Notes under the pieces: model-generated
Databases searched by the model: none
Seen by the model: the letters and a program-made list of their open reading frames with translations, nothing else
What the model was told of the DNA's origin: nothing
In this document: one piece after another, positions 1 through 64,000 of the stretch
How positions within the stretch are numbered: position 1 is the stretch's first letter
Layout: each line of letters opens with the position of its first letter
Program-made: the position numbers and the translations under genes
Assembly (NCBI GenBank): GCA_965649265.1
Contig: CBFGKC010000009.1
Span: 32,001-96,000, forward strand
Direction of reading: 5' to 3'
Length of the DNA stretch: 64,000 nt
Source: a candidate division WOR-3 bacterium
GTDB taxonomy: Bacteria; Hydrothermota; Tepidihabitantia; B3-TA06

Positions 1-174
1 GGTACACCGATCACCGTGACTGAGGCTCAACCTTATGACAATTATGTTGGCTACTCCAAGGCAGCAGGGATGCTTGACGGCGCAATGGCCGAGGAGGCCC
101 CGGCACCTGCAATAGAGGCCGGTCAACTGAAATTATCCAGGACAGTCTACGTGACATACGAAATTTTGCCTTAA
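1..174 (+). CDS. SIMPL (DUF541) domain protein, 3' end only
   Basis: Frame 1 reads GTPITVTEAQP...PAIEAGQLKLSRTVYVTYEILP* and matches the C-terminus of the paralog at 1341..2057 (KPISISEAEP...SIEAGEFKVTHTVYITYEV). Confidence 0.85.
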   Translation, partial: GTPITVTEAQPYDNYVGYSKAAGMLDGAMAEEAPAPAIEAGQLKLSRTVYVTYEILP

Positions 175-199
175 AAAATTAACTTCTACCCTCCAGAGC

Positions 200-251
200 G
201 ACGGCGGGTGCGGCGAGCAAAGTTCTCCGTGTCCCGCCAGTCCTTTTTTTG
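200..251 (+). terminator. Probable intrinsic terminator
   Basis: GGCGGG...CCCGCC hairpin followed by a T run, just after the SIMPL stop codon. Confidence 0.55.
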
Positions 252-477
252 TGTCCAAAACCACCCGACTTTACGTGCGAAAAAGAGAAGCAACCAGTAA
301 AGCAAAGGCACGAGCAGAACGAACGCTAAGAATGCTAAATCTCGCAACTTAATAATCCCAATGCATGAATTATCGTCCGATTCCTGACGCGTGCAATTGA
401 AACCTGGGTGCAATTAAAACAAAGAGAACGCAAAAGAAAGACTTATATCAACTCTGATTGAACTTTGTTTTTAAATA

Positions 478-505
478 TTGACAAAATTTGCTTTTTATTT
501 AAACT
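478..505 (+). promoter_or_regulatory. sigma70-like promoter
   Basis: TTGACA-16 nt-TAAACT upstream of AGGAGG and the ATG at 546. Confidence 0.7.
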
Positions 506-545
506 ATGGATCTTAAACCGTTTCTTAACTATCTAGGAGGAAATA

Positions 546-926
546 ATGAACAAAAAAAATCTCATCTTAGTCGCTCTCTGTGTGCTCATTCTTGGCAGCA
601 CCACGGCACTAACGGCCTCGGACTGGGCAGGCACCTTCTGGGGTGATGCAACAGGAACATGGTCTGGAACACTCTTTGAAGACACTGACCCGCCTTACTT
701 CCGTGGAATCTGGGACGACGGCAACCAGCGTGGAGCGATGTACGGCGATGCCGAAGAAGTTCAAAACGGTGTTTTTGAAGTACACATCGGATACGCAGAA
801 AACAACTTGGGAACCCTCATCGGTTACTGGAACGGAACATTTAACACCAACACCGACACCGCTTCAGGTGACTGGGCAAAAGTAGACATGAGCGCCATCG
901 GCAGATGGGCCGGAACTATACAATAG
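546..926 (+). CDS. Small secreted hypothetical protein with repeated G-x-W-x-G motifs
   Basis: Strong RBS (AGGAGG), N-terminal signal peptide, its own promoter and terminator. Trp/Gly-rich motifs GTWSG, GIWDD, GYWNG, GDW, GRWAG. Confidence 0.8.
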   Translation: MNKKNLILVALCVLILGSTTALTASDWAGTFWGDATGTWSGTLFEDTDPPYFRGIWDDGNQRGAMYGDAEEVQNGVFEVHIGYAENNLGTLIGYWNGTFNTNTDTASGDWAKVDMSAIGRWAGTIQ

Positions 927-944
927 AACATTTCACCTTTAAAT

Positions 945-973
945 AAAAGAGGCGGTGCTTCCGCCTCTTTTTC
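945..973 (+). terminator. Intrinsic terminator
   Basis: AAAAGAGGCGG-tgctt-CCGCCTCTTTTT hairpin with a T tract. Confidence 0.85.
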
Positions 974-1022
974 TTTATCAAGCCAAATCCCTCAAAAAAC
1001 AAAGGATAAAGCAATAGAAGTG

Positions 1023-1050
1023 TTGACTTTAACGTCTAATCAAGTAAACT
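1023..1050 (+). promoter_or_regulatory. sigma70-like promoter of the rpmB operon
   Basis: TTGACT-16 nt-TAAACT. Confidence 0.7.
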
Positions 1051-1093
1051 TCATGTTCAAATAGTTAATGGAAATGATCCTTAAGGAGGATTA

Positions 1094-1282
1094 ATGTCAA
1101 GAGTTTGCGAAGTATGCGGCAAAGGTGCCCTGAGGGGAAATCAGATATCACACTCTCATAAACTTTCAAGCCGCCGTTTTGAAGTAAACCTGCAGAGCGT
1201 AAAAGTTCGCAAAGGTTCAAAAGTCGAAACCATACTGGTCTGCGCCAAATGCCTCAAAGCAGGCAAGGTTGAACGCGTCTAA
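1094..1282 (+). CDS. rpmB: 50S ribosomal protein L28 (Zn-binding C+ type)
   Basis: MSRVCEVCGK...GNQISHSH...RRFEVNLQ...VCAKCLKAGKV; AAGGAGG RBS. Confidence 0.97.
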   Translation: MSRVCEVCGKGALRGNQISHSHKLSSRRFEVNLQSVKVRKGSKVETILVCAKCLKAGKVERV

Positions 1283-1340
1283 GAGGGAACAACATGGGAG
1301 GAGAAATCGCCCGTAAACCCGGACTCGTAAGGAGGCCAAG

Positions 1341-2057
1341 ATGAAGAAGTTTTTTGCTTTAGCCCTTGGGATAGGTTTTTGCGTAACATCCCTTGCGGCT
1401 GCGGACGAGAATAAACCCACACGTACCATTGTCGTCACCGGTACGGCTGAGATAAGCGTCGCTCCTGACATATGCTATATGAGCTTTACCGTTGAAACAA
1501 AGGATAAGAGCGCCATCAAGGCTTACAACGAGAACAACGAGATTATGAACAAGGTTAACGCCGCCGTAAAAGCTCTCGGAATAGAAGCCAAGGATTTGAA
1601 CACGAGCGAGTTCTCAATAATACCCCAGTACTATTACGATGAGAAATCGAGCAAGAATTTGTTCGACGGTTATCTAGTCCACAATACATTGAACGTCAAA
1701 GTGCGCGAGTTGTCAAAAGTCGGCAAGATTCTTGATGCCGCCGTTAACTCGGGAGCGACGATGGTCCAGGGCGTCTCATTTACGGTCGAAAACCCCAAGA
1801 AATACAACGTCGAACTCCGCGAGCAGGCCATAAAGGCCGCCTATGCGAAAGCCTCACAGATGGCCACTCTTACAGGCTTAAAACTGGCTAAGCCCATTTC
1901 GATCTCCGAAGCCGAGCCTAATAATTACTACCAGTACTACGCCCAGGCTAACGTCATGTCCTCAATGTACCGTGACGGTGGCGAAAGTTCACCTTCGATA
2001 GAGGCGGGCGAATTCAAAGTAACCCATACCGTGTACATCACGTACGAAGTCGAGTAA
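1341..2057 (+). CDS. SIMPL (DUF541/BP26-like) periplasmic protein
   Basis: Signal peptide, then RTIVVTGTAEISVAPD, LDAAVNSGA and AIKAAYAKA motifs. Confidence 0.9.
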   Translation: MKKFFALALGIGFCVTSLAAADENKPTRTIVVTGTAEISVAPDICYMSFTVETKDKSAIKAYNENNEIMNKVNAAVKALGIEAKDLNTSEFSIIPQYYYDEKSSKNLFDGYLVHNTLNVKVRELSKVGKILDAAVNSGATMVQGVSFTVENPKKYNVELREQAIKAAYAKASQMATLTGLKLAKPISISEAEPNNYYQYYAQANVMSSMYRDGGESSPSIEAGEFKVTHTVYITYEVE

Positions 2058-3010
2058 TGCCGAAGGTACTGATAACCGGTATAACTGGCTTTGCCGGAAG
2101 CCACCTTGCAGAGTATTTGTCCGGAAAGGGTCTTGACGTTTGGGGAATCCTCAGGTGGAGGTCGCGCACCGAAAACATTGACGGGTTCAAGGAAAAGCTT
2201 CATCTGATCGAAGGTGACATTCGTGATTCCTCCTCGATGACCTCTGTGATTGAGGACGTAAAACCTGACTGGATATTCCACCTTGCCGCGCAGAGCTATG
2301 TCCCTATGTCGTGGAAAGCGGCTGAGGAGACTCTTTCCACGAACATCATGGGCGAACTGAATATTTTTGAAGCGGTGAGACGGGCAGGCATTGATCCAGT
2401 GATTCAGATTGCAGGTTCCAGCGAAGAGTACGGACTCGTTCTCCCGGAAGAACTGCCAATCAAGGAAACGAATCCCCTGCGCCCCCTCTCCCCCTACGGC
2501 GTCTCAAAGGTGACGCAGGACATGCTCGCCTACCAGTACTTCAAAAGCTACGGTTTGAAGACGGTCAGAACAAGGGCCTTCAATCATACGGGACCAAGAA
2601 GGGGTGAGGTCTTTGTCACTTCGAATTTCGCAAGCCAGATTGCGAGAATCGAAAAAGGCCAGAGGGAACCTGTGATAAAAACCGGAAACCTCGAAGCGGT
2701 TCGGGATTTCACCGACGTGAGAGACGTGGTCAAGGCCTACACTCTATCACTAGAGAAGGGAGAGCCCGGTGAAGTCTACAACATATGTTCAAACAAGGGC
2801 ATAAAGGTCCACGAGATGCTCGACATCCTCCTTTCTTTTTCTACCGTCAAGATTAAAGTAGAGCAAGACCCTTCCCGCATGAGACCTTCGGACGTGGAGC
2901 TTCTCCTGGGTGACGCATCAAAATTCTCAAAACAAACCGGGTGGAAGCCAGAAATACCGCTCGAGCAAACCCTAAAAGACCTGCTCGAATACTGGCGCGC
3001 AAGGGTGTAG
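2057..3010 (+). CDS. GDP-mannose 4,6-dehydratase / Rmd-like extended SDR
   Basis: GITGFAG Rossmann motif, HLAAQS, SSEEYG, YGVSK, FNHTGP, GNLEAVRDFTDVRDVV. Confidence 0.9.
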   Translation: MPKVLITGITGFAGSHLAEYLSGKGLDVWGILRWRSRTENIDGFKEKLHLIEGDIRDSSSMTSVIEDVKPDWIFHLAAQSYVPMSWKAAEETLSTNIMGELNIFEAVRRAGIDPVIQIAGSSEEYGLVLPEELPIKETNPLRPLSPYGVSKVTQDMLAYQYFKSYGLKTVRTRAFNHTGPRRGEVFVTSNFASQIARIEKGQREPVIKTGNLEAVRDFTDVRDVVKAYTLSLEKGEPGEVYNICSNKGIKVHEMLDILLSFSTVKIKVEQDPSRMRPSDVELLLGDASKFSKQTGWKPEIPLEQTLKDLLEYWRARV

Positions 3011-3033
3011 CAGATAAGGGCCCGTAACACATT

Positions 3034-3978
3034 GTGAGCATCATCCTCATAACCGGCGCATCCGGGTTTGTGGGAAAGCTCCTTGGTGAAGAAGAATCGG
3101 AGAGAGGGAATACCGTATTCGGCCTGCATCTTCCAGAGGAGACACCTGAATTGCCTTTCGAATCCCGCGGAATCGATTTACGTGACGGCGAAGGTATCAG
3201 AAATTTTGTTCAAGAGAAAAAACCCGAAAGAATTTATCATCTCGCCGCGCTTTCATCCGTAAGAGCATGCGAGGAACACCCGGTGGATTGTTTCGATTCA
3301 AACGTTACCGGCATCCTGAATCTTCTGGATTCCTTATCCGAATTACCGGTTAAACCGAGAGTACTCTTCACGTCCTCGTGCGAGGTTTACGGCAGTGTTC
3401 CTCCCTCCAGTCAACCTGTGGATGAAAACTACCCCCCCTCCCCCATCAACGTGTACGGGTTAAGCAAAGTTTTTGGAGAAAATATCTTCCATTTTTACTC
3501 AAAAAGGAACTCCTTACCCACCGTGATCAGCAGAGGCTTCAACCATACGGGGCCGGGTCAGGCGCAACACTTTGTATTCCCGCACGTGGCGAGAACCCTT
3601 GCACGCATTCAACTGGGAAAAGAGGAACCCGTGTTGAGTATGGGTAACCTTTCGGTAAGACGCGATTTCCTGGACGCAAGGGATGTGGTAAAAGCATACA
3701 TGACAATTATGGATAAATCCGAAGCCTGGAAGACCTACAATGTTACTTCGGCAAGATGCATATCGATCGGGGAAGGCGTCAACATGCTTGTTGAAATTTC
3801 AGGAATAAAGGTTAGAATAGTAACTGACGAGTCAAGGATGCGCTCTTACGATATACCGGAGCTTTCCGGCTCATCGGCTCTCCTTGAGAGTGAATTAGGC
3901 TGGCATGCCGAAAAAACGCTTGAAGAAACCTTCAAGGATATGCTCCTTTATTGGAGAAAAAAGGAAGGCGCATTATGA
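3034..3978 (+). CDS. GDP-4-keto-6-deoxy-mannose reductase (Rmd)-like SDR, paralog of the preceding gene
   Basis: GASGFVG, YGLSK, FNHTGPGQ, GNLSVRRDFLD; GTG start. Confidence 0.85.
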   Translation: MSIILITGASGFVGKLLGEEESERGNTVFGLHLPEETPELPFESRGIDLRDGEGIRNFVQEKKPERIYHLAALSSVRACEEHPVDCFDSNVTGILNLLDSLSELPVKPRVLFTSSCEVYGSVPPSSQPVDENYPPSPINVYGLSKVFGENIFHFYSKRNSLPTVISRGFNHTGPGQAQHFVFPHVARTLARIQLGKEEPVLSMGNLSVRRDFLDARDVVKAYMTIMDKSEAWKTYNVTSARCISIGEGVNMLVEISGIKVRIVTDESRMRSYDIPELSGSSALLESELGWHAEKTLEETFKDMLLYWRKKEGAL

Positions 3979-4922
3979 AGCTTTATGCTTTCGGAGTAAG
4001 GGGTAGCTTGCCGTCCCCCTCGACAAAGGATTTCAAGACCTCTGATTACGGCGGCAATACAACCTGCTACTATTTAGAGGTCGGTCCGTTCAGAATCATA
4101 TTCGACATGGGGTCAGGCGCAAGAGTCCTCGGCAACCATCTTGTCTCCCATGGAGTAATTGGAAAACCTTTCATTTTTCTCCTAACCCATTACCACTCCG
4201 ATCACACGCAGGGCATAGGATTTTTTGTACCTCTCTACATAAAATCGAACACATTTCACATCCACGGCTTCACGCCCGACGAACGAAGGGGCGCCGATCC
4301 ACTGCGCAACATAGTTCTCCAGTGTCTCGAGGAGCAGCAGTCAAGCCCCTACTTCCCGGTCCCTCACGTATCACTTCCCGCAACCAAGCACTATCACGCA
4401 CATGACAAGATGTTTTCAGAGGTTTTTTATTACGTTCATGAGAATGAATCCTACCGTTTTTTATCTGAAGGAGAATTCAAGGCCGCCTCGTTTGATTCGA
4501 AAGATACTGTCAAGATAACGACGATTCCTTTAAATCATCCCAATGGCTGCATAGGTTATAAAATAGATTACGAAGGAAAATCGACGGCCTTCTGTACGGA
4601 CACGGAACCATTTGCCTATGCGAACCAGAAGATAAACACCCTCGCCAAAGCCGTTGACATACTCATTCTGGACGGCCAATATGCAAAGGAACAACTCGCC
4701 GGGCCAACACAAGACTTCGGACACGGGACGCCCGAACTCTGCATAGAACAGGCCGCTACTACCGAAGCAAAGCTGCTTGTGATAACGCATTTTGATCCGG
4801 GGCAGGACGACGAAAAGCTATCCGCGATGGAAAAAGGCGCGAAGGATTATTTGAAATCCAGAAAATTCAAAAATCCCACAAGTGTCGAGTATGCCAGGGA
4901 AGGTCGTTGCTGGGAGCTCTAG
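3975..4922 (+). CDS. MBL-fold metallo-hydrolase (phosphodiesterase/RNase Z-like)
   Basis: GVRGSLPSP...YGGNTTC, THYHSDH (HxHxDH), NHPNG, TDTE, GHG, THFDP; ATGA overlap with the upstream stop. Confidence 0.9.
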   Translation: MKLYAFGVRGSLPSPSTKDFKTSDYGGNTTCYYLEVGPFRIIFDMGSGARVLGNHLVSHGVIGKPFIFLLTHYHSDHTQGIGFFVPLYIKSNTFHIHGFTPDERRGADPLRNIVLQCLEEQQSSPYFPVPHVSLPATKHYHAHDKMFSEVFYYVHENESYRFLSEGEFKAASFDSKDTVKITTIPLNHPNGCIGYKIDYEGKSTAFCTDTEPFAYANQKINTLAKAVDILILDGQYAKEQLAGPTQDFGHGTPELCIEQAATTEAKLLVITHFDPGQDDEKLSAMEKGAKDYLKSRKFKNPTSVEYAREGRCWEL

Positions 4923-4923
4923 T

Positions 4924-6039
4924 TTGAAAATTCTCGCCGTCAACTGGCAGGACTGGAAGGCTCCGCAGAAAGGTGGGGCGGAGTTCTATCTCAAAGAAAT
5001 CCTTGTACGGCTGGTAGGATACGGGCACAAGGTAACATTGCTTTGCTGTTCCTATCCAGGCGCAAAACACAGGGAAATAGTGGACGGGATCGAAGTGATA
5101 AGAACGGGTTCCCGCAACACGTTCAATTTTCACCTCTACGGCAGCCCCATAAGGAATTTCCTGAGATCTAATGATTTCGACGTAGTGCTCGATGACCTCA
5201 ACAAGATACCCTTCTACACCACTTTATGGGCAGGTTCGACGCCTGTGGTCGGTGTTGTAATGCACGTGTTCCGGCGCGAGATATTCAAGGAAACAAACTT
5301 CCTTGCAGGTAATTACGTCTACCGGTCGGAAAAGCTGATACCCCGGATTTACAGAAAAGGACTCTTCGGATGTCTTGGTGAATCGGGAAGGAAGGAATTA
5401 TCACAGATGGGTATGAACCCTGACCGGATACTCCCCCTGCTGGTCGGCGTCAATTCTACATTCAAACCGGGGATTGAGAAACGGGAAAGGCTCGTCGTTT
5501 CAGTGGGCCGACTGATGCGGTACAAATGTGTCGATCACATAATCTATGCAATTGCTTTATTGAGACAGCGGGGTATTGAGGCAAAATGCGAGATAGCCGG
5601 TGAAGGTCCCGATTACCCGCGACTCGATAAGCTGATCGAGACACTGGGGCTGAGGGAAAACGTAAAACTTCTGGGGTGGGTCTCACTTCCCGACGTAGCA
5701 AGGCTTTATCAACGCGCCAGCCTCGCCGTTCAGCCTTCAGCCAAGGAAGGCTGGGGATTCCTTGCGACCGATGCCGGGGCATGCGGGACGCCTGTAGTGG
5801 CGGCTCGAGTACCTGGTCTCGCGGATTCAGTAATAGACGGAAAGACAGGCTTTCTTTACAGACACGGAGATATTAAGGAGATGGCAGACTTTATGGGAAA
5901 ACTGCTCCAGGACGGAAACCTGAACAAGAAAATGGGAGAAGAAAACCGGCGATGGGCTTCAACACTCACTTGGGAAAAGGTAGCCAGGAGAGTGGAAGAC
6001 TTACTTCTCCAGGCTGTGAGAAAGGAAATTAATAAGTGA
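4924..6039 (+). CDS. Glycosyltransferase family 4
   Basis: NWQD...GGAE N-terminus, VGRL..YK, PSAKEGWG...GACGTPVV; probable TTG start at 4924. Confidence 0.9.
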   Translation: MKILAVNWQDWKAPQKGGAEFYLKEILVRLVGYGHKVTLLCCSYPGAKHREIVDGIEVIRTGSRNTFNFHLYGSPIRNFLRSNDFDVVLDDLNKIPFYTTLWAGSTPVVGVVMHVFRREIFKETNFLAGNYVYRSEKLIPRIYRKGLFGCLGESGRKELSQMGMNPDRILPLLVGVNSTFKPGIEKRERLVVSVGRLMRYKCVDHIIYAIALLRQRGIEAKCEIAGEGPDYPRLDKLIETLGLRENVKLLGWVSLPDVARLYQRASLAVQPSAKEGWGFLATDAGACGTPVVAARVPGLADSVIDGKTGFLYRHGDIKEMADFMGKLLQDGNLNKKMGEENRRWASTLTWEKVARRVEDLLLQAVRKEINK

Positions 6040-7016
6040 AAAAAAACACACGCGACATAATCTTCTTCTGGGCAAGAATCCTGATCGCCGTTACGTTCAT
6101 CGCTATAATAGTTTTGACCGTGGACTTGAAAAAGACCTGGGAAGACTTGAAGCACACCTCCCCCCTCTTCGTAGGTCTGGCAGTACTTGCGTACATGGCT
6201 TTTATTGCATGTCTCGCCCTGCGCTGGCTGATACTTTCAAAGGCGCGCAAACATCCGTATGGCTTTTTTTATCTTTACCGGAGTCTTGTCATTCACTTTC
6301 TATTCAACAACGTGCTCCCGACGACGATTGGCGGGGACGTCTACAGAATAATGGACACGGGCGGCCATGAAGGCAAGGGGGTTTCATTCTCGGTAGTCTG
6401 GACGGACAGGATGATTGGTTTTATAGGAGTATTCACCTTTGCTTTTCTTGCGAGTATTTTTTATTCGATCGTAAGCAAGAAATTCATCCTGCTCCTGATC
6501 TTTGGAGCCGCTTTCCTCTTTTCCGTTACACTTACCGCCGCCTTCCTTTCGAAAAGAATAAACGACTGGCTCTCAACCTGGCTGCCGAAATTCAAGATAT
6601 TCGGGTATCCACTTGGTGAAAAGGTTGCAGGGGCTTTTCGCTCAATAACCGACTACCGTAATCACAAGACCGCGCTTCTTGCCGCTGCCGCCGTCTCGTT
6701 AGGTGTCCAGATCAGCCTTGCTCTTGTCTGGTATCTGTTGTTCTTGTCGCTCGGCGGAAAGACCGATTTCGTAAACATAATGGTCACGATACCTGTGGTG
6801 AACACGCTCGCCATGTTCTCCGTCGGCGGCTGGGGTCTCCGCGAGCAAACCTTTGTCGAGATGCTTTCCACTTTCGCAGTATCCAGGACAACCGCTCTCG
6901 CAACCTCTATACTCTTTGACGCCGTAAACGTCTTTTTTGGAATCGTCGGCGGCATATTCCTTCTTTTCCGGAAGAAATCGATAAAGAAAAGCTCCGAGAA
7001 ACCTGCTAAGTCCTGA
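6036..7016 (+). CDS. Lysylphosphatidylglycerol synthase TM-domain (UPF0104, flippase-like) membrane protein
   Basis: RW motif, FNNVLPTTIGGDVYR, DR, SVGGWGLRE; multiple TM helices. Confidence 0.88.
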   Translation: MKKNTRDIIFFWARILIAVTFIAIIVLTVDLKKTWEDLKHTSPLFVGLAVLAYMAFIACLALRWLILSKARKHPYGFFYLYRSLVIHFLFNNVLPTTIGGDVYRIMDTGGHEGKGVSFSVVWTDRMIGFIGVFTFAFLASIFYSIVSKKFILLLIFGAAFLFSVTLTAAFLSKRINDWLSTWLPKFKIFGYPLGEKVAGAFRSITDYRNHKTALLAAAAVSLGVQISLALVWYLLFLSLGGKTDFVNIMVTIPVVNTLAMFSVGGWGLREQTFVEMLSTFAVSRTTALATSILFDAVNVFFGIVGGIFLLFRKKSIKKSSEKPAKS

Positions 7017-7061
7017 TTTACCTCTTTCTGATTTCTACTTAAGATAATTCAAATTGAGGAC

Positions 7062-7089
7062 TTGACACCAAAAAGTTCAAGCCTATAAT
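7062..7089 (+). promoter_or_regulatory. sigma70-like promoter of corA
   Basis: TTGACA-16 nt-TATAAT. Confidence 0.8.
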
Positions 7090-7169
7090 CTCGAATCTTT
7101 TAGGAATCATTTAGGGGAAATGGCGATGCCAATACAATCTAACCGGTTATTACCGAAAGGAACACGACA

Positions 7170-8084
7170 ATGTACAAAGGCTACTGCATTCAAGACGGCC
7201 GAATCGTCGAAAGCCGTGATGAAAAAAGCACTGTCGTGGTTTACACGAACCCTGACGAGCGCGAGAGAAGATATCTGATAGATGAGCTTAAGCTCGACGA
7301 ACACACGCTCGGGTCCGTGGCTGACCCGGACGAGCTGCCTCGTCTTGAGTTCGAACCCGAACACCTGGCCATCATATTTAAACGACCTAAAAGCTATCTC
7401 GGCAAGGATCAGTTCTTTTTCAAGGTTTCATCAACAGGTATATATTTATTTAAAGATCGGCTGGTCGTAGTAACATACGACGAGACGCCTATATTCGAAG
7501 GTAAACATTTCACAAAGGTAAATTCCATAAGCGAGATTGTTTTAAAAATCATCTACCGATCCATAGTTCATTTCGTCGAACACCTTAAGATAATAAACAC
7601 TCTCTCGGAGGAGCTTGAGGGAAAAATAAACGCCTCGATGGGTAACAAGTACCTCATCAATCTCTTTACCCTTGAGAAAAGTCTTGTTTACTATCTCAAC
7701 GCCATCAATGCAAACGGGGTCGTCATTGAAAAACTTCGCACCAACTCCTCTAAGATTGGGCTCAACCAGTTCGAAATGGAATTCCTCGAAGATATCATGA
7801 TTGAGAACAACCAGTGCTACAAACAAGCCGAGATATACGCAAACATTCTCGCAGGGCTCATGGACGCAAGGGTTTCGATCGTAAGCAACAATCTCAACAT
7901 AATAATGAAAACCCTGACCATCATAACCGTAGCCATAATGGTTCCCACTTTCGTCGTAAGCGCATTCTCCATGAACGTACCCTTGCCTATAAAAGCCGGG
8001 CCATACGCGTACTGGATAGTCATGGGAATGGCTCTCGTTTCCGTGGGAGGAGTATTCCTTCTATGGAAGTTGAAAAAGTGGTAA
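7170..8084 (+). CDS. corA: CorA-family Mg2+/divalent cation transporter
   Basis: DPDELPRLE, NNLNIIMKTLT, two C-terminal TM helices with SMN in place of GMN. Confidence 0.9.
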   Translation: MYKGYCIQDGRIVESRDEKSTVVVYTNPDERERRYLIDELKLDEHTLGSVADPDELPRLEFEPEHLAIIFKRPKSYLGKDQFFFKVSSTGIYLFKDRLVVVTYDETPIFEGKHFTKVNSISEIVLKIIYRSIVHFVEHLKIINTLSEELEGKINASMGNKYLINLFTLEKSLVYYLNAINANGVVIEKLRTNSSKIGLNQFEMEFLEDIMIENNQCYKQAEIYANILAGLMDARVSIVSNNLNIIMKTLTIITVAIMVPTFVVSAFSMNVPLPIKAGPYAYWIVMGMALVSVGGVFLLWKLKKW

Positions 8085-8272
8085 TACTCAATCTACAGAC
8101 ACTTGTCAATCGTTAATAGCTAACTTCAACACCTGCAACGATTGGCGGAGCTTTAGATTTGAACGTCCAAAGTCACCATGATTTTTTCTACACGGTCGCC
8201 GCAGACTCCGGCAAGGTCCCAATTTGATGAATGAACACGCTCCTTTGCCGTAACTTTGAACAGGGAGAAGAA

Positions 8273-9166
8273 CTACTCAGGCAAATAGGCCTCGGGCGGC
8301 TTTGTCGCGCGGCGCACGAACCCCTCGTCCTTACGCCACTCCTTAGCTACCTTGATGTGAAGCTCAAGGTATACAGGTCTTGACGAGAGCGCTTCGATTT
8401 TCTGCCTTGCTTTTGTTCCAAGCCTTTTTATAGCCTCTCCCCCCTTGCCGAGAATGATTGGCCTTTGCGATTCGCGTTCCACGTAAAGGACCGCACGGAT
8501 GAAATCCTTTCTGCCCTCCTGCTCCCTGTACTCCTCGATTTCAACAAAAACAGCATAAGGAATCTCCTCCCCGTAAAGCTCGAAGAGAGATTCACGCACC
8601 GCCTCGGCGGCAAAGAAGCGCATCGGATAAGTTGTTGGTATCTCTTGAGGGAAGTACGGCTCGCCCTCAGGGGAAAGCGCAAAAAGGGTTTTCAGGAGTT
8701 CGGGAAGACCCTCCCCCTTCAATGCGGAAATGGGGTGAATATCCGAAAGACCAAGCTGGCGATAGCGGTCGATGAGGGGAAGAAGCTCCAGCTTGTCTTT
8801 GACCGTGTCGACCTTGTTAATCGCGAGGGCCACCATTTTCTTTATTGACCGGACGAAAATGGAAAACTCCTCGCCCGGTTCATAACCGGCTTCGACCATG
8901 ACGAGAATAATGTCCGCGTCCTCGAGGGCCGAATCTATTTGAGTGCGCATGAATTCGTAAATCGCTCCACTGCGCTGAACGAGCCCTGGGGTGTCCAGAA
9001 ATACAAGCTGACCCTCGGGAGTAGAAAGAATCCCCAGGATGTTCTGGGCGGTAGTCTGTGGTTTTGGTGATACCGCGGACAGCTTCATTCCGAGGTACGA
9101 GTTAAGAAGCGTTGATTTGCCTACGTTCGGCGGACCGACAATCGCGACATAAGCGGATTTATTCAA
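8273..9166 (-). CDS. era: GTPase Era
   Basis: GPPNVGKST, KPQTT, DTPG, NKVD, ISAL, EEIPY, KH domain (IILGKGG). Confidence 0.96.
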   Translation of the reverse strand: MNKSAYVAIVGPPNVGKSTLLNSYLGMKLSAVSPKPQTTAQNILGILSTPEGQLVFLDTPGLVQRSGAIYEFMRTQIDSALEDADIILVMVEAGYEPGEEFSIFVRSIKKMVALAINKVDTVKDKLELLPLIDRYRQLGLSDIHPISALKGEGLPELLKTLFALSPEGEPYFPQEIPTTYPMRFFAAEAVRESLFELYGEEIPYAVFVEIEEYREQEGRKDFIRAVLYVERESQRPIILGKGGEAIKRLGTKARQKIEALSSRPVYLELHIKVAKEWRKDEGFVRRATKPPEAYLPE

Positions 9167-12100
9167 GCTCTACCTCCATAAGATGAGCATCAGCGGTGAA
9201 CAAAATGAAGCACGAATGCACTGGCAACTTCCATATCTTTTTCGCAGCATCGGCGTAAAGCCTGAGCTGTTCTTTGTAAATTTCTTTCGCTTCGATACCT
9301 GAAGGAAACGACTTGTAATCGATTATATCCAGACCCTGGGGTGTAAGCAACACCCTGTCAATTCGACCTGAAACGACCTCGATACCCCGCCTCATGATAA
9401 ATGGGACTTCGCTTTCCGCATTCAACCGGGGCAGTATGAATCTCTCGAGGAGACCTGAATGGTCGAGACGCTCGATTTGGCTTTGGATTTTATTAACGTA
9501 GACGTCCGCCATCGACGGTGCCAAATTTAAAGAAAGCACTATCGAGTTCACAGACACGCGAATTGAATTCTTATCGGTTCGAACGGCGCCCTTGGAGACT
9601 CTGTCGAGAAGGATATGAAGTATTTCGCCGAAATGAATGAGGCCTTGAGCGGTTTCGTATTCTTTTTCCATTTCGTCACTGGCGGTAGTGAAAATCAACG
9701 GTTCAGTCGACCACTTGCGCTCAAGGTGAATGTCATGTTCCTCCCGATGATCTTCCGGGATATCGGTTTCCTGTTCCGTGAATACGTTGTCCCTTATTTC
9801 GAGTTTGATCCCTTTTAGAGACGCGGGTAGTTCCAAAACGTTGTCCAATTCACGCAAGCCCAACCCCTGAACCAGGTAATCAAGCCAGCCCGAAGCTTTA
9901 CCAGTCCAGGTCCCGGAGAGGAAAAGGGCGTCACGAGCGCGTGTCACGGCAACATAGAAAAGTCTCTTTTGTTCCTCGGCGATTTTAGCTTCCCACAGCA
10001 ACTTTTCAGGATGCTCTTTGTAGGAAGAATCGGAAAAGGTAAAAATGACTTTTTCCCCATCCTCTCTTCTTGAAAGCCCTTCGCTTCGCCTGGATGAATG
10101 CTCTTCAAGGCCTGCAAGAAAGACCACTTTGGAATCAAGGCCTTTCGAAGCATGGATCGTCATAAGCCTGACGGCATCCCGACCTTCGATGTTCACGTTG
10201 GCCTTGGGTTCGTCCTCACGCGTGCTCATTCTTTCCAGACGCTCCGCTATTCGATACATGGAAAGACCTTCCTCGTCAAAGTTTTCAAGAATTCTTAAGA
10301 ATTTGTGAATGTTTTCGTTCTGCTGTTCATCGGCAAACCATGACCAGAGAGCACGCTCATTGAAGATACTTTCAAAAAGAACGGCGGAAGGCTCCCTGTC
10401 AACCTTTGCAATTATTCTTTCGAACCACGAAACGGACTCGGCAAATTTTGACTCATGAATGCTGCACAGCTTGGCCCAGAGATTTGCTCCTTCTCTGAAA
10501 GCAACCTCGAGTATTTCATCTTCGGTAATACCCAATAAAGGCGAACGCATGATTCCGTACAATGAGAGGGAATCGGATTGATTTGCTAGAAACCGGACGA
10601 GCTGCCTGAGAAGTACGGATTCAGGAGTCGAGTAAAACCCCGTACCGCCCACTACCACAAAGGGTATTCGGCATTTGCGAAGCGCTTCCTCATAACTGGC
10701 AAGGTGTGTTCGTGCTCGGATCAGGATGGTAACATCTTCAAACCTGCACGGCCTTTCTGTTTCTTCGTTATCCGACTTCTCAAAAACAGGAAGCACTCCG
10801 ATTATTTCCGTTATTCTTTGGGCTATAGTCCGGGCTTCCGCATTCTTCTGCTCGTTCATAAGGGCGCCGGGTTCCATTCGAGTCAGCAGTATCTCAACAA
10901 CGCCTCTGGCTCCGGGGTTTCTGCGCGCGGTAAATTTCTCGTAAGGAGTTTTCCATGCTTCTTCTTCCTTGTGCATAAGCCTTGAAAACAACTCGTTAAC
11001 GAAATCGATTATCAAAGGAAGGCTCCTGTAGTTCTCCCGTAATACGACTTCTTCAAAACCGCCCCTCATCCACTCCCGCATCTCGAATCTTGCTTTTTCA
11101 AAAACCTCAACGTTTGCACCCCTGAAAAGGTACACCGACTGTTTAACGTCCCCTACAATAAAGAGTGTAGGGGTTTTACCTAGTTCACGCTTGGCACCCA
11201 TACCCGAACGCCACTCCTCGGTGAGTTTGGAAACTATAGCCCACTGCAGACCGTTTGTATCCTGGAATTCGTCAACCAGAATATGATCGGTTTGCTCGTC
11301 AAAACTCTGGAGAACGTTGGACCAGTTCGGCGAGTGATAGAGAACCTCATACAGTTTGTATTCCAGATCGCCGAAATCCAGCACCTTGTCCTTTCTCTTC
11401 CTTTCTTCGTATTTCTGGGCAAGATGGCGAAAAACCGTAATAAAACCCTCAGTTTCAACGGCAGAGCGCCAGCGCCAGAAAACGTCATAGAACCGGGCAA
11501 ATCCCTCGGCTTTCGCGGGAATCTCAGGTTTGCCCTTCGGAAAACGCTTTCTCAAAATGCCGTCTTTCGTAAGGAAACGCGACGAGGTTTTTTCCATGAC
11601 CGTGCGCAACACTTCCAGATGCTCTCGTTTTTTAGAAGGATCGGCCACCTTGTCGAACGCCGAGGCCTGCCAGAAATCCTCCCCCCAGGATTCCCTGAGA
11701 GTCTTCCAGGCAATCTCGTATTCTTCTGATATTGAGGATGTATCAATATCAAAAGCAAGATAACTCTGCGGTATCTGCAAGAAAAGGGAACGTATCCTCG
11801 TCCTGAGCCTTGTCCATCCTTCGACAAGAGTAAGATGACGTACCCAGAGAGAGGCGTCCGTCGAGCTTGCGCCAAGTTCCACGAGCCCTTCACGTATTAT
11901 TTCGTCGCGTATGAGATCGGCCTCTATGGCATCGAGAATCTTGAGGCTCGGCGATAAGTTTAACTCGAACGCAAAGCGCTCGAGAACCGAGAGCGCGAAC
12001 GAATGAACGGTGGAAATCCTGAAACGCGAGAGTTTTGGCTGTATTTCCGAATGCAAGGCAGGCAGGCGCTTTATAAGCAATTCAAGCACTCGTTCCTTCA

Positions 12101-12290
12101 TTTCGGCCGCCGCTTTTTCGGTAAAGGTTATAGCCAGTATTCTTTCGGGGGGGACCCCCTCCTCCAGAAGAGCAACGTAGCGTTCCGCAAGTTTCTGGGT
12201 CTTTCCCGAACCGGCGGGCGACGAAACGACAACACTTTTCTTCACGTCGAGATGGGTTGGATTCATGATCCTTCCTTTTAATTCGCCCAT
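9159..12290 (-). CDS. addA: AddA-like UvrD helicase with C-terminal PD-(D/E)xK nuclease
   Basis: AGSGKT, ITFTEKAAAEM, VDEFQDT, VGDVKQSVYLFRGA, NYRS, MTIHASKGL, YVAVTRA; nuclease GRIDR...IIDYK...QLRLY. Confidence 0.88.
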   Translation of the reverse strand: MGELKGRIMNPTHLDVKKSVVVSSPAGSGKTQKLAERYVALLEEGVPPERILAITFTEKAAAEMKERVLELLIKRLPALHSEIQPKLSRFRISTVHSFALSVLERFAFELNLSPSLKILDAIEADLIRDEIIREGLVELGASSTDASLWVRHLTLVEGWTRLRTRIRSLFLQIPQSYLAFDIDTSSISEEYEIAWKTLRESWGEDFWQASAFDKVADPSKKREHLEVLRTVMEKTSSRFLTKDGILRKRFPKGKPEIPAKAEGFARFYDVFWRWRSAVETEGFITVFRHLAQKYEERKRKDKVLDFGDLEYKLYEVLYHSPNWSNVLQSFDEQTDHILVDEFQDTNGLQWAIVSKLTEEWRSGMGAKRELGKTPTLFIVGDVKQSVYLFRGANVEVFEKARFEMREWMRGGFEEVVLRENYRSLPLIIDFVNELFSRLMHKEEEAWKTPYEKFTARRNPGARGVVEILLTRMEPGALMNEQKNAEARTIAQRITEIIGVLPVFEKSDNEETERPCRFEDVTILIRARTHLASYEEALRKCRIPFVVVGGTGFYSTPESVLLRQLVRFLANQSDSLSLYGIMRSPLLGITEDEILEVAFREGANLWAKLCSIHESKFAESVSWFERIIAKVDREPSAVLFESIFNERALWSWFADEQQNENIHKFLRILENFDEEGLSMYRIAERLERMSTREDEPKANVNIEGRDAVRLMTIHASKGLDSKVVFLAGLEEHSSRRSEGLSRREDGEKVIFTFSDSSYKEHPEKLLWEAKIAEEQKRLFYVAVTRARDALFLSGTWTGKASGWLDYLVQGLGLRELDNVLELPASLKGIKLEIRDNVFTEQETDIPEDHREEHDIHLERKWSTEPLIFTTASDEMEKEYETAQGLIHFGEILHILLDRVSKGAVRTDKNSIRVSVNSIVLSLNLAPSMADVYVNKIQSQIERLDHSGLLERFILPRLNAESEVPFIMRRGIEVVSGRIDRVLLTPQGLDIIDYKSFPSGIEAKEIYKEQLRLYADAAKKIWKLPVHSCFILFTADAHLMEVELE

Positions 12291-14965
12291 CAGCCGCAGA
12301 ATTCCTTATACTCGCAGAAAAAGCAGGTTGCCGGTTTCTTCTCCGGCAATCCGAAATTCCCTTCGCGGATTTTTTCCACCGAGTCTCTGGCGAAAGCAAG
12401 CGCCCTCTGTATCGAATCTTCCGGCTCCTCTACCTGCACGATCTCTGATCTGTTGAAATCGTAAAGACCGAATGAATGGATTTCCGCATTAGCGCTTTTC
12501 CTTATCATCTCACAATAAAGCGGAAGCTGCAGAGATTCCCCTTTTCCGAGTTTTGCCGCAAAGCCGGTTTCTTTGCCTGTTTTGTAATCCATGACCCTTG
12601 CCCCCTGACCCATCCAGTCTACCCTGTCTACCCTGCCGCGAAGGGTGAAATTTCCCTCTTCGAAGAAAAATCTTATATCCCGTTCGAGCCATTCGGAGAC
12701 AATCCGCCATCCCTTTTCCTGTCTGACCTCCTCCTCTTGCCGGAACCAGTCAATTCGCGACCCCAGCCAGTCCTCAATCCACAGTCTGACGAATGGATTC
12801 AATCTCATCCTGTCAAGTTCAAAAGCAAGGCCGGCGCAGAGTTTCTCTTCAAGGTCCTGGGCTTTTGGATTCTCTCTCATGAGCCTTTCCATTACCGAAT
12901 GCAGCACGTTTCCCAAAAGCCTGGCCTCAGGCTCCTCAGAGGGTTCCTCCGAAGGTTCAAGACCCAGAACGGTGGCCAGGAAGTATCTATAGGGACAGTT
13001 TCTGTAGACCTCAAGTAATGTAACTTTGAACGGATACTCTGATCCGAATTTTTTTCGAAGAAGGTAAAGCGATTCGGCGTTTTCGAATACAACGCCTTGC
13101 CTGGATTCCGAGCCGTGTGAAGGTCTGGACAAAAGGAATTCTTCTGTGGAGTATACAGTCCTGTTTTCTGCTAAAGAAGACTCGCCGCGTTCTACGAGAA
13201 AGACCGAGGAAAGCAAAGGCCTGTCGCCCTCCATGGATGGAGCGGACAGGTAAAGGGCCTCCCTTGGCATGAGTTCAAGTCTTCGAAACTCAAACCTCGA
13301 GTCGAGGAAAGAATGCTCTCTGGAGGGTATGGAAATCGATTCCTTTATTCGCTCGGGAAGCAGAAGGTCGCGCCTCGGGTATTTCGGGAACTCTCCGTCG
13401 ACAAGCCCGCCCAAAAACAGATAGCGCACGTCGAGCCATCGGCTTTCGACAACCGGCACAACTCGAATCCCGAGAGGTGAATATTCCTCATCGTCAAGTT
13501 GAACATCCCGCGACAGGAGCGACTCAAGGGTCTCCCTTGCAAACCGCGGAGTCAGTTGTTTTTCACCCGTAAGCTCGAGCACCCTTTGAAGTTTCACAAA
13601 GGCGTCCTCCAGACCTTTCCTTAGTTCCGGCGGCGCATCCCAGCCCAGCCATTCAAGAATATCGCGAAGCTTTCTTGTAAAGCCCTCTGCAGGCATTGGT
13701 TTTGAGAATGATTCCGCCTTCGACGCGAATTCAGCCACGAACGAGCGTATCTCTCTTGCCGTGTGTTCCCCATGAATCGCCATCTTGCGCGAAGGTTCGG
13801 AAAGAAACCAACTCTTCCACGACCCCGCTCCTGAAACGATACCCTCATCCCGTGATAGAACGTCAACCCAGTCTCTAACGCTTTTTGGAACTTTCGTGAA
13901 AAACGGGGCAAGAAGAAGAGCAACCACATCACGCCTGCGAAATTTGTTTTCAGGTAAGTACAAGATATCGATCGCAGCACGAATGGCTGGAAACGATCCC
14001 AGAGCCGGACGAAGCGATATGTTGGCTTTTAACCCGTACCTGGCAAAAACACGAGCCACAAGCGACCTGTAGATTCCCAGGGCAGGAAAAACTACCATTA
14101 TCTCATCTGGGGTTACCCCCGTTTCGGACAGGGTACAAATGTGACGGGCTATTGCCGCAACTTCATCCTCACGCGAACGGTACCGTTTCCAGCAGGACAA
14201 GGGATTCGGGGAAGCCAAAGGTGCCTGCATGACCTTTAACCCTGCCGAGACGAAAAAGTTCTGGGCCTTGAGCGCGAGCGGATCATCGGGAATTATTACT
14301 ACCACCTCAGGTATCTTTTCCACCAGTGCCTCGAGCAGTCTTTGCTCGGAGGTTCTGGGTTCAAAATAGCCTTCAACCAGAAGAAGTTTCTCGCCGAGGT
14401 TCCCGATGTAATTCATTGACTCCTCTAAAAGACGCTCGTGATCGATGAATCCCTCTTTTTCCATGTGCGCGTCGTATCTCCGCAGCAACCCGAGAGCCTC
14501 TTCGAGTCTTCTCTCCGTATCGATGTCATAAAGGACATCCCGGGCAAGCTTCGGTATTTGTTCCCAATCATCGGGATAGAAGCGGCAGAGTTCGGCGTAA
14601 AGCTCGGATAGAAGACCTACGTGCTCCTCCCTGAAGAACAAGCTTTTTGATTCACGAATGAGTTTGAGGAAAACGAATCGCCTGTCGCGTTCATCAACTA
14701 TCCCTTTGGACGACCAGAGCGAAACAAGATTTTCTGCAAGTAGTTGGAGGGTAACGCTTTCCGGTATTTTGGACGCCGATTCCTTGTAAAGAGAAAGAAT
14801 CTCGAACACGGCTGCCCTTGCCTTCCGCTTATTCGGCGTAAGGTAGAGAATCTCCTCGGGTTTGAATTTACTGGATATTTCCAACTCGGAGAGCAGTCGC
14901 CTTGTGAATCCCGGCGAACAGAGCGGTCGCATGGCAAGCAGGCGAAGAGGTGCTCGAGAAGACAT
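12290..14965 (-). CDS. addB: AddB-like inactive helicase / PD-(D/E)xK nuclease with Fe-S cysteines
   Basis: CPYRYF, GNVLH, GRVDRVD, DYKTG, QLPLY, CFFCEYKEFC; translationally coupled to addA. ATG at 14965 preferred from promoter position. Confidence 0.85.
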   Translation of the reverse strand: MSSRAPLRLLAMRPLCSPGFTRRLLSELEISSKFKPEEILYLTPNKRKARAAVFEILSLYKESASKIPESVTLQLLAENLVSLWSSKGIVDERDRRFVFLKLIRESKSLFFREEHVGLLSELYAELCRFYPDDWEQIPKLARDVLYDIDTERRLEEALGLLRRYDAHMEKEGFIDHERLLEESMNYIGNLGEKLLLVEGYFEPRTSEQRLLEALVEKIPEVVVIIPDDPLALKAQNFFVSAGLKVMQAPLASPNPLSCWKRYRSREDEVAAIARHICTLSETGVTPDEIMVVFPALGIYRSLVARVFARYGLKANISLRPALGSFPAIRAAIDILYLPENKFRRRDVVALLLAPFFTKVPKSVRDWVDVLSRDEGIVSGAGSWKSWFLSEPSRKMAIHGEHTAREIRSFVAEFASKAESFSKPMPAEGFTRKLRDILEWLGWDAPPELRKGLEDAFVKLQRVLELTGEKQLTPRFARETLESLLSRDVQLDDEEYSPLGIRVVPVVESRWLDVRYLFLGGLVDGEFPKYPRRDLLLPERIKESISIPSREHSFLDSRFEFRRLELMPREALYLSAPSMEGDRPLLSSVFLVERGESSLAENRTVYSTEEFLLSRPSHGSESRQGVVFENAESLYLLRKKFGSEYPFKVTLLEVYRNCPYRYFLATVLGLEPSEEPSEEPEARLLGNVLHSVMERLMRENPKAQDLEEKLCAGLAFELDRMRLNPFVRLWIEDWLGSRIDWFRQEEEVRQEKGWRIVSEWLERDIRFFFEEGNFTLRGRVDRVDWMGQGARVMDYKTGKETGFAAKLGKGESLQLPLYCEMIRKSANAEIHSFGLYDFNRSEIVQVEEPEDSIQRALAFARDSVEKIREGNFGLPEKKPATCFFCEYKEFCG

Positions 14966-15214
14966 CAACGCAGTTTAGCTGAAAGAGCGAACAAGTCAAT
15001 CAGATTGAGAAGGTGAGAGAATATGTTATCTTCATGAAGGAAGTCTGTCATCTCCAAATCAAATGGATAAACGACATCAATACTTTAGTTGTCTAATAAA
15101 CCACTCGCAGTATCGCGAGCGAAACGTCTTTATAATTTATTTATTCCAGGGTGTTTTAATACTCATGGACACCAATAGCTTGACTACTCATTCAGGCTGC
15201 GTATCATTCTATCC

Positions 15215-16705
15215 GTGAGAATCAGCATCCGCTACAAGATAGCAGGTCTGCTTGTAATCCTGGTATTTCTCTTGATGGGTGGTACAGGTTTTGCGATTAT
15301 TAGACTTGTGCGCCAGTCCTTCCTCGAGGAAATAAAACTGCGCGGTATAATTCTTGCCCGCAACGTGGCTTTTTCGGCGGAGGACCCCCTCATGGAAGCC
15401 GATGACTTGACGCTCGCGATACTCTCAAGGGATGCGTTGAAACACAAGGGAAGCGTTTACGCGTACATATTAAATCAGGACGGTGTCACGGCTTCGGCTC
15501 CGGCAAGAATGGAGCGTTCCAAGGGAATAGATTCGGCAAAAATATACTTCCAGGACAGCCTGTGGCGAAAAACCATTCCGGGATCGATAAAGATTCCCTC
15601 GGGGCAAGACTATGCGTCCAAAACGGTCTTCGACAAGGAGTGGGGCGAGATATACGAGGTTGCGGTTCCCGTCATGCTGGGAGGACAGAAGAAGATCGGC
15701 GAGGTGCACGTCGGAATAGATCTGACAAGCCTGCAGGAGGCATCACGAAACATTCAGATAGTGGTCGGGACGATCGCTTTAGTCGGCATCATCGTAGGCA
15801 TCCTGGGCGCATTCGGCCTGGCCTCATACCTTATCCGGCCTCTGAGGGCGCTAGTCTTCGGTGTGCACGAGATCGGCAGGGGAAACTTCGAATTCCGCAT
15901 CAAAAAGCAGTCGAATGACGAGATAGGTGATCTTACCATCGAGTTCAATAAGATGGCCAAGGATCTCAAGGACAAGGTGCTGATCGAGGACGCTTTCAAA
16001 CGTTACGTATCCCATCAGGTTGCCGACGAGATTCTCAAGGACCCGGACGTATTCGCAAAGTCATTGAAGGGAGAAAAGAGACCGGTGACCATCTTCTTCG
16101 GCGATATCCGCGGATTCACGACGATATCCGAGCAGTTACCACCGGAGGAGGTGGTTGCATTCCTGAACTTCTATCTCACGGAGATGACTACCATTATCTT
16201 CGCCAACGAGGGAACGATTGACAAGTTCATGGGCGATTGCATCATGGCCATCTTCGGCGCCCCTGTCAGGCACGATTCGGATGTGCTTCATGCGGTCAGG
16301 TCTGCGGTCGAGATTCAAAAGAAAGTCGAAGAGCTGAACAAACAGCGTATTTCAGAAGGAAAGCGCGATATCCATGTTGGCATAGGAATCAACTACGGCG
16401 AAGCCGTCGTTGGTAACATCGGTTCTACTCAACGATTGGAGTATACGGTAATCGGAGACAGCGTTAACACCGCGGCAAGACTTCAAACACTTGCAAAAGG
16501 CGGCGAGATAGTGGTCTCCGACAGCGTCTACGATCAGGTGAAGGATCAATTCGACTTCGTGGCCATGGATCCGGTAACCGTCAAGGGCAAATCGCAGGTC
16601 CTCAAGGTCTGGAAAATCAAGCTGCCCATATATACGAGCGCTGAATACCAGGCCACTCCGATGCCCAAGCAACAATCGAAGAAGAATCCCGAAGAACTTG
16701 ATTAG
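15215..16705 (+). CDS. Membrane-bound class III adenylate cyclase (periplasmic sensor, HAMP, cyclase)
   Basis: Two TM helices, HAMP (NDEIGDL..FNKM), FGDIRGFT, DKFMGD, GIGINYG, EYTVIGDSVNTAARL. Confidence 0.93.
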   Translation: MRISIRYKIAGLLVILVFLLMGGTGFAIIRLVRQSFLEEIKLRGIILARNVAFSAEDPLMEADDLTLAILSRDALKHKGSVYAYILNQDGVTASAPARMERSKGIDSAKIYFQDSLWRKTIPGSIKIPSGQDYASKTVFDKEWGEIYEVAVPVMLGGQKKIGEVHVGIDLTSLQEASRNIQIVVGTIALVGIIVGILGAFGLASYLIRPLRALVFGVHEIGRGNFEFRIKKQSNDEIGDLTIEFNKMAKDLKDKVLIEDAFKRYVSHQVADEILKDPDVFAKSLKGEKRPVTIFFGDIRGFTTISEQLPPEEVVAFLNFYLTEMTTIIFANEGTIDKFMGDCIMAIFGAPVRHDSDVLHAVRSAVEIQKKVEELNKQRISEGKRDIHVGIGINYGEAVVGNIGSTQRLEYTVIGDSVNTAARLQTLAKGGEIVVSDSVYDQVKDQFDFVAMDPVTVKGKSQVLKVWKIKLPIYTSAEYQATPMPKQQSKKNPEELD

Positions 16706-16726
16706 AAGAAAAGGAGTTCCTTACAA

Positions 16727-17719
16727 ATGATTCGTCTAGGAGTAATAGGAGCAGGGTACTGGGGGCCGAATTTAATACGCAATTTTGCGGTCTTGAAAAA
16801 CGTTTCGCTTGAAAAAATCTCCGACCTCGATCAGACGGTCATCGACAAAATAAAGCCTGACTATCCCAATACGGCTTTTACGAAAGATGCAGCCGAGCTT
16901 TTTGATTCCGATCTCGACGCCATTTGCGTGGCAACGAGCGCGCCGACTCATTATGAACTCGCCAAAAAGGCGCTGGAGGCAGGAAAGCATGTCTTTTGCG
17001 AAAAACCCCTGACCCTCAAATCGAACCAGGCCAAAGAACTTGTGGAGCTTGCCGAAAAGAAAAATCGCAGACTCATGGTCGGCCACCTTATGCTCTATCA
17101 TCCCGCGGTGAGGAAGTTGAGAGAGCTCATAGAGCAGGGAAAACTCGGCGACGTTTTTTACGTCAACTCCATGAGGGTGAATCTGGGAATAGCGCGCTCG
17201 AACGAAAACGCGTTGTGGAGCCTTGCCCCTCACGATATCTCCATAATACTCTACCTTTTCGGTTCGAACCTGCCCGTGGGTGTCTCGGCTACAGGCAAGG
17301 ATTTCTTAACAAGGGGGGTGGAGGATATAGTTTTTGCGTCACTGTTTTTTAACGGCAATCAGATCGCTCACACAAGGGTTTCCTGGCTCGATCCTGAAAA
17401 GATTCGCAGGGTAAAGGTCACGGGCTCCCGCGGTATCGCAATCTTTGACGACGTCGGAAAGGATTCCGTAGTCCAGTTTCACGAAGACTGGATTGAGCCG
17501 AAAGGAAACGGTGTATTCACTAATCACAAGAGCAAAACACCAGAGATTTTTGAGCTTGAAAAAGTTGAGCCCCTTAAGTTGGAATGCGAGCACTTTGTAG
17601 AGTGCGTAATCCACGGAAAGAAACCTTTAACGGACGGCCAGAATGGCCTGAACGTTGTATCTATTCTGGAACGTGCCGAGGAATCTTTGAAAGAAAAAGG
17701 AGCATACAAGTCGCTATGA
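16727..17719 (+). CDS. Gfo/Idh/MocA oxidoreductase (WbpB/WlbA-like)
   Basis: GAGYWG, HVFCEKP, VGH, APHD; directly upstream of an acetyltransferase and an aminotransferase. Confidence 0.88.
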   Translation: MIRLGVIGAGYWGPNLIRNFAVLKNVSLEKISDLDQTVIDKIKPDYPNTAFTKDAAELFDSDLDAICVATSAPTHYELAKKALEAGKHVFCEKPLTLKSNQAKELVELAEKKNRRLMVGHLMLYHPAVRKLRELIEQGKLGDVFYVNSMRVNLGIARSNENALWSLAPHDISIILYLFGSNLPVGVSATGKDFLTRGVEDIVFASLFFNGNQIAHTRVSWLDPEKIRRVKVTGSRGIAIFDDVGKDSVVQFHEDWIEPKGNGVFTNHKSKTPEIFELEKVEPLKLECEHFVECVIHGKKPLTDGQNGLNVVSILERAEESLKEKGAYKSL

Positions 17720-18300
17720 ACGAGAAGAAATACTTCGTCCACCCGACCGCGATTGTGGACGAACCTTGCGATATCGGCGAAGGCACAAAGATATGGCACT
17801 TCAGCCATATATCTAGCGGAGCAAAGATAGGCGAACGTTGCAGTTTCGGGCAGAATGTTTACGTCGCCTCGAGGGTAGTCGTCGGGAACAACTGCAAGGT
17901 TCAGAACAACGTCAGCATTTACGATCTCGTGACGCTTGAGGACAACGTCTTCTGCGGACCGAGTTGCGTGTTCACCAACGATATGAACCCCCGCGCGGCC
18001 TATCCAAAGGGCGGCGTGTGGATACCTACACTGGTCAAGGAAGGAGCCTCGATAGGCGCCAACTCGACAATCGTTTGCGGCACGACCCTGGGTAAATGGT
18101 GCTTTATCGGCGCAGGCGCCGTTGTCGCAAAGGACGTGGTCGATTACGCGGTAATGGTCGGCGTCCCGGCAAAGCGAATCGGCTGGATGTGTGAGTGCGG
18201 CCAGCGCATGGATTTTGGTAATAAGGATACCTTTGTGTGTTCCGAACGCTGCAAGGGCACCTACAAACTCGAAGGCGACATCGTAAGGAGGATAAAGTGA
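17716..18300 (+). CDS. Hexapeptide-repeat N-acetyltransferase (WbpD/WlbB-like)
   Basis: IGEGTKIWHFSHI, GQNV, KVQNNVSIY, CGPSCVFTNDMNPR, GWMCECG. Confidence 0.92.
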   Translation: MNEKKYFVHPTAIVDEPCDIGEGTKIWHFSHISSGAKIGERCSFGQNVYVASRVVVGNNCKVQNNVSIYDLVTLEDNVFCGPSCVFTNDMNPRAAYPKGGVWIPTLVKEGASIGANSTIVCGTTLGKWCFIGAGAVVAKDVVDYAVMVGVPAKRIGWMCECGQRMDFGNKDTFVCSERCKGTYKLEGDIVRRIK

Positions 18301-19397
18301 AGGTTCCGGCAATAGACATGTGGGCTCATCACGAACCTCTGCTTCCTGAGTTCAAGGAAGCGCTCGAACGCGTCGTACGCGCAGGCGATTTCATCCTGGG
18401 TAAGGAGGAGAAGGAGTTCGAGGCCGAATGCGTGAAATACCTCGACGTCAAATACGCCATAGGAGTAGGCAACGGCACGGACGCGCTTGCCATATGCTTG
18501 CGAGCGCTCGATGTGGGGCCGGGAGATGAGGTAATAACCTCCCCCTTCACCTTCATCGCGACCGCTGAGGTGATTGTCGCCTTAGGAGCCAAGCCTGTTT
18601 TTGTTGACATTAATCCGGACACCTTCAATATCGATCCCGCAAAGATTGAGGCGGCCATTACAAAAAAGACGAAGGTCATTCTGCCTGTCCATCTTTACGG
18701 CCAGGCCGCCGAGATGGACTCGATTATCGAGATCGCAAGAAAACACGGCCTTAAGACACTGGAGGACGCAGCCCAGGCGTTCGGAACGACCTACAGAGGC
18801 AAGAAAGTGGCCGGACTCGGCGATTTGACCATCTTCTCGTTCTTTCCTACAAAGAACCTCGGCGCACTTGGCGACGGCGGACTCATCACGACGGCAGACG
18901 ACGGGTTATACGAGAAATGCCGCCTGATAAGGGTTCACGGGGCACCCAAGAAGTACTATCACACCCTTATCGGACAAAATTCAAGACTCGATACCTTGCA
19001 GGCCGCTTTTTTGAGGATAAAACTCAACCACATCGACCGCTACAACTCGACCAGAGCGAAAAACGCGGAAGCTTACAACAAGGAACTCGCGGACGTGGTC
19101 AAGGTGCCCGTGACTCACAAGGACTCGAACCACATCTATCACCAGTACACCGTTCGCACGCCTAAGCGCGACGCCCTGATAGAGTATCTCAAGCAGGCCG
19201 AGGTCGGCACCGGTGTGCACTACCCCTACCCGCTGCACCGCCAGCCCGTACTCGAGTATCTTGGACTCGCGGAAGGCTCGTTCCCGGAATCCGAGAAAGC
19301 GGCAAAAGAGGTCGTATCGCTTCCCTGCTACCCGGAGATGAGTGCCGATCAGCGCTCGTGGGTTATCGCCAAGATTCGGGAGTTTTTCGCAAAGTAG
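18297..19397 (+). CDS. DegT/DnrJ/EryC1/StrS aminotransferase (WbpE/WlbC-like)
   Basis: NGTDAL, PVHLYGQ, EDAAQ, SFFPTKNLG, NSRLDTLQA; GTG start overlapping the upstream stop. Confidence 0.93.
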   Translation: MKVPAIDMWAHHEPLLPEFKEALERVVRAGDFILGKEEKEFEAECVKYLDVKYAIGVGNGTDALAICLRALDVGPGDEVITSPFTFIATAEVIVALGAKPVFVDINPDTFNIDPAKIEAAITKKTKVILPVHLYGQAAEMDSIIEIARKHGLKTLEDAAQAFGTTYRGKKVAGLGDLTIFSFFPTKNLGALGDGGLITTADDGLYEKCRLIRVHGAPKKYYHTLIGQNSRLDTLQAAFLRIKLNHIDRYNSTRAKNAEAYNKELADVVKVPVTHKDSNHIYHQYTVRTPKRDALIEYLKQAEVGTGVHYPYPLHRQPVLEYLGLAEGSFPESEKAAKEVVSLPCYPEMSADQRSWVIAKIREFFAK

Positions 19398-19400
19398 CCG

Positions 19401-20225
19401 ATGGCCTTCTGGTACGCCCGGGGGGGTCTCCCCCCTGCACGAGTGACGATTCTTGGCGTACCGCTGGAGCAAACGACCACCGGCGTGCCCGGCACGAGGC
19501 TGGGTCCGGACAGGATAAGGCAGTTCTCGGAGAATGTGGAAAGCTACAGCCCGTATTTCAGGAAAGATCTGGCTGATTATTCCGTTTCGGACGCGGGAAA
19601 CCTCGAGTTCGACTATCTGCCGACGATTGAAGAGAAGCTTGACCTGATTGGTGAAAGAATCACGGACAATCTCAAACAGAAAAGCAAGGTACTTATCGTA
19701 GGCGGCGAACACACGCTCACGCTCGGAGCTGTCCGGGCGATGGTTTCGCGATATCACGACCTTGCAATATTGCAGTTGGACGCACACGCGGACTTGAGAG
19801 AGATCGGCGAATCGGGATCCCTGACCGCGCACGACACCGTGATGCGGAGAGCTAAGGAGCTTCTTAGACCCGACTCCCTTGTGCAGACCGGCATTCGCTC
19901 CATGGCCAGAGACGAAGCGGCGCTTTCTGAATCGATGACTATGAATATGGCAGATGTCGAAGGCATACGCAAGAGGCTCGGCAAAAGACCCGTTTGGTTG
20001 ACGTTGGACCTTGACGTGCTCGATCCTTCTGTAATGCCCGCGGTCGGCACTCCTGAACCAATGGGTGCAAACTACAGGGAGGTTATCGAACTTCTCGTAG
20101 GACTCAATGAACTCAACTTCGTCGGCGCCGACATTGTCGAATTCAATCCCCTCGCGGCCGATTTCGCCGCGCCCGCGATTGTCGCGGCAAATCTGGTCCG
20201 GGAAGTCTGCTGTCTCCTGGCCTGA
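19401..20225 (+). CDS. speB: Agmatinase (ureohydrolase family)
   Basis: GTRLGPDRIR, GGEH, DAHADL, DLDVLDP, GTPEP. Confidence 0.88.
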   Translation: MAFWYARGGLPPARVTILGVPLEQTTTGVPGTRLGPDRIRQFSENVESYSPYFRKDLADYSVSDAGNLEFDYLPTIEEKLDLIGERITDNLKQKSKVLIVGGEHTLTLGAVRAMVSRYHDLAILQLDAHADLREIGESGSLTAHDTVMRRAKELLRPDSLVQTGIRSMARDEAALSESMTMNMADVEGIRKRLGKRPVWLTLDLDVLDPSVMPAVGTPEPMGANYREVIELLVGLNELNFVGADIVEFNPLAADFAAPAIVAANLVREVCCLLA

Positions 20226-20366
20226 CCCGCCCCGGGGGACTAGATGACAAGTCAGAAGAGTGAATTCGATCCTTTAGACTCAGATAATCCAGCAGATAAA
20301 ATCAATCCAGATTGAAACCTACTCCTGTGAAATTGCGATCTTTTTGCCGCCAGGCAAAAAGGAGCA

Positions 20367-21887
20367 CTACTTTAGCTCCTCCAGCAGCCACTCGAGCTTG
20401 TCGTACATCTCTTCGGCCGAACCCTTGCCGGGTGCAAACCCGACGTGCGTGAAGCGGATGTTGCCCTTTTTATCCATGATGAACATGCTGGGCACGCCCG
20501 TGACCGCGTAAAGCTTACTGACCTCGGAAGAACCGACGAGACACGGATAGGTCCAGCCGTACTGGCTGAGTGTCAGGGAGATATCTTCGGACGTGTTGTT
20601 CCAGCTTTCGATTCCGTAGATGTATAGGTCGTTCTTGTGAGCCTGGTAGAAGCGCTCGATGACGGGCATAAGCTGGTAGCAGGGTCCACAGCCTATTCCC
20701 CAGAAATCGAGAAGCACCACCTTGCCGCGCAGACGCGAGAGTTTGACCGTGTCGCCTGTGATTGAAACGAGGGTGAAGTCCGGAGCAGGCGTTGATGTCG
20801 AAGCAAGGCTGTCCTTCATCACCTTTCGGCCGTTCTCCTTCATTCTCGAAAGAACTTCCTGCATTTTTTGATCGGAAAGGAGTGATTCGAATTCCTTCTG
20901 ATCAGTAAGATACCCGTATGCGGAAAAGCCGCTATCGGCCATCCTTGAGATTATGGCAAGAGCATTATTTGCATTCCCTTGCGAAGCTTCGAAACAAGCC
21001 CTGTCCAAAAGAACCGTTTCCTGACCACTTGCGCCCGCAAAGGCGTCCATCAAATCGAGATAATGCCGGGCGCTGTCCAACTCTCCTGCCTCACGAAAGG
21101 CCTTGTAGCATCTTTCAGCGCCCCACATTAGATCGTTCAGAACGCCCTCATTATCTTTTCTCATGGACGAAATTGACATCGACTGGAGTTCAGCGAGTTT
21201 TGCCTTGTCCTTTACCTGGTCGGAAAGACGCTCCGCGGCGAATGAGACATTCTGGACAGACAAGTAATGAGGAGCAAATTTGCACGCCTGTATCCCCGTT
21301 TCAACGAACTCATCCGGCTTCTTCGTGTAGTAATAGAGTATGGCAAGGTCGTAATAGGAATCAAAGAGTCCGGGATCTATCTCGATAGCCTTCTTGTAAG
21401 CCTTTTCGGCCTCATCGTAGCGTTCCAGGTCGGAGAGAGACGAGGCTTTCAGATAGTACCCCCAGTACGATTTGCCGTCACTCTTTATCGCCTTCTCGGC
21501 GAACTCGAGCCCCTTCTCCGGGTCGTTCAAAACCCTTGCATAGAGGTAGGCATAGCTTGCGGATTTCGGGTTTGCCTCGTAAAGCGACTTGTAATGGTTG
21601 ATAAGCGAGTCCCTTATCGGCTGCTTGTCGATTTTAAGCGTCCGGTCATTCAACTTTCCGGTTGTCAGATCCTGGAGCTGCTCCTCGAATCTGACTGATT
21701 CGGGATACTTCTCCCGGGCTTTGCCGATGATTGACTTTCCTGCCTGGATGAAATCGTCCCAGTCAAAATAGTCACTCGTCCACATAACCTGTTTGAGGTT
21801 CCATATGGATGCTATCACCTGCTTTTCGACCTCCAGCTGGGCCTGGGCGGGCGAAAGTACCGCAAAGAGTATGCTTGAGAGAATCAT
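20367..21887 (-). CDS. Exported TPR protein with C-terminal TlpA/redoxin domain
   Basis: Signal-like N-terminus, TPR repeats, APDFTL...GKVVLLDFWGIGCGPC...GVPSMFIMDKKG; start placed after AAAGGAGG. Confidence 0.85.
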   Translation of the reverse strand: MILSSILFAVLSPAQAQLEVEKQVIASIWNLKQVMWTSDYFDWDDFIQAGKSIIGKAREKYPESVRFEEQLQDLTTGKLNDRTLKIDKQPIRDSLINHYKSLYEANPKSASYAYLYARVLNDPEKGLEFAEKAIKSDGKSYWGYYLKASSLSDLERYDEAEKAYKKAIEIDPGLFDSYYDLAILYYYTKKPDEFVETGIQACKFAPHYLSVQNVSFAAERLSDQVKDKAKLAELQSMSISSMRKDNEGVLNDLMWGAERCYKAFREAGELDSARHYLDLMDAFAGASGQETVLLDRACFEASQGNANNALAIISRMADSGFSAYGYLTDQKEFESLLSDQKMQEVLSRMKENGRKVMKDSLASTSTPAPDFTLVSITGDTVKLSRLRGKVVLLDFWGIGCGPCYQLMPVIERFYQAHKNDLYIYGIESWNNTSEDISLTLSQYGWTYPCLVGSSEVSKLYAVTGVPSMFIMDKKGNIRFTHVGFAPGKGSAEEMYDKLEWLLEELK

Positions 21888-22025
21888 CACTCCTCCTTTC
21901 TCAAGGTTATTATTTAGTAAAAGGATGCGGAAGGATATACTCGAGTTGTACTTTGTCAACGTCCGAGTAACGCGCTGTAATTGAATAGGTTTCGATAACG
22001 GGCTTCGTGTTTTATTGGGGGTTTG

Positions 22026-22394
22026 TTATTCTTCGATAACGGCGATCGCGGTAGCGTACTCCTTGAGGTGGGAGATTGAAATATGCGCCTTCATTTTTCC
22101 CATGAACTCGGCAACCCTGCCCGAAATCTTGATCGTGGGACGGGAAAGTTCGTTATCTATTATCTCGACCTCGGTCCATTTAACCCCGCGCGAGTAGCCG
22201 GTTCCGAGCGCCTTGAGCACGGCCTCCTTTGCCGCCCAGCGCGCGGCAAGTCTTTCGGAAGGATCCTTGTGCTTCATGCAAAACTCTATCTCGCGTTCGG
22301 TGTAGACACCCTTCACAAACCTGGCCCCCAGCTTATGATAGGCTTTGCGTATCCGCTCGACCTCGATGATATCTATGCCTACTCCGAATATCAT
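22026..22394 (-). CDS. acpS: Holo-[acyl-carrier-protein] synthase
   Basis: GVGIDIIE, LAARWAAKEAVLKALGTG, HISISH. Confidence 0.96.
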   Translation of the reverse strand: MIFGVGIDIIEVERIRKAYHKLGARFVKGVYTEREIEFCMKHKDPSERLAARWAAKEAVLKALGTGYSRGVKWTEVEIIDNELSRPTIKISGRVAEFMGKMKAHISISHLKEYATAIAVIEE

Positions 22395-22451
22395 GGATGG
22401 ATAATAGAAGAGTGGACCCGTAAAGTCAAGGTGAACACGAGTACGTCAGGC

Positions 22452-25400
22452 TCAACGCTCGAGGTTTCTTAGATACACGATGAGCTTTTCGTTCGTCCCG
22501 CCCTCGCCGTCGTAAAACATATTGATTATGGGCACGTTGAACTCCTCCTGGACGCGCTTGAACAGGGCGGTCGTCTGGGTACCCGGCATGCACGTAAAGG
22601 GCGAGACGTTGACGACCAGAGACGCCTTGTTTTCGACCGCGAAAGCAACCGCTCTCCCAAGGGTCAGGACAGCCTCCGTTCCGCACTCAAAAGGCATGTA
22701 GCGTTCCGTATATTCCCTTATTTGATCGAGCGAGGGCTCGATGCGATCCGAAAGCAAGTCTGCAGCCCGGCGGTAGAACCTTTTCTCGCTTGAGTGCGTG
22801 ATGAGTCCGGTAACCTTGCCGGACAGGAAACTCCTGGCGTTCTTCTGTCTTCGGGCCCTCACTATCTGGGAATAGACTGAGTAGGAAAGGAATTCAGCCG
22901 CAGGGGTAAGCCAGACCTCCCCCCCCTCCTGTTCGATAGTTTCTAAAAGATCTTCGTTCGAGAAAGGATCGCACCGCACGTAAATCTCACCTACCACGCC
23001 TACAAGCGGTTTTCTTTCCCGGTGGTCGAGAGGTATTTCCCGGAATTCCCCGACAATCTTCCGGAATGTCTTTTCATGAGTACCTTCTTCAATGGCTTGC
23101 TCGAGAAGGGCTACGGCTTCGAAGAAAGTCTCTACGGTCTGGCCCGCGTTTTTTTCGTAAGGTTTTACCTTGCATCTCAGTTTCGTGAGGATATCGGAAT
23201 AAAGACTCGCTTTCCAGAGGTCGAGCCTCAGACTCTGGCTGAGCCCCGCGTATGAGTTGTACGACGATGGATTGATTATCGCCACTTGCTCGAATCCTTC
23301 GCGGTCGAGGATTATGCGGTGCAGGTTGACGTACTGGCCGAACCGGCAGGGCCCGTCCGATGAAGGCATGAAGAAAGCCTGCTTGCCGGGTTCCAGATTC
23401 TTTTCGCGGAGCGTTTTCACGAAGGTTCCTATGGTGACGACTGCGGGCATACACTCCTTGCCTGACGTCATGGATTTGCCGATATTCATGGCTGCCCAGT
23501 CGGGCGAAGGCAACACCTCCGCATCGAGCCCGTATTTCTTGAACACCGACGCGAAGAAGCGCGAGCCTACGGGGTGCATGGGAGGAACCCACACCTTGCG
23601 GTGGTCGTAATCCGGAATCGTTCTGCCCCAGGCTGGAAGCTCGAAAACTTTTCGAGGCCGGGGTTTGTACGATTCTATGGCTTCCCTGAACGCCTCGATG
23701 CGGGTAGTGTAACCGCCGGGGCTCGAGTGCTCGTCAACCTCGAGAATCATGAAAGGCTTGCCCTTCATGACCTGCTCGGCCAGCGTTACGAGACAAGAAT
23801 CCGGGCCGCAGGCAAAATGGGTAACGTATATGGGAAAAAGATCCGGATGCTCGCTGGCATACTTGAGCGCGTTCAATATGGTCTGACCGTAATCCCAGAA
23901 GATGCGGTGTTCCTGCCAGCGGATGTTTTCATCCACGGGAATGAAGTCCGCCGGAAAAACAGGCATATCGAGTACTCTCGATATCTCGAGGCCAAGGTTG
24001 GATGAAATCTTGGAATCGTAAAGGCTGTAAGGCCTTCCCACAAGCACAATGCCTTTGCCTTCGAGCAAGGAGAGAGCCTTCTCCCCCTCCTCCCTCAGAG
24101 CCTTGCTGAACAGGGCATGCGACTTCCAGCCGCTTTCCCACGCTCGCTTTACGTCAGCTCTGGAGCAGCCCGTTTTCGGGGCAAGGGATTCGTAAAGCTC
24201 CTTCAGGTTCTCCTCCTCGCTCCATGTCACGTCAATCAAGGGGGAGATTACTCTTTCGGAAGAATACCAGGGCGACGAAGAGGCAAGGGTGGGAAACATG
24301 TTAGCGTAAGGGCAAACATGGGAGTAGTACTCGCCCTTGTTCATAATCAGCATATGCGGCAGAAAGATGAAATCGGTGTTCATGCGCGACATTTTCTCGA
24401 TGTGCCCGTGAACGACCTTCACGGGCAGGCAGAAATCGGCAGAGGACATTCTCGTTCCTCTCTCGATGATGCTCTCATCCGTCGTGCCGGTGGTCTGAAC
24501 TCCCAGCCCGAGTTCGGCAAAAAACCCTCTCCAGAAAGGAAGATAGGTGTGGAAACCGAGGACCATGGGTATGCCGACCGTTCTTGTGAATTGTCCGTTC
24601 GAGAGCCCCTCTCCTGAAGAATTCCGAGAGCCGGTTCCGGGAGATTTTTGGAGGAGATTTCTACGAATCTCGAAAAGCCCGTAATTTGCATCCCTGCGCA
24701 CCGTTTTTGAATCAGGCTCCTTGCCGCACATGTATCCCCAGGAGGGCTTCTCTTCCACGCCCTCGATATCGGCAGACGTTATCGTGCAGTGATTGACACA
24801 GCAGGGACAATCACTGGATGACACCTCGATCTTGCGTTTATATAGATCGATGCCTCGAAACTTGGTTTTATCGAGCCTCTTTTCCATTGCAGCCAGAGCG
24901 GCGCCGTAGGCTCCGAGAACGTGGCAGTAGGGCGAAACGAGTATCTCTTTGCCGAGATAGTTTTCGAACGCGGCAACCAGACCTATGTTGCGGGCCGTTG
25001 CTCCCTGAAAGGTTATCTTACCCTGAATGGGACGGTTTTCGACGACTTTCGTGAGGTAGTTTTGCACAACCGAAAAGAGCACGGCGGCCATTGCCTCATC
25101 CCTCGAGAATCCTTTCTTAAGAAGCCTTTCGACATCCTCCTCCATGAAAACCGTGCAGCGGTCGGATGTGTACGGAGCCTTCTTTCCAAGCGCGCGAGGT
25201 CCGCTCTCGGCAAGCGAGATACCCAGCTTTGAGGCCTGCTCCTCGACGAAGGAACCGGTTCCTGCGGCGCAGACGTAGTTCAGGTTCGATTCCACAATGT
25301 TGCCGTCTTCCAGACGTATGTATTTCGAGTCCTGACCGCCTATCTCGAAAATGGTCTTGATGGCCGGATCAAGCTTGAGAGCCCCCCTGGCGTGGGCGGA

Positions 25401-26747
25401 TATCTCGTTGATTATCACGTCGGCGCCAATGACCAGCCCCGAGATCCTGCGGCCTGAGCCCGTCGTAGCCGCGCCCTTTATTTCCGGGTTTATCCGGTAC
25501 TTCAGGCAGAACGCCTCGACAGCCCTGAGAATAAGGGTAGTGGCGCCTGTCGGATCGCCCAGGGTCTTGCGATAAAAATCGGCCGTGATTTCACGCGAAG
25601 AGTCCACGAGCACAGCCTTCGTGCTGGTGGAACCAACGTCGAGGCCGAAAAAAAAGACGCAATCGAGAGGTTCCTTGACGACCCTCACCTCGGTCTGATT
25701 CTCATCGGTCCATGATTCCAGTGCGGCAAAGTCAGGGTACTTTGACAGCCTCAGCGCCAGCGCGGGTCTCACCGATCCTTCGCCATCACCGCTCGTTTTT
25801 TTATAGAGCCCGGCGGAAATCGAGGATGCGCTCTCCCCCTCCCCCCCGTTCCGGTTCTTTGATGCGCCGCCGAAATCCAGATCCCGTGAGTTCACCGCGG
25901 TGTTTGAAAGAAGCGCGGCTCCCACGGCCGATGCCAATCGAGCATCGGGAAGAACGTCTATTTCAACGCCAAGTGATCTTTGCAGCCATTCCATGACCCA
26001 GCGATTCCGGCCTACCCCCCCCGCAACCACCGTCTTACCGGAGAGCTTTCTCCCGCGCAGAAGCGTTTGAACGAGATTGGCGGCCATGCCGCGGCACAAA
26101 CCATTCCACATCTCTTCCTTTGAATACCCTTCCTGCTGGCGATGAATGAGATCGGTCTTTGCAAAAACCGCGCACCTGGCCGCGACCCGCGGCGGATTCT
26201 CGATGAACCTGAACCCCTCGATATCGGTGAAAGAAAGATCGAGCCGCTGTCTCTGCTGATCGAGAAATGAACCCGTTCCCGCTGCGCAAAGCGCGTTCTG
26301 GGCAAAATCCTTGAAGACGCCGTCGTTGAGTTCGATGAGTCTTGCCCCCTTGGCTCCGATATCTATGATGTTCATGGAATCGGGGGCGAATTCATTTGTA
26401 AAATGAATGAGAGCTTTTACCGAATCGGTCGAAGGAAACCCGAAAACCTTCTCAAGCAGTTGTGAATAAAAGCCCGTAAAGCCGGCGACTACCGATCCAT
26501 CCAGAAGCTCCGACAAAAAAAACTCTTCGATTTTCTTCAAAGGATCGCCGAAATGCGGCTTGTATAAAAAACGCTTTACATTGCCGCCGGCATCGGCAAG
26601 AATTATCTTCAGGTAGATGGAACCGGCATCTATGCCCACTTTCGGCAAATTATCAATAATATCTATGTCCTTCCTAAAGTTTGAACTGGATTTGCCGCTC
26701 CGGAGATCAGCTCCTTGATATCGAATCTTAAGCATTTTGGAAGGCAT
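22452..26747 (-). CDS. Fused acyl-CoA dehydratase activase protein (two BcrAD/BadFG ATPase domains, DUF2229, HgdAB-like), PlsA/PlsR/Ger-like
   Basis: Two ASKHA ATPase domains (GIDAGS..CAAGTGSFLDQQ..RCAVF; GLDVGSTSTK..EIGGQDSK..CAAGTGSF..RCTVF), then CLPVKVVHGH, FACGPD, GPCRFGQY, VGEIYVR, PFTCMPG. Exact start uncertain. Confidence 0.88.
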   Translation of the reverse strand: MPSKMLKIRYQGADLRSGKSSSNFRKDIDIIDNLPKVGIDAGSIYLKIILADAGGNVKRFLYKPHFGDPLKKIEEFFLSELLDGSVVAGFTGFYSQLLEKVFGFPSTDSVKALIHFTNEFAPDSMNIIDIGAKGARLIELNDGVFKDFAQNALCAAGTGSFLDQQRQRLDLSFTDIEGFRFIENPPRVAARCAVFAKTDLIHRQQEGYSKEEMWNGLCRGMAANLVQTLLRGRKLSGKTVVAGGVGRNRWVMEWLQRSLGVEIDVLPDARLASAVGAALLSNTAVNSRDLDFGGASKNRNGGEGESASSISAGLYKKTSGDGEGSVRPALALRLSKYPDFAALESWTDENQTEVRVVKEPLDCVFFFGLDVGSTSTKAVLVDSSREITADFYRKTLGDPTGATTLILRAVEAFCLKYRINPEIKGAATTGSGRRISGLVIGADVIINEISAHARGALKLDPAIKTIFEIGGQDSKYIRLEDGNIVESNLNYVCAAGTGSFVEEQASKLGISLAESGPRALGKKAPYTSDRCTVFMEEDVERLLKKGFSRDEAMAAVLFSVVQNYLTKVVENRPIQGKITFQGATARNIGLVAAFENYLGKEILVSPYCHVLGAYGAALAAMEKRLDKTKFRGIDLYKRKIEVSSSDCPCCVNHCTITSADIEGVEEKPSWGYMCGKEPDSKTVRRDANYGLFEIRRNLLQKSPGTGSRNSSGEGLSNGQFTRTVGIPMVLGFHTYLPFWRGFFAELGLGVQTTGTTDESIIERGTRMSSADFCLPVKVVHGHIEKMSRMNTDFIFLPHMLIMNKGEYYSHVCPYANMFPTLASSSPWYSSERVISPLIDVTWSEEENLKELYESLAPKTGCSRADVKRAWESGWKSHALFSKALREEGEKALSLLEGKGIVLVGRPYSLYDSKISSNLGLEISRVLDMPVFPADFIPVDENIRWQEHRIFWDYGQTILNALKYASEHPDLFPIYVTHFACGPDSCLVTLAEQVMKGKPFMILEVDEHSSPGGYTTRIEAFREAIESYKPRPRKVFELPAWGRTIPDYDHRKVWVPPMHPVGSRFFASVFKKYGLDAEVLPSPDWAAMNIGKSMTSGKECMPAVVTIGTFVKTLREKNLEPGKQAFFMPSSDGPCRFGQYVNLHRIILDREGFEQVAIINPSSYNSYAGLSQSLRLDLWKASLYSDILTKLRCKVKPYEKNAGQTVETFFEAVALLEQAIEEGTHEKTFRKIVGEFREIPLDHRERKPLVGVVGEIYVRCDPFSNEDLLETIEQEGGEVWLTPAAEFLSYSVYSQIVRARRQKNARSFLSGKVTGLITHSSEKRFYRRAADLLSDRIEPSLDQIREYTERYMPFECGTEAVLTLGRAVAFAVENKASLVVNVSPFTCMPGTQTTALFKRVQEEFNVPIINMFYDGEGGTNEKLIVYLRNLER

Positions 26748-26959
26748 GTCAAACCGTTATCCGCAGGGATCGTCGAGTAACCGGTCAATTCCACCTTTCC
26801 AGGACATTTTCGAACCGCCATTTTTACATGGTGAGTGTTATTTTTGCAATAATGGAAATAAAAAAAACTCAGGTGACTTCATAGAAACCATTTTCACTGG
26901 AAATCAGGGAACGATTTTGACCGGCTTTTTTCTCAAAAAAACACCCGAAAAACCTCGAT

Positions 26960-27042
26960 TTGTCCATCTTTTGACCATCTTCTGTCCAACTTATGTCCTA
27001 CTTAGTTATCCACATTTTTGACGCGTTCGATTAATCCTGACC
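26960..27042. repeat. Dispersed non-coding element, copy 1 (four 11-bp units plus DnaA box)
   Basis: TTGTCCATCTT TTGACCATCTT CTGTCCAACTT ATGTCCTACTT AG TTATCCACA TTTTTGACGCG...TTAATCCTGACC; second copy at 56980. Confidence 0.85.
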
Positions 27043-27049
27043 TCCTTTT

Positions 27050-27087
27050 ACCCCACAAAATCGCTCCACGATTTTGCGGGGACCCCG
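27050..27087. repeat. REP-like palindrome ending GGGGACCCCG
   Basis: CCCCACAAAATCG-ctcca-CGATTTTGCGGGG-ACCCCG; an element of similar architecture in opposite orientation at about 56881..56921. Confidence 0.55.
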
Positions 27088-27223
27088 ATTGCCGCAGGGG
27101 CGGCTGACCGTCCAGAGGACGGTTTGAAGTTTGCCCCTATTTTTTTGTCTTGAGGGCAAACTTCTGACGATGAAAGTCATTGCTCCCCGCAAAAATGCAA
27201 GACATTTCTATGGGGTGTCAAGA

Positions 27224-27251
27224 TTGACAAAAACCTGCGGTGGAGTAAAAT
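27224..27251 (+). promoter_or_regulatory. sigma70-like promoter of tRNA-Arg
   Basis: TTGACA-16 nt-TAAAAT. Confidence 0.65.
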
Positions 27252-27290
27252 ACTGTCTTGGAAAATTGTCGCTTTTCGAAATTCATGTAA

Positions 27291-27364
27291 GCCCCCGTAG
27301 CTCAGAAGGATAGAGCGACGGTTTCCTAAACCGTAGGCCGTGGGTTCGAATCCCTCCGGGGGTA
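27291..27364 (+). tRNA. tRNA-Arg (anticodon CCT), CCA not encoded
   Basis: Cloverleaf: GCCCCCG/CGGGGGT acceptor stem, GCTC/GAGC D arm, ACGGT-TTCCTAA-ACCGT anticodon arm, GTTCGAATC T loop. Confidence 0.96.
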
Positions 27365-27381
27365 TTTAAGAAAGGAGTTAT

Positions 27382-28107
27382 ATGCCGAAACGATCTGTTT
27401 CTTATCGTACTGGACACAAGCACATCCACCAGGAAGATGCATTTACAAAAGCGGTAGGGAAGGTCTACGAATATTACACCAAGTCACCGCTTCAGGCAAT
27501 CTTAACCACTGTCGGTGCTATCGGCGTGGTGGTTTTAGGCACCATTTTCCTCGTCAGGATTCTTGGAGGCACACAAGCGGCTCCACCAAAAGAGGCTTCA
27601 CTCTCCTTGAGAACCGCTCAGATTCTATTACAACAGCAGAATGTAAAGGCATCTGAAGACAGCCTGCGGAATCTTATCAACCGTTATCCCAAAACCGTTC
27701 CGGGCAAAAAGGCGATTTATTATCTCGGTCAAGCCCTTTACTTCGAAGGAAGGTATCCTGAAGCAAGAGAACAATTTGCGAAATTTGAAAAAGCTTATCC
27801 TAACAAAAAATCCTTCCTTCTTGCATCTGCTCTTTACGGAGTGGCAAATTGTTATGAAGAAGAAGGAAAGCTTGAGGAAGCTGCGGCAACCTATCTCGAT
27901 CTTACGAAGAAGTACCCTAAATCCGGACTTAAGCCTCATGCTCTGCTGGGCGCAGGACGCTGTTACATTCTCGCAAAAAAATACGACAAAGCCCAACCCT
28001 TGCTTGAACAAATAACAAAGGACTACCCCAGAAGGGAATATCCAGTCATCTACGCAAAGGCAGAAAGTCAGCTTGGAGAAATTGAAGCCCTGAAGAATTT
28101 ATTTTAG
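27382..28107 (+). CDS. Membrane-anchored TPR protein (YfgM/CpoB-like)
   Basis: Single TM helix followed by TPR repeats (AIYYLGQALY, ALYGVANCY, ALLGAGRCY; YP turns). Confidence 0.85.
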   Translation: MPKRSVSYRTGHKHIHQEDAFTKAVGKVYEYYTKSPLQAILTTVGAIGVVVLGTIFLVRILGGTQAAPPKEASLSLRTAQILLQQQNVKASEDSLRNLINRYPKTVPGKKAIYYLGQALYFEGRYPEAREQFAKFEKAYPNKKSFLLASALYGVANCYEEEGKLEEAAATYLDLTKKYPKSGLKPHALLGAGRCYILAKKYDKAQPLLEQITKDYPRREYPVIYAKAESQLGEIEALKNLF

Positions 28108-28616
28108 GGATTTTCGTTCGGCTTTACTTTGGGTTTTAGTGTCGTTTCCTCGAGTAGGGAAATGTAATCCATGCGTGCAGCTTCAAACGAGGCTTTAGCC
28201 AACTCGCGCTCATTAAGTGCAGGTTTGCTGGTATCTTTCCCGGCAATCAATTCGCGAACATAACGTTCCCCCTCCCCTATACCTGAAGAAAAGGCGAGGC
28301 GATATATTCCGAGAAGAGAGTTAGTAAGGGCAGAATCAAGTTCTATTCCCGAAGAATCACAAAAGGCTTCCATTGAATTTATGCCCGTAACACCCCAGGA
28401 ATTAAGAGCTTCAGACTCGACGTTTATCTCCGAGGATGTCAGTGTCCCGGCAAGGAAGCCTTCGGCGGCTTCCAGGGTAAAAATCATACCTTCTATGAAA
28501 CCCATCTCGTATGCGTGTTCTGCAAGAGCTTCACGAAGCTGCCTGTCCTTGCTGTTACAGGAAATTGTGGAAAGCGAAACCAGGAACGCGATAAAAATGA
28601 AGATTGTTTTTTTCAC
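28104..28616 (-). CDS. Hypothetical lipoprotein
   Basis: VKKTIFIFIAFLVSLSTISC lipoprotein-like signal; GTG start 5 nt after a TATACT -10 box. Confidence 0.7.
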   Translation of the reverse strand: MKKTIFIFIAFLVSLSTISCNSKDRQLREALAEHAYEMGFIEGMIFTLEAAEGFLAGTLTSSEINVESEALNSWGVTGINSMEAFCDSSGIELDSALTNSLLGIYRLAFSSGIGEGERYVRELIAGKDTSKPALNERELAKASFEAARMDYISLLEETTLKPKVKPNENP

Positions 28617-28650
28617 TTCCGAGTATAGAACCATAGCCGGAAAAAGTCAA

Positions 28651-28727
28651 CCCGTAACACCTCCCGTAACACCTCCCGTAACACAACCCGTAACACAACC
28701 CGTAACACAACCCCGCGCCCGTAACAC
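28651..28727. repeat. Tandem array of CCCGTAACAC(CT/AA): five 12-bp units plus one extra copy
   Basis: Read directly from the sequence. Confidence 0.95.
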
Positions 28728-28742
28728 GCTGCAATAACCAAC

Positions 28743-28907
28743 GTCTCGGCGAGCGTAATGAAACTTCTCGTACCCTTAAAGAGATGGGCCTGAGTGTGGA
28801 TTAAGGCTTTATTCCCGAAAGCGGTTTCCACCCCAGAGGATAACTCACCGGTGCTCAGCGCATGAAACATGAGCCGTGATCCATACCTTCAACATGCCTG
28901 CGAGCTT
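28743..28907 (-). ncRNA. ssrS: Probable 6S RNA
   Basis: About 165-nt intergenic segment that folds by eye on the minus strand into a long irregular hairpin with a central bubble. Contains GGUGAG...AAGCCUUAA, CCCAUCU and AAGGGUACGAG, resembling E. coli 6S (GGUGAG...AAGCCUUAA...AAGGGUUCAAG). G-U pairing favours the minus strand. Confidence 0.72.
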
Positions 28908-28975
28908 ATCTTTTTTTGTTGCGACTCTCGAGCTGCATTACATTGACAGCGTTTGCGGCGAACGTATCATCTGCA

Positions 28976-29983
28976 ATGTTTAAAACTGTACGGCCCTTCA
29001 TCTTTTTAACGCTGCTTGCGGCTTGTTCAAGCGAAAAGTATCTCGAAGAAACCCGATTCCCGATGAGTACCTATTTCAAGATCAAGATATGGGGCTCTTC
29101 TGATGAGATGTTGAACAAGGCAATGGATGAGGCATTCAGGGAGGTGGATAGAATTGACAGTCTCACAAGCGCCTTCAGCCCCTCCAGCGCGGTATGGGTT
29201 TTGAATACGAAGGGGGAGGTGGTCTCGGCCGATCTTGCAGAACTCGCGACCAGGGCGCTTGAAATAAGCAGGGAAAGCGGTGGCTCTTTCGATCCGACGG
29301 TGCTCGGGCTGATGAATCTTTGGGGATTCAGGGACTCCACTCATTCCAGCTACAGGGTTCCATCAAAAGAAGAGATAGATTCAGCACTTAGTTACGTTGA
29401 TTACAGAAAGATCGCGGTATCCGGCGATACGGTAAGCCTGAGGCCGGTCGGCGAAGAAGCTTTGAGGATTAATAGAGGTTCCAAAGGGCTCCTCTGGGGC
29501 GTCGATCTCTCGGCGATTGCCGAAGGCTATGCGGTGGACAGGGTAATCAGGATACTCAAGGAAAATGGAGTATCAAGAGGCATTGTGGACGCAGGAGGCG
29601 ATATAGGCTGTTTCGGCGAGCGAAAGGGCGGATGGAGCATAGGGATAAGAAATCCCAGAGGTGAAGGACTGCTTGCCATCGTTCATGTTAAAGAGGGAGG
29701 CATAGGAACGTCTGGGGATTATGAGAACTTCTTCGAAAAGGACGGCCAAAGGTATCATCATCTGATGAACCCGGCAACGGGTTACCCCGCACGAGGAGCG
29801 GTATCGGCGACCATAATTGCACCTACCGCGACCGAGGCCGATGCATGGGCAAAGCCTTTATTCGTAATGGGTGAGAAGGGAATCTCATTCCTTGATTCGA
29901 TGGGTAGAATTCAAGGCATGCTGGTGATGAATGACGGTCGAATATTGACCACTAAAGGATTCCCGAAACTGGAAAAACCGTGA
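28976..29983 (+). CDS. apbE: FAD:protein FMN transferase (lipoprotein)
   Basis: LAAC lipobox, MST, FDPTV..LWGF, DLSAIAEGYAVD, DAGGD, TSGDYE, RYHHLMNPATG, ADAWA. Confidence 0.93.
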   Translation: MFKTVRPFIFLTLLAACSSEKYLEETRFPMSTYFKIKIWGSSDEMLNKAMDEAFREVDRIDSLTSAFSPSSAVWVLNTKGEVVSADLAELATRALEISRESGGSFDPTVLGLMNLWGFRDSTHSSYRVPSKEEIDSALSYVDYRKIAVSGDTVSLRPVGEEALRINRGSKGLLWGVDLSAIAEGYAVDRVIRILKENGVSRGIVDAGGDIGCFGERKGGWSIGIRNPRGEGLLAIVHVKEGGIGTSGDYENFFEKDGQRYHHLMNPATGYPARGAVSATIIAPTATEADAWAKPLFVMGEKGISFLDSMGRIQGMLVMNDGRILTTKGFPKLEKP

Positions 29984-30963
29984 AGGAAGCGCTCTATTAC
30001 GAAAAGCTGGAAGGCCAAAGAGTTCGCTGCAAGCTGTGCTTTCACGAATGCATACTTGCCCAGGGAGATGAAGGTTTCTGCCTCGCGAGACGAAATGAAG
30101 CAGGCGTCCTTGTGGCAGAGACCTACGGTGAACTCGTGGCCGCGCATCTTGATCCAATCGAAAAGAAGCCGCTTTATCATTTTCACCCCGGGGAGGAGAT
30201 ACTGTCGGTGGCCGCTTCGGGCTGCAATCTTGCCTGTCCCTTCTGTCAGAACGTTGAGATATCAAGAAAGCACACCGCATCCGAATTCGCGTCTCCGGCA
30301 AAGCTTGTGGAGACTGCAATGCGCAGCCGTTCAAAGGGCATTGCCTACACCTACACCGAGCCGCTTGTGTGGTTCGAATACGTGCTTGATACCTCAAAAG
30401 CGGCGCACAAGAAAGGCCTGTACAACGTTATTGTCTCTAACGGAACAATAAACGAGGAGCCTTTAGCCGGGCTTATCCCCCATCTCGATGCCGCAAACAT
30501 AGATCTCAAGGGCGACAGGGAGTTTTACCGCAAGGTTCTCAAAGGCGACAGGGATTCAACCATAAGGACGATAAGGATGCTCCACCAGGCGGGCGTCCAT
30601 GTCGAGGTGACGCTATTGCTGATTCCGGGCGGGAATGATTCCGAAGAGCAGGCCGAGGAGGAAATTTCCTTCATTGCGTCGGTGGACTGCAGAATCCCTT
30701 TCCACATTTCCAGATACTTCCCTCACAACGCTTACCCCTCTCCCCCTACGCCTGTGGAAACCATGGAAAGAGTATACTACAAAGCCAAGGAACGACTCAC
30801 CTATGTTTATCTCGGCAACGTTATGCTCGAACGCGGAAACGACACCTGCTGCCCTCACTGCCAGGCAGTGCTCGTGGAACGAGCCGGATATCGAATCAAG
30901 ACAACAGGGATAAAAGATTCGCGCTGCATCTCATGCGGCAGAAAAGTCGATTTCGTGCTGTGA
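29980..30963 (+). CDS. amrS: AmmeMemoRadiSam system radical SAM enzyme
   Basis: CKLCFHEC, DPIEKKPLYHFHPG, GCNLACPFCQN, YTYTEP, ANIDLK, YVYLGN, CPHC. Confidence 0.92.
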   Translation: MKEALYYEKLEGQRVRCKLCFHECILAQGDEGFCLARRNEAGVLVAETYGELVAAHLDPIEKKPLYHFHPGEEILSVAASGCNLACPFCQNVEISRKHTASEFASPAKLVETAMRSRSKGIAYTYTEPLVWFEYVLDTSKAAHKKGLYNVIVSNGTINEEPLAGLIPHLDAANIDLKGDREFYRKVLKGDRDSTIRTIRMLHQAGVHVEVTLLLIPGGNDSEEQAEEEISFIASVDCRIPFHISRYFPHNAYPSPPTPVETMERVYYKAKERLTYVYLGNVMLERGNDTCCPHCQAVLVERAGYRIKTTGIKDSRCISCGRKVDFVL

Positions 30964-31328
30964 ATCGCATTTTTAAGAGAGCCGACGTGATTCTAGCCGT
31001 CGTCATCGTTATGGCAGCAGGCGCAGTGTGGCTCACGACAAGCCTCCTCAACCACAAAGGTGAAGCCAGAACGATAAAGATCAGCTCTGCAAAAGATGAC
31101 TTCGAGATTCCGCTCTCGGATACCCTTCTTGAGATTCCTGGGGTGTTAGGACAAACCTCGATAAGGATCAAGGACGGCCAGGTATGGGTGGAGAAGGCCT
31201 CATGCCCTAATAAGGTGTGCGTGAGACAGGGAAAAATCTCAAAGCCGGGCGAGACGATAGTGTGTCTTCCGAACAGGGTAGTAATCACGATTGAAGGAGC
31301 GAAGAAAACCGATGCGGTCACGTACTGA
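30960..31328 (+). CDS. NusG domain II-containing protein (EetA-like)
   Basis: N-terminal TM helix, ASCPNKVCVRQGKISKPGETIVCLPNRVVI. Confidence 0.9.
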   Translation: MNRIFKRADVILAVVIVMAAGAVWLTTSLLNHKGEARTIKISSAKDDFEIPLSDTLLEIPGVLGQTSIRIKDGQVWVEKASCPNKVCVRQGKISKPGETIVCLPNRVVITIEGAKKTDAVTY

Positions 31329-31377
31329 GAAATGTGAAGGAAGAATGAATCCGGAAAGCGAAGATTGAGGACTGCAG

Positions 31378-32151
31378 TTGAACAAGAAGACACTTAAAGG
31401 GAAAAAAAGACGATACGTCACGAATTCGGAACAAAAAGTGGAAGAGACGGATGGAAGTGTTGCGGGTGTTGCGGGTGTTATTTCCTCTGATCTAAAGCTG
31501 CTGATGGAAATGACCTGTGGGATGAGGACTCATCCCAGGGGTCAGACCCTGCCCCGAAGGGGTATGGGTGTTACGGGGGGTGGAGGTGTTACGGGTGTTA
31601 CGGGTACGGGTGTTACGGGTACGGGTGTTACGGGTACGGGAGGCTTAACGCCGAGACAGAGAAACCTGGCGCTTCTGGCCGGTCTTTCTGTCGCGCTTTA
31701 CACTTTAGAGAATCTCATACCGCTACCGATTCCCTGGCTGAGGATAGGAATAGGCAACGTCGGCGTGCTGATGGCGCTTTATATGCTCGGTCCGCTGGAC
31801 GGCTTTTTCGTGTTATTGATCAAGATAGTGGTGGGTTCGCTTCTTTCGGGTAGATTTCTGGGGCCGTTCTTTATTTTCGCGCTCGGCGCTGGAATACCCT
31901 CGTACTGGATCATGGCGGGTGTTAAAAAACTTTTCGGACGCGTGTTCGGGCCTGTAGGCGTAAGTGTTGCAGGTGCATTGTTTCACAACATCTTCCAGCT
32001 CGGCATCGCGTACTTGATGGTCCTGCAGAGCGTTAAGATATTCTACATCGCACCCATTCTCGTGATAATTGGAACCGCGGCCGGTTTTCTTATAGGAGTG
32101 CTCGTTCAAGCCATCCTCAAGAATCTCGAAAGCGAAGTGCCACTGCGTTGA
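31378..32151 (+). CDS. Gx transporter family protein (heptaprenyl-PP synthase component I-like, EetB-like) with repeat-derived N-terminal extension
   Basis: ENLIPLPIPWLRIGIGN, GPVGVSVAGALFHNIFQL. Start uncertain (31378, 31504 or 31564). Confidence 0.85.
   Translation: MNKKTLKGKKRRYVTNSEQKVEETDGSVAGVAGVISSDLKLLMEMTCGMRTHPRGQTLPRRGMGVTGGGGVTGVTGTGVTGTGVTGTGGLTPRQRNLALLAGLSVALYTLENLIPLPIPWLRIGIGNVGVLMALYMLGPLDGFFVLLIKIVVGSLLSGRFLGPFFIFALGAGIPSYWIMAGVKKLFGRVFGPVGVSVAGALFHNIFQLGIAYLMVLQSVKIFYIAPILVIIGTAAGFLIGVLVQAILKNLESEVPLR
31457..31640. repeat. Composite G-rich repeat element (GGGTGTTRCGGG units flanking a roughly 110-bp cassette)
   Basis: Cassette about 80% identical by eye to 41158..41270, including GGGTCAGACCCTGCCCCGAAGGGGTA, followed by GGGTGTTAC/GGGTAC tandems. 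Confidence 0.9.
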
Positions 32152-32182
32152 CTCTTTTGCTTCATTGAGTAGGATAGCATTG

Positions 32183-32485
32183 ATGAAAGAAGAAAAAGAA
32201 CGAAGCTCTAAAAAGGCAAGGGTTATGGGTGTAATATGGGGTGCAATACTTGGTATACTTCTCGGCACGGCCGTATCATCGGCGCTCACGCCGCTCTTAA
32301 AAAAAGGTGTGCTGAAAACCCTTCTCGTGGAAGGTATGTCTGTTGGAATTCCCAGAATCGAAACAACGCTGGGTTTTTTTAGTTTTTCGTTAGGATTTAC
32401 GCTGCGCTTTACACTTCTTTCAGGCTTTTTCATGCTCTTACTCGGCGGACTGATGCTTTTGCTGCCTTTCAAAAAAGATACTTGA
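32183..32485 (+). CDS. Small membrane protein (DUF4321-like)
   Basis: Hydrophobic GAILGILLG helix and LGFFSFSLGFTLRFTL pattern; start uncertain. Confidence 0.6.
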   Translation: MKEEKERSSKKARVMGVIWGAILGILLGTAVSSALTPLLKKGVLKTLLVEGMSVGIPRIETTLGFFSFSLGFTLRFTLLSGFFMLLLGGLMLLLPFKKDT

Positions 32486-32626
32486 TTCGTTTTTTTCATG
32501 AGATGATTTTCTTAAAGTCTCTTAGGTAACCTGAAACAAAACGTTATGCGATTGCGTCTATATTAGATACTATACGACATTGGAGGGTGTTAACAACTAA
32601 TCTTCATTAATCACGAAAGGTTCTAG

Positions 32627-33241
32627 ATGTTAAGTTACACAGAAGTGCTACATCCGACTGATTCAAGGGTAAAGAAAATCCTGGATGCAGGAGAAAAACA
32701 CTTCCTTGATCACGGACTTCACAAATCCCACATCGCAAGCATATGCGATGAAGCGGGTATTTCCAAGCCCACTTTTTACAAGTATTTTGACAAGAAGGAG
32801 ACCCTTTTCTTCGCGGTAATGATTCATCTTCAACGGAAATTTTACGAGGAATACGCTTTAAAAAGTGCCGGGCTTGAAAGTGCGGGAGACAGGCTTAAGC
32901 TGTATCTTGAGCTTTACGAAGAGTACTTTCACACAAACAAATTACTTACAAAGACCTCGCCGTACAATAAGGATCTTAAAAGCAGCTGGTCGGCCAATCC
33001 GCTAAGTTCCGAGTTTTTTTTATATTCGGTTGACTTCATTGAATCAATCATAAAGGACGCAATCGCCTCGGGTGAATTCCGGATTGCTGATGCAAGAAAA
33101 ACGGCATACGTCATTGCATTGATTTCCTCGGTTTTTTTCGTTTTCGAGCCCAAGGGTCAGAATTACAGAGAAACGAATCACAGCTATGCCGCGTTTATCA
33201 GCGATCTTCTACTTAACGGCGTAAAGAAAACCTCCGGTTAA
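32627..33241 (+). CDS. TetR/AcrR family transcriptional regulator
   Basis: ILDAG..F..HG..SHIASICDEAGISKPTFYKYFDKKETLF. Confidence 0.93.
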   Translation: MLSYTEVLHPTDSRVKKILDAGEKHFLDHGLHKSHIASICDEAGISKPTFYKYFDKKETLFFAVMIHLQRKFYEEYALKSAGLESAGDRLKLYLELYEEYFHTNKLLTKTSPYNKDLKSSWSANPLSSEFFLYSVDFIESIIKDAIASGEFRIADARKTAYVIALISSVFFVFEPKGQNYRETNHSYAAFISDLLLNGVKKTSG

Positions 33242-33246
33242 TCCCG

Positions 33247-33864
33247 ATGCTCACTTTTAACGAACTCTACGACCCCACCGACACCAGGGTCATCAAGATT
33301 CTCGATTCGGCCGTGAAGCATTTCATGAAAGAAGGCTTTCGCAAAGCATCTATAGATGCCATATGCAAGGACGCTGATATCTCTAAGCCGACGTTTTACA
33401 GGTACTTTGATTCGAAGGAGACCCTTTTTTTCGGGGTAAGAATCTATGTCATGCGTTCTTTTGACGAGGCTTACGAGAAGGCGTTCAAAAAATGTAAATC
33501 CGCATCCCAGAAACTTCTTCTTTATTTCAGGATGCTTGAAGAGTATGCATCATCGGATAAGTCTTTTGTTGAAACCTTCGATTACAACAGAGAACTGCGA
33601 AACCACTGGAAGGTGCATCCTGTAAGTGCCGACTCCCGCCGGCAGCGCAGGGAGTTCATAGAACAGATAGTCAAGGAGGGTATAGAGAAGGGCGAATTTC
33701 GCACGGGTGATTCCAGGGCCATCGCCCACAAGGTTATTTTGATGACCGCTCTCCTCGGGATACTCAGACGCGACCGGCCGCAGTTCCTCGAAAAGAACCA
33801 GTCGGTAGCCGATCTTGTGTTCGACCTGCTGATGAACGGGATAAGAAGTAACTTGCTGCCCTGA
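33247..33864 (+). CDS. TetR/AcrR family transcriptional regulator (paralog)
   Basis: ILDSA..F..EGF..ASIDAICKDADISKPTFYRYFDSKETLF. Confidence 0.93.
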   Translation: MLTFNELYDPTDTRVIKILDSAVKHFMKEGFRKASIDAICKDADISKPTFYRYFDSKETLFFGVRIYVMRSFDEAYEKAFKKCKSASQKLLLYFRMLEEYASSDKSFVETFDYNRELRNHWKVHPVSADSRRQRREFIEQIVKEGIEKGEFRTGDSRAIAHKVILMTALLGILRRDRPQFLEKNQSVADLVFDLLMNGIRSNLLP

Positions 33865-34023
33865 TCACCTCCTTTACGATAGTCATCATACTTGCGTGAG
33901 AGGATGATGTAAAAAGAACATCGTGAAGTCCTGGGTTATTGACTAGAAAGGACCCTTCGTCTATTCAACCTTATTGCTCTGGATTATCCCCCTCCCCTGC
34001 GAGAAAAGGAACGGAAAAAAGTG

Positions 34024-34049
34024 AATGGGCCGGCATAAGCCGGCCCGTT
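34024..34049. terminator. Bidirectional terminator-like hairpin between convergent genes
   Basis: AATGGGCCGGC-ataa-GCCGGCCCGTT flanked by A tracts. Confidence 0.7.
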
Positions 34050-34072
34050 GAATTAAAAAGCTTCCCTGAGGA

Positions 34073-35404
34073 TTATCTCTTGAATACCTCTTTTAAGGCG
34101 TCCTCAAAAATGTTAACGGCTTCGTCAACGTCTTCCTTTGTTACAATAAGAGGTGGAATGAAGCGAATGCCCGAAGCGCCGCATCCAAGAACGATGAGAC
34201 CGCGCATAAAGCACTGGCGCTCGACTGCCAGGCGCTTCTCGGGAAGAATCTTGCGGGTCTCCTTGGACTCGACTATTTCGACGGCAAGCATGAGGCCGCG
34301 CCCGCGCGCGTGATCGAGATTGTCCCAGCGCTCGACAAGCTCTTCGAGTTTGGACAAGAAGTAGGCTCCCACTTCTTTCGCATTGTCGACCAGACCGTTT
34401 TCGAGAAGATCGATTGTCGCCAGCGCCGCGCTGCAGGATATCGGGTTGCCGCCGAAGGTTGAGGCGTGCGAGCCCGGTTTCCAGTCCATGAGAGACGAAG
34501 GGGCCACGGTAACGCCCAGGGGCATGCCGGATGCGATTCCTTTAGCGATTATGACGATATCGGGAAGAACACCTTCGTGCTCAATGGCAAACATCTTGCC
34601 GGTGCGACCCATACCGGCCTGTATCTCGTCGTCGGCGAAAAATATGCCGTATTTCTCCAGCATTTCTTTAAGGGCTTTCATGTAACCCTTTGGAGGTACA
34701 TTATAGCCGCCCTCGCCCTGGATAGGCTCAACAAACAACGCCGCAACCTCTTCGGGAGGAACCTCGCGCTTGAAAATCACGTCCTCGATGTAACGAAGAC
34801 ACCACAGATTGCACTTCGGATAGGTTTCGTTGAACACGCACCTGTAGCAATCAGGATAAGGTACGTGAACGACGTGCGGAATAAGCGGGGCGAAACGCTC
34901 ACGCTGCACGAACTTGGACGCGGTAAGCGAGAGTGCGCCCAAAGTGCGTCCGTGGAACGCTCCGTAATAAGCCATCCAGTAAGGACGCTGGGATTTGTAA
35001 CGCGCGAGCTTCATTGCCGCTTCGACGGCTTCGGCGCCCGAATTCGAGAAAAATACACGCTTGTTTCCAGCACCGGGCGTTATAACGGACATCTTTTCCG
35101 CCAGATCGACCTGGGAGGGATAGTAAAAATCGGTTCCTGACATGTGAATCAGCTTCGAGGCCTGTTCGGTAATGGCCTTTACAACCTTTGGATGGGCATG
35201 GCCGGTTGAGCACACTGCTATACCGGCGGCAAAATCAAGAAAACAATTTCCATCCACATCCCAGAGATTCACACCCTTGCCGTGCGAGGCGGCAATTGAA
35301 TAAAGTCCATCTCGTGTATAAGAAGGGGAGATAAATTTTTCTTCCTTTTTTACTAGGGCCTTGAAATTCGGTCCTGGAAGATTCTTAATTTCTGGTTTCG
35401 GCAT
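34073..35404 (-). CDS. Class III PLP aminotransferase (acetylornithine/GABA aminotransferase family)
   Basis: DVDGNCFLDF, NSGAEAVE, AFHGRT, EPIQGEGG, DEIQAGMGRTG, AKGIASG, STFGGNP. Confidence 0.93.
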   Translation of the reverse strand: MPKPEIKNLPGPNFKALVKKEEKFISPSYTRDGLYSIAASHGKGVNLWDVDGNCFLDFAAGIAVCSTGHAHPKVVKAITEQASKLIHMSGTDFYYPSQVDLAEKMSVITPGAGNKRVFFSNSGAEAVEAAMKLARYKSQRPYWMAYYGAFHGRTLGALSLTASKFVQRERFAPLIPHVVHVPYPDCYRCVFNETYPKCNLWCLRYIEDVIFKREVPPEEVAALFVEPIQGEGGYNVPPKGYMKALKEMLEKYGIFFADDEIQAGMGRTGKMFAIEHEGVLPDIVIIAKGIASGMPLGVTVAPSSLMDWKPGSHASTFGGNPISCSAALATIDLLENGLVDNAKEVGAYFLSKLEELVERWDNLDHARGRGLMLAVEIVESKETRKILPEKRLAVERQCFMRGLIVLGCGASGIRFIPPLIVTKEDVDEAVNIFEDALKEVFKR

Positions 35405-35454
35405 ATGTCCTCCAGAATTAGGGTTCAGAAATTATAAGTTATTCGATTAGGTAT

Positions 35455-35534
35455 ATTATACATAATAATCTCTTGAGAGTCAACCCCGATTAATGGGGCA
35501 CTCTACTTGACATAATCTTATATTTCGCTATACT
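35455..35534. promoter_or_regulatory. Divergent sigma70-like promoters
   Basis: Minus strand TTGACT-17-TATAAT (35483..35455); plus strand TTGACA-16-TATACT (35507..35534). Confidence 0.75.
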
Positions 35535-35640
35535 AGTATGTAGTTAGTCTGAGGAGGCTTTGAATTAAAGGTATAGGTACGTCTAGGAGAGCGCATACTA
35601 CCTGTGGACTGGCGGGCTAAAGATTTACCAGGAGGTTTTA

Positions 35641-35763
35641 TTGCGCTTAATTTTTTCCAATTTCAATGATAAGGTGGGAGATGAGGGGATGGTCTATAGG
35701 CAAAGGGTAAGCATGGATCGGATAGTGCAAAAAAATGCTTTAAAGACAATATTAGTTAAATAA
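35641..35763 (+). CDS. Candidate 40-aa small ORF in the leader of the FG-GAP operon
   Basis: AGGAGG 5 nt before TTG; MRLIFSNFNDKVGDEGMVYRQRVSMDRIVQKNALKTILVK*. Confidence 0.35.
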   Translation: MRLIFSNFNDKVGDEGMVYRQRVSMDRIVQKNALKTILVK

Positions 35764-35815
35764 AAACCAAGGAGTGTCTCCTGACCGGGGAGATTACTCA
35801 GAAAAAGGAGCCAAG

Positions 35816-38074
35816 ATGCCAGCTTTCTTGTTTTTCTTGCTATTCGGAGCAGTCGAATGGAAAGAGACCACCTTTGAGGATTTCAGAGATGGTTCGACTG
35901 ATCCTATGATGTACGTGTCGCACAGGCAACAGTTCGAGATAGAACCAGGATGTATTGAGTTCTACGCTCGCTGGGACGGCGACAACAACGGCTACTATGA
36001 TTTGTTCGTTGCGGGCCGTGGCACGTACGGTCAAAAACTATTCATGGGGCAACCCGGAGCTACGTACAACATTGGCAACACCATCACATATCTGGACTGC
36101 CAGCCGTACTCCGGTGACGCTTCCGGCGGAATAGACATGGCCGACCTGAATATGGACGGCTACCCTGAAGCCATTCACTCAGGCGGATGGTACTCTCCCG
36201 CGGCATATCTTTACTGGGGATCTGCTGCCGGCCCCATGTCGGGCACGCCTACGCAGCTCCCCATGCGTACAAATTATGGAAACTGTCACGAAACCGTCTT
36301 CGTGTACGATGTGGATAAAGATGGTTATCTTGACATCACCATTTGCGGCGGCACCGGCACTCCAAGCCAGAACTATACCCGTATTTTCTGGGGCGACCCG
36401 AGTTTCACTTACACGACATATACCGAACTTCCCAGCGGAATAGGCTGCCAGCACAACCTTGAAATGGCCGACCTGGATCATGACGGCTGGGTAGAGACCG
36501 TTATCCCCAATTACGGTACAAACAACGCTTCCATAGTAAACTGGGGCGAAGGCCGCACTTATACCATTCAAACACTCAGCCTTTCACCACTCGGCGGCAT
36601 CAGCCATCACGGCTTGACGCTTGCGGACTTCAACAGGGATAACTGGCTCGACATAGTATTCACAGGCTATTCAGACATCAACAAGGCCTTGATTTACTGG
36701 GGCGACGAAAACGGCTATACTGTCACCAATACGACCCTCCTGAATACAGGCACCTGCTACGGCGGCAGCTCGTCCATGGATATTGACGACGACGGCGACC
36801 TTGATATTATGTTTCACAGAAACGGCGGCTCGTCTACGTATCCCAAAGTTTATCTTAACCTTGGCGAACCTCCATACTTCAAGGATTCGAGCCACCCCGA
36901 CACTTGCCGTAATCTGGGCAATATTCCCGTAAACGGCACAGGCGGCTTTACCGCCGATTTCAACTATGACGGCTATCTGGATATCTTTCTTAATGCCCAC
37001 CAATCCGGAACACCGTTTTCTGGTCAATCACCCATACTGTGGGGACCTAACTATACCACGGCAACCTTCCTGCCTCACGATGGATACGATCACCATGGCG
37101 TTTTCCGCGAAGCCGGCAATGTGTACGACCGCAGTTTTTCCGCCTGGTACTACTCTTCGGTGTTTGACTGCGGCGAGTTCTACAACAGGCCCAAGGACGG
37201 AAAGCTTTCCTATATAGGTTTTGAACCCCAGGCTTCGAGAATAAGCTTCAGCACGCGCTCCGGACCGGATTCAATCCCCGACGCGTACTGGACCAATTGG
37301 TATGCGGTTGAAAACGGCTATGCCGATCCTCGTTCGCTGACATGGCGCTACGTGCAATACCGAGCTGAGTTTAATTACGTAAGGCCCTCATGGCTGCCCT
37401 GGCTTGAAGAGGTAGACTGGTCATTCAGGGTTCTCGATTTCGGATTCAGGTTCTGGCCGGATAGCATAACCTCGACCACCGCAAACAACTATGCCGATTA
37501 CAAGTGCAAGCTGTGGTACATGGGTGACGCGAGAGATTCTTTCCACCTGAACGTAAGAGAAGAAGTCATGCAACCCGGCTGGCGTGTTGAATTCTGGGAT
37601 ACCCTTTACCATGACACCATCCCACACTTCATTAAGCTTGATGAAAACATGCAATCCGGAGATGATACAGCCTTCATCGCACGCGTCTATGCGCCTGCAG
37701 ACGCCTCTGTCGGCGACTCAAACTGGACGGTTGTGTGGACCAGGACATGGTTCTGTTCGAAGGTCATGAAAGACTCTGTGGTTCTGGTCACGCAAGTGAA
37801 AGCCCCCGGCGTTCTTGAAACCCACGTCATCAGATCCGTGCTTCTTGATGCTTCGACGATCGCAAGCAGGGGTGTCGTGAATTATCTGATTCCCTCAGGT
37901 GAGAATGCGCAGCTCTTCGTATTCGACGCCGCGGGCCGGAGGCTTTACGAGACCCGGGTCCAGGGCTCGGGTTCGATAGAGTGGTCCACCCCCTCCACCC
38001 CTGCCGGTCTCTATTTTGTAAGAATGGTAAGTTCACAAGGCGAGATTGTCAGGAAGGTCGTATTAACCAAATAA
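35816..38074 (+). CDS. Secreted FG-GAP/VCBS repeat protein with T9SS-type C-terminal domain
   Basis: Repeated D-L/F-N/D-x-D-G-Y/W-x-D motifs; C-terminus VFDAAGR...AGLYFVRM...RKVVLTK. Confidence 0.88.
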   Translation: MPAFLFFLLFGAVEWKETTFEDFRDGSTDPMMYVSHRQQFEIEPGCIEFYARWDGDNNGYYDLFVAGRGTYGQKLFMGQPGATYNIGNTITYLDCQPYSGDASGGIDMADLNMDGYPEAIHSGGWYSPAAYLYWGSAAGPMSGTPTQLPMRTNYGNCHETVFVYDVDKDGYLDITICGGTGTPSQNYTRIFWGDPSFTYTTYTELPSGIGCQHNLEMADLDHDGWVETVIPNYGTNNASIVNWGEGRTYTIQTLSLSPLGGISHHGLTLADFNRDNWLDIVFTGYSDINKALIYWGDENGYTVTNTTLLNTGTCYGGSSSMDIDDDGDLDIMFHRNGGSSTYPKVYLNLGEPPYFKDSSHPDTCRNLGNIPVNGTGGFTADFNYDGYLDIFLNAHQSGTPFSGQSPILWGPNYTTATFLPHDGYDHHGVFREAGNVYDRSFSAWYYSSVFDCGEFYNRPKDGKLSYIGFEPQASRISFSTRSGPDSIPDAYWTNWYAVENGYADPRSLTWRYVQYRAEFNYVRPSWLPWLEEVDWSFRVLDFGFRFWPDSITSTTANNYADYKCKLWYMGDARDSFHLNVREEVMQPGWRVEFWDTLYHDTIPHFIKLDENMQSGDDTAFIARVYAPADASVGDSNWTVVWTRTWFCSKVMKDSVVLVTQVKAPGVLETHVIRSVLLDASTIASRGVVNYLIPSGENAQLFVFDAAGRRLYETRVQGSGSIEWSTPSTPAGLYFVRMVSSQGEIVRKVVLTK

Positions 38075-38108
38075 CAAACCTTTTTGATCTCGTAAAATTT
38101 TTAAATCC

Positions 38109-38145
38109 CTTAATGTTGCTCCGGTTCGACCGGAGCAACATTAAG
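38109..38145. other. Perfect intercistronic hairpin without a U tail (RNA stability or processing element?)
   Basis: CTTAATGTTGCTCCGG-ttcga-CCGGAGCAACATTAAG. Confidence 0.7.
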
Positions 38146-38162
38146 AAATTACAGGAGAATGT

Positions 38163-40433
38163 ATGAGTTTCTTGATGATATTGTTCCTTCCGGGATTAGT
38201 GGAATGGACGGAAACAACCGCCCAGGATTTTTTAACAAATCTCGGACACGATCCGATGATGTACGTATCTCAGAGGGCAAACCTTGAGGAATCACCCGGT
38301 TGTGTTGAGTTCTTTGCGCGATTCGACGTTGATAACGACGGCTACTACGACGTACTTGCTTCTGACGAAGGCAGCGGAACAAAGTACTTAAGATTGTATA
38401 AAAGCTCACCCTCTGGATTTCTAGCCTCGGATTCCATCTACTACCCCATTCTTACAGGGGGAGGGGGTTGCGACCTTGCCGACCTATCCCTGGATGGTTA
38501 TGCTGAGTTGATCCATTCCGGTTACTCGGCCAGACGAATAACCATATACTGGAATGACGGAATTAACGGGCCGAATCCAAACGATACCACTCTTCTCACA
38601 CCACCGAACAATGCAGATCCTGAAACTGTCTACATCTATGATCTTGACAACGACACCTATCTCGACATTCTTGCGGCCGATGCCAGCACACACCAGCTTA
38701 TAGTTTTCTGGGGATTCCCGACCGGCAATCCTTTGCGACCGGTAGGTTACTCCAATTCGTCCGTCTCCTCATTCAATCAGGGCGGAGGAGAACATAATAT
38801 CGAGGTCGGAGATATCAACAGAGACGGATGGGGCGACATAATATCAGGCGCGGACAATACATCCCAAAACAACCACGTTTACTTCTGGGGACCTTACAGG
38901 ACTCCCGAAAACGTCATGGATATCGCGGGCGCCGGGGGTTCAAATCACGGAACCTCCATGGCGGATTTAAACAACGATGGCTGGCTTGATATCGTATTCA
39001 CACTTTCTTACGCCGGAGCCGGACAGTATGGAAGGGTTTATTTCTACGACCCGGAGCTGGAAACATACCCATCGACGGCCAGCATACTCCTGAAGCCCGG
39101 TTCTTGCTACGGCGGATCCGCCGTATGGGACTGGGGCGATAAAAAAGGCAATCCCAATCCTGACGGTCTTCTAGATATCATATTCTTCCGCGCCGACCCG
39201 AACAACAGGCGTCCGCCCGTCGTCTACTACAACCAGGGCGAAGAACCGTACTTCTGGGATTCCGACACCACGACAAAGAATCTCGGAAACTCCAACATAG
39301 TATGTTCCGGAGGCTTCGTGGCCGACTTCAACTACGACGGCTGGTGGGATATATATCTCAATGCCTACGTCAACCACAAGGCTTCATACGTTCTCTACGG
39401 TCCCGATTACCGCATCGAGGATGCCGATTCCGTCCCCGTTAATGCCGACCATCACGGAGTCTTCCGCGAGCCCGGAAACATATATAACCGCAAGTACACG
39501 GCGTGGTATGATTCGGATGTGTTCGACTGCGGCAAGGATTACGACGGAGCAAAGAATTGCGACGTTTCATACATTGCCAAAACACCAGGCTCATCCTCCA
39601 TCGAATTCTACTTGCGCTCCGGCCCCGATTCAATGCCTTCATCTGCATGGACAAGCTGGGACAAGGTGGAAAACGGCTACGGCGATCCTTATGCGCTGCG
39701 CTGGCGCTACGTTCAATACAGGGCCGAGTTCTGCTATCCCAAACCGGCCGATCTTCCCTGGCTTGAATACGTAAGCTTCAAGTTCAGCCCGCTGGATTTC
39801 AAGTTAAAGCTCTGGCCTGACAGCGTCAAGACCATATCCGGCGGCAACTACACCGATTACTTCCTGAAGCTTTTCTACAAGGGAGACGAGCATGATTCGT
39901 TCCACCTTAACGTTCGCGAAGACTTCATGAAGCCAGGATGGTGGGTTGAGTACTGGGACACCGCTTACACGGACACAATCCCGAGATACATCAAAATGAA
40001 GCCCATAATCCCCAGTGGTGACGACACCGCTTTCTATGCAAGGATCCACGCGCCGTCGGATGCACAAGTAGGCGACACCAACATAACCATCATACATGTC
40101 AAAACGAGGTATTGCTCCCGCGACATGAGGGATTCGGTAATCCTCGTGAGCAGCGTAATTTCTCCCGGTGTGGTGGAAACCCGACCGCTTCACACGCCGA
40201 TCCTTGAGATGCCAACAGCCGGGAAAACAGGCGTCATAAATTACATGCTGGCCGCCGGCGAAAAGGCAAAGCTTTCCGTTTATGATGCCTCCGGCCGTCT
40301 GGTATTCCAAAATGAGATTCGAGGCACCGGAAAACTTGACTGGGCAAATGCCTCTATTCCTTCAGGACTGTACTTCATAAGACTGGAACACGCTCAGGGT
40401 TCAATGGTAAGAAAAACAGTGCTGACAAGGTAA
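38163..40433 (+). CDS. Secreted FG-GAP/VCBS repeat protein with T9SS-type C-terminal domain (paralog)
   Basis: Colinear with the preceding gene (DPMMYVS, CYGGS, DHHGVFRE, RYVQYRAEF); ends VYDASGR...SGLYFIRL...RKTVLTR. Confidence 0.88.
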   Translation: MSFLMILFLPGLVEWTETTAQDFLTNLGHDPMMYVSQRANLEESPGCVEFFARFDVDNDGYYDVLASDEGSGTKYLRLYKSSPSGFLASDSIYYPILTGGGGCDLADLSLDGYAELIHSGYSARRITIYWNDGINGPNPNDTTLLTPPNNADPETVYIYDLDNDTYLDILAADASTHQLIVFWGFPTGNPLRPVGYSNSSVSSFNQGGGEHNIEVGDINRDGWGDIISGADNTSQNNHVYFWGPYRTPENVMDIAGAGGSNHGTSMADLNNDGWLDIVFTLSYAGAGQYGRVYFYDPELETYPSTASILLKPGSCYGGSAVWDWGDKKGNPNPDGLLDIIFFRADPNNRRPPVVYYNQGEEPYFWDSDTTTKNLGNSNIVCSGGFVADFNYDGWWDIYLNAYVNHKASYVLYGPDYRIEDADSVPVNADHHGVFREPGNIYNRKYTAWYDSDVFDCGKDYDGAKNCDVSYIAKTPGSSSIEFYLRSGPDSMPSSAWTSWDKVENGYGDPYALRWRYVQYRAEFCYPKPADLPWLEYVSFKFSPLDFKLKLWPDSVKTISGGNYTDYFLKLFYKGDEHDSFHLNVREDFMKPGWWVEYWDTAYTDTIPRYIKMKPIIPSGDDTAFYARIHAPSDAQVGDTNITIIHVKTRYCSRDMRDSVILVSSVISPGVVETRPLHTPILEMPTAGKTGVINYMLAAGEKAKLSVYDASGRLVFQNEIRGTGKLDWANASIPSGLYFIRLEHAQGSMVRKTVLTR

Positions 40434-40455
40434 TCACTGACACGCTTTGGATTTT

Positions 40456-40484
40456 TGAGAAACGCCCCCTGGGGGCGTTTCTCA
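40456..40484. terminator. Bidirectional terminator hairpin
   Basis: TGAGAAACGCCCCC-t-GGGGGCGTTTCTCA between convergent genes. Confidence 0.75.
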
Positions 40485-40808
40485 TTTGTACTGCTTGTAG
40501 ATGTACCAGTTCCTTCGACCGGCGCCGCGGTCGAGATATATCTCGAAGACTTCCCCTGAATCGGTATTTACGAGGTACACGTTGCGATGGCGACGCATCA
40601 GCCAGGTGCGGCGTTTGGGCGAGGCCTCGGAGAAGCCGTGATCCTGCCAGCTCCTGACGATCTCGGTAATTATATAGTTTTGATGGCGCCACTTGAAGCT
40701 CAAGGGCGTCGGATCTTCGTCGGAGCAGACCACCTCTATCCTCTCCCCTATGAACCTTCCTCGTGAATCGGAATCACCTTTCGGCGTCTTCGACTCGCTC
40801 ATTCTCAA
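40482..40808 (-). CDS. DUF6504-like small cytoplasmic protein
   Basis: PLSFKWR..YIITEIVRSWQDHGF...RRHRNVYLV.T..GEVFEIYLDRG...W. Confidence 0.75.
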   Translation of the reverse strand: MRMSESKTPKGDSDSRGRFIGERIEVVCSDEDPTPLSFKWRHQNYIITEIVRSWQDHGFSEASPKRRTWLMRRHRNVYLVNTDSGEVFEIYLDRGAGRRNWYIYKQYK

Positions 40809-40848
40809 ATACCATTCAGAAAAGAGGCGGTCTTGACCAGTGTGGCAC

Positions 40849-41277
40849 AGCCCTCCTCAGAAACCCTGCTTGGAATCGATCTCCCGATTTCTTCCAAGTC
40901 GAAAAAGGAGCCAGGGAGGGTGTGTTACGGGTGTTATTTCCTTTTGATAAAGCTGCATATAAAAATCCCCGAAGGGGACGGGTGTTGCGGGAGCCCTCCT
41001 CAGAAGCCTTGCTTGGAATCGATCTCCCAATTTCTTCCGAGTCAGCAAAAGGAGCCAGGGAGGGTGTGTTACGGGTGTTGCGGGAGCCCCCCTCAGAAGC
41101 CTTGCTTGGAATCGATCTCCCAATTTCTTCCGAGTCAGCAAAGGAGCCAGGGAGGGTGTGTTACGGGTGTTGCTTCCTTTGGGTCTTTGCTGCAGATGGA
41201 AGTGACCTATGGAATGAAAGCTCACTCCAAGGGTCAGACCCTGCCCCGAAGGGGTACGGGTGTTGCGGGTTACGGGT
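40849..41277. repeat. Composite repeat locus: three roughly 88-bp units plus cassette copies
   Basis: AGCCCYCCTCAGAA..TGCTTGGAATCGATCTCCC..TTTCTTCC..AAGGAGCCAGGGAGGGTGTGTTACGGGTGTT at about 40849, 40992 and 41085. Confidence 0.95.
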
Positions 41278-41755
41278 ATTCTGCCCAGAGTGTGCGCCAT
41301 GTCTTGAGATCTGAGGTGTCGGGCACCTTGAGAAGAGCCATGCCTTCGAGATGACCGTCGTCCATTCTGATGAAAAGAATATCTTCTCCGAGAAAGATCA
41401 CGTCATCGGACGAGCGGACGCTCCATTTGCCGCCCACCGCGGTGCCTAGGGAGATGACTTCGTTGAGAGTGTCCGGATTGAGTATTCTGCGCAGGATAGC
41501 GGTATAAGCCGGGGAAATGTCTTTTGCCTTGCTCATCTGTGCCTTCAGGGAATCTATCCTGGTCTCGAGACTCTTTATCTCCCGGGTTTTGGATTGAATC
41601 TCGTCCTCGAGATTCTTGCCTGCCACCGGGCCAAGGAAGTAGAATCCTGCTACGCCTATGCCCAGGCCGACGATAAAGGTTATTGCCCCTAATAGTACCT
41701 TTGAGAAACCGCCTGATTTGGATGTTCGAGATTCAGTTGGTTGTTCGTTCATCAT
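41270..41755 (-). CDS. Hypothetical membrane-anchored coiled-coil protein
   Basis: TM helix, coiled coil, globular C-terminus (GTAVGGKW..DDGH); GGAGG RBS. The stop codon lies inside a CCCGTAA repeat. Confidence 0.75.
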   Translation of the reverse strand: MMNEQPTESRTSKSGGFSKVLLGAITFIVGLGIGVAGFYFLGPVAGKNLEDEIQSKTREIKSLETRIDSLKAQMSKAKDISPAYTAILRRILNPDTLNEVISLGTAVGGKWSVRSSDDVIFLGEDILFIRMDDGHLEGMALLKVPDTSDLKTWRTLWAEYP

Positions 41756-41761
41756 TCCTCC

Positions 41762-42979
41762 TTAGAACGATTCCAGACCCCAGTAGGTTCTTTGCGGCCT
41801 GGACGTGCTGATAATTCCAAAAGTGAAAGGATCGGCCCATTGTAAACGGGATGTGCCCAGAAGCGTCTCCTGCCTGGGTTTTGATTTATTGTCCGAATCC
41901 GAGTAGATTAAAGTGAAAGACGCGTAGGCCGGTGAATATTCATATCCGAATTCGGACCACGGTATAGCAAGCTCGATATTTACGCCCTTCTGGGTCTTTG
42001 AAAACCCGGCCTTCACAAAAACTCGTGGATCTGAGTTCTCGGGCAGCCAGCGCTCGAGCATGGGTTTTGCAGCCGTTATCTCGGCCAGGGCAATCTGCGA
42101 AACGTATGGATCCTTGATCCTGTTCCATTCTTCAGGGTAATAATCATTCTCCTCCCGCGCCAGCGTGGTGAGCTTGTCAATCCAGAGTTCAAGGTGATCC
42201 GAGGTCATCAAATCCTCTGCTTTCGAGGGTTTGATGTATGAATCATCGGTTATCTCGACGAAAAGGTAGAGACAGTCATCGTCATACAGAGACCGGACGG
42301 ACATCCATGCATCACCCTCCCCCTCCCAGGAATTCCTGCCGTAGGTTATCCAGCAGGTATCGAGTACCCTAGCGTTTTTCCAGGCATCCTCGTCGTACGC
42401 GCCGTCAAGAATGACCACGCCGCCGGCTCTGTCGGCGTAAATCGTGGCATATTCGGCGCTGACCTCCACGTCGTCCCAGATTTTCTCCACGTGACCTATA
42501 CCGGTTTCGAAATCGAACGACGTGGCCGAGCCAAGCCCTGCGATTCCTCCGGAACCGTTCGCGCAGGTGTAGAATTGACGCTTCTCCGCATCCCAGCTAA
42601 GATCCCACTCGTTCCACTGGTTCATTACGCCGCGGTGCTGGAATATGATGAGCGTGCCCTCGTTGAACTCTATCTCGACGTGCGTTCCGTAGTCCGATTC
42701 GTCGGGAAGAAGCTGATCTACCACGCGCTCGAGGCCCTTCTTGCCGCCAAGAAGAACAAGCACCCTGTTGGTCATGTTCTCGATTTCACCGAGTTCGGGG
42801 TCAACCTTGTAGTAACAGAGCGCCGCATCCTCCAGGCCGTCGGAGTTGAAGTCGCCCGTGGCAACGCTCTCCTCGTCAACGCTCCAGCCCTTGGGAACAT
42901 GCCGTTGTGCGTCTTTGACTATATCGGCTGAAACAGCGGTTGCGGCAAGCGCCGCGAAAAGTATGAACAATTTTTTCAA
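41762..42979 (-). CDS. Exported protein with C-terminal CBM9/DOMON-like sugar-binding domain
   Basis: Signal peptide from a TTG after GGAGG; GDFNSDGLED; ILDG..DE..W, YDDDCLYLFVEITDD, DHLELWID, IELAIPW. Confidence 0.75.
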   Translation of the reverse strand: MKKLFILFAALAATAVSADIVKDAQRHVPKGWSVDEESVATGDFNSDGLEDAALCYYKVDPELGEIENMTNRVLVLLGGKKGLERVVDQLLPDESDYGTHVEIEFNEGTLIIFQHRGVMNQWNEWDLSWDAEKRQFYTCANGSGGIAGLGSATSFDFETGIGHVEKIWDDVEVSAEYATIYADRAGGVVILDGAYDEDAWKNARVLDTCWITYGRNSWEGEGDAWMSVRSLYDDDCLYLFVEITDDSYIKPSKAEDLMTSDHLELWIDKLTTLAREENDYYPEEWNRIKDPYVSQIALAEITAAKPMLERWLPENSDPRVFVKAGFSKTQKGVNIELAIPWSEFGYEYSPAYASFTLIYSDSDNKSKPRQETLLGTSRLQWADPFTFGIISTSRPQRTYWGLESF

Positions 42980-43099
42980 CTTAATTCCTCCATACGTGTA
43001 ATCGGAATAATATTGTGGATTTGCATTTTTGCAAGCTTCTTGAACGTGGACGCTTGACAAATGCTATTTAAGGGCTTATTCTTTTACAAAGGAGGCAGC

Positions 43100-43636
43100 G
43101 TGAAAAAAATCATTATCTCCCTTGCGATAATTTTATCGGCGGCGTGCGGAAAGGAGAGCAAGGTTGCAGATACCTGGCTCAGCCTTGATAACTATTCGAT
43201 AGACATCAATGCGGATTCCACAACGACCGAGGTGAAGGTCCCCCCCTCCGTGCGCGTGACCGCGGACGACACACTCTTCAAGGGCACTCTTAAGCTCACC
43301 CTTCGCTACCCGAAGGCCGACAAGCGCGCAGACCTTGGATTGATAAGCATCTTCTCACAAACCGAGACGAAGGTTGACCTGCCGAAGGCGAAGTTCGACG
43401 TCTCGTACCTTTTGCTCGATACGTTGATCGAGGACAAGGGATTCGATAACCCCCTCATCGAGAAAGGAGCCTGGGCAGGCGGCTGGCTGTATACCCTCAA
43501 TCCCGGCCAGGAAGTTAAACTCAAGATTGAGGGCGCCGGCCGGGCAAAGCTCGTGGTCGTGCGAACGAGGATTTACGCGGAGGACGGCAAGACGCTCCTG
43601 GCAAGGTACCTGCACGGGTTCGAGATAGGAGAGTGA
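43100..43636 (+). CDS. Hypothetical lipoprotein
   Basis: GGAGG RBS, GTG start, KKIIISLAIILSAAC lipobox. Confidence 0.75.
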   Translation: MKKIIISLAIILSAACGKESKVADTWLSLDNYSIDINADSTTTEVKVPPSVRVTADDTLFKGTLKLTLRYPKADKRADLGLISIFSQTETKVDLPKAKFDVSYLLLDTLIEDKGFDNPLIEKGAWAGGWLYTLNPGQEVKLKIEGAGRAKLVVVRTRIYAEDGKTLLARYLHGFEIGE

Positions 43637-44493
43637 TGGTAGTTGAAGAAAGAAGCTTCATACCTATAGGAAACACTCTTAAAGAAATATACGAAGAAAT
43701 TGCCAAACATTTTTCCTTTCCTAACGAAGTCTTTGAAGAGTTTCTAGAAGCGTCGTTAGATACTGCTTTCATCACGTATCTTTCTGTATTCCATTTAATT
43801 ACACCTAACGCAAGTTATGTGTTACAAGCTAATTTGTTGACAAGGTTTTTGATGGAAATTCTTTTTAACCTCGTCTTCATTATTCAAGACCCTGAAAGAA
43901 GAATAGAATGGTTCGGAAAAGTTCAATTCAAGAACATTACTGAAGAACTACTTCTTACAGAAAGGAAGTGGTTTGATGCCACCCCAGAAAGTAAAAAAAG
44001 TTTGGAGGAGTTGAAAGAAAATCAAGCCTACTTGGTGACAACTTTTCACGTTACACCAGAGGAACAACAAAACTTGCGTAAAATAGATATGTGGCCTACT
44101 CCATACAAAATGCTTAAAGAAAGCGAACGGAAGAAATACTGGCAAGGAAAAACTGAAAAAGACTTGGAATTTCTTCTATTCATTCTTCATCATTTATACG
44201 GTCAAGTCTCTGAACTAACACATGGACAAGTTGGTGCATTATCCTATGTGATAAGAATTAAACATTTTCCTTTAAGCGAACAGGAAAAAGCAAGCACCAT
44301 GACTACGCCTTGCATGGAAAGTGCGGTTTTCCTACTTTCAATTATGTCTGAGATAGCTTCAATCAAAAAGATAAACATCAATAATCAATTACAGAAAGCT
44401 TGGCTTCTACTAAGTGGATACCGGAACGACATTGACGAACTCATAGAACTTCGGTACAACCATTTCGTCGAAAACTCTACCGAGCCAACCTAA
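43633..44493 (+). CDS. DUF5677-like hypothetical protein, AT-rich
   Basis: LTRFLME and Y..VSELTHG motifs; visibly lower GC than its neighbours. Confidence 0.65.
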   Translation: MMVVEERSFIPIGNTLKEIYEEIAKHFSFPNEVFEEFLEASLDTAFITYLSVFHLITPNASYVLQANLLTRFLMEILFNLVFIIQDPERRIEWFGKVQFKNITEELLLTERKWFDATPESKKSLEELKENQAYLVTTFHVTPEEQQNLRKIDMWPTPYKMLKESERKKYWQGKTEKDLEFLLFILHHLYGQVSELTHGQVGALSYVIRIKHFPLSEQEKASTMTTPCMESAVFLLSIMSEIASIKKININNQLQKAWLLLSGYRNDIDELIELRYNHFVENSTEPT

Positions 44494-44511
44494 GGGTCAA
44501 CCCCTACGACG

Positions 44512-44602
44512 CCCTCACCCTACCCTCTCCCAAAGGTAGAGGGATTCCCTTTTCCTCGCCCTTCGGGAGAGGATGACGCTCTGGGAGAGCGTTAGGTGAG
44601 GG
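44512..44602. repeat. REP-like palindromic element of the CCCTCACCC...CCCTCTCCC...GAGGG type
   Basis: CCCTCACCCTACCCTCTCCCAAAGGTAGAGGG followed by an inverted partner ending TAGGTGAGGG. Confidence 0.7.
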
Positions 44603-44615
44603 AATCTCTTCGATC

Positions 44616-44649
44616 AAATTTGAGGCCGCCTTTCGGCGGCCTCAAATTT
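44616..44649. terminator. Bidirectional terminator hairpin
   Basis: AAATTTGAGGCCGCC-tttc-GGCGGCCTCAAATTT. Confidence 0.75.
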
Positions 44650-44688
44650 CGTGCAATCTTTTCGCGGCAAGCGAAAAGGAACATCTCC

Positions 44689-46188
44689 CTATTTGTTATG
44701 CTCCTTCTCGAAAGGGCATCCGCCGCAGCCTGTTGGCGATGGGTTTTCCTTGCAACCTGAGGAGGGAGGTGAGGAAGGCTTTTCGTGTTCACAGCCTTCA
44801 GGGATGTGCTTACCCTGCACCCACTTTATAAGAGCGGGAATAAAGCAAGGCGTGAACTCCTTCGGAAGGGTCGCGTATTCGCTTATTGCCCCGGTTATCG
44901 CGGACTGGAAAAGATGATTGGCCTGGCAGCAAACCTTGATTGTGTAGTTGGTCTTGCCTGCGTCTCTGAAGGTTTCGACGAGCGCTACTGAATCCATCTC
45001 GGCTGGAACCTGCAAATCGTACCTGCCGTAAAGCGCAAGCACACGCGCGCGAATCTTTGCAAGATCGGGCCTCGGGTCGTAGTCGAGGAAGAACCGGAAC
45101 CACGGCGATTCGAGCACCTTGATTTGCGCGTCCATCTGCTTGTCCACGAATGCGTTCACGTTGCCGAACTGCTTGCGCTCCTTGGGGGGCATCGCCTTGA
45201 TTTCGGCAATCAGTTCCTTGCGGATTTCGGCCTCAAGCTTCTGGTCAATGCCTTCGGGAGTTCGCAGCGCCGCGTAGATGCGCTTCTGGAGTTCTGCGGC
45301 TTTCTTGATTTTTTCTTCAGGAACAGCCTGTGATTTCATAATGAGCTCCTGCTGCGCCAGAAGTATCTCTTCGCCCGGAACCGCCGGCCCCGCCATGAGA
45401 ATGACGAACGATATCGTGGGATTTTCTTTGGCGACCATCGCGGCAATCAGTCCGCCCTCGCTGTGACCGAGGATACCGACCTTCTTGGTGTCCACTTCAG
45501 GTCGCGCCATGAGGAAGGCGAGCTGGGCTCTTGCGTCTTCGGCGAAATCGCTGGTGGTGACGCTGTCCAGAGAACCTGTGGATTTCGCGAAACCGCGGTC
45601 ATCGCATCTTAATACGACTATCCCGTGGCGCGTGAGGGAGTCGGCGATTATCCCGAATATCTTGAAACCGAAGACCTCTTCGTTGCGATCCTGCGCTCCG
45701 CTTCCGGTTATAAGGACCACTGCGGGGTGTTTGAGAGTGTCAGGCGGGAGGGTGAGGGTCCCGGCAAGCGTAACCTGGTCGTTAACCTTGATAGAGACCT
45801 CTTCCTCTCTGTAGGGAGGGGGGGTGGGTGCTTCTTCCTTGACGCGCACGAGGTAGAAGGTGCCCCTGGCTGGTCCCTGCTTGAAGGGACCCTTGATGCT
45901 GTCGCCCGCCAGTTCGGCATCGCCGAAAACGGCGGTAGTCGCACCGGCGTTTAGCTCGAAGTACGCTTTGTTATCTTTGAAGGAGATATTCTGCAAAGCG
46001 AGTCCCTTTGCGTTCTGCTGCGGGATGTCGATTGTACCGGTGAATTTGTCACCGGATTTTTGAATATTGACGAGCATTCCGAGTTCCACGGATTGAATCT
46101 TGATGGCCCCTTGCCAGGCTCCCTCGATTGACGACTGGGCAAACACTGTTGCCGCAAGGCATGTAAGAACTGCAATCATTTTACGCAT
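44689..46188 (-). CDS. Exported alpha/beta hydrolase (S9/esterase-like)
   Basis: Signal peptide, LAGTLTLP, TGSGAQDRNE, DDRG, GHSEGG nucleophile, DLQV, NHLFQ; Cys-rich tail. Confidence 0.9.
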   Translation of the reverse strand: MRKMIAVLTCLAATVFAQSSIEGAWQGAIKIQSVELGMLVNIQKSGDKFTGTIDIPQQNAKGLALQNISFKDNKAYFELNAGATTAVFGDAELAGDSIKGPFKQGPARGTFYLVRVKEEAPTPPPYREEEVSIKVNDQVTLAGTLTLPPDTLKHPAVVLITGSGAQDRNEEVFGFKIFGIIADSLTRHGIVVLRCDDRGFAKSTGSLDSVTTSDFAEDARAQLAFLMARPEVDTKKVGILGHSEGGLIAAMVAKENPTISFVILMAGPAVPGEEILLAQQELIMKSQAVPEEKIKKAAELQKRIYAALRTPEGIDQKLEAEIRKELIAEIKAMPPKERKQFGNVNAFVDKQMDAQIKVLESPWFRFFLDYDPRPDLAKIRARVLALYGRYDLQVPAEMDSVALVETFRDAGKTNYTIKVCCQANHLFQSAITGAISEYATLPKEFTPCFIPALIKWVQGKHIPEGCEHEKPSSPPSSGCKENPSPTGCGGCPFEKEHNK

Positions 46189-46278
46189 TGAATATCCTCC
46201 GTTTGTTGGATTCATTTACATCTTTTGCTTGAGTATACTCATTATTACGAGACACTCAACATTTTATATTATCAACAG

Positions 46279-46302
46279 AAAGGCCGGCTCCAGCCGGCCT
46301 TT
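46279..46302 (-). terminator. Terminator of rnfEAB
   Basis: AAAGGCCGGCT-cc-AGCCGGCCTTT. Confidence 0.7.
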
Positions 46303-46325
46303 GAAATTTCACGAGCTGATGGTTA

Positions 46326-47336
46326 TCAGACGACTGCTTTCGCACCCGCCTTTGAGGGAACGAAGCAGGCCTTTGTGGGACAAGCCTTGATGCATTCCTC
46401 GCAGCCCACGCAGTTGGCTTCGACGACCTTGTGGATCGCTCCAGCCTCGCCCTCTATGGCTTTGAACTTGCAGACCTCGAAGCACTTGTGATGCCCCTTG
46501 CATTTTGCGACATCTATCTCGGTCTTCGGCCTGGGTGCGGCAAAGTCGACATACGCGCTCTTCGTCGGACACTTCTGGTAACATATTCCGCAGTCGACGC
46601 ACTTTTCTAGATTCATGACCGGCAGGTTGTTGACCATCTCGAGCGCGCCGTAAGGACACATTTTGACGCAGATCGAACAGGCATGACAGCCTATCTTGCA
46701 AACGTCGCGAACGGCCTTGCCCTTGTCGGCGGAATTGCACGCAAGAAAGACCTGCTTGGAAAGTGGTACGAGTCTTAGGACGCTCTTCGGACAAGTTTTA
46801 ACGCAGATTCCGCAAGCGGTACACTTTTCGCGGTCGACTACGGGAAGACCTTTCGGCCCCATGTGAATGGCGTCGAACGGACAAACCGTCGTGCAGTCGC
46901 CGAAACCGAGGCAGCCGTAAGCGCACGCCTTTGTGCCTCCGCCCACAAGATTGGCCGCGCGGCAGGTGGGAATTCCCTTGTAATCGGCGGACTGGGCTAC
47001 TATGTCGGAGCCGCCCTGACAAAGAAGGAATGCAACCCTGGGCTCTCCGCCTTCGACCTCGACACCCATTATCTTGCCTATCTTTTCGGCAACGGATGCA
47101 CCGCCGACAGGGCAGGCGTCTGGAGGAGCGTCACCCCTTGCCACGGCCGCCGCGTAGGCGTCGCAGCCCGGATAAGAGCAGCCGCCGCAGTTGGCTCCGG
47201 GAAGAACCGAGCGAACCTTCGCCTCAAGCGGGTTAGGCTGGACAAGAAAAACCCTGTTGGCAAGAATTAACATAAGCACGAGCAGCACGCCGAGCCCGCC
47301 CATCACCGCCGCAGCTATCCAGAGAATCGTAATCAT
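46326..47336 (-). CDS. rnfB: Rnf complex subunit B (polyferredoxin type)
   Basis: N-terminal TM helix, LPGANCGGCSYPGC, CPVGG, CAYGCLGFGDC..VCPFDAI, additional CxxCxxCxxxCP motifs. Confidence 0.95.
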   Translation of the reverse strand: MITILWIAAAVMGGLGVLLVLMLILANRVFLVQPNPLEAKVRSVLPGANCGGCSYPGCDAYAAAVARGDAPPDACPVGGASVAEKIGKIMGVEVEGGEPRVAFLLCQGGSDIVAQSADYKGIPTCRAANLVGGGTKACAYGCLGFGDCTTVCPFDAIHMGPKGLPVVDREKCTACGICVKTCPKSVLRLVPLSKQVFLACNSADKGKAVRDVCKIGCHACSICVKMCPYGALEMVNNLPVMNLEKCVDCGICYQKCPTKSAYVDFAAPRPKTEIDVAKCKGHHKCFEVCKFKAIEGEAGAIHKVVEANCVGCEECIKACPTKACFVPSKAGAKAVV

Positions 47337-47339
47337 GAT

Positions 47340-47957
47340 TTAAATCCCGAAAAGGTTGGCAAAGCCGAAGAAAGCCAGCGACACGAGCGAAGCAGCGATG
47401 AACGCTATCGGATATCCCTTGAAAGATTTGGATATCGGTGCAAGTTCAAGGCGCTCGCGCAGTGCAGCAAAAAGAATCATAACGAGCCCAAAACCCAATC
47501 CCGTGCCTACGGCGAAAACGGTTCCCTGAATGAAGGTGAAGCTGCTGTCAATCACGATAAAGGCCACACCGAGAATGGTGCAGTTCGTGGTAATAAGGGG
47601 GAGGTAGATGCCTAGCGCCGAGTAAAGAACAGGCACGTACTTCTTTAAAAACATCTCCAGAAGCTGAACCAGCGCCGCTATGACAAGAATGAAGCTCAGG
47701 GTCCGAAGGAACACGAGCCCTCCGGGAAGCAGACTCCCGAGGAGCAGCGAGTGTGGAGCGAGCGCAAGATAATAGATTCCCCAGGTTATCCAGGTCGCCA
47801 TGACCATTACGAAAAGAACTCCCCCGCTCATGCCCACGGCGGTCGAGAGCCTTGTGGATACACCGAAGAACGGGCAGAACCCGAGGAAGCGGATGAGGAC
47901 GATGTTGTTTACGAATATCGCACCTATGAGGATTGCAATCAAAGAACCGGGTGCCAT
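47340..47957 (-). CDS. rnfA: Rnf complex subunit A
   Basis: NNIVLIRFLGFCPF, FILVIAALVQ, LGIYLPLITTNC, LRERL. Confidence 0.96.
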   Translation of the reverse strand: MAPGSLIAILIGAIFVNNIVLIRFLGFCPFFGVSTRLSTAVGMSGGVLFVMVMATWITWGIYYLALAPHSLLLGSLLPGGLVFLRTLSFILVIAALVQLLEMFLKKYVPVLYSALGIYLPLITTNCTILGVAFIVIDSSFTFIQGTVFAVGTGLGFGLVMILFAALRERLELAPISKSFKGYPIAFIAASLVSLAFFGFANLFGI

Positions 47958-47959
47958 AT

Positions 47960-48643
47960 CTAACCTACCCTGTTGAAAATTTTATTTATGCCGGCCTTGA
48001 GCAACCCTATCACGAAGAATGCGCCAGGAGCAAGCCCGAAGAAGAGAATGGGATTCTCCTGAAAGCCCTTGGGCATTACCGGCATTTTGAACCATGTTCC
48101 TTTACCTAAAAGTTCGCGGATAGTTCCCATAAGGACGATAGCCACCGCAAAACCCAGCGACTTGTTGACGCCGTCAAGGAATGAGCCCCAGACCCCGTTA
48201 GTGTAGGCGTAGGCCTCGGCTCTTCCGAGTATAATGCAGTTGACGACGATCAAGGGAACGAAGATGCCCAGAACCCTATAAAGCGCAGGCTGGTAGGCTT
48301 GCATCACGTAGTCGATTATGGTTACGAAGGTGGAGATGATGACGATGAATACAGGGATGCGAACCTCATTCGGTATGACCTTGCGAAGCAGAGAAATAAC
48401 AACGTTTGAGAGAACGAGTACGAACAGCACCGCGGCGGACATGCCCGCGGCATCGAACGCCGTTCCCGAGGTGGCCAGGGTGGGACAGAGACCGATCATG
48501 AGAATGAGTACGGGGTTGTCGATAATTATGTCCTTGAAGAACTTGGCTAACCCAGACTCACCCTTCGGCTTTTCGAGCACTGCAACCTGCTCAGCGCCCT
48601 CCTGGAGGGCGAGCGTTTCTTGGGATTCAGCTTGGGTGTTCAT
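47960..48643 (-). CDS. rnfE: Rnf complex subunit E
   Basis: NPVL..IGLCPTLA, VRIP, LGIFVPLIVVNCIILGRAE, RELLG, PGAF. Confidence 0.96.
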   Translation of the reverse strand: MNTQAESQETLALQEGAEQVAVLEKPKGESGLAKFFKDIIIDNPVLILMIGLCPTLATSGTAFDAAGMSAAVLFVLVLSNVVISLLRKVIPNEVRIPVFIVIISTFVTIIDYVMQAYQPALYRVLGIFVPLIVVNCIILGRAEAYAYTNGVWGSFLDGVNKSLGFAVAIVLMGTIRELLGKGTWFKMPVMPKGFQENPILFFGLAPGAFFVIGLLKAGINKIFNRVG

Positions 48644-48653
48644 ATCGGGGTGA

Positions 48654-48681
48654 AGTATACGCCCTGTGGAAGTATTGTCAA
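48654..48681 (-). promoter_or_regulatory. sigma70-like promoter directly upstream of rnfE
   Basis: TTGACA-16 nt-TATACT, 10 nt before the ATG, no SD sequence. Confidence 0.75.
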
Positions 48682-48786
48682 GAATCAGGATGATCGAGAC
48701 CCCTCACTGCAAGTTACGTTATTACTAGACTAATTTGTCGATTCAGTACGACACAAAACTTAGAAGGCTGCGTCCAGGGAAGGTTT

Positions 48787-48848
48787 CTGAGGACGGCTGA
48801 GGAGTGCTGAGGGGGCTGAGGGGGGCAGGAGGAGGGCTGAGGGAGGGC
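48787..48848. repeat. CTGAGGRGGG tandem array (about 10-bp period)
   Basis: CTGAGGACGG CTGAGGAGTG CTGAGGGGG CTGAGGGGGG CAGGAGGAGGG CTGAGGGAGGG. Confidence 0.85.
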
Positions 48849-48923
48849 GGCGACATCGAATGTCGCTTGTCGAACTTCGTTCGACCGGAAGGTTCATGGG
48901 TATTTTTTAAGAGAAAATGTGAA

Positions 48924-48966
48924 GGGTGTTACTGAGGGGGGCTGAGGGGGGCTGAGGAGGGCTGAG
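48924..48966. repeat. GGGTGTTAC fused to a CTGAGGRGGG tandem array
   Basis: GGGTGTTA CTGAGGGGGG CTGAGGGGGG CTGAGGAGGG CTGAG, ending 2 nt before a TTGACC -35 box. Confidence 0.85.
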
Positions 48967-49001
48967 TATTGACCTCCAGTTTAATTAGAGTAAGATAGGT
49001 G

Positions 49002-49838
49002 ATGCGTAAGTACTTATCGATACTTTCAATAACAGGGCTCGTGCTGGGATTTGCGGGGTGCACGAGTTTCGACCCTGATGCCGCAGAAAAAGAGATCCGA
49101 AGCCTGGTCCAGGCCGATACCGGCCGTATGCTCCTTTCCGGGGTGTCCCTTGAAATAGATATTCCTTCAGCGGATTCGGTGAGTGCCGACAGCCAGTGGC
49201 TTGTAACCGGTATAAGTATCTCGACTGACTTCGAATCAGAGACCCTTGGCGTATATTTCAACGAGGAGATAAAGAATGATACATCCGTGACAGTCGGCGA
49301 TTCGGCGCTCGTACTCGTGGAACGCTTTTACAAAGGGACTCTTATTTCTACCCTTACGCCCAAATCAGGAGGGTCATCGACCGAGGTTACAAAAAATTTC
49401 GGGACGAGGAGACAGCAGTGGAGCGAGTATGTAAACGCGGAAGGCTGGAGCGCGCTCGCTTATTCTTTTGCCGACGAACGATCGGATACCAATACGACTC
49501 AGATATTCTCCCTGGGCATCAAGTCGACCAGCCTTGACACAACAATTGACTCACCAGGCTATCTGGCGTTTGAAAACGAGCTGCCCTCGATAGCCAAGGG
49601 TTCGACGCTCACATTGTCTTTGCGGACCGCGAGCGACACCAACGAGATAGTCTGCCTTGCCAAGGGCGGAGAAGTGGCGAGGTTTTTGCCTCAGGAGGGC
49701 CAGGCCAAGCGCTGGCAGGCCGAGATCACTCTGGATTCCTCACCGCTCATCGTATGCATAATCAAGAAAGATGCCCTCGCGGAATCCTCGTATCCCGCCG
49801 ACATTGACATCTGGTTGATTCCCGTGCGCATGAATTAG
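49002..49838 (+). CDS. Hypothetical lipoprotein
   Basis: MRKYLSILSITGLVLGFAGC lipobox; promoter TTGACC-16-TAAGAT 5 nt upstream. Confidence 0.8.
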   Translation: MRKYLSILSITGLVLGFAGCTSFDPDAAEKEIRSLVQADTGRMLLSGVSLEIDIPSADSVSADSQWLVTGISISTDFESETLGVYFNEEIKNDTSVTVGDSALVLVERFYKGTLISTLTPKSGGSSTEVTKNFGTRRQQWSEYVNAEGWSALAYSFADERSDTNTTQIFSLGIKSTSLDTTIDSPGYLAFENELPSIAKGSTLTLSLRTASDTNEIVCLAKGGEVARFLPQEGQAKRWQAEITLDSSPLIVCIIKKDALAESSYPADIDIWLIPVRMN

Positions 49839-49852
49839 CGCTTAAAAGGGAT

Positions 49853-50575
49853 CTATTCGATGAGGGAATCGGGGGCGTGCAGGTGGTAACTCGCGTAACG
49901 GCGAATGAGTTTTGAAATGACTGCCGGGAATTGCCCGGGGAGAGCTGAAAACCCGGAAGGGGGCGATTCGGAAATCATATTAAGCAGGACGCTCTCCGAT
50001 TGAGTGAGATTGATAACTCCCTTCTCCTCGGTCGCGTGTTCCGGACAGAGAAAGCCGCCAGCGGGAATAGAGAACTTTCGTGCGGCTCCCCTGCCGCACA
50101 CGACGCATCCTTGCATGATACTCGGCGGGTAGCCGCTTACGGCTGCGGCCCTCCAGATGTAGAACTCGAAAAGCGAGTTCGAGACGCTGCCCTTTTCCAG
50201 GGTTCTCAGAACGGCGATAGTCAGGTTATACAGGCCTGAATTCGCTTCTCCGGGCTGGGAAAGATGGGTGAGAAACCTGAGTATCCTGCCCAGAAGAAAC
50301 AATTTTTCAGAATCCTCCCGCACGCTCTGGTGAGACTCGATGATATCGACCGCCGAAAGAGTCCAAAGACTCCTCTCCTCCCTTTCGTAGTATATGAATT
50401 CGGCCAGTGTTCCCGGTTCAAGGCCCGCGCCGAAGCGCGAACCGGGTTTTCGCGCACCATGAGCGAGCACGTCTATCCTGCCGCCCTCCCGGACAAGCAA
50501 AGTCGCTATCTTTGATGATTCGTGGAAAGGTCTCGATTTCAGAACCAATCCTTCACAGCGAACGAGCCTGGACAT
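49853..50575 (-). CDS. recO: DNA repair protein RecO
   Basis: EGLVLKSRPFHESSKIATLL..GRI..AHGARKPGSRFGAGLEP; Zn finger CVVCG..GGFLC. Confidence 0.92.
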   Translation of the reverse strand: MSRLVRCEGLVLKSRPFHESSKIATLLVREGGRIDVLAHGARKPGSRFGAGLEPGTLAEFIYYEREERSLWTLSAVDIIESHQSVREDSEKLFLLGRILRFLTHLSQPGEANSGLYNLTIAVLRTLEKGSVSNSLFEFYIWRAAAVSGYPPSIMQGCVVCGRGAARKFSIPAGGFLCPEHATEEKGVINLTQSESVLLNMISESPPSGFSALPGQFPAVISKLIRRYASYHLHAPDSLIE

Positions 50576-50577
50576 TT

Positions 50578-52452
50578 TTAAACCAGAACGAGGATGAATT
50601 CCAGCGCGAGCGCAAGAGCCGCGAGAATCAACAGGAACAAGGTAAGGCTTTTTGGAGCAGACATTTCAAGAGGATACACCCCCACCCCCGCCTTTTTTAA
50701 CTCCAAGTCCTTGATCTTTGAGGAAGACGCTTCCCGGGGATCAGGATTAATTACAAAACTTTCCGGACCTATCTTGTAGAGACCTGCCTCTGTGGTCGAA
50801 GCGAAACGGGCCTCGTAACCGTTGCTCGTGAACAGAGGAAACAACTCATATTGAACCGAAGGCGTCTCGACGACGACCGGCGCGGGACCCGGCAGTTTTA
50901 CGGAAAGCGTGTCACCCACGTACGAGACACGATTAAACCCGACGCCTTCCGCAGAGGCAATGATTTTTTGCAATAAAACAGGGAAAAGTCCCTTGTAGAC
51001 CATATCGGTATACGCGGGTGTAAATCTCGCCGCGACGTACGTGACGTCGAGAGCCGTATCGACGAGGATAAAAGGAGCCCCGGAACTGAAGCGCGCGGCA
51101 ATCACGGCGTCTCGCCGTTCCAGATGCGCATGCTTGAATATCTTCACCTGCGCCAGGTCCTTGTAGTCGATGGGAGAAAAGAAAGACGTGCTTTTGATCG
51201 TTTCGAATCCCGAGGATGAGGATTCGTTCACCTGCCCCGCTTCCCTGCCGAGCAGGACGAGTTGAGGAACGCCCTCTCTTGCGACCGCAAGCGCCTTGTC
51301 GGGCAGGCCTTCCGCACCGTCCCAGATAACCAAATCGAAGTTCGCGAAGGAATACGCCGGCGCCGATTGCTCGGGGATTTCGCTCACGTCGAACCAGCCA
51401 AGGGCGTTCAAACCCAGAATGAGCATGTCGGAATCGGATTTGCGAACCAGGGCGACGCGAACGGCTCCTTTTTGGGGCGCAAGGACGAATCGCTCGTTAT
51501 CCTGCGGGATCGAATCCTCATCGAGGCTTACGGAAAGAATCCCCGGCTCCGCCGGTATCAAGAAACCGACACTCTTTTCGGTCCATTCGCCCGGCTCCGC
51601 ATCTGAACCCACCCCCCCCTCCTTGCCTGCGTAACCAAGACTGACGACGCGCTCCTCTATCACCTGGTCGTCGGATTTTAAGTATATTTTAGTGTCGATT
51701 CTTTTTCCCGAACGCGAGAGCGCGACTTTCAGGGTCTGCGCCTCGCCGGGCAAGGGGAACTGGGGTTCCAGCGCCGCGTCGAGAATCGAGGTGTTTTGCG
51801 GAGGTGCTTTTTTATCCAGAAAACACAGCAATTTTATGTCCACCGGAACCCTCAAGTCTTTAAGAAAGGCGAGGGCGTGTTCCTGGCCGTCCGATACTAT
51901 CGCGAGCCTGCGATCCGGTTCCTTGCTTCGCGCAAGAAGCACGAGGCCGGCCTTGTATGCACTTTCAAGATCGCGGCCGCTGGCAGAGACGGCCGTTTTC
52001 GTCAATCGTTCGACGGCGGATTCCGGATCGCTCCACGACGTGTCCCACAAGCTTCCGGAAGGCGTTATCAACGCCACGCGGCTTTGCGGGGTCAATTCAC
52101 CTGCCAGTCGTAAAGCCGTATTTCTCAACTCGTCGAACCGAGCCGAGGTCGAGTAGGAATCGTCGAGGACTATCACGAGATCGGCCCTGGTGCGGCCTAC
52201 GGGAAACCTCGCCTGGAATGAAGGACCGGCAAGGGCAAGAAGGATGGCCGTAAGAAAGAGAGTCCGGAGCAGAAGAAGGGCAATGTCGCGCAGTTTGAGC
52301 CATCTGAAGCGGCGCTCGCGCATGCGGCGAAGAAAGAAGAGTGAACTGAACTCCATCTGCCTGAGTTTCCGCCTGCTCAAAAGATGCAGCAGCGTGGGAC
52401 CCGCGGTAAGGGGGAGCGCCAGGAGGAACCAGGGATGCGCGAAAGTAATCAT
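50578..52452 (-). CDS. BatA N-terminal / VWA domain membrane protein
   Basis: FAHPWFLLAL..P..LHLL..FSSLFFL..LLLLR..ALAGP; VLDDSYS, SDGQ; C-terminal TM helix. Confidence 0.88.
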   Translation of the reverse strand: MITFAHPWFLLALPLTAGPTLLHLLSRRKLRQMEFSSLFFLRRMRERRFRWLKLRDIALLLLRTLFLTAILLALAGPSFQARFPVGRTRADLVIVLDDSYSTSARFDELRNTALRLAGELTPQSRVALITPSGSLWDTSWSDPESAVERLTKTAVSASGRDLESAYKAGLVLLARSKEPDRRLAIVSDGQEHALAFLKDLRVPVDIKLLCFLDKKAPPQNTSILDAALEPQFPLPGEAQTLKVALSRSGKRIDTKIYLKSDDQVIEERVVSLGYAGKEGGVGSDAEPGEWTEKSVGFLIPAEPGILSVSLDEDSIPQDNERFVLAPQKGAVRVALVRKSDSDMLILGLNALGWFDVSEIPEQSAPAYSFANFDLVIWDGAEGLPDKALAVAREGVPQLVLLGREAGQVNESSSSGFETIKSTSFFSPIDYKDLAQVKIFKHAHLERRDAVIAARFSSGAPFILVDTALDVTYVAARFTPAYTDMVYKGLFPVLLQKIIASAEGVGFNRVSYVGDTLSVKLPGPAPVVVETPSVQYELFPLFTSNGYEARFASTTEAGLYKIGPESFVINPDPREASSSKIKDLELKKAGVGVYPLEMSAPKSLTLFLLILAALALALEFILVLV

Positions 52453-53339
52453 CTGAGCCTTCTGCGCTTCTCGATGTAGCGGAAAAGCGCATGCTCAAGA
52501 CTCTGGTCCGTTCGTATGGGGTTGTAATCTATGAGATGCTCCGCGCACGACGTCTTCAGGAGATTGCGGTATTCATCGAGGGCTTTGCGGTATTCCGAAC
52601 GCACGAGCCGCGGATCGAGGCTCGCCTCCCTGCGGGTTTCCATGTCGACGAACCTCTGGGGACTCGTGAACTCGAATCGCTCCTCCTGAGGGTCGAGGAT
52701 GTGGAAGAGTATAACCTCGTGCTTGCGGTGCCTGAAATGACGAAGCGCAAGCAGAACGTTTTGAGGGTCGTCGAAGAGATCGGAGAATATCATGATTAGC
52801 CCGCGCTTGCGGCTCCGTTCGGCCAGGCCGTGCAGGCTTTCGGCGAGGTTCGTTTCGCCGCCGGGGCGCAATTCCTCGAGTCTTGAAAGAAGAAGCTGAA
52901 GGTGATTGCGCGAGGAGCGGGGCGGAACGTATTCCTTTATCTTCGTGTCGAAGGTAGCCAGGCCGACTGCGTCCTTCTGCTTAATGAGAAGGTAGGCCAG
53001 CGCCGCCGCCAGCGTAGTTGCGTAGTCGAGCTTGGAGAGCGAGGACGACTTGTAAGCCATTGAACCGGACGCGTCCACAAGAAGCATTGCCCGCAGATTG
53101 GTTTCCTCCTGGTATTCGCGGACGTAGAACCGGTCGCGCTTGGCGTAAACCTTCCAGTCGATGCGGCGCGGCTCGTCACCCGGGATGTAGGGGCGGTACT
53201 CGGAGAATTCGACCGAAAAGCCCTTGTACGGCGAGCGGTGCAGACCCTCGAGGAAACCTTCAACGACGAGCCTTGCCTTCAAGTCGAGCCCCCGCATCCT
53301 TGCAAGGGTTTCGGGCTTGAGAAGCTCTTCCCTCTTCAT
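52449..53339 (-). CDS. DUF58 domain protein
   Basis: GLHRSPYKGFSVEFSEYRPY.PGD..RRIDWK, EETN, VDASGSM, SDLFD. Confidence 0.94.
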   Translation of the reverse strand: MKREELLKPETLARMRGLDLKARLVVEGFLEGLHRSPYKGFSVEFSEYRPYIPGDEPRRIDWKVYAKRDRFYVREYQEETNLRAMLLVDASGSMAYKSSSLSKLDYATTLAAALAYLLIKQKDAVGLATFDTKIKEYVPPRSSRNHLQLLLSRLEELRPGGETNLAESLHGLAERSRKRGLIMIFSDLFDDPQNVLLALRHFRHRKHEVILFHILDPQEERFEFTSPQRFVDMETRREASLDPRLVRSEYRKALDEYRNLLKTSCAEHLIDYNPIRTDQSLEHALFRYIEKRRRLR

Positions 53340-54280
53340 GAAGACTTGGAGGAGGGCCTGGAGGAGGAGGGCGGAGAGGAGGGGTGCGAGGTACGCTTCA
53401 GGGGAACGTCGAACGAGGAGGACGAGGGTGTTGCGGGGACGGGGATGAGGCGGTTGTCGATGAGCCTTGCCCTGCCAAATTTGACCGCGAGCGCGAAAAG
53501 AACAGTACCTTTGATTTTCTTAACCTCCTCGAGGGTTTCCGGGTCGACGGCGGCAACGTAGTCGATGCGGTCGGGGTTTGCGGCCGCTATCATATCGAAC
53601 ATCCGCTTGAGGATCACTGAGGCGTCCCTCTGGCCGTCCGTGACCATCTTGTCAGCCTCGGCAAGAGCGCGGTTGAGGACGAGCGCTCGCTTACGCTCGT
53701 CAGGCGTGAGATAAGTATTGCGCGAGCTCATCGCAAGGCCGTCTGCCTCGCGCACTATATGGCAGGCAACGATTCGGATGTCGAAATCGAGATCGCGAAC
53801 CATGCGACCGATGACCGCGAGCTGCTGCCAGTCCTTTTGCCCGAAGTAGGCAGCGTGAGGCTTTACGATGTTGAAGAGCTTGGCCACGACAAGGCTTACC
53901 CCGTCAAAATGGCCAGGCCTGGTCTTTCCACACAGGTGGCCGGTCAGGCGATGGACGTAAACGTGGGTGAGAGAGGGTTCGGGGTACATCTCCCCAACCT
54001 CCGGATAGAAAATTACATCCACCTTCTCCTTTTCCAGAAGAAAGCGGTCACTGTCAAAATCCCTTGGGTAGGCAGTCAGGTCCTCGCCCGGCCCGAACTG
54101 GGCAGGATTGACGAATACGCTCACGACAACGAGGTCGGCCTCACCCCTTGCACGGCGCACGAGGGACATGTGCCCTTCATGAAGGTATCCCATTGTAGGT
54201 ACAAAACCTATGCTCTTGCCTTCCGCCCTTGCTTCATCGGCCCAGGTCTGCATCTCGCGGACGGTTCTGATAATCTCCAT
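53336..54280 (-). CDS. panC: Pantoate--beta-alanine ligase with Ser/Pro-rich C-terminal extension
   Basis: FVPTMGYLHEGH, SVFVNPAQF, RPGHFDGV, FGQKDWQQ, READGLAMSSRN, RLIDN. Confidence 0.96.
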   Translation of the reverse strand: MEIIRTVREMQTWADEARAEGKSIGFVPTMGYLHEGHMSLVRRARGEADLVVVSVFVNPAQFGPGEDLTAYPRDFDSDRFLLEKEKVDVIFYPEVGEMYPEPSLTHVYVHRLTGHLCGKTRPGHFDGVSLVVAKLFNIVKPHAAYFGQKDWQQLAVIGRMVRDLDFDIRIVACHIVREADGLAMSSRNTYLTPDERKRALVLNRALAEADKMVTDGQRDASVILKRMFDMIAAANPDRIDYVAAVDPETLEEVKKIKGTVLFALAVKFGRARLIDNRLIPVPATPSSSSFDVPLKRTSHPSSPPSSSRPSSKSS

Positions 54281-54499
54281 GATTTCTATACTAGGCGAAG
54301 GCGGCAACTTGTCAACAAGTTCCGGCAGCGACTGTGAGATTGTCGGGATTTACTACAGCTTGCCGGTTTCGAGTACTTCCAAAGTCGTGGTTTTGCGAGA
54401 GTTCTAATAAACCAGGCGTGGAACGAAAATTGCTTGGATAATAACGAACAGGTATGATTAAGTATGGGTGGGCCGAAACACATATACTAAAGGAAGGAA

Positions 54500-54874
54500 A
54501 TGAATACATCAGTACGCTTTGAAAGACGGCTCGCTCAAGATGAAGTGGTGTATCGGCAGGGAGAAAGAAGCACTGAGATGTACTACGTGCGCAAGGGCAG
54601 GGTGAAGATAGTGGTAAAAGGCTGGGGAAACGAAACCCTTTTGACGGTTGTCGATGAAGGAGGCTTCTTCGGCGAGACGGCCCTGGTAGAGAACACGCCG
54701 CGAATAAACTCCGCGATCGCCCTGGAGGATACAGAACTTCTCGTGATCGACAGGGAATCGTTTGAAGCCAACCTTGCCTCGAACCCGGTGCTAAAGCATA
54801 TCCTTGAGACACTGATCCGGCAGCTCAAGGATATAACCGCCCTCGTGCACGAAAAGGAAGTCGTGAAGATTTAG
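54500..54874 (+). CDS. Stand-alone cyclic nucleotide-binding domain protein
   Basis: YRQGE, MYYVRKGRVKI, FFGETAL..PRINSAIA; no HTH domain. Confidence 0.88.
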   Translation: MNTSVRFERRLAQDEVVYRQGERSTEMYYVRKGRVKIVVKGWGNETLLTVVDEGGFFGETALVENTPRINSAIALEDTELLVIDRESFEANLASNPVLKHILETLIRQLKDITALVHEKEVVKI

Positions 54875-54930
54875 CGTGAATGGTCTGGGGAGGGCGAACG
54901 CCGGGGGAGCGTGGATAGAATGGAATTCTG

Positions 54931-54973
54931 CAGAGGGGGGCTGAGGAGGGCGGAGGGGGGCGGAGGAGGGCTG
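54931..54973. repeat. C(T/G/A)GAGGRGGG tandem array
   Basis: CAGAGGGGGG CTGAGGAGGG CGGAGGGGGG CGGAGGAGGG CTG. Confidence 0.85.
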
Positions 54974-55171
54974 TATGGAAAACTTGCAGCATGTATTAAA
55001 GATGTACACTCATACCCGCATATCGAGAGGGAGGGGGGCCGCGACGATGGGAGAGCGGGTTTCACACGCCTGAGCACAAAGGTGAGTGCAAGTCCGCCCT
55101 CCCCCTTTTTTGCCCCTTGACATATCCCTGCCCCGGCGTAATGTAGGCTGATTACATAACTGGAGGTACAC

Positions 55172-56584
55172 TTGAAGCGAGTGATTGTTACAAGCCTGAT
55201 AAGCTTTATGTCTCTCCTCGCTGGCTGGTGGGGCACATACGGCGGCGACCTTGAAGAGTATGGAAACTATATCCTCAAAACAACAGATGGAAATTACCTG
55301 CTTGCCGGCAGCACAGAATCGTTCGGCCCGGTGTACGGTAAATCAGCGGCATGGCTCATGAAGATTGATTCTTCAGGAGATACCCTCTGGACCCGCTCTT
55401 TTCCCATGGACTCCGAGACGGTTACGACCGCCAAAATGATTCTTGAAGAAGAGGACAGCGGTTACGTTTTTATCGGTGACGGAGATCGGGGGAGCATACT
55501 CGTGAGAACGAATAAAGATGGTGATACACTCTGGACGCGAAGGTATGGCTCATCGTTGGATCTTACCTGGCCTAATTATATTGAAAAGACCGGTGACGGC
55601 GGTTACGCGATAACTGGAAGGGCTTATTTATCCGACTACAACTATTATTTGTGGATACTGAAGACCGATTCCTGTGGTGACAGCCTCTGGGCTAAACTAT
55701 ATGCAGGTGACGACTTCTCCGGTAATTGTGGAAAATACATATTCGAAACGGATGACGGCGGCTACGTAGTACTTGGAGAAATAGGTGAGATTACCGATAA
55801 GAGTGAAACCAACATTTGGTTCCTGAGAACGGATTCTCTCGGAGATACACTCTGGACAAGAATCATTGGAAGAGAAAACGGTTCCTATGATGTTGTTTAC
55901 AGCGTGTGCCCCGACGAAGACGGCGGCTACACCATTTTTGCCAGCCTCGATTCGGTTACATGTTTTCTAAAGATGGATTTTATGGGGAACGTCGTCTTCG
56001 AAAAAAAATATGAACCATTATTCGCAATCAGGGCAACATCATTTAAAACACTGCCCGGAGATAAAGGTTATGTCCTCTGCGGCTACCTGAGGGAATCTTT
56101 CATAATGAAAGTTGACACTGCTGGCGAAGAAATAGGGATTAACTATTTCCCTGGCCCAAGCAACGACTATCTAAATTCACTCGAGTTGACAGAAAACGCA
56201 GGATTCATCGCCGTAGGTTCGACCTCATCATGGGGAGCAGGAATGAGCGATATCTGGATTGTGTGTATAGACTCCCTCGGCGACACACTCGGCGTCTACG
56301 AGCCCTCCTCACCCGTAACACACCCACCCTCCCCCGTAACCCCAGTAACACCCCGTCTCGAAATATCCTCACCAATTAATTCGGAGATCACCCTGCGATA
56401 TTCCCTGAACCTGAGCGAGCGTGGGACCCTCAAGCTCTTCGACGCCTCGGGCAGGATGGTTTCAAGCATCTGCGTTCACGGGCAAGGCGAGGTGAAGGTC
56501 GCAGCACTCACCCCGGGCGTCTACTTCGCCCGGCTGGAGGCGGAAGGATTGCGAGTTACGCAGAAAGTGGTCATTCTGAGATAG
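55172..56584 (+). CDS. Secreted beta-propeller repeat protein with T9SS-type C-terminal domain
   Basis: Repeated KTDSxGDTLWTR units; FDASGR..PGVYFARL..TQKVVILR; GGAGG before the TTG start. Confidence 0.88.
   Translation: MKRVIVTSLISFMSLLAGWWGTYGGDLEEYGNYILKTTDGNYLLAGSTESFGPVYGKSAAWLMKIDSSGDTLWTRSFPMDSETVTTAKMILEEEDSGYVFIGDGDRGSILVRTNKDGDTLWTRRYGSSLDLTWPNYIEKTGDGGYAITGRAYLSDYNYYLWILKTDSCGDSLWAKLYAGDDFSGNCGKYIFETDDGGYVVLGEIGEITDKSETNIWFLRTDSLGDTLWTRIIGRENGSYDVVYSVCPDEDGGYTIFASLDSVTCFLKMDFMGNVVFEKKYEPLFAIRATSFKTLPGDKGYVLCGYLRESFIMKVDTAGEEIGINYFPGPSNDYLNSLELTENAGFIAVGSTSSWGAGMSDIWIVCIDSLGDTLGVYEPSSPVTHPPSPVTPVTPRLEISSPINSEITLRYSLNLSERGTLKLFDASGRMVSSICVHGQGEVKVAALTPGVYFARLEAEGLRVTQKVVILR
56301..56354. 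repeat. In-frame AGCCCTCCTC + CCCGTAACAC repeat insert (PSSPVTHPPSPVTPVTP)
   Basis: AGCCCTCCTC ACCCGTAACACACCCACCCTCCCCCGTAACCCCAGTAACACCCC. Confidence 0.8.
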
Positions 56585-56711
56585 CCCTTTTCATCTGCGA
56601 GCTAGCCGCTGGGGGCGGCATGGGCAGAAGCAAAACTTCCGCAGTCAAGCGACTGTGGCGATCTCCTGGCACAAAGCTCGAAACTCACTGGATACATTTA
56701 TAGATTAATGC

Positions 56712-56811
56712 GATTGCTTCGTCCTCCCGGGGAGTCCTCGCAATGACGTTGGTTTTTGTATAATAAAAAGGGTAGTCTTTGCGAGTGTCGCTGTGAGCGA
56801 CCGAAGCAATC
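56712..56811. repeat. Inverted pair of REP/RPE-like palindromic elements
   Basis: GATTGCTTCG...CTCGCAATGAC facing GTCTTTGCGAG...CGAAGCAATC. Confidence 0.7.
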
Positions 56812-56979
56812 TATTCCCGGAGGGAATGTACCTTATTAAGGAGCATTTTCGTCAAGACGAAAATAGAGTGCTCCCCTACTCGGGGTCCCCAAAGGAGTGC
56901 CGGAGGCAATCCTTTGGGGTGATCTTTTACCCTGAAATCACCCCAAAAATTACTCGATTTTGACCTCAAAAACCCTGTT

Positions 56980-57051
56980 TTGTCCATCTTTTGACCATCT
57001 TTTGTCCTACTTAGTTATCCACATTTTTGACGCGCTGCGTTAATCCTGACC
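56980..57051. repeat. Dispersed non-coding element, copy 2 (three 11-bp units plus DnaA box)
   Basis: TTGTCCATCTT TTGACCATCTT TTGTCCTACTT AG TTATCCACA TTTTTGACGCG...TTAATCCTGACC. Confidence 0.85.
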
Positions 57052-57082
57052 GGGGTTTTAGCATAGATTCGAGGTGAACTAT

Positions 57083-57110
57083 TTGACAAATCCGACCCGG
57101 ACGATATAAT
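57083..57110 (+). promoter_or_regulatory. Consensus sigma70-like promoter
   Basis: TTGACA-16 nt-TATAAT; a second promoter TTGACA-16-TATACT at 57256..57283. Confidence 0.75.
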
Positions 57111-57386
57111 TACTCATCTTGATTTTCATACTTAATGGAGGAGATTTTAATTTTCCGAGGGCGTAACCGATGGTAAATGTGAAAACGCGTGTTTCAAGTC
57201 GTGCGTGTAAGTTGATGACTTGCAAGGAGATAACGCGCGCAACGCATTTACCCTCTTGACAAGCCGGGCTCTTTGTTTATACTTATCCTTAAATAGGAAT
57301 CAATCTTATTAACCCGGGACTACAGGAGATCCCTAGGTGGGCATAGGAACTATCAATTGCAACTTGAAGTTTGCAAGGAGTAAACC

Positions 57387-59051
57387 ATGAGAGGGATTAT
57401 ATCTCTTTTACTAGCTTGCGGGGTTAGCGTTGCTTATGCGGCAAGGATTAATGTCATTTGGAACCAGACCGACGATGTCGCATCTAATGACAGGCCTTAC
57501 GGAATAGCCTTGGACAGTACGAAGGAAAAATGCATATACGTTGCAGGCAAGGCTGATTCAGGCTCAACAAGTTCCCAGACATTGAAATACAGTGACAACG
57601 GCATATTACAGTGGAATAAACCCTTTACAGCCAGCCCAACCGTGGCTTGCGACGTGGCCGCATTGCAGGATTTCATTTACGTTGTCGGCTATCGTTTTAA
57701 TGGAATCAATAATGACTTGCTTGTGGTTAAATACGATGCTAACGGTGATACAGTATGGATGAGGACTTACGATTCAGGAATTGAAGATCAGGCTTCAGGC
57801 GTTGCCGTTGACGGAATAAGCCTTTACGTAACCGGCTCTTCCTCTACGTTGTTAAATTCCAAATTCGTAACCATAAAATTCGACCAAGACGGCGATACGG
57901 TCTGGACAAAAACATACGACGTATCAGGTTACGATGAGGCTACGAGCATAACCCTGGACGAGGATTTCGTCTATGTTGCCGGATACACGAAGAACACTAC
58001 AAACGATGATTTCAGGGTAATCAAGTACAATAAGTCGGGAAGCCTCCAGTGGAACAGGACTTACAACAGTGGAAAAACCGACAGGGCAAATGGCGTAGCG
58101 GTAGACAGCAAGGGCAACGTTTACGTCACAGGCAGATGCGAACAAGCCCTTAACGGGGATTTCTTTACTATAAAATGCGACCCGAACGGCGATTCTTTAT
58201 GGGCCAAGGTATACAACGGCGGGCAAGATGACGGAGCAAATGGAATAGCAATCAACAGGGATAGAATATACGTAACCGGCTACACCCACATAGGAACGAA
58301 TAACGATTTCCTTACCATAAGATACGCCACCAATGGAGATACCGTATGGACTTACCGCTACAACAGCGGTGACAACGACATAGCATACGATATCGTAACC
58401 GGTTCGGATATGTTGTACCTGACCGGGGTTCACGATTACGGTACAAACTCCGATTTCAGAACCATGAAGCTGCAGGAAAGCGAAATATCCTTAACTTCTC
58501 CGAACGGCTCCGAGACATGGCCCATAGGCTCCGTACACGAGATTACATGGAACAGCATAGGGGCCACAGACAGTATTCTGCTTGAATTTAGAAATGAATC
58601 TACTACTAATCTGGATACTATTGCCGTCGCACCCAACACAGGCTCATACTCCTGGTCTGTCCCGAACAAACCAGGGGTATTAACCAAGGTGTTCATTTCA
58701 GACGCCAGCGACTACACAGGAATCAGAGACTCGAGCGATAATTACTTCTCTATTGCTTCAACCGGAATAGAAGAAGAAGCACTTCCTATCATTTACATCG
58801 GAATCGAAAATCCTATTAACCCTGTCATCCGTTACCTGATACCCGACGACGTGCACAACCCGAGTCTGAAGATATACTCCTCTGACGGCCGTATGGTCAA
58901 TGATCTTTCATCAAGTATTCTTTCGAAAACAGGAACCATCACATGGAATGGCTTCGACTCCAGAGGCATCAGATTGCCGCGCGGTCTCTACTTCGTAAGG
59001 ATCAGCAGTTCCGCAAGTTGCTCTATCGTAAAGTACGTTTTGACATACTAG
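57387..59051 (+). CDS. Secreted SBBP beta-propeller protein with Ig-like and T9SS/FlgD-type C-terminal domains
   Basis: Repeated AxGVAVD..NVYVTG..DF.TIKYD.NGDTVW units; SPNGSETW; WNGFDSRG..GLYFVRI. Confidence 0.88.
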   Translation: MRGIISLLLACGVSVAYAARINVIWNQTDDVASNDRPYGIALDSTKEKCIYVAGKADSGSTSSQTLKYSDNGILQWNKPFTASPTVACDVAALQDFIYVVGYRFNGINNDLLVVKYDANGDTVWMRTYDSGIEDQASGVAVDGISLYVTGSSSTLLNSKFVTIKFDQDGDTVWTKTYDVSGYDEATSITLDEDFVYVAGYTKNTTNDDFRVIKYNKSGSLQWNRTYNSGKTDRANGVAVDSKGNVYVTGRCEQALNGDFFTIKCDPNGDSLWAKVYNGGQDDGANGIAINRDRIYVTGYTHIGTNNDFLTIRYATNGDTVWTYRYNSGDNDIAYDIVTGSDMLYLTGVHDYGTNSDFRTMKLQESEISLTSPNGSETWPIGSVHEITWNSIGATDSILLEFRNESTTNLDTIAVAPNTGSYSWSVPNKPGVLTKVFISDASDYTGIRDSSDNYFSIASTGIEEEALPIIYIGIENPINPVIRYLIPDDVHNPSLKIYSSDGRMVNDLSSSILSKTGTITWNGFDSRGIRLPRGLYFVRISSSASCSIVKYVLTY

Positions 59052-59092
59052 CAGGCTTGACATAGTTCAACCGCCGCGTATTCTTCAACAGC

Positions 59093-59704
59093 ATGGAGGA
59101 TACAGTATCACCGTGGAGTAGCATTAAAACACGCGGGCTGACTCTGATTCAATTCAAGCAATACCTTTTCAAAACGAAAGGAATTCTGAAGGCCGAGGAG
59201 GTTATTTCGCGCCTGCCTTTAGCGATCGCAGATTCCCTCTACAACGTTAAAAAGAGCGAGTGGTATCCTTTCGAATATCAACGACTGCTCAGAGAAGCGA
59301 TTGTTAAGGAAATTGATCCATCTGATCCTGATGGAGTTATCTTCCGCATGGGGTTGACCACTGCTTCATGGGATTTTTCCGGTTTCCTTAAACCACTCTT
59401 TTCCTTTATACCTCTTGAGACCCTGCTTAACAGAACCGCGTCACTCTGGAGCAAGTACTACGATAAAGGCGAGATGAGGGTTAGGGCCGCCCGGGAAACC
59501 TCTGCCGTCCTGGAACTTTCCTCTTTTCCCTCCGATCAGTACTTCTGCCCGGTTGTGACATCCTGGTTGAAAGTGGCACTCGAAGCTTTGAAAAAACCTA
59601 ATTCGAGTGTAACCCACGATACTTGCATCCACAAGGGCGATTCCCTGTGTCGTTTCGAACTGCGCTGGGATCAAATTACGAATATGAAGAGAAAAGCTGT
59701 GTAA
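59093..59704 (+). CDS. Hypothetical protein, DUF2378/V4R-like fold
   Basis: WYP, LWSKYYDKG, C-terminal CIHKGDSLCRFELRW. Confidence 0.65.
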   Translation: MEDTVSPWSSIKTRGLTLIQFKQYLFKTKGILKAEEVISRLPLAIADSLYNVKKSEWYPFEYQRLLREAIVKEIDPSDPDGVIFRMGLTTASWDFSGFLKPLFSFIPLETLLNRTASLWSKYYDKGEMRVRAARETSAVLELSSFPSDQYFCPVVTSWLKVALEALKKPNSSVTHDTCIHKGDSLCRFELRWDQITNMKRKAV

Positions 59705-59902
59705 AAAAATTCTGAAGGGGGGGCGGAGAACCAGCACGCAACCGGGAGATTTAACAGTAACCCACAGACCCGATCCGACCAAGAATGTGAAATAAAAAAA
59801 AGGCAAGCGCGTAAATATAACGTCAAGTTGACATTTTGAGCCTTAAAAGAGTAATAGTATCATCTTCTTGACTTTTCGTGAAATCTGTGTTTCATTAGGT
59901 TT

Positions 59903-61162
59903 ATGTTCCGTGAACGGATGTCATTTCTGTGGAGGGATATTTTCTGGTGGTGGATAAAGATATTCATCGGCCCTCCCTTCAGGCTTTTCTGGCGCACCAG
60001 AGCTCAGGGCAAGCGCTTTTTTCCCAAAAAAGGCCAGGCCGCTTTCATCCTGGCAAATCACACCAATACTGTAGATCCTTTCATGATAGCCGATTTCGTC
60101 CAGAGACCTATACGGTATGTAATATCAGATGAATACTTCAGGTATAAGCCCCTGAGAGTAATGCTCGGATGGCTCAAGGGAATACCCAAGACGAAGAATA
60201 TTCCGGACTCGGTAACCATGCGCGAACTCCTGAAGGCGGTCAAAGATGGTGAGCTGATCGGCGTATTCCCTGAGGGACAACGCAACTGGGACGGCGAGAC
60301 ATTTCCGCTCGAAGATACCATTCCAAGACTTGTTCAGAAGCTTAAGATACCCGTCATTTGCGTCAAGCAGCGCGGATCTTACATGTCGTGGCCGCGCTGG
60401 TCAAACCGTATCAGGAGGGGGAGGATCATTTTCGAGTTCAGCTATCTGTTCGAGAATCCGAATGATATTCCGGACGATCCAAAAGAGATAAAAAAGATGA
60501 TCGAGAACGAGCTTGCACACAGCGAGCTCGAGGATTCCTACGTTACCGGGCAGATTTTTTCGAACTCCAGGGTAGCCGAGCATCTGGAACTCAGATTGTG
60601 GATATGTCCGCACTGCCTGACTTTTTTCTCCCTTCACTCGGAAAGGAACCATTTTTACTGCAGCAAGTGCGGGGCAAAATGGCGTTTTTCAGGCGACGGT
60701 TCATTTAATCTTGAACGCGCTGGAAAGCCCCGGAATGAAAATGCGGTCAATTTCAATCGCTACATTGACTGGGCTCACTGGAACGATGAAATCACATTGC
60801 CGATTCTGGAGAAACGCAGGCACAACGGCAACAATCTGCTCCTAGAACAACCCGCCAAGATGTGGATGGCCGAAACCGATAACATAAGAAATAGGGATTT
60901 TGTTCTCGAAGGTGAAGGAACCGTCGCACTGACTAAAGATTCAAGAATTGTCTTTACACGTGCTGAAGACGATAAGGTTTTACTCGATAGCCCACTTTCG
61001 GAGATGAGGGGGGCCAATATCGCATGGAACCAGAAGTTCGAGTTCTTTCTGCCCGGAAAGGCTTTTCGGTTGACCTTCTTCGGGCAATCGGCGTACTTCT
61101 GGGATTTTATTACCCATAAATTGAATCCAAACAACGGAAACGGTAAAGGAGGAGTTGCATGA
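59903..61162 (+). CDS. PlsC-like lysophospholipid acyltransferase with Zn-ribbon extension
   Basis: NHTNTVD (HxxxxD), FPEGQR; CPHC..CSKC. Confidence 0.88.
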   Translation: MFRERMSFLWRDIFWWWIKIFIGPPFRLFWRTRAQGKRFFPKKGQAAFILANHTNTVDPFMIADFVQRPIRYVISDEYFRYKPLRVMLGWLKGIPKTKNIPDSVTMRELLKAVKDGELIGVFPEGQRNWDGETFPLEDTIPRLVQKLKIPVICVKQRGSYMSWPRWSNRIRRGRIIFEFSYLFENPNDIPDDPKEIKKMIENELAHSELEDSYVTGQIFSNSRVAEHLELRLWICPHCLTFFSLHSERNHFYCSKCGAKWRFSGDGSFNLERAGKPRNENAVNFNRYIDWAHWNDEITLPILEKRRHNGNNLLLEQPAKMWMAETDNIRNRDFVLEGEGTVALTKDSRIVFTRAEDDKVLLDSPLSEMRGANIAWNQKFEFFLPGKAFRLTFFGQSAYFWDFITHKLNPNNGNGKGGVA

Positions 61163-62589
61163 GTTATCCGTGGGACCTGGTGATGGACCTGGGTTACATC
61201 GCGATTCTTCTTATCATTGCGTGGCTCATACGCAAGGCACTGCCCTTTTTGAAAACGTTCCGTATACCGGATGCTATCGTCGCAGGCATCATAGGAGTGA
61301 TTCTGGGTCCGAGCATCCTTAAGGTTCTGCCGCTTCAGACCGATCGCATGGCCTCGATAGTATACCATTTCTCGACTATTGCCTTTACCGCGCTTGCACT
61401 GCGAAGAGAAGAGCAAAAGGGACGGACACGTACGGCGCTCTCAACAGGATTCTACAACGGTGTGTCCTACGCGATACAGGGAGGCCTGGGACTCTTAATA
61501 ACTCTCATACTGATCAAAACGATATATCCCGACCTCTTCCCTGCATTCGGGCTGTTCCTGCCGTTCTCCTTCGCTCAGGGTCCCCAGATGGCAGGCTCAA
61601 TGGGAACAGAGTGGGGTAATATTATTCTTCCGAACGGTAAGAAGGCCCTGGAATTCGGCACGTCGGTTGGATTCAGCTTTTCGACGATCGGTCTCTTCTG
61701 GGCATGTTTCGTAGGTGTGCCGCTCATGAACTGGCTCATACGCAGGCGTCTGAAAAAAGAAGGAAAAAAGCCCAAGGAGGAGTTGAAGGCAACCCCGGAG
61801 ACGGTCAAGGTCGAGGAGAAAGGAACCTCGAGTGATTTTTCGGTCGACAAGATGACCATCCAGGTGGCCATAATACTCGGGATTTACGTAGCCCTCTTCT
61901 TCATTCTGAAAGGGCTTTCATGGGTTCTGAACACGTATACACCAAAGGAACTGGCATCCACGGTGATACCCATCTTCTGGTCAATCCAGTTCGTGTTTGG
62001 AGCCCTGCTTGGAACTGCAATCGGAAAGATAATACACACACTTGAAGACAAGAAGATCTTCAAGGAAAGAATCATGGATGACCACCTGCTCCAGCACGTG
62101 GGCGGGCTTGCCATAGACTTCATGATCGCGGCTTCGATTGCCGCCATAGACATCAGAGTCTTTCAGGCCTATATCGTCCCAATTCTCTTGATTACGACCC
62201 TCGGCGGGCTTGCAACAATCGGATATACGTGGTTTCTGGTTAAGCTGGTTTGGCCGAAGACCTTCGTCGAGCATTTCGTCGCTTTCTTCGGAGACCAAAC
62301 GGGCACAATGGCATCGGGCATGGCATTGTTGAGAGGAGTGGACCCGGAGTTCAAGACATCGGCTACTTCGGACCTCGTCTACGGCTCGGCACTTGCGCTG
62401 CCTATCGCAGGGCCTCTGATATTCATCGCTGCCATACCGATATACGGATTAAAGTCAGGTCAGCCGCAGTACTACTGGTGGACGCTTCTCATCCTATTGG
62501 GATACCTTGCCGTCGTGCTTCTCTTGTGGTTAAACCCCTGGTCTTTCAGATTCCTGACCAAGCATTCACGAGAAAAAACGGATGGCTGA
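61159..62589 (+). CDS. Sodium:glutamate symporter (GltS/ESS) family transporter
   Basis: IPDAIVAG, FAQGP, G..TGT..SGMALLRGVDPEF; multiple TM helices. Confidence 0.85.
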   Translation: MSYPWDLVMDLGYIAILLIIAWLIRKALPFLKTFRIPDAIVAGIIGVILGPSILKVLPLQTDRMASIVYHFSTIAFTALALRREEQKGRTRTALSTGFYNGVSYAIQGGLGLLITLILIKTIYPDLFPAFGLFLPFSFAQGPQMAGSMGTEWGNIILPNGKKALEFGTSVGFSFSTIGLFWACFVGVPLMNWLIRRRLKKEGKKPKEELKATPETVKVEEKGTSSDFSVDKMTIQVAIILGIYVALFFILKGLSWVLNTYTPKELASTVIPIFWSIQFVFGALLGTAIGKIIHTLEDKKIFKERIMDDHLLQHVGGLAIDFMIAASIAAIDIRVFQAYIVPILLITTLGGLATIGYTWFLVKLVWPKTFVEHFVAFFGDQTGTMASGMALLRGVDPEFKTSATSDLVYGSALALPIAGPLIFIAAIPIYGLKSGQPQYYWWTLLILLGYLAVVLLLWLNPWSFRFLTKHSREKTDG

Positions 62590-62662
62590 GGCTTGTGATA
62601 CTATCAGTGGAATAAACAGGGTGGAGCCGTGAAAGTTGTTAATTTAAACCTGGAGGCATTTG

Positions 62663-64000
62663 ATGGGTGCACCTTTCCCATATGAGTTGATTCTCGATTT
62701 TTCCTACATCTCCGTGCTGCTTCTTATAGCAGTGGCGGTAAGAAGGTATGTTCCCTTTTTCACCAAATTTCGTATACCGGATGCTATTCTGGCCGGTCTC
62801 CTGGGAATAGTTGTAGGACCAAGTGTTCTGAAAATCATTCCATGGAACACCGACCGACTGGCCGCCATCGTATACCACCTTATGGCCATCGGATTCATTG
62901 CCCTCTCTCTGAAAAAACAGGTGATAAAGGACAAGGCAAAGACAGCTCTCTGGTCCGGCTTCTACACTATAGCCTCATACGGAATTCAGGGATTCCTCGG
63001 CCTGGCTATCACCATGATTCTGATTCTTACCCTCTATCCGAGCCTCTTTCCCAACTTCGGATTCCTCTTACCCCTGGGTTTCGCTCAGGGACCGGGACTT
63101 GCAGGAGGCATGGGCCATACATGGCAAACCCTCCCCCTCCCGAACACTCTCACGTTCGCTGATAAAACACTTCCCGCAGGTTCCGCGACATTCCCGAACG
63201 GAACATCGATAGGATTCAGTTTCTCTACTATAGGTTTTCTATGGGCTTGCTTTGTGGGAGTACCGCTTATGAATTTCCTCATGCGCAGACGAGCCAAAAA
63301 AGGCGAGCCCACAACCGGTCTTGAGGGAAAGCCTGCCGCGATGCTCGTAGAAAAGGAACGCGACTTTGAAGGAATGACCCGCTCGATAGATAAAGCGACA
63401 ACCCAGATAATGCTCGTGGGTGTCGTATATCTCGGCGTCTATTTCATGATCTATGGTCTTACCTCACTTCTCTCAAAGGTCTTTCCGGGCAATCTTGCAC
63501 AAAACCTGAATTCACTGCTCTGGGTGCTCGTATTCGCATTCGGTGCACTTGCAGGAAACCTGATCACGAAGCTCATAGACGTTCTTGAAAACAAGGGAAT
63601 CCTACTGAAGGACAAAACCCGAAGCAACTATATTCTCACCCATATTGGCGGAATAAGCGTGGATTTCATGATAGCGGCTTCAATCTCAGCCATTGATCTC
63701 AGGGTTTTTGCCGATTACGTTGTCCCTCTTCTTCTCGTAACCACTATAGGTGGAATCGCCACAATCGGCTATACCTGGTTCTTCGTGTCCAAGGTCTGGC
63801 CCAAGACTTTTGTCGAACATTTCCTCGCGTTCTTCGGCACCCAGACCGGAACCGTGGCCACAGGCATGGGACTCCTGCGCGGGGTCGACCCCGAATTCAG
63901 AACATCCGCCGCATCCGATCTCGTATACGGCTCCGGCATCGCCGTGATAATTGGTCTTCCCCTTCTCTTTATGCCGGCACTTCTTACAGAAGGATACCAG
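62663..64000 (+). CDS. GltS/ESS family transporter paralog, truncated by the window end
   Basis: GGAGG RBS; MGAPFPYELILDFSYI...IPDAILAG...GFAQGPG...GTQTGTVATGMGLLRGVDPEF. Confidence 0.85.
   Translation, partial: MGAPFPYELILDFSYISVLLLIAVAVRRYVPFFTKFRIPDAILAGLLGIVVGPSVLKIIPWNTDRLAAIVYHLMAIGFIALSLKKQVIKDKAKTALWSGFYTIASYGIQGFLGLAITMILILTLYPSLFPNFGFLLPLGFAQGPGLAGGMGHTWQTLPLPNTLTFADKTLPAGSATFPNGTSIGFSFSTIGFLWACFVGVPLMNFLMRRRAKKGEPTTGLEGKPAAMLVEKERDFEGMTRSIDKATTQIMLVGVVYLGVYFMIYGLTSLLSKVFPGNLAQNLNSLLWVLVFAFGALAGNLITKLIDVLENKGILLKDKTRSNYILTHIGGISVDFMIAASISAIDLRVFADYVVPLLLVTTIGGIATIGYTWFFVSKVWPKTFVEHFLAFFGTQTGTVATGMGLLRGVDPEFRTSAASDLVYGSGIAVIIGLPLLFMPALLTEGYQ

Follow-up and report, generated by a model that had tools for sequence, protein, structure and literature searches.

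The Rickettsia palindromic elements (RPE) are small non-autonomous repeats, built as single palindromic units of about 150 bp, that often lie in frame within unrelated genes while the protein is preserved, and for which no mobiliser is known (PMC10969869). Composite repeats have been described in the pneumococcus, where BOX elements follow the plan boxA-(boxB)n-boxC with a variable tandem number of modules of 45-59 nt (boxB 45 nt), carry terminal inverted repeats and target duplications, hold open frames on both strands, vary in size between strains, and sometimes lie beside promoters or extend or create ORFs (PMC3049150). The NIMEs of Neisseria are described as non-coding mosaic arrays in which the dRS3 unit (20 bp, with the 6-bp terminal inverted repeats ATTCCC...GGGAAT) separates longer RS cassettes, unit number is strain-variable, and a recombinase targeting the short unit is suspected (PMC1797815).

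The G-rich repeat family analysed here, found in a stretch of 64 kb (the window), behaves like RPE, BOX or NIME elements, and not like REP/BIME elements. The latter are imperfect palindromes of 20-40 nt that are strictly extragenic, form clusters alternating in orientation and go with a RAYT (Y1 HUH) gene. IS200/IS605-derived elements have subterminal hairpins, lack terminal inverted repeats and target-site duplications, and take a fixed orientation from a target word of 4-5 nt, IS608 inserting 3' of TTAC and ISDra2 3' of TTGAT, while the hallmarks of MITEs are terminal inverted repeats and a target-site duplication. The STRR sequences of heterocystous cyanobacteria consist of heptamer units, described as intergenic, and are not known to include cassettes or to occur in frame within genes.

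The window is ordinary chromosomal sequence from an uncultivated WOR-3/Stahlbacteria-like bacterium, its closest named homologues being labelled 'candidate division WOR-3' (79% and 70% identity) and further nearest ones TA06 and WOR-3. The family is made of four modules: module A, arrays of GGGTGTTAC with periods of 9, 12 and 15; module B, arrays of CTGAGGRGGG with a period of 10; module U, a 93-nt unit; and module C, a three-hairpin cassette of roughly 90 nt. The A and B arrays run head to tail in Tandem Repeats Finder (TRF). The sites in the window are given below.

3021-3031, minus strand: solo A unit TGTGTTACGGG between two epimerase/dehydratase genes, 2057-3010 and 3034-3978, which lie 23 nt apart
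5111-5120, minus: solo A variant GTGTTGCGGG within the GT4 glycosyltransferase gene 4882-6039
28384-28394, minus: solo A unit within ORF 28104-28634 (minus), read GVTG (...NSWGVTGINS...)
28622-28650, minus: TTGACT-17-TATACT, which resembles a promoter (10 of 12) and lies immediately 3' of the A array on the G strand
28648-28728, minus: A array of 6 units, period 12 (TRF, 28648-28713, 5.5 copies), in a divergent intergenic gap, the last unit adjoining a -35-like hexamer
31457-31479, plus: G variant of the A unit, GTGTTGCGG, in 2.6 copies with period 9, forming the left flank of cassette C
31476-31566, plus: cassette C copy 1, about 90 nt, with hairpins ATTTCC/GGAAAT, TGACCTGTGGGATGAG/CTCATCCCAGGGGTCA and CCCC-GAA-GGGG
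31566-31640, plus: A array, periods 9 and 15 (TRF, 31590-31640, period 15, 3.4 copies, 100% matches), in frame in ORF 31378-32151, a Gx transporter (Hpre_diP_synt_I), and reading GVTGGGGVTGVTGTGVTGTGVTGTG
40849-40941, plus: unit U copy 1, 93 nt, in which inverted B AGCCCTCCTCAG is followed by a core of some 60 nt and this by A units
40935-40991, plus: internally deleted cassette C, with left end TTATTTCCTTT and right end CCCCGAAGGGG-ACGGGTGTTGCGGG kept
40992-41177, plus: second and third copies of unit U, one directly after the other, with period 93 (TRF, 40978-41173, 98% matches)
41168-41277, plus: cassette C copy 2, recognised by core match and alignment to copy 1, then A units GGGTGTTGCGGGTTACGGG
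44757-44779, plus: B-like stretch in the 3' part of the hydrolase gene 44689-46215 (minus), the C-rich strand reading PSSPPSS
48773-48848, plus: degenerate B array, period 10, 6.1 copies (TRF, 48787-48848, period 10), at whose start the left end of U appears in inverted form
48850-48885, no strand assigned: a pair of neighbouring hairpins, GCGACAT/ATGTCGC and GTCGAAC/GTTCGAC, each with a stem of 7 bp, between two B arrays
48924-48996, plus: partial A (GGGTGTTAC fused to CTGAGG), then a B array to 48966, period 10 (TRF, 48932-48966), 3.5 copies
53346-53444, plus: B-like repeats, period 12 or 15 (TRF, 53348-53383), and an A variant; the minus strand encodes the 34-residue C-terminal tail of PanC (PVPATPSSSS...PSSPPSSSRPSSKSS), and the repeats also overlap the start of the gene next to PanC
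54931-54971, plus: B array, period 10 or 20 (TRF, 54933-54971), between the cNMP-binding gene 54500-54874 and gene 55172-56584
56301-56352, minus: B and A units inside gene 55172-56584, the C-rich strand reading the linker EPSSPVTHPPSPVTPVTP directly before a Por_Secre_tail domain (residues 401-468)

All four modules belong to a family whose repeat counts lie far above chance. The A motif CCCGYAACAC had 24 matches on both strands of the window against 0.21 expected (highest count in 100 shuffles, 3), at 3021, 5111, 28384, 28651-28727 (6), 31457-31634 (7), 40922-41269 (6), 53428 and 56312, and GGTGTTACGGG with at most one mismatch also had 24, against 0.59 expected. For module B, AGCCCYCCTCAG was found 6 times against 0.02 expected, and CTGAGGRGGG with at most one mismatch 25 times against 8.76 (highest shuffle, 16); the 24-mer core of cassette C occurred in two exact copies, at 31539 and 41231, with 0 expected. 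The modules are furthermore linked to each other, as 40848-40874 is an inverted match of 48773-48799 (85%) and 41057-41084 of 56303-56330 (86%). The first-pass annotation had proposed a single lineage-specific family of recombining, linked modules with strong G/C strand asymmetry, lying in intergenic DNA and in genes alike; the counts show that the family is real, and each part of that description was supported. Of its three building blocks, A, B and C were recovered, including the deleted form of C, and the copies that it had placed at 40849, 40992 and 41085 turned out to be a fourth unit that it had not named, the 93-nt U. Of the A sites that it listed, 48924 is a partial A only, and its list lacked the solo units at 5111 and 28384. 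In a search of the whole window against Rfam the sole match at gathering score was a tRNA-Arg and no repeat module was hit, and at E up to 1 nothing was matched in 40750-41350 or 31330-31700; the family is apparently undescribed.

The two full cassette C copies share 85% identity over 81 nt and are distinguished by paired changes in two stems, as read by eye. Both folded better than shuffles (copy 1, z -3.36, 0/200 shuffles; copy 2, z -2.42, 4/200), unit U folded no better than its shuffles, and the U-C composite did so weakly (z -1.29 and -2.03). An inverted-repeat scan gave no terminal inverted repeats for cassette C, and U shows only a 6-7-nt complementarity, CCCTCC/GGGAGG. The cassettes are bordered by A units on either side, which could represent a duplication or no more than the array itself, and with such borders a target duplication is unreadable. 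The flanking unit is GGGTGTTAY or GGGTGTTRCGGG, without inverted ends, and the junction words at cassettes and arrays are GTTAY and TTGAC. U and C, both hairpin-bearing cassettes, lie between A units in constant orientation relative to the G-rich strand, and cassette orientation relative to A was the same in 4/4 DNA copies. The window's own cassette C peptide, used as a query, matched itself only. The cassette peptide of locus L027 recurs in proteins P0158 and P0159 (100% and 94% identity, 31 residues), so that these cassettes lie in three unrelated proteins and different contexts, each flanked by (GVT)n.

The 9-nt A unit is stop-free in five of six frames, and A copies were read in five frames, as GVT, CYG, VLR, PVT and RNT. 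Judged from predicted proteins, in-frame copies occur in at least 10 different gene families: at the N-terminus of the Gx transporter (GVT), in the linker of the T9SS-tail protein (PVT) and likewise in the PanC tail, in an AccB/BCCP linker (PVTPATPVTPAT), a GGDEF-TPR protein (GVSGVTDVTGVTGVTG), a terminase (VCYGVCYGGCYG), an endolysin linker, which contains a whole cassette in frame, a Zn-ribbon membrane protein (PVTPTPVTPVPVTPPPVTP), the N-terminus of a CDP-alcohol transferase (RNT) and the tail of an SSF symporter. Gene-internal copies occur in either orientation. B arrays of period 10 have a TGA in each of the three frames of the G strand and were found in non-coding DNA only, and the coding B copies, with periods of 12 or 15, are read from the C-rich strand. 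The family is a DNA-level entity: identical bases are found outside coding sequence and, within unrelated genes, in five different reading frames.

A scan of genome contigs returned 7 loci from two Candidatus Stahlbacteria MAGs. In these 78 kb, with the ascertained arrays masked beforehand, GTGTTRCGG occurred 11 times against 1.07 expected, an enrichment of about 10-fold, so that the module A k-mer is in excess in related genomes; in loci of other phyla (40 loci, 655 kb) it was unenriched (13 against 13.8 expected). Module B was not enriched in the two Stahlbacteria MAGs (2 against 0.5 expected). The units are present also at one further MAG locus (L094), and the G-rich family is common to distinct genomes of a WOR-3 (Stahliibacteriota)-type lineage. 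Filled and empty sites in relatives, which the first-pass annotation had suggested comparing, do exist at the protein level. In 22 Gx-transporter proteins (at least 57% identity, the window's own included) the stretch ahead of RQRNLALL is 9-94 residues long, and it holds A-derived peptides in 9/22, one or two cassettes in 4/22 and neither in 13/22. Among the 27 other PanC proteins listed, none carries the window's tail and 18/27 end in ...LIDN(R/M)L(V/I)EP. Orthologous sites are filled in some relatives and empty in others, the empty ones being known from proteins alone and the gene starts being ORF or gene-caller choices; the variation at the Gx site could be explained by local slippage and recombination alone.

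Set beside the known systems, the family is like RPE in that copies lie in frame in unrelated genes and add peptide, and it is set apart from them by host phylum and unit architecture: most of it consists of a unit of 9-15 nt, repeated head to tail and read in five frames, beside which there are separate cassettes. With BOX it shares modular logic alone, as a composite with a variable tandem number of modules, but its tandem modules are 9-15 nt long, its ends differ and neither a terminal inverted repeat nor a target-site duplication was found. As in NIMEs, a short unit separates different longer cassettes in mosaic arrays; unlike dRS3, however, the A unit has no inverted repeat, and the family enters genes. 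Arrays of a very short unit at many loci of one lineage recall STRR. The cassettes, whose hairpins show paired changes between copies, resemble IS200/IS605-derived elements in bearing hairpins, in showing no terminal inverted repeat or target-site duplication and in their fixed orientation, and the junction words GTTAC and TTGAC resemble the IS608 and ISDra2 targets, but TnpA was absent from the ORFs scanned. MITEs differ in their ends, since cassette C has no terminal inverted repeats and U only its 6-7-nt complementarity.

Near-identical cassettes sit at unrelated loci. The family behaves like a small mobile element, with the manner of spreading inferred. The best explanation, with a probability of roughly 60%, is a lineage-specific family of interspersed repeats, small, modular and non-autonomous, in bacteria of the WOR-3 (Stahliibacteriota) type. 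Copies would be placed at new sites by a trans-acting enzyme encoded outside the loci scanned. The preferred guess is a single-strand transposase (HUH/IS200-IS605-like) that recognises hairpins, or else a site-specific recombinase; it would target either the A unit or some TT(G/A)AC-like word. Arrays would then lengthen and shorten by replication slippage or unequal recombination. Selection would retain only copies in spacers and, within genes, those that are in frame, free of stops and located at interdomain linkers or protein ends, where they would add low-complexity peptide. Neither the 59 window ORFs scanned by Pfam nor 67 ORFs from loci of five relatives showed a transposase, HUH, RT or integrase domain (64 kb and 78 kb of DNA); the first-pass annotation had placed the mobiliser outside the window.

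It is considered rather unlikely that the arrays are functional cis-elements. On that view, G-rich stretches lying directly before promoters would tune transcription by binding a factor or by folding into G-quadruplexes, copy number acting as a contingency switch and gene copies being by-products. Two arrays of the window adjoin promoter-like sites, each upstream of a putative lipoprotein ORF: 28622-28650, where the signal-peptide-like start of the ORF was judged by eye, and TTGACC-16-TAAGAT at 48969-48996 (9 of 12), which follows a B array and precedes ORF 48999-49838. A third array (L003) adjoins TTGACA upstream of a cNMP-binding regulator gene, and the N-termini of PanC relatives (MCYGVLRVVDN...), at the level of protein only, suggest A units beside TTGACA. 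The G-rich strand is the non-template strand in all DNA cases of promoter-adjoining arrays, and the window holds 6 canonical G4 motifs against 1.36 expected, 4/6 in family loci, among them the A array at 31593-31640. Among arrays of at least 3 units, however, TTGAC follows within 0-7 nt in 4/18 only (background 0.0099, P = 2.6e-5, a statistic framed after the data were seen and, for the main reading, a hint at the target); two of the four are promoter-like -35 boxes and one lies within terminase codons for IDW. The promoter scan called no promoter at the L003 TTGACA, several arrays, such as 28648-28728 and 48932-48966, have no canonical G4 motif, and many copies are gene-internal, in either orientation. 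Arrays beside a -35 box may modulate transcription, as a side effect rather than as the family's raison d'etre. An unlikely alternative makes the short units the product rather than the passengers: a lineage-specific enzyme, perhaps an HUH nuclease/ligase guided by hairpins, perhaps a templated polymerase such as a reverse transcriptase or primase-polymerase, would write or copy GGGTGTTAC-type units beside TT(G/A)AC or GTTAC and shuttle hairpin cassettes between arrays. If true, WOR-3 bacteria would have a built-in generator of hypervariable promoter-upstream tracts, disordered linkers and termini, acting on host and prophage genes alike.

That nothing moves, and that proteins of the lineage simply favour PVT- and GVT-rich linkers in which slippage makes similar microsatellites independently, would fit the A periods (9, 12 and 15), each of which is divisible by three, and the many copies in linkers and protein termini. 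This is already disfavoured and distinctly improbable, given that the bases are identical every time (CCC GTA ACA) in five reading frames plus non-coding DNA, that unrelated loci, and different genomes, share cassettes of 60-90 nt whose ends are conserved, and that the unit is ten-fold enriched in relatives after masking. A REP/BIME family mobilised by RAYT, to which the stable hairpins of cassette C and the BIME-like clustering of several modules would be suited, is very improbable: A (GGGTGTTAC) and B lack inverted symmetry, the inverted-repeat scan finding stems in cassettes only, the arrays are direct, copies lie in frame in coding sequence, and no Y1/HUH domain was present in the 59 window and 67 relatives' ORFs. 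The first-pass label of BIME/RPE-like accordingly keeps its RPE half, for the in-frame gene copies, and loses its BIME/REP half. Hardly any credence is given to assembly or binning artefacts, even though the source is evidently a metagenome-type contig, the longest contig listed for its proteins measuring 124,918 nt, as the arrays are shorter than 100 nt and the largest cluster about 430 nt, the units recur in two independent MAGs and at L094 as well as in independently predicted proteins from several sources, and long ORFs are kept open by in-frame copies.

For annotation, the repeats lengthen or shift predicted ORFs in WOR-3 MAGs, as seen at the Gx N-termini of 9-94 residues, in the tail of PanC and in three spurious ORFs that overlap one another at 40.8-41.3 kb; WOR-3 protein catalogues therefore contain repeat-derived peptide. 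Array lengths could be used as strain markers. The TTGAC/GTTAC junctions, together with cassettes that lie within arrays of their own flanking unit, provide a concrete hypothesis of target choice. For evolution, the family is a second, independent case, beside the Rickettsia RPEs, of repeats that routinely survive within genes, and a visible source of new linkers and tails.

The repeats in the window are real, and it was correct to see them as a single modular family. The recurrence reported by the first-pass annotation lies far above shuffle expectation for module A (CCCGYAACAC, 24 matches over the two strands, where dinucleotide-preserving shuffles predict 0.21 and never exceed 3) and for module B (AGCCCYCCTCAG, 6 matches against 0.02), and the 24-nt core of cassette C, a three-hairpin element of about 90 nt, occurs in two exact copies. 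When up to one mismatch was allowed, GGTGTTACGGG was matched 24 times (0.59 expected) and CTGAGGRGGG 25 times (8.76 expected). With the use of Tandem Repeats Finder, the short units were seen to form head-to-tail arrays, and a 93-nt unit, U, was found in tandem.

Tandem arrays in the window (Tandem Repeats Finder)
28648-28713, module A array, period 12
31566-31640, module A array, periods 9 and 15
48787-48848, 48932-48966 and 54933-54971, module B arrays, period 10
53348-53383, module B array, period 12 or 15
40978-41173, tandem of the 93-nt unit U

A repeat finder added a third 93-nt copy of U at 40849 and an 81-nt match of 85% between the cassettes at 31497-31577 and 41189-41269. Inverted matches (40848-40874 with 48773-48799, and 41057-41084 with 56303-56330) tie the modules together, bearing out the earlier claim of a single modular family. 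The coordinates first assigned were essentially right, except that 48924 is a partial A unit only; two solo copies of A, at 5111 and 28384, had been missed, and U had not been named as a unit.

By gene content the window is ordinary chromosomal DNA, with genes for sugar epimerases, a glycosyltransferase, CorA, Era, AddAB, PanC, RecO and Rnf subunits, as well as for FG-GAP proteins and for proteins whose tail is Por_Secre_tail or FlgD_ig. Rfam returned one tRNA-Arg and nothing further in the window. The closest named homologues of two window proteins are filed under 'candidate division WOR-3' (79% and 70% identity), and under TA06 and WOR-3. Copies of the family were located both between genes and within predicted ORFs, in which the peptides given are conceptual translations and the gene starts are ORF-based.

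Family copies in the window
3021, intergenic A copy
28648-28728, intergenic A array
40849-41277, intergenic cluster in the order U, deleted C, U, U, C, A
48773-48966, intergenic copies
54931-54971, intergenic copies
31457-31640, in frame in a Gx-transporter ORF ahead of the Pfam domain, reading ...GVAGVAGVISSDLKLLMEMTCGMRTHPRGQTLPRRGMGVTGGGGVTGVTGTGVTGTGVTGTGG
56301-56352, in gene 55172-56584 directly before the secretion tail, encoding EPSSPVTHPPSPVTPVTP
53346-53444, last 34 residues of PanC
44757-44779, near the end of a hydrolase, reading PSSPPSS
Solo A units, inside the glycosyltransferase gene and a putative lipoprotein gene

Three long ORFs across 40763-41354, without credible Pfam match, were rejected as a gene, as was ORF 54312-54812(-), which is antisense to the cNMP-binding gene 54500-54874(+). 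The latter encodes a protein of 124 residues with the cNMP-binding domain alone; its homologue in L003, a locus of the genome collection, has 212 residues (6027-6665). Because ATG, GTG and TTG are absent between the A array and the conserved first helix of the Gx-transporter ORF (in the stretch 31378-31680), either the repeat-derived N-terminus would be translated or an unusual start would be used.

The window also holds a second, unrelated dispersed repeat (26959-27042 and 56973-57051; 79 nt, 86% identity), consisting of tandem 11-mers TTTTGTCCATC/TTTTGACCATC followed by the exact DnaA-box consensus TTATCCACA. Its first copy lies in a 540-nt gap upstream of tRNA-Arg, at the cumulative GC skew minimum. 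The repeat may be a DnaA-box cluster of the origin type or, alternatively, a promoter module that is shared. A further collection locus, L019, matches window 27050-27089 at its positions 4006-4045. Two FG-GAP repeat genes at 35774-40433 are paralogues in tandem, of 766 and 756 residues, whose DNA is 72-76% identical in parts; the 22-nt, 91% inverted repeat between them (38104-38150) looks like a terminator hairpin.

A scan of genome contigs with a pattern of three A units matched at least 114 loci. Most of the loci opened, among the matches listed, were unrelated tandem repeats from other phyla (e.g., L042, and L043 with its Gly/Ala-rich coding repeat), the pattern arising by chance more often than first estimated; the window's own genome is not among the matches listed. 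At least seven matched loci came from two Candidatus Stahlbacteria MAGs, both filed by NCBI taxonomy under Candidatus Stahliibacteriota, a name given to the WOR-3 lineage in an abstract. The window derives from neither MAG, and between it and their loci the repeats alone match. Because GTGTTRCGG is in excess in the Stahlbacteria loci with the ascertained arrays masked (11 against 1.07 expected, 78 kb) and not in other phyla (13 against 13.8 expected; 40 loci, 655 kb), the A unit is, judged from these counts, specific to this lineage and present genome-wide in it. Module B, found 9 times in the window against 0.37 expected, was not in excess in the loci of the two MAGs (2 against 0.5). In a separate match, L094 (MAG contig CAZUXE010000001.1, 24001-24561, 'uncultured bacterium'), known from 561 nt, a CCCGTAACAC array of period 12 shares its unit and its spacers with window 28648-28728 and forms a PVT-rich C-terminal tail.

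In the MAGs, as in the window, copies were found in frame within genes of varied function.

In-frame copies in MAG loci
BCCP linker, A copy, PVTPATPVTPAT
GGDEF-TPR protein, A copy, GVSGVTDVTGVTGVTG
Phage-type terminase, A copy, VCYGVCYGGCYG, immediately ahead of IDWG
Endolysin linker, family copy
Zinc-ribbon membrane protein, A copy, PVTPTPVTPVPVTPPPVTP
CDP-alcohol phosphatidyltransferase N-terminus, A copy, RNTHNTRNTRTHNTPRNTP
SSF symporter tail, family copy

Five of the six frames of the A unit are in use, counting VLR readings upstream of genes, and the sixth holds TAA. Period-10 B arrays, which carry TGA in all frames of the G-rich strand, are non-coding only; coding B copies are read from the C-rich strand with periods of 12 or 15. 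Over the 429 nt of the U-C cluster two frames are fully open, compared with a mean of 0.09 open frames in shuffles, 3 of 500 of which reached two. A selection filter on the copies appears visible in these patterns. The terminase and endolysin copies belong to L027 (8500-15000, MAG SOJW01000014.1). This stretch is prophage-like: PHROGs identifies a terminase large subunit and an endolysin, several ORFs match no family, and host A arrays and one cassette lie in frame inside the phage genes.

Cassette C spans from TTCCT..., directly after GGGTGTTAY, to ...CCCCG(A/T)AGGGGTAY, directly before GGGTGTTRCGGG, and has one orientation relative to the G-rich strand in all four DNA copies. Both full window copies fold more stably than their shuffles (z -3.36, 0/200; z -2.42, 4/200). 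Two stems show paired changes between them, as read by eye: ATTTCC/GGAAAT in one copy corresponds to GCTTCC/GGAAGT in the other, and in the long stem a G-C pair is replaced by A-T. In the L027 variant the ends are conserved and the middle differs. The U-C composite folds only weakly better than shuffles, and U was rejected as a structured RNA (z -0.82 and +1.16, no significant fold). An inverted-repeat scan found no terminal inverted repeats in cassette C, and no Rfam family was matched.

Filled and empty sites, the comparison the first-pass annotation had proposed, were both seen among predicted proteins. In a set of 22 Gx-transporters of at least 57% identity, the window's own included, between 9 (MRSPTELSP) and 94 residues precede the conserved RQRNLALL. 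A-derived peptides (GVTG, CVTG or RNT) are present in nine and one or two cassette copies (...KPQVIVKMPRRGTG...) in four; several also have (PSS)n followed by a peptide that by eye looks like U; 13 have none of these. The native start MRSPT is retained before the insert in several filled proteins. The tail of the window's PanC is absent from all 27 other PanC proteins inspected, 18 of which end ...LIDN(R/M)L(V/I)EP. A search of representative proteins with the cassette peptide of the L027 endolysin linker gave four matches: P0158 and P0159 (100% and 94% identity over 31 residues), which are short, unrelated predicted proteins with differing numbers of GVT units flanking the cassette, and the long P0160 and P0161 (30% and 48%). 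The corresponding search with the peptide of the window's cassette C returned the window's own protein only, the L027 terminase had no match in the phage collection where an empty site was sought, and tblastx found no orthologous overlap between the loci of the two MAGs. Recent spread to new sites is supported indirectly, mainly by the Gx-transporter, PanC and L027-cassette results, all at the level of predicted proteins.

Among 18 arrays of at least three units (window and six loci), four have TTGAC within 0-7 nt after the array on the G-rich strand (background rate 0.0099; binomial P 2.6e-5, in a test framed after the data were seen).

TTGAC junctions
28650-28622, window, promoter-like TTGACT-17-TATACT adjoining an array
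48969-48996, window, promoter-like TTGACC-16-TAAGAT adjoining an array
L003, upstream of a regulator gene, no call in the promoter scan
Terminase, within the codons for IDW

The TTGAC in the terminase codons must predate the array. Together these junctions hint that a unit-like word is preferred as target or nucleation site, promoter effects then being an occasional by-product.

The arrays resemble cyanobacterial STRR arrays. In the published accounts, RPEs likewise have in-frame copies in genes (PMC10969869), BOX elements are modular with a variable tandem module and open on both strands (PMC3049150), and NIMEs have a short unit separating varied cassettes in dynamic arrays (PMC1797815). The family lacks those defining features of REP/BIME, MITE, BOX and NIME that could be tested here. 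Literature searches on Stahlbacteria, judged from abstracts, and on WOR-3 repetitive elements brought up no description of such repeats, which weakly suggests that the family is unpublished.

The reading we favor, at a probability of about 0.6, is that these interspersed repeats form a modular, non-autonomous family specific to the lineage and spreading at the DNA level. That the copies are functional promoter or G-quadruplex elements is compatible with this reading and, taken by itself, unlikely: two window arrays adjoin promoter-like sites and the window has more canonical G-quadruplex motifs than expected (6 against 1.36, four of the six in family loci), but several arrays lack such a motif, and the G-quadruplex was rejected on that ground as a universal property of the family. 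The family is a DNA-level entity, since identical codons across contexts and the existence of non-coding copies argue against convergence at the protein level; the identical codons in unrelated genes and the non-coding copies likewise make independent slippage with linker selection improbable. A true REP/BIME is more improbable still, as the defining features tested here fail, and that earlier label proved wrong. An artefact is scarcely credible.

The first-pass annotation had placed the mobilizer outside the window, and no domain of a transposase, HUH enzyme, reverse transcriptase or integrase turned up in the 59 window ORFs scanned. The preferred guess for the placing enzyme would be a hairpin-recognizing single-strand transposase or a site-specific recombinase targeting the A unit. 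The family would spread at the DNA level, its arrays would then expand and contract, and copies would persist where they are harmless, in spacer DNA, at protein ends and in linkers.
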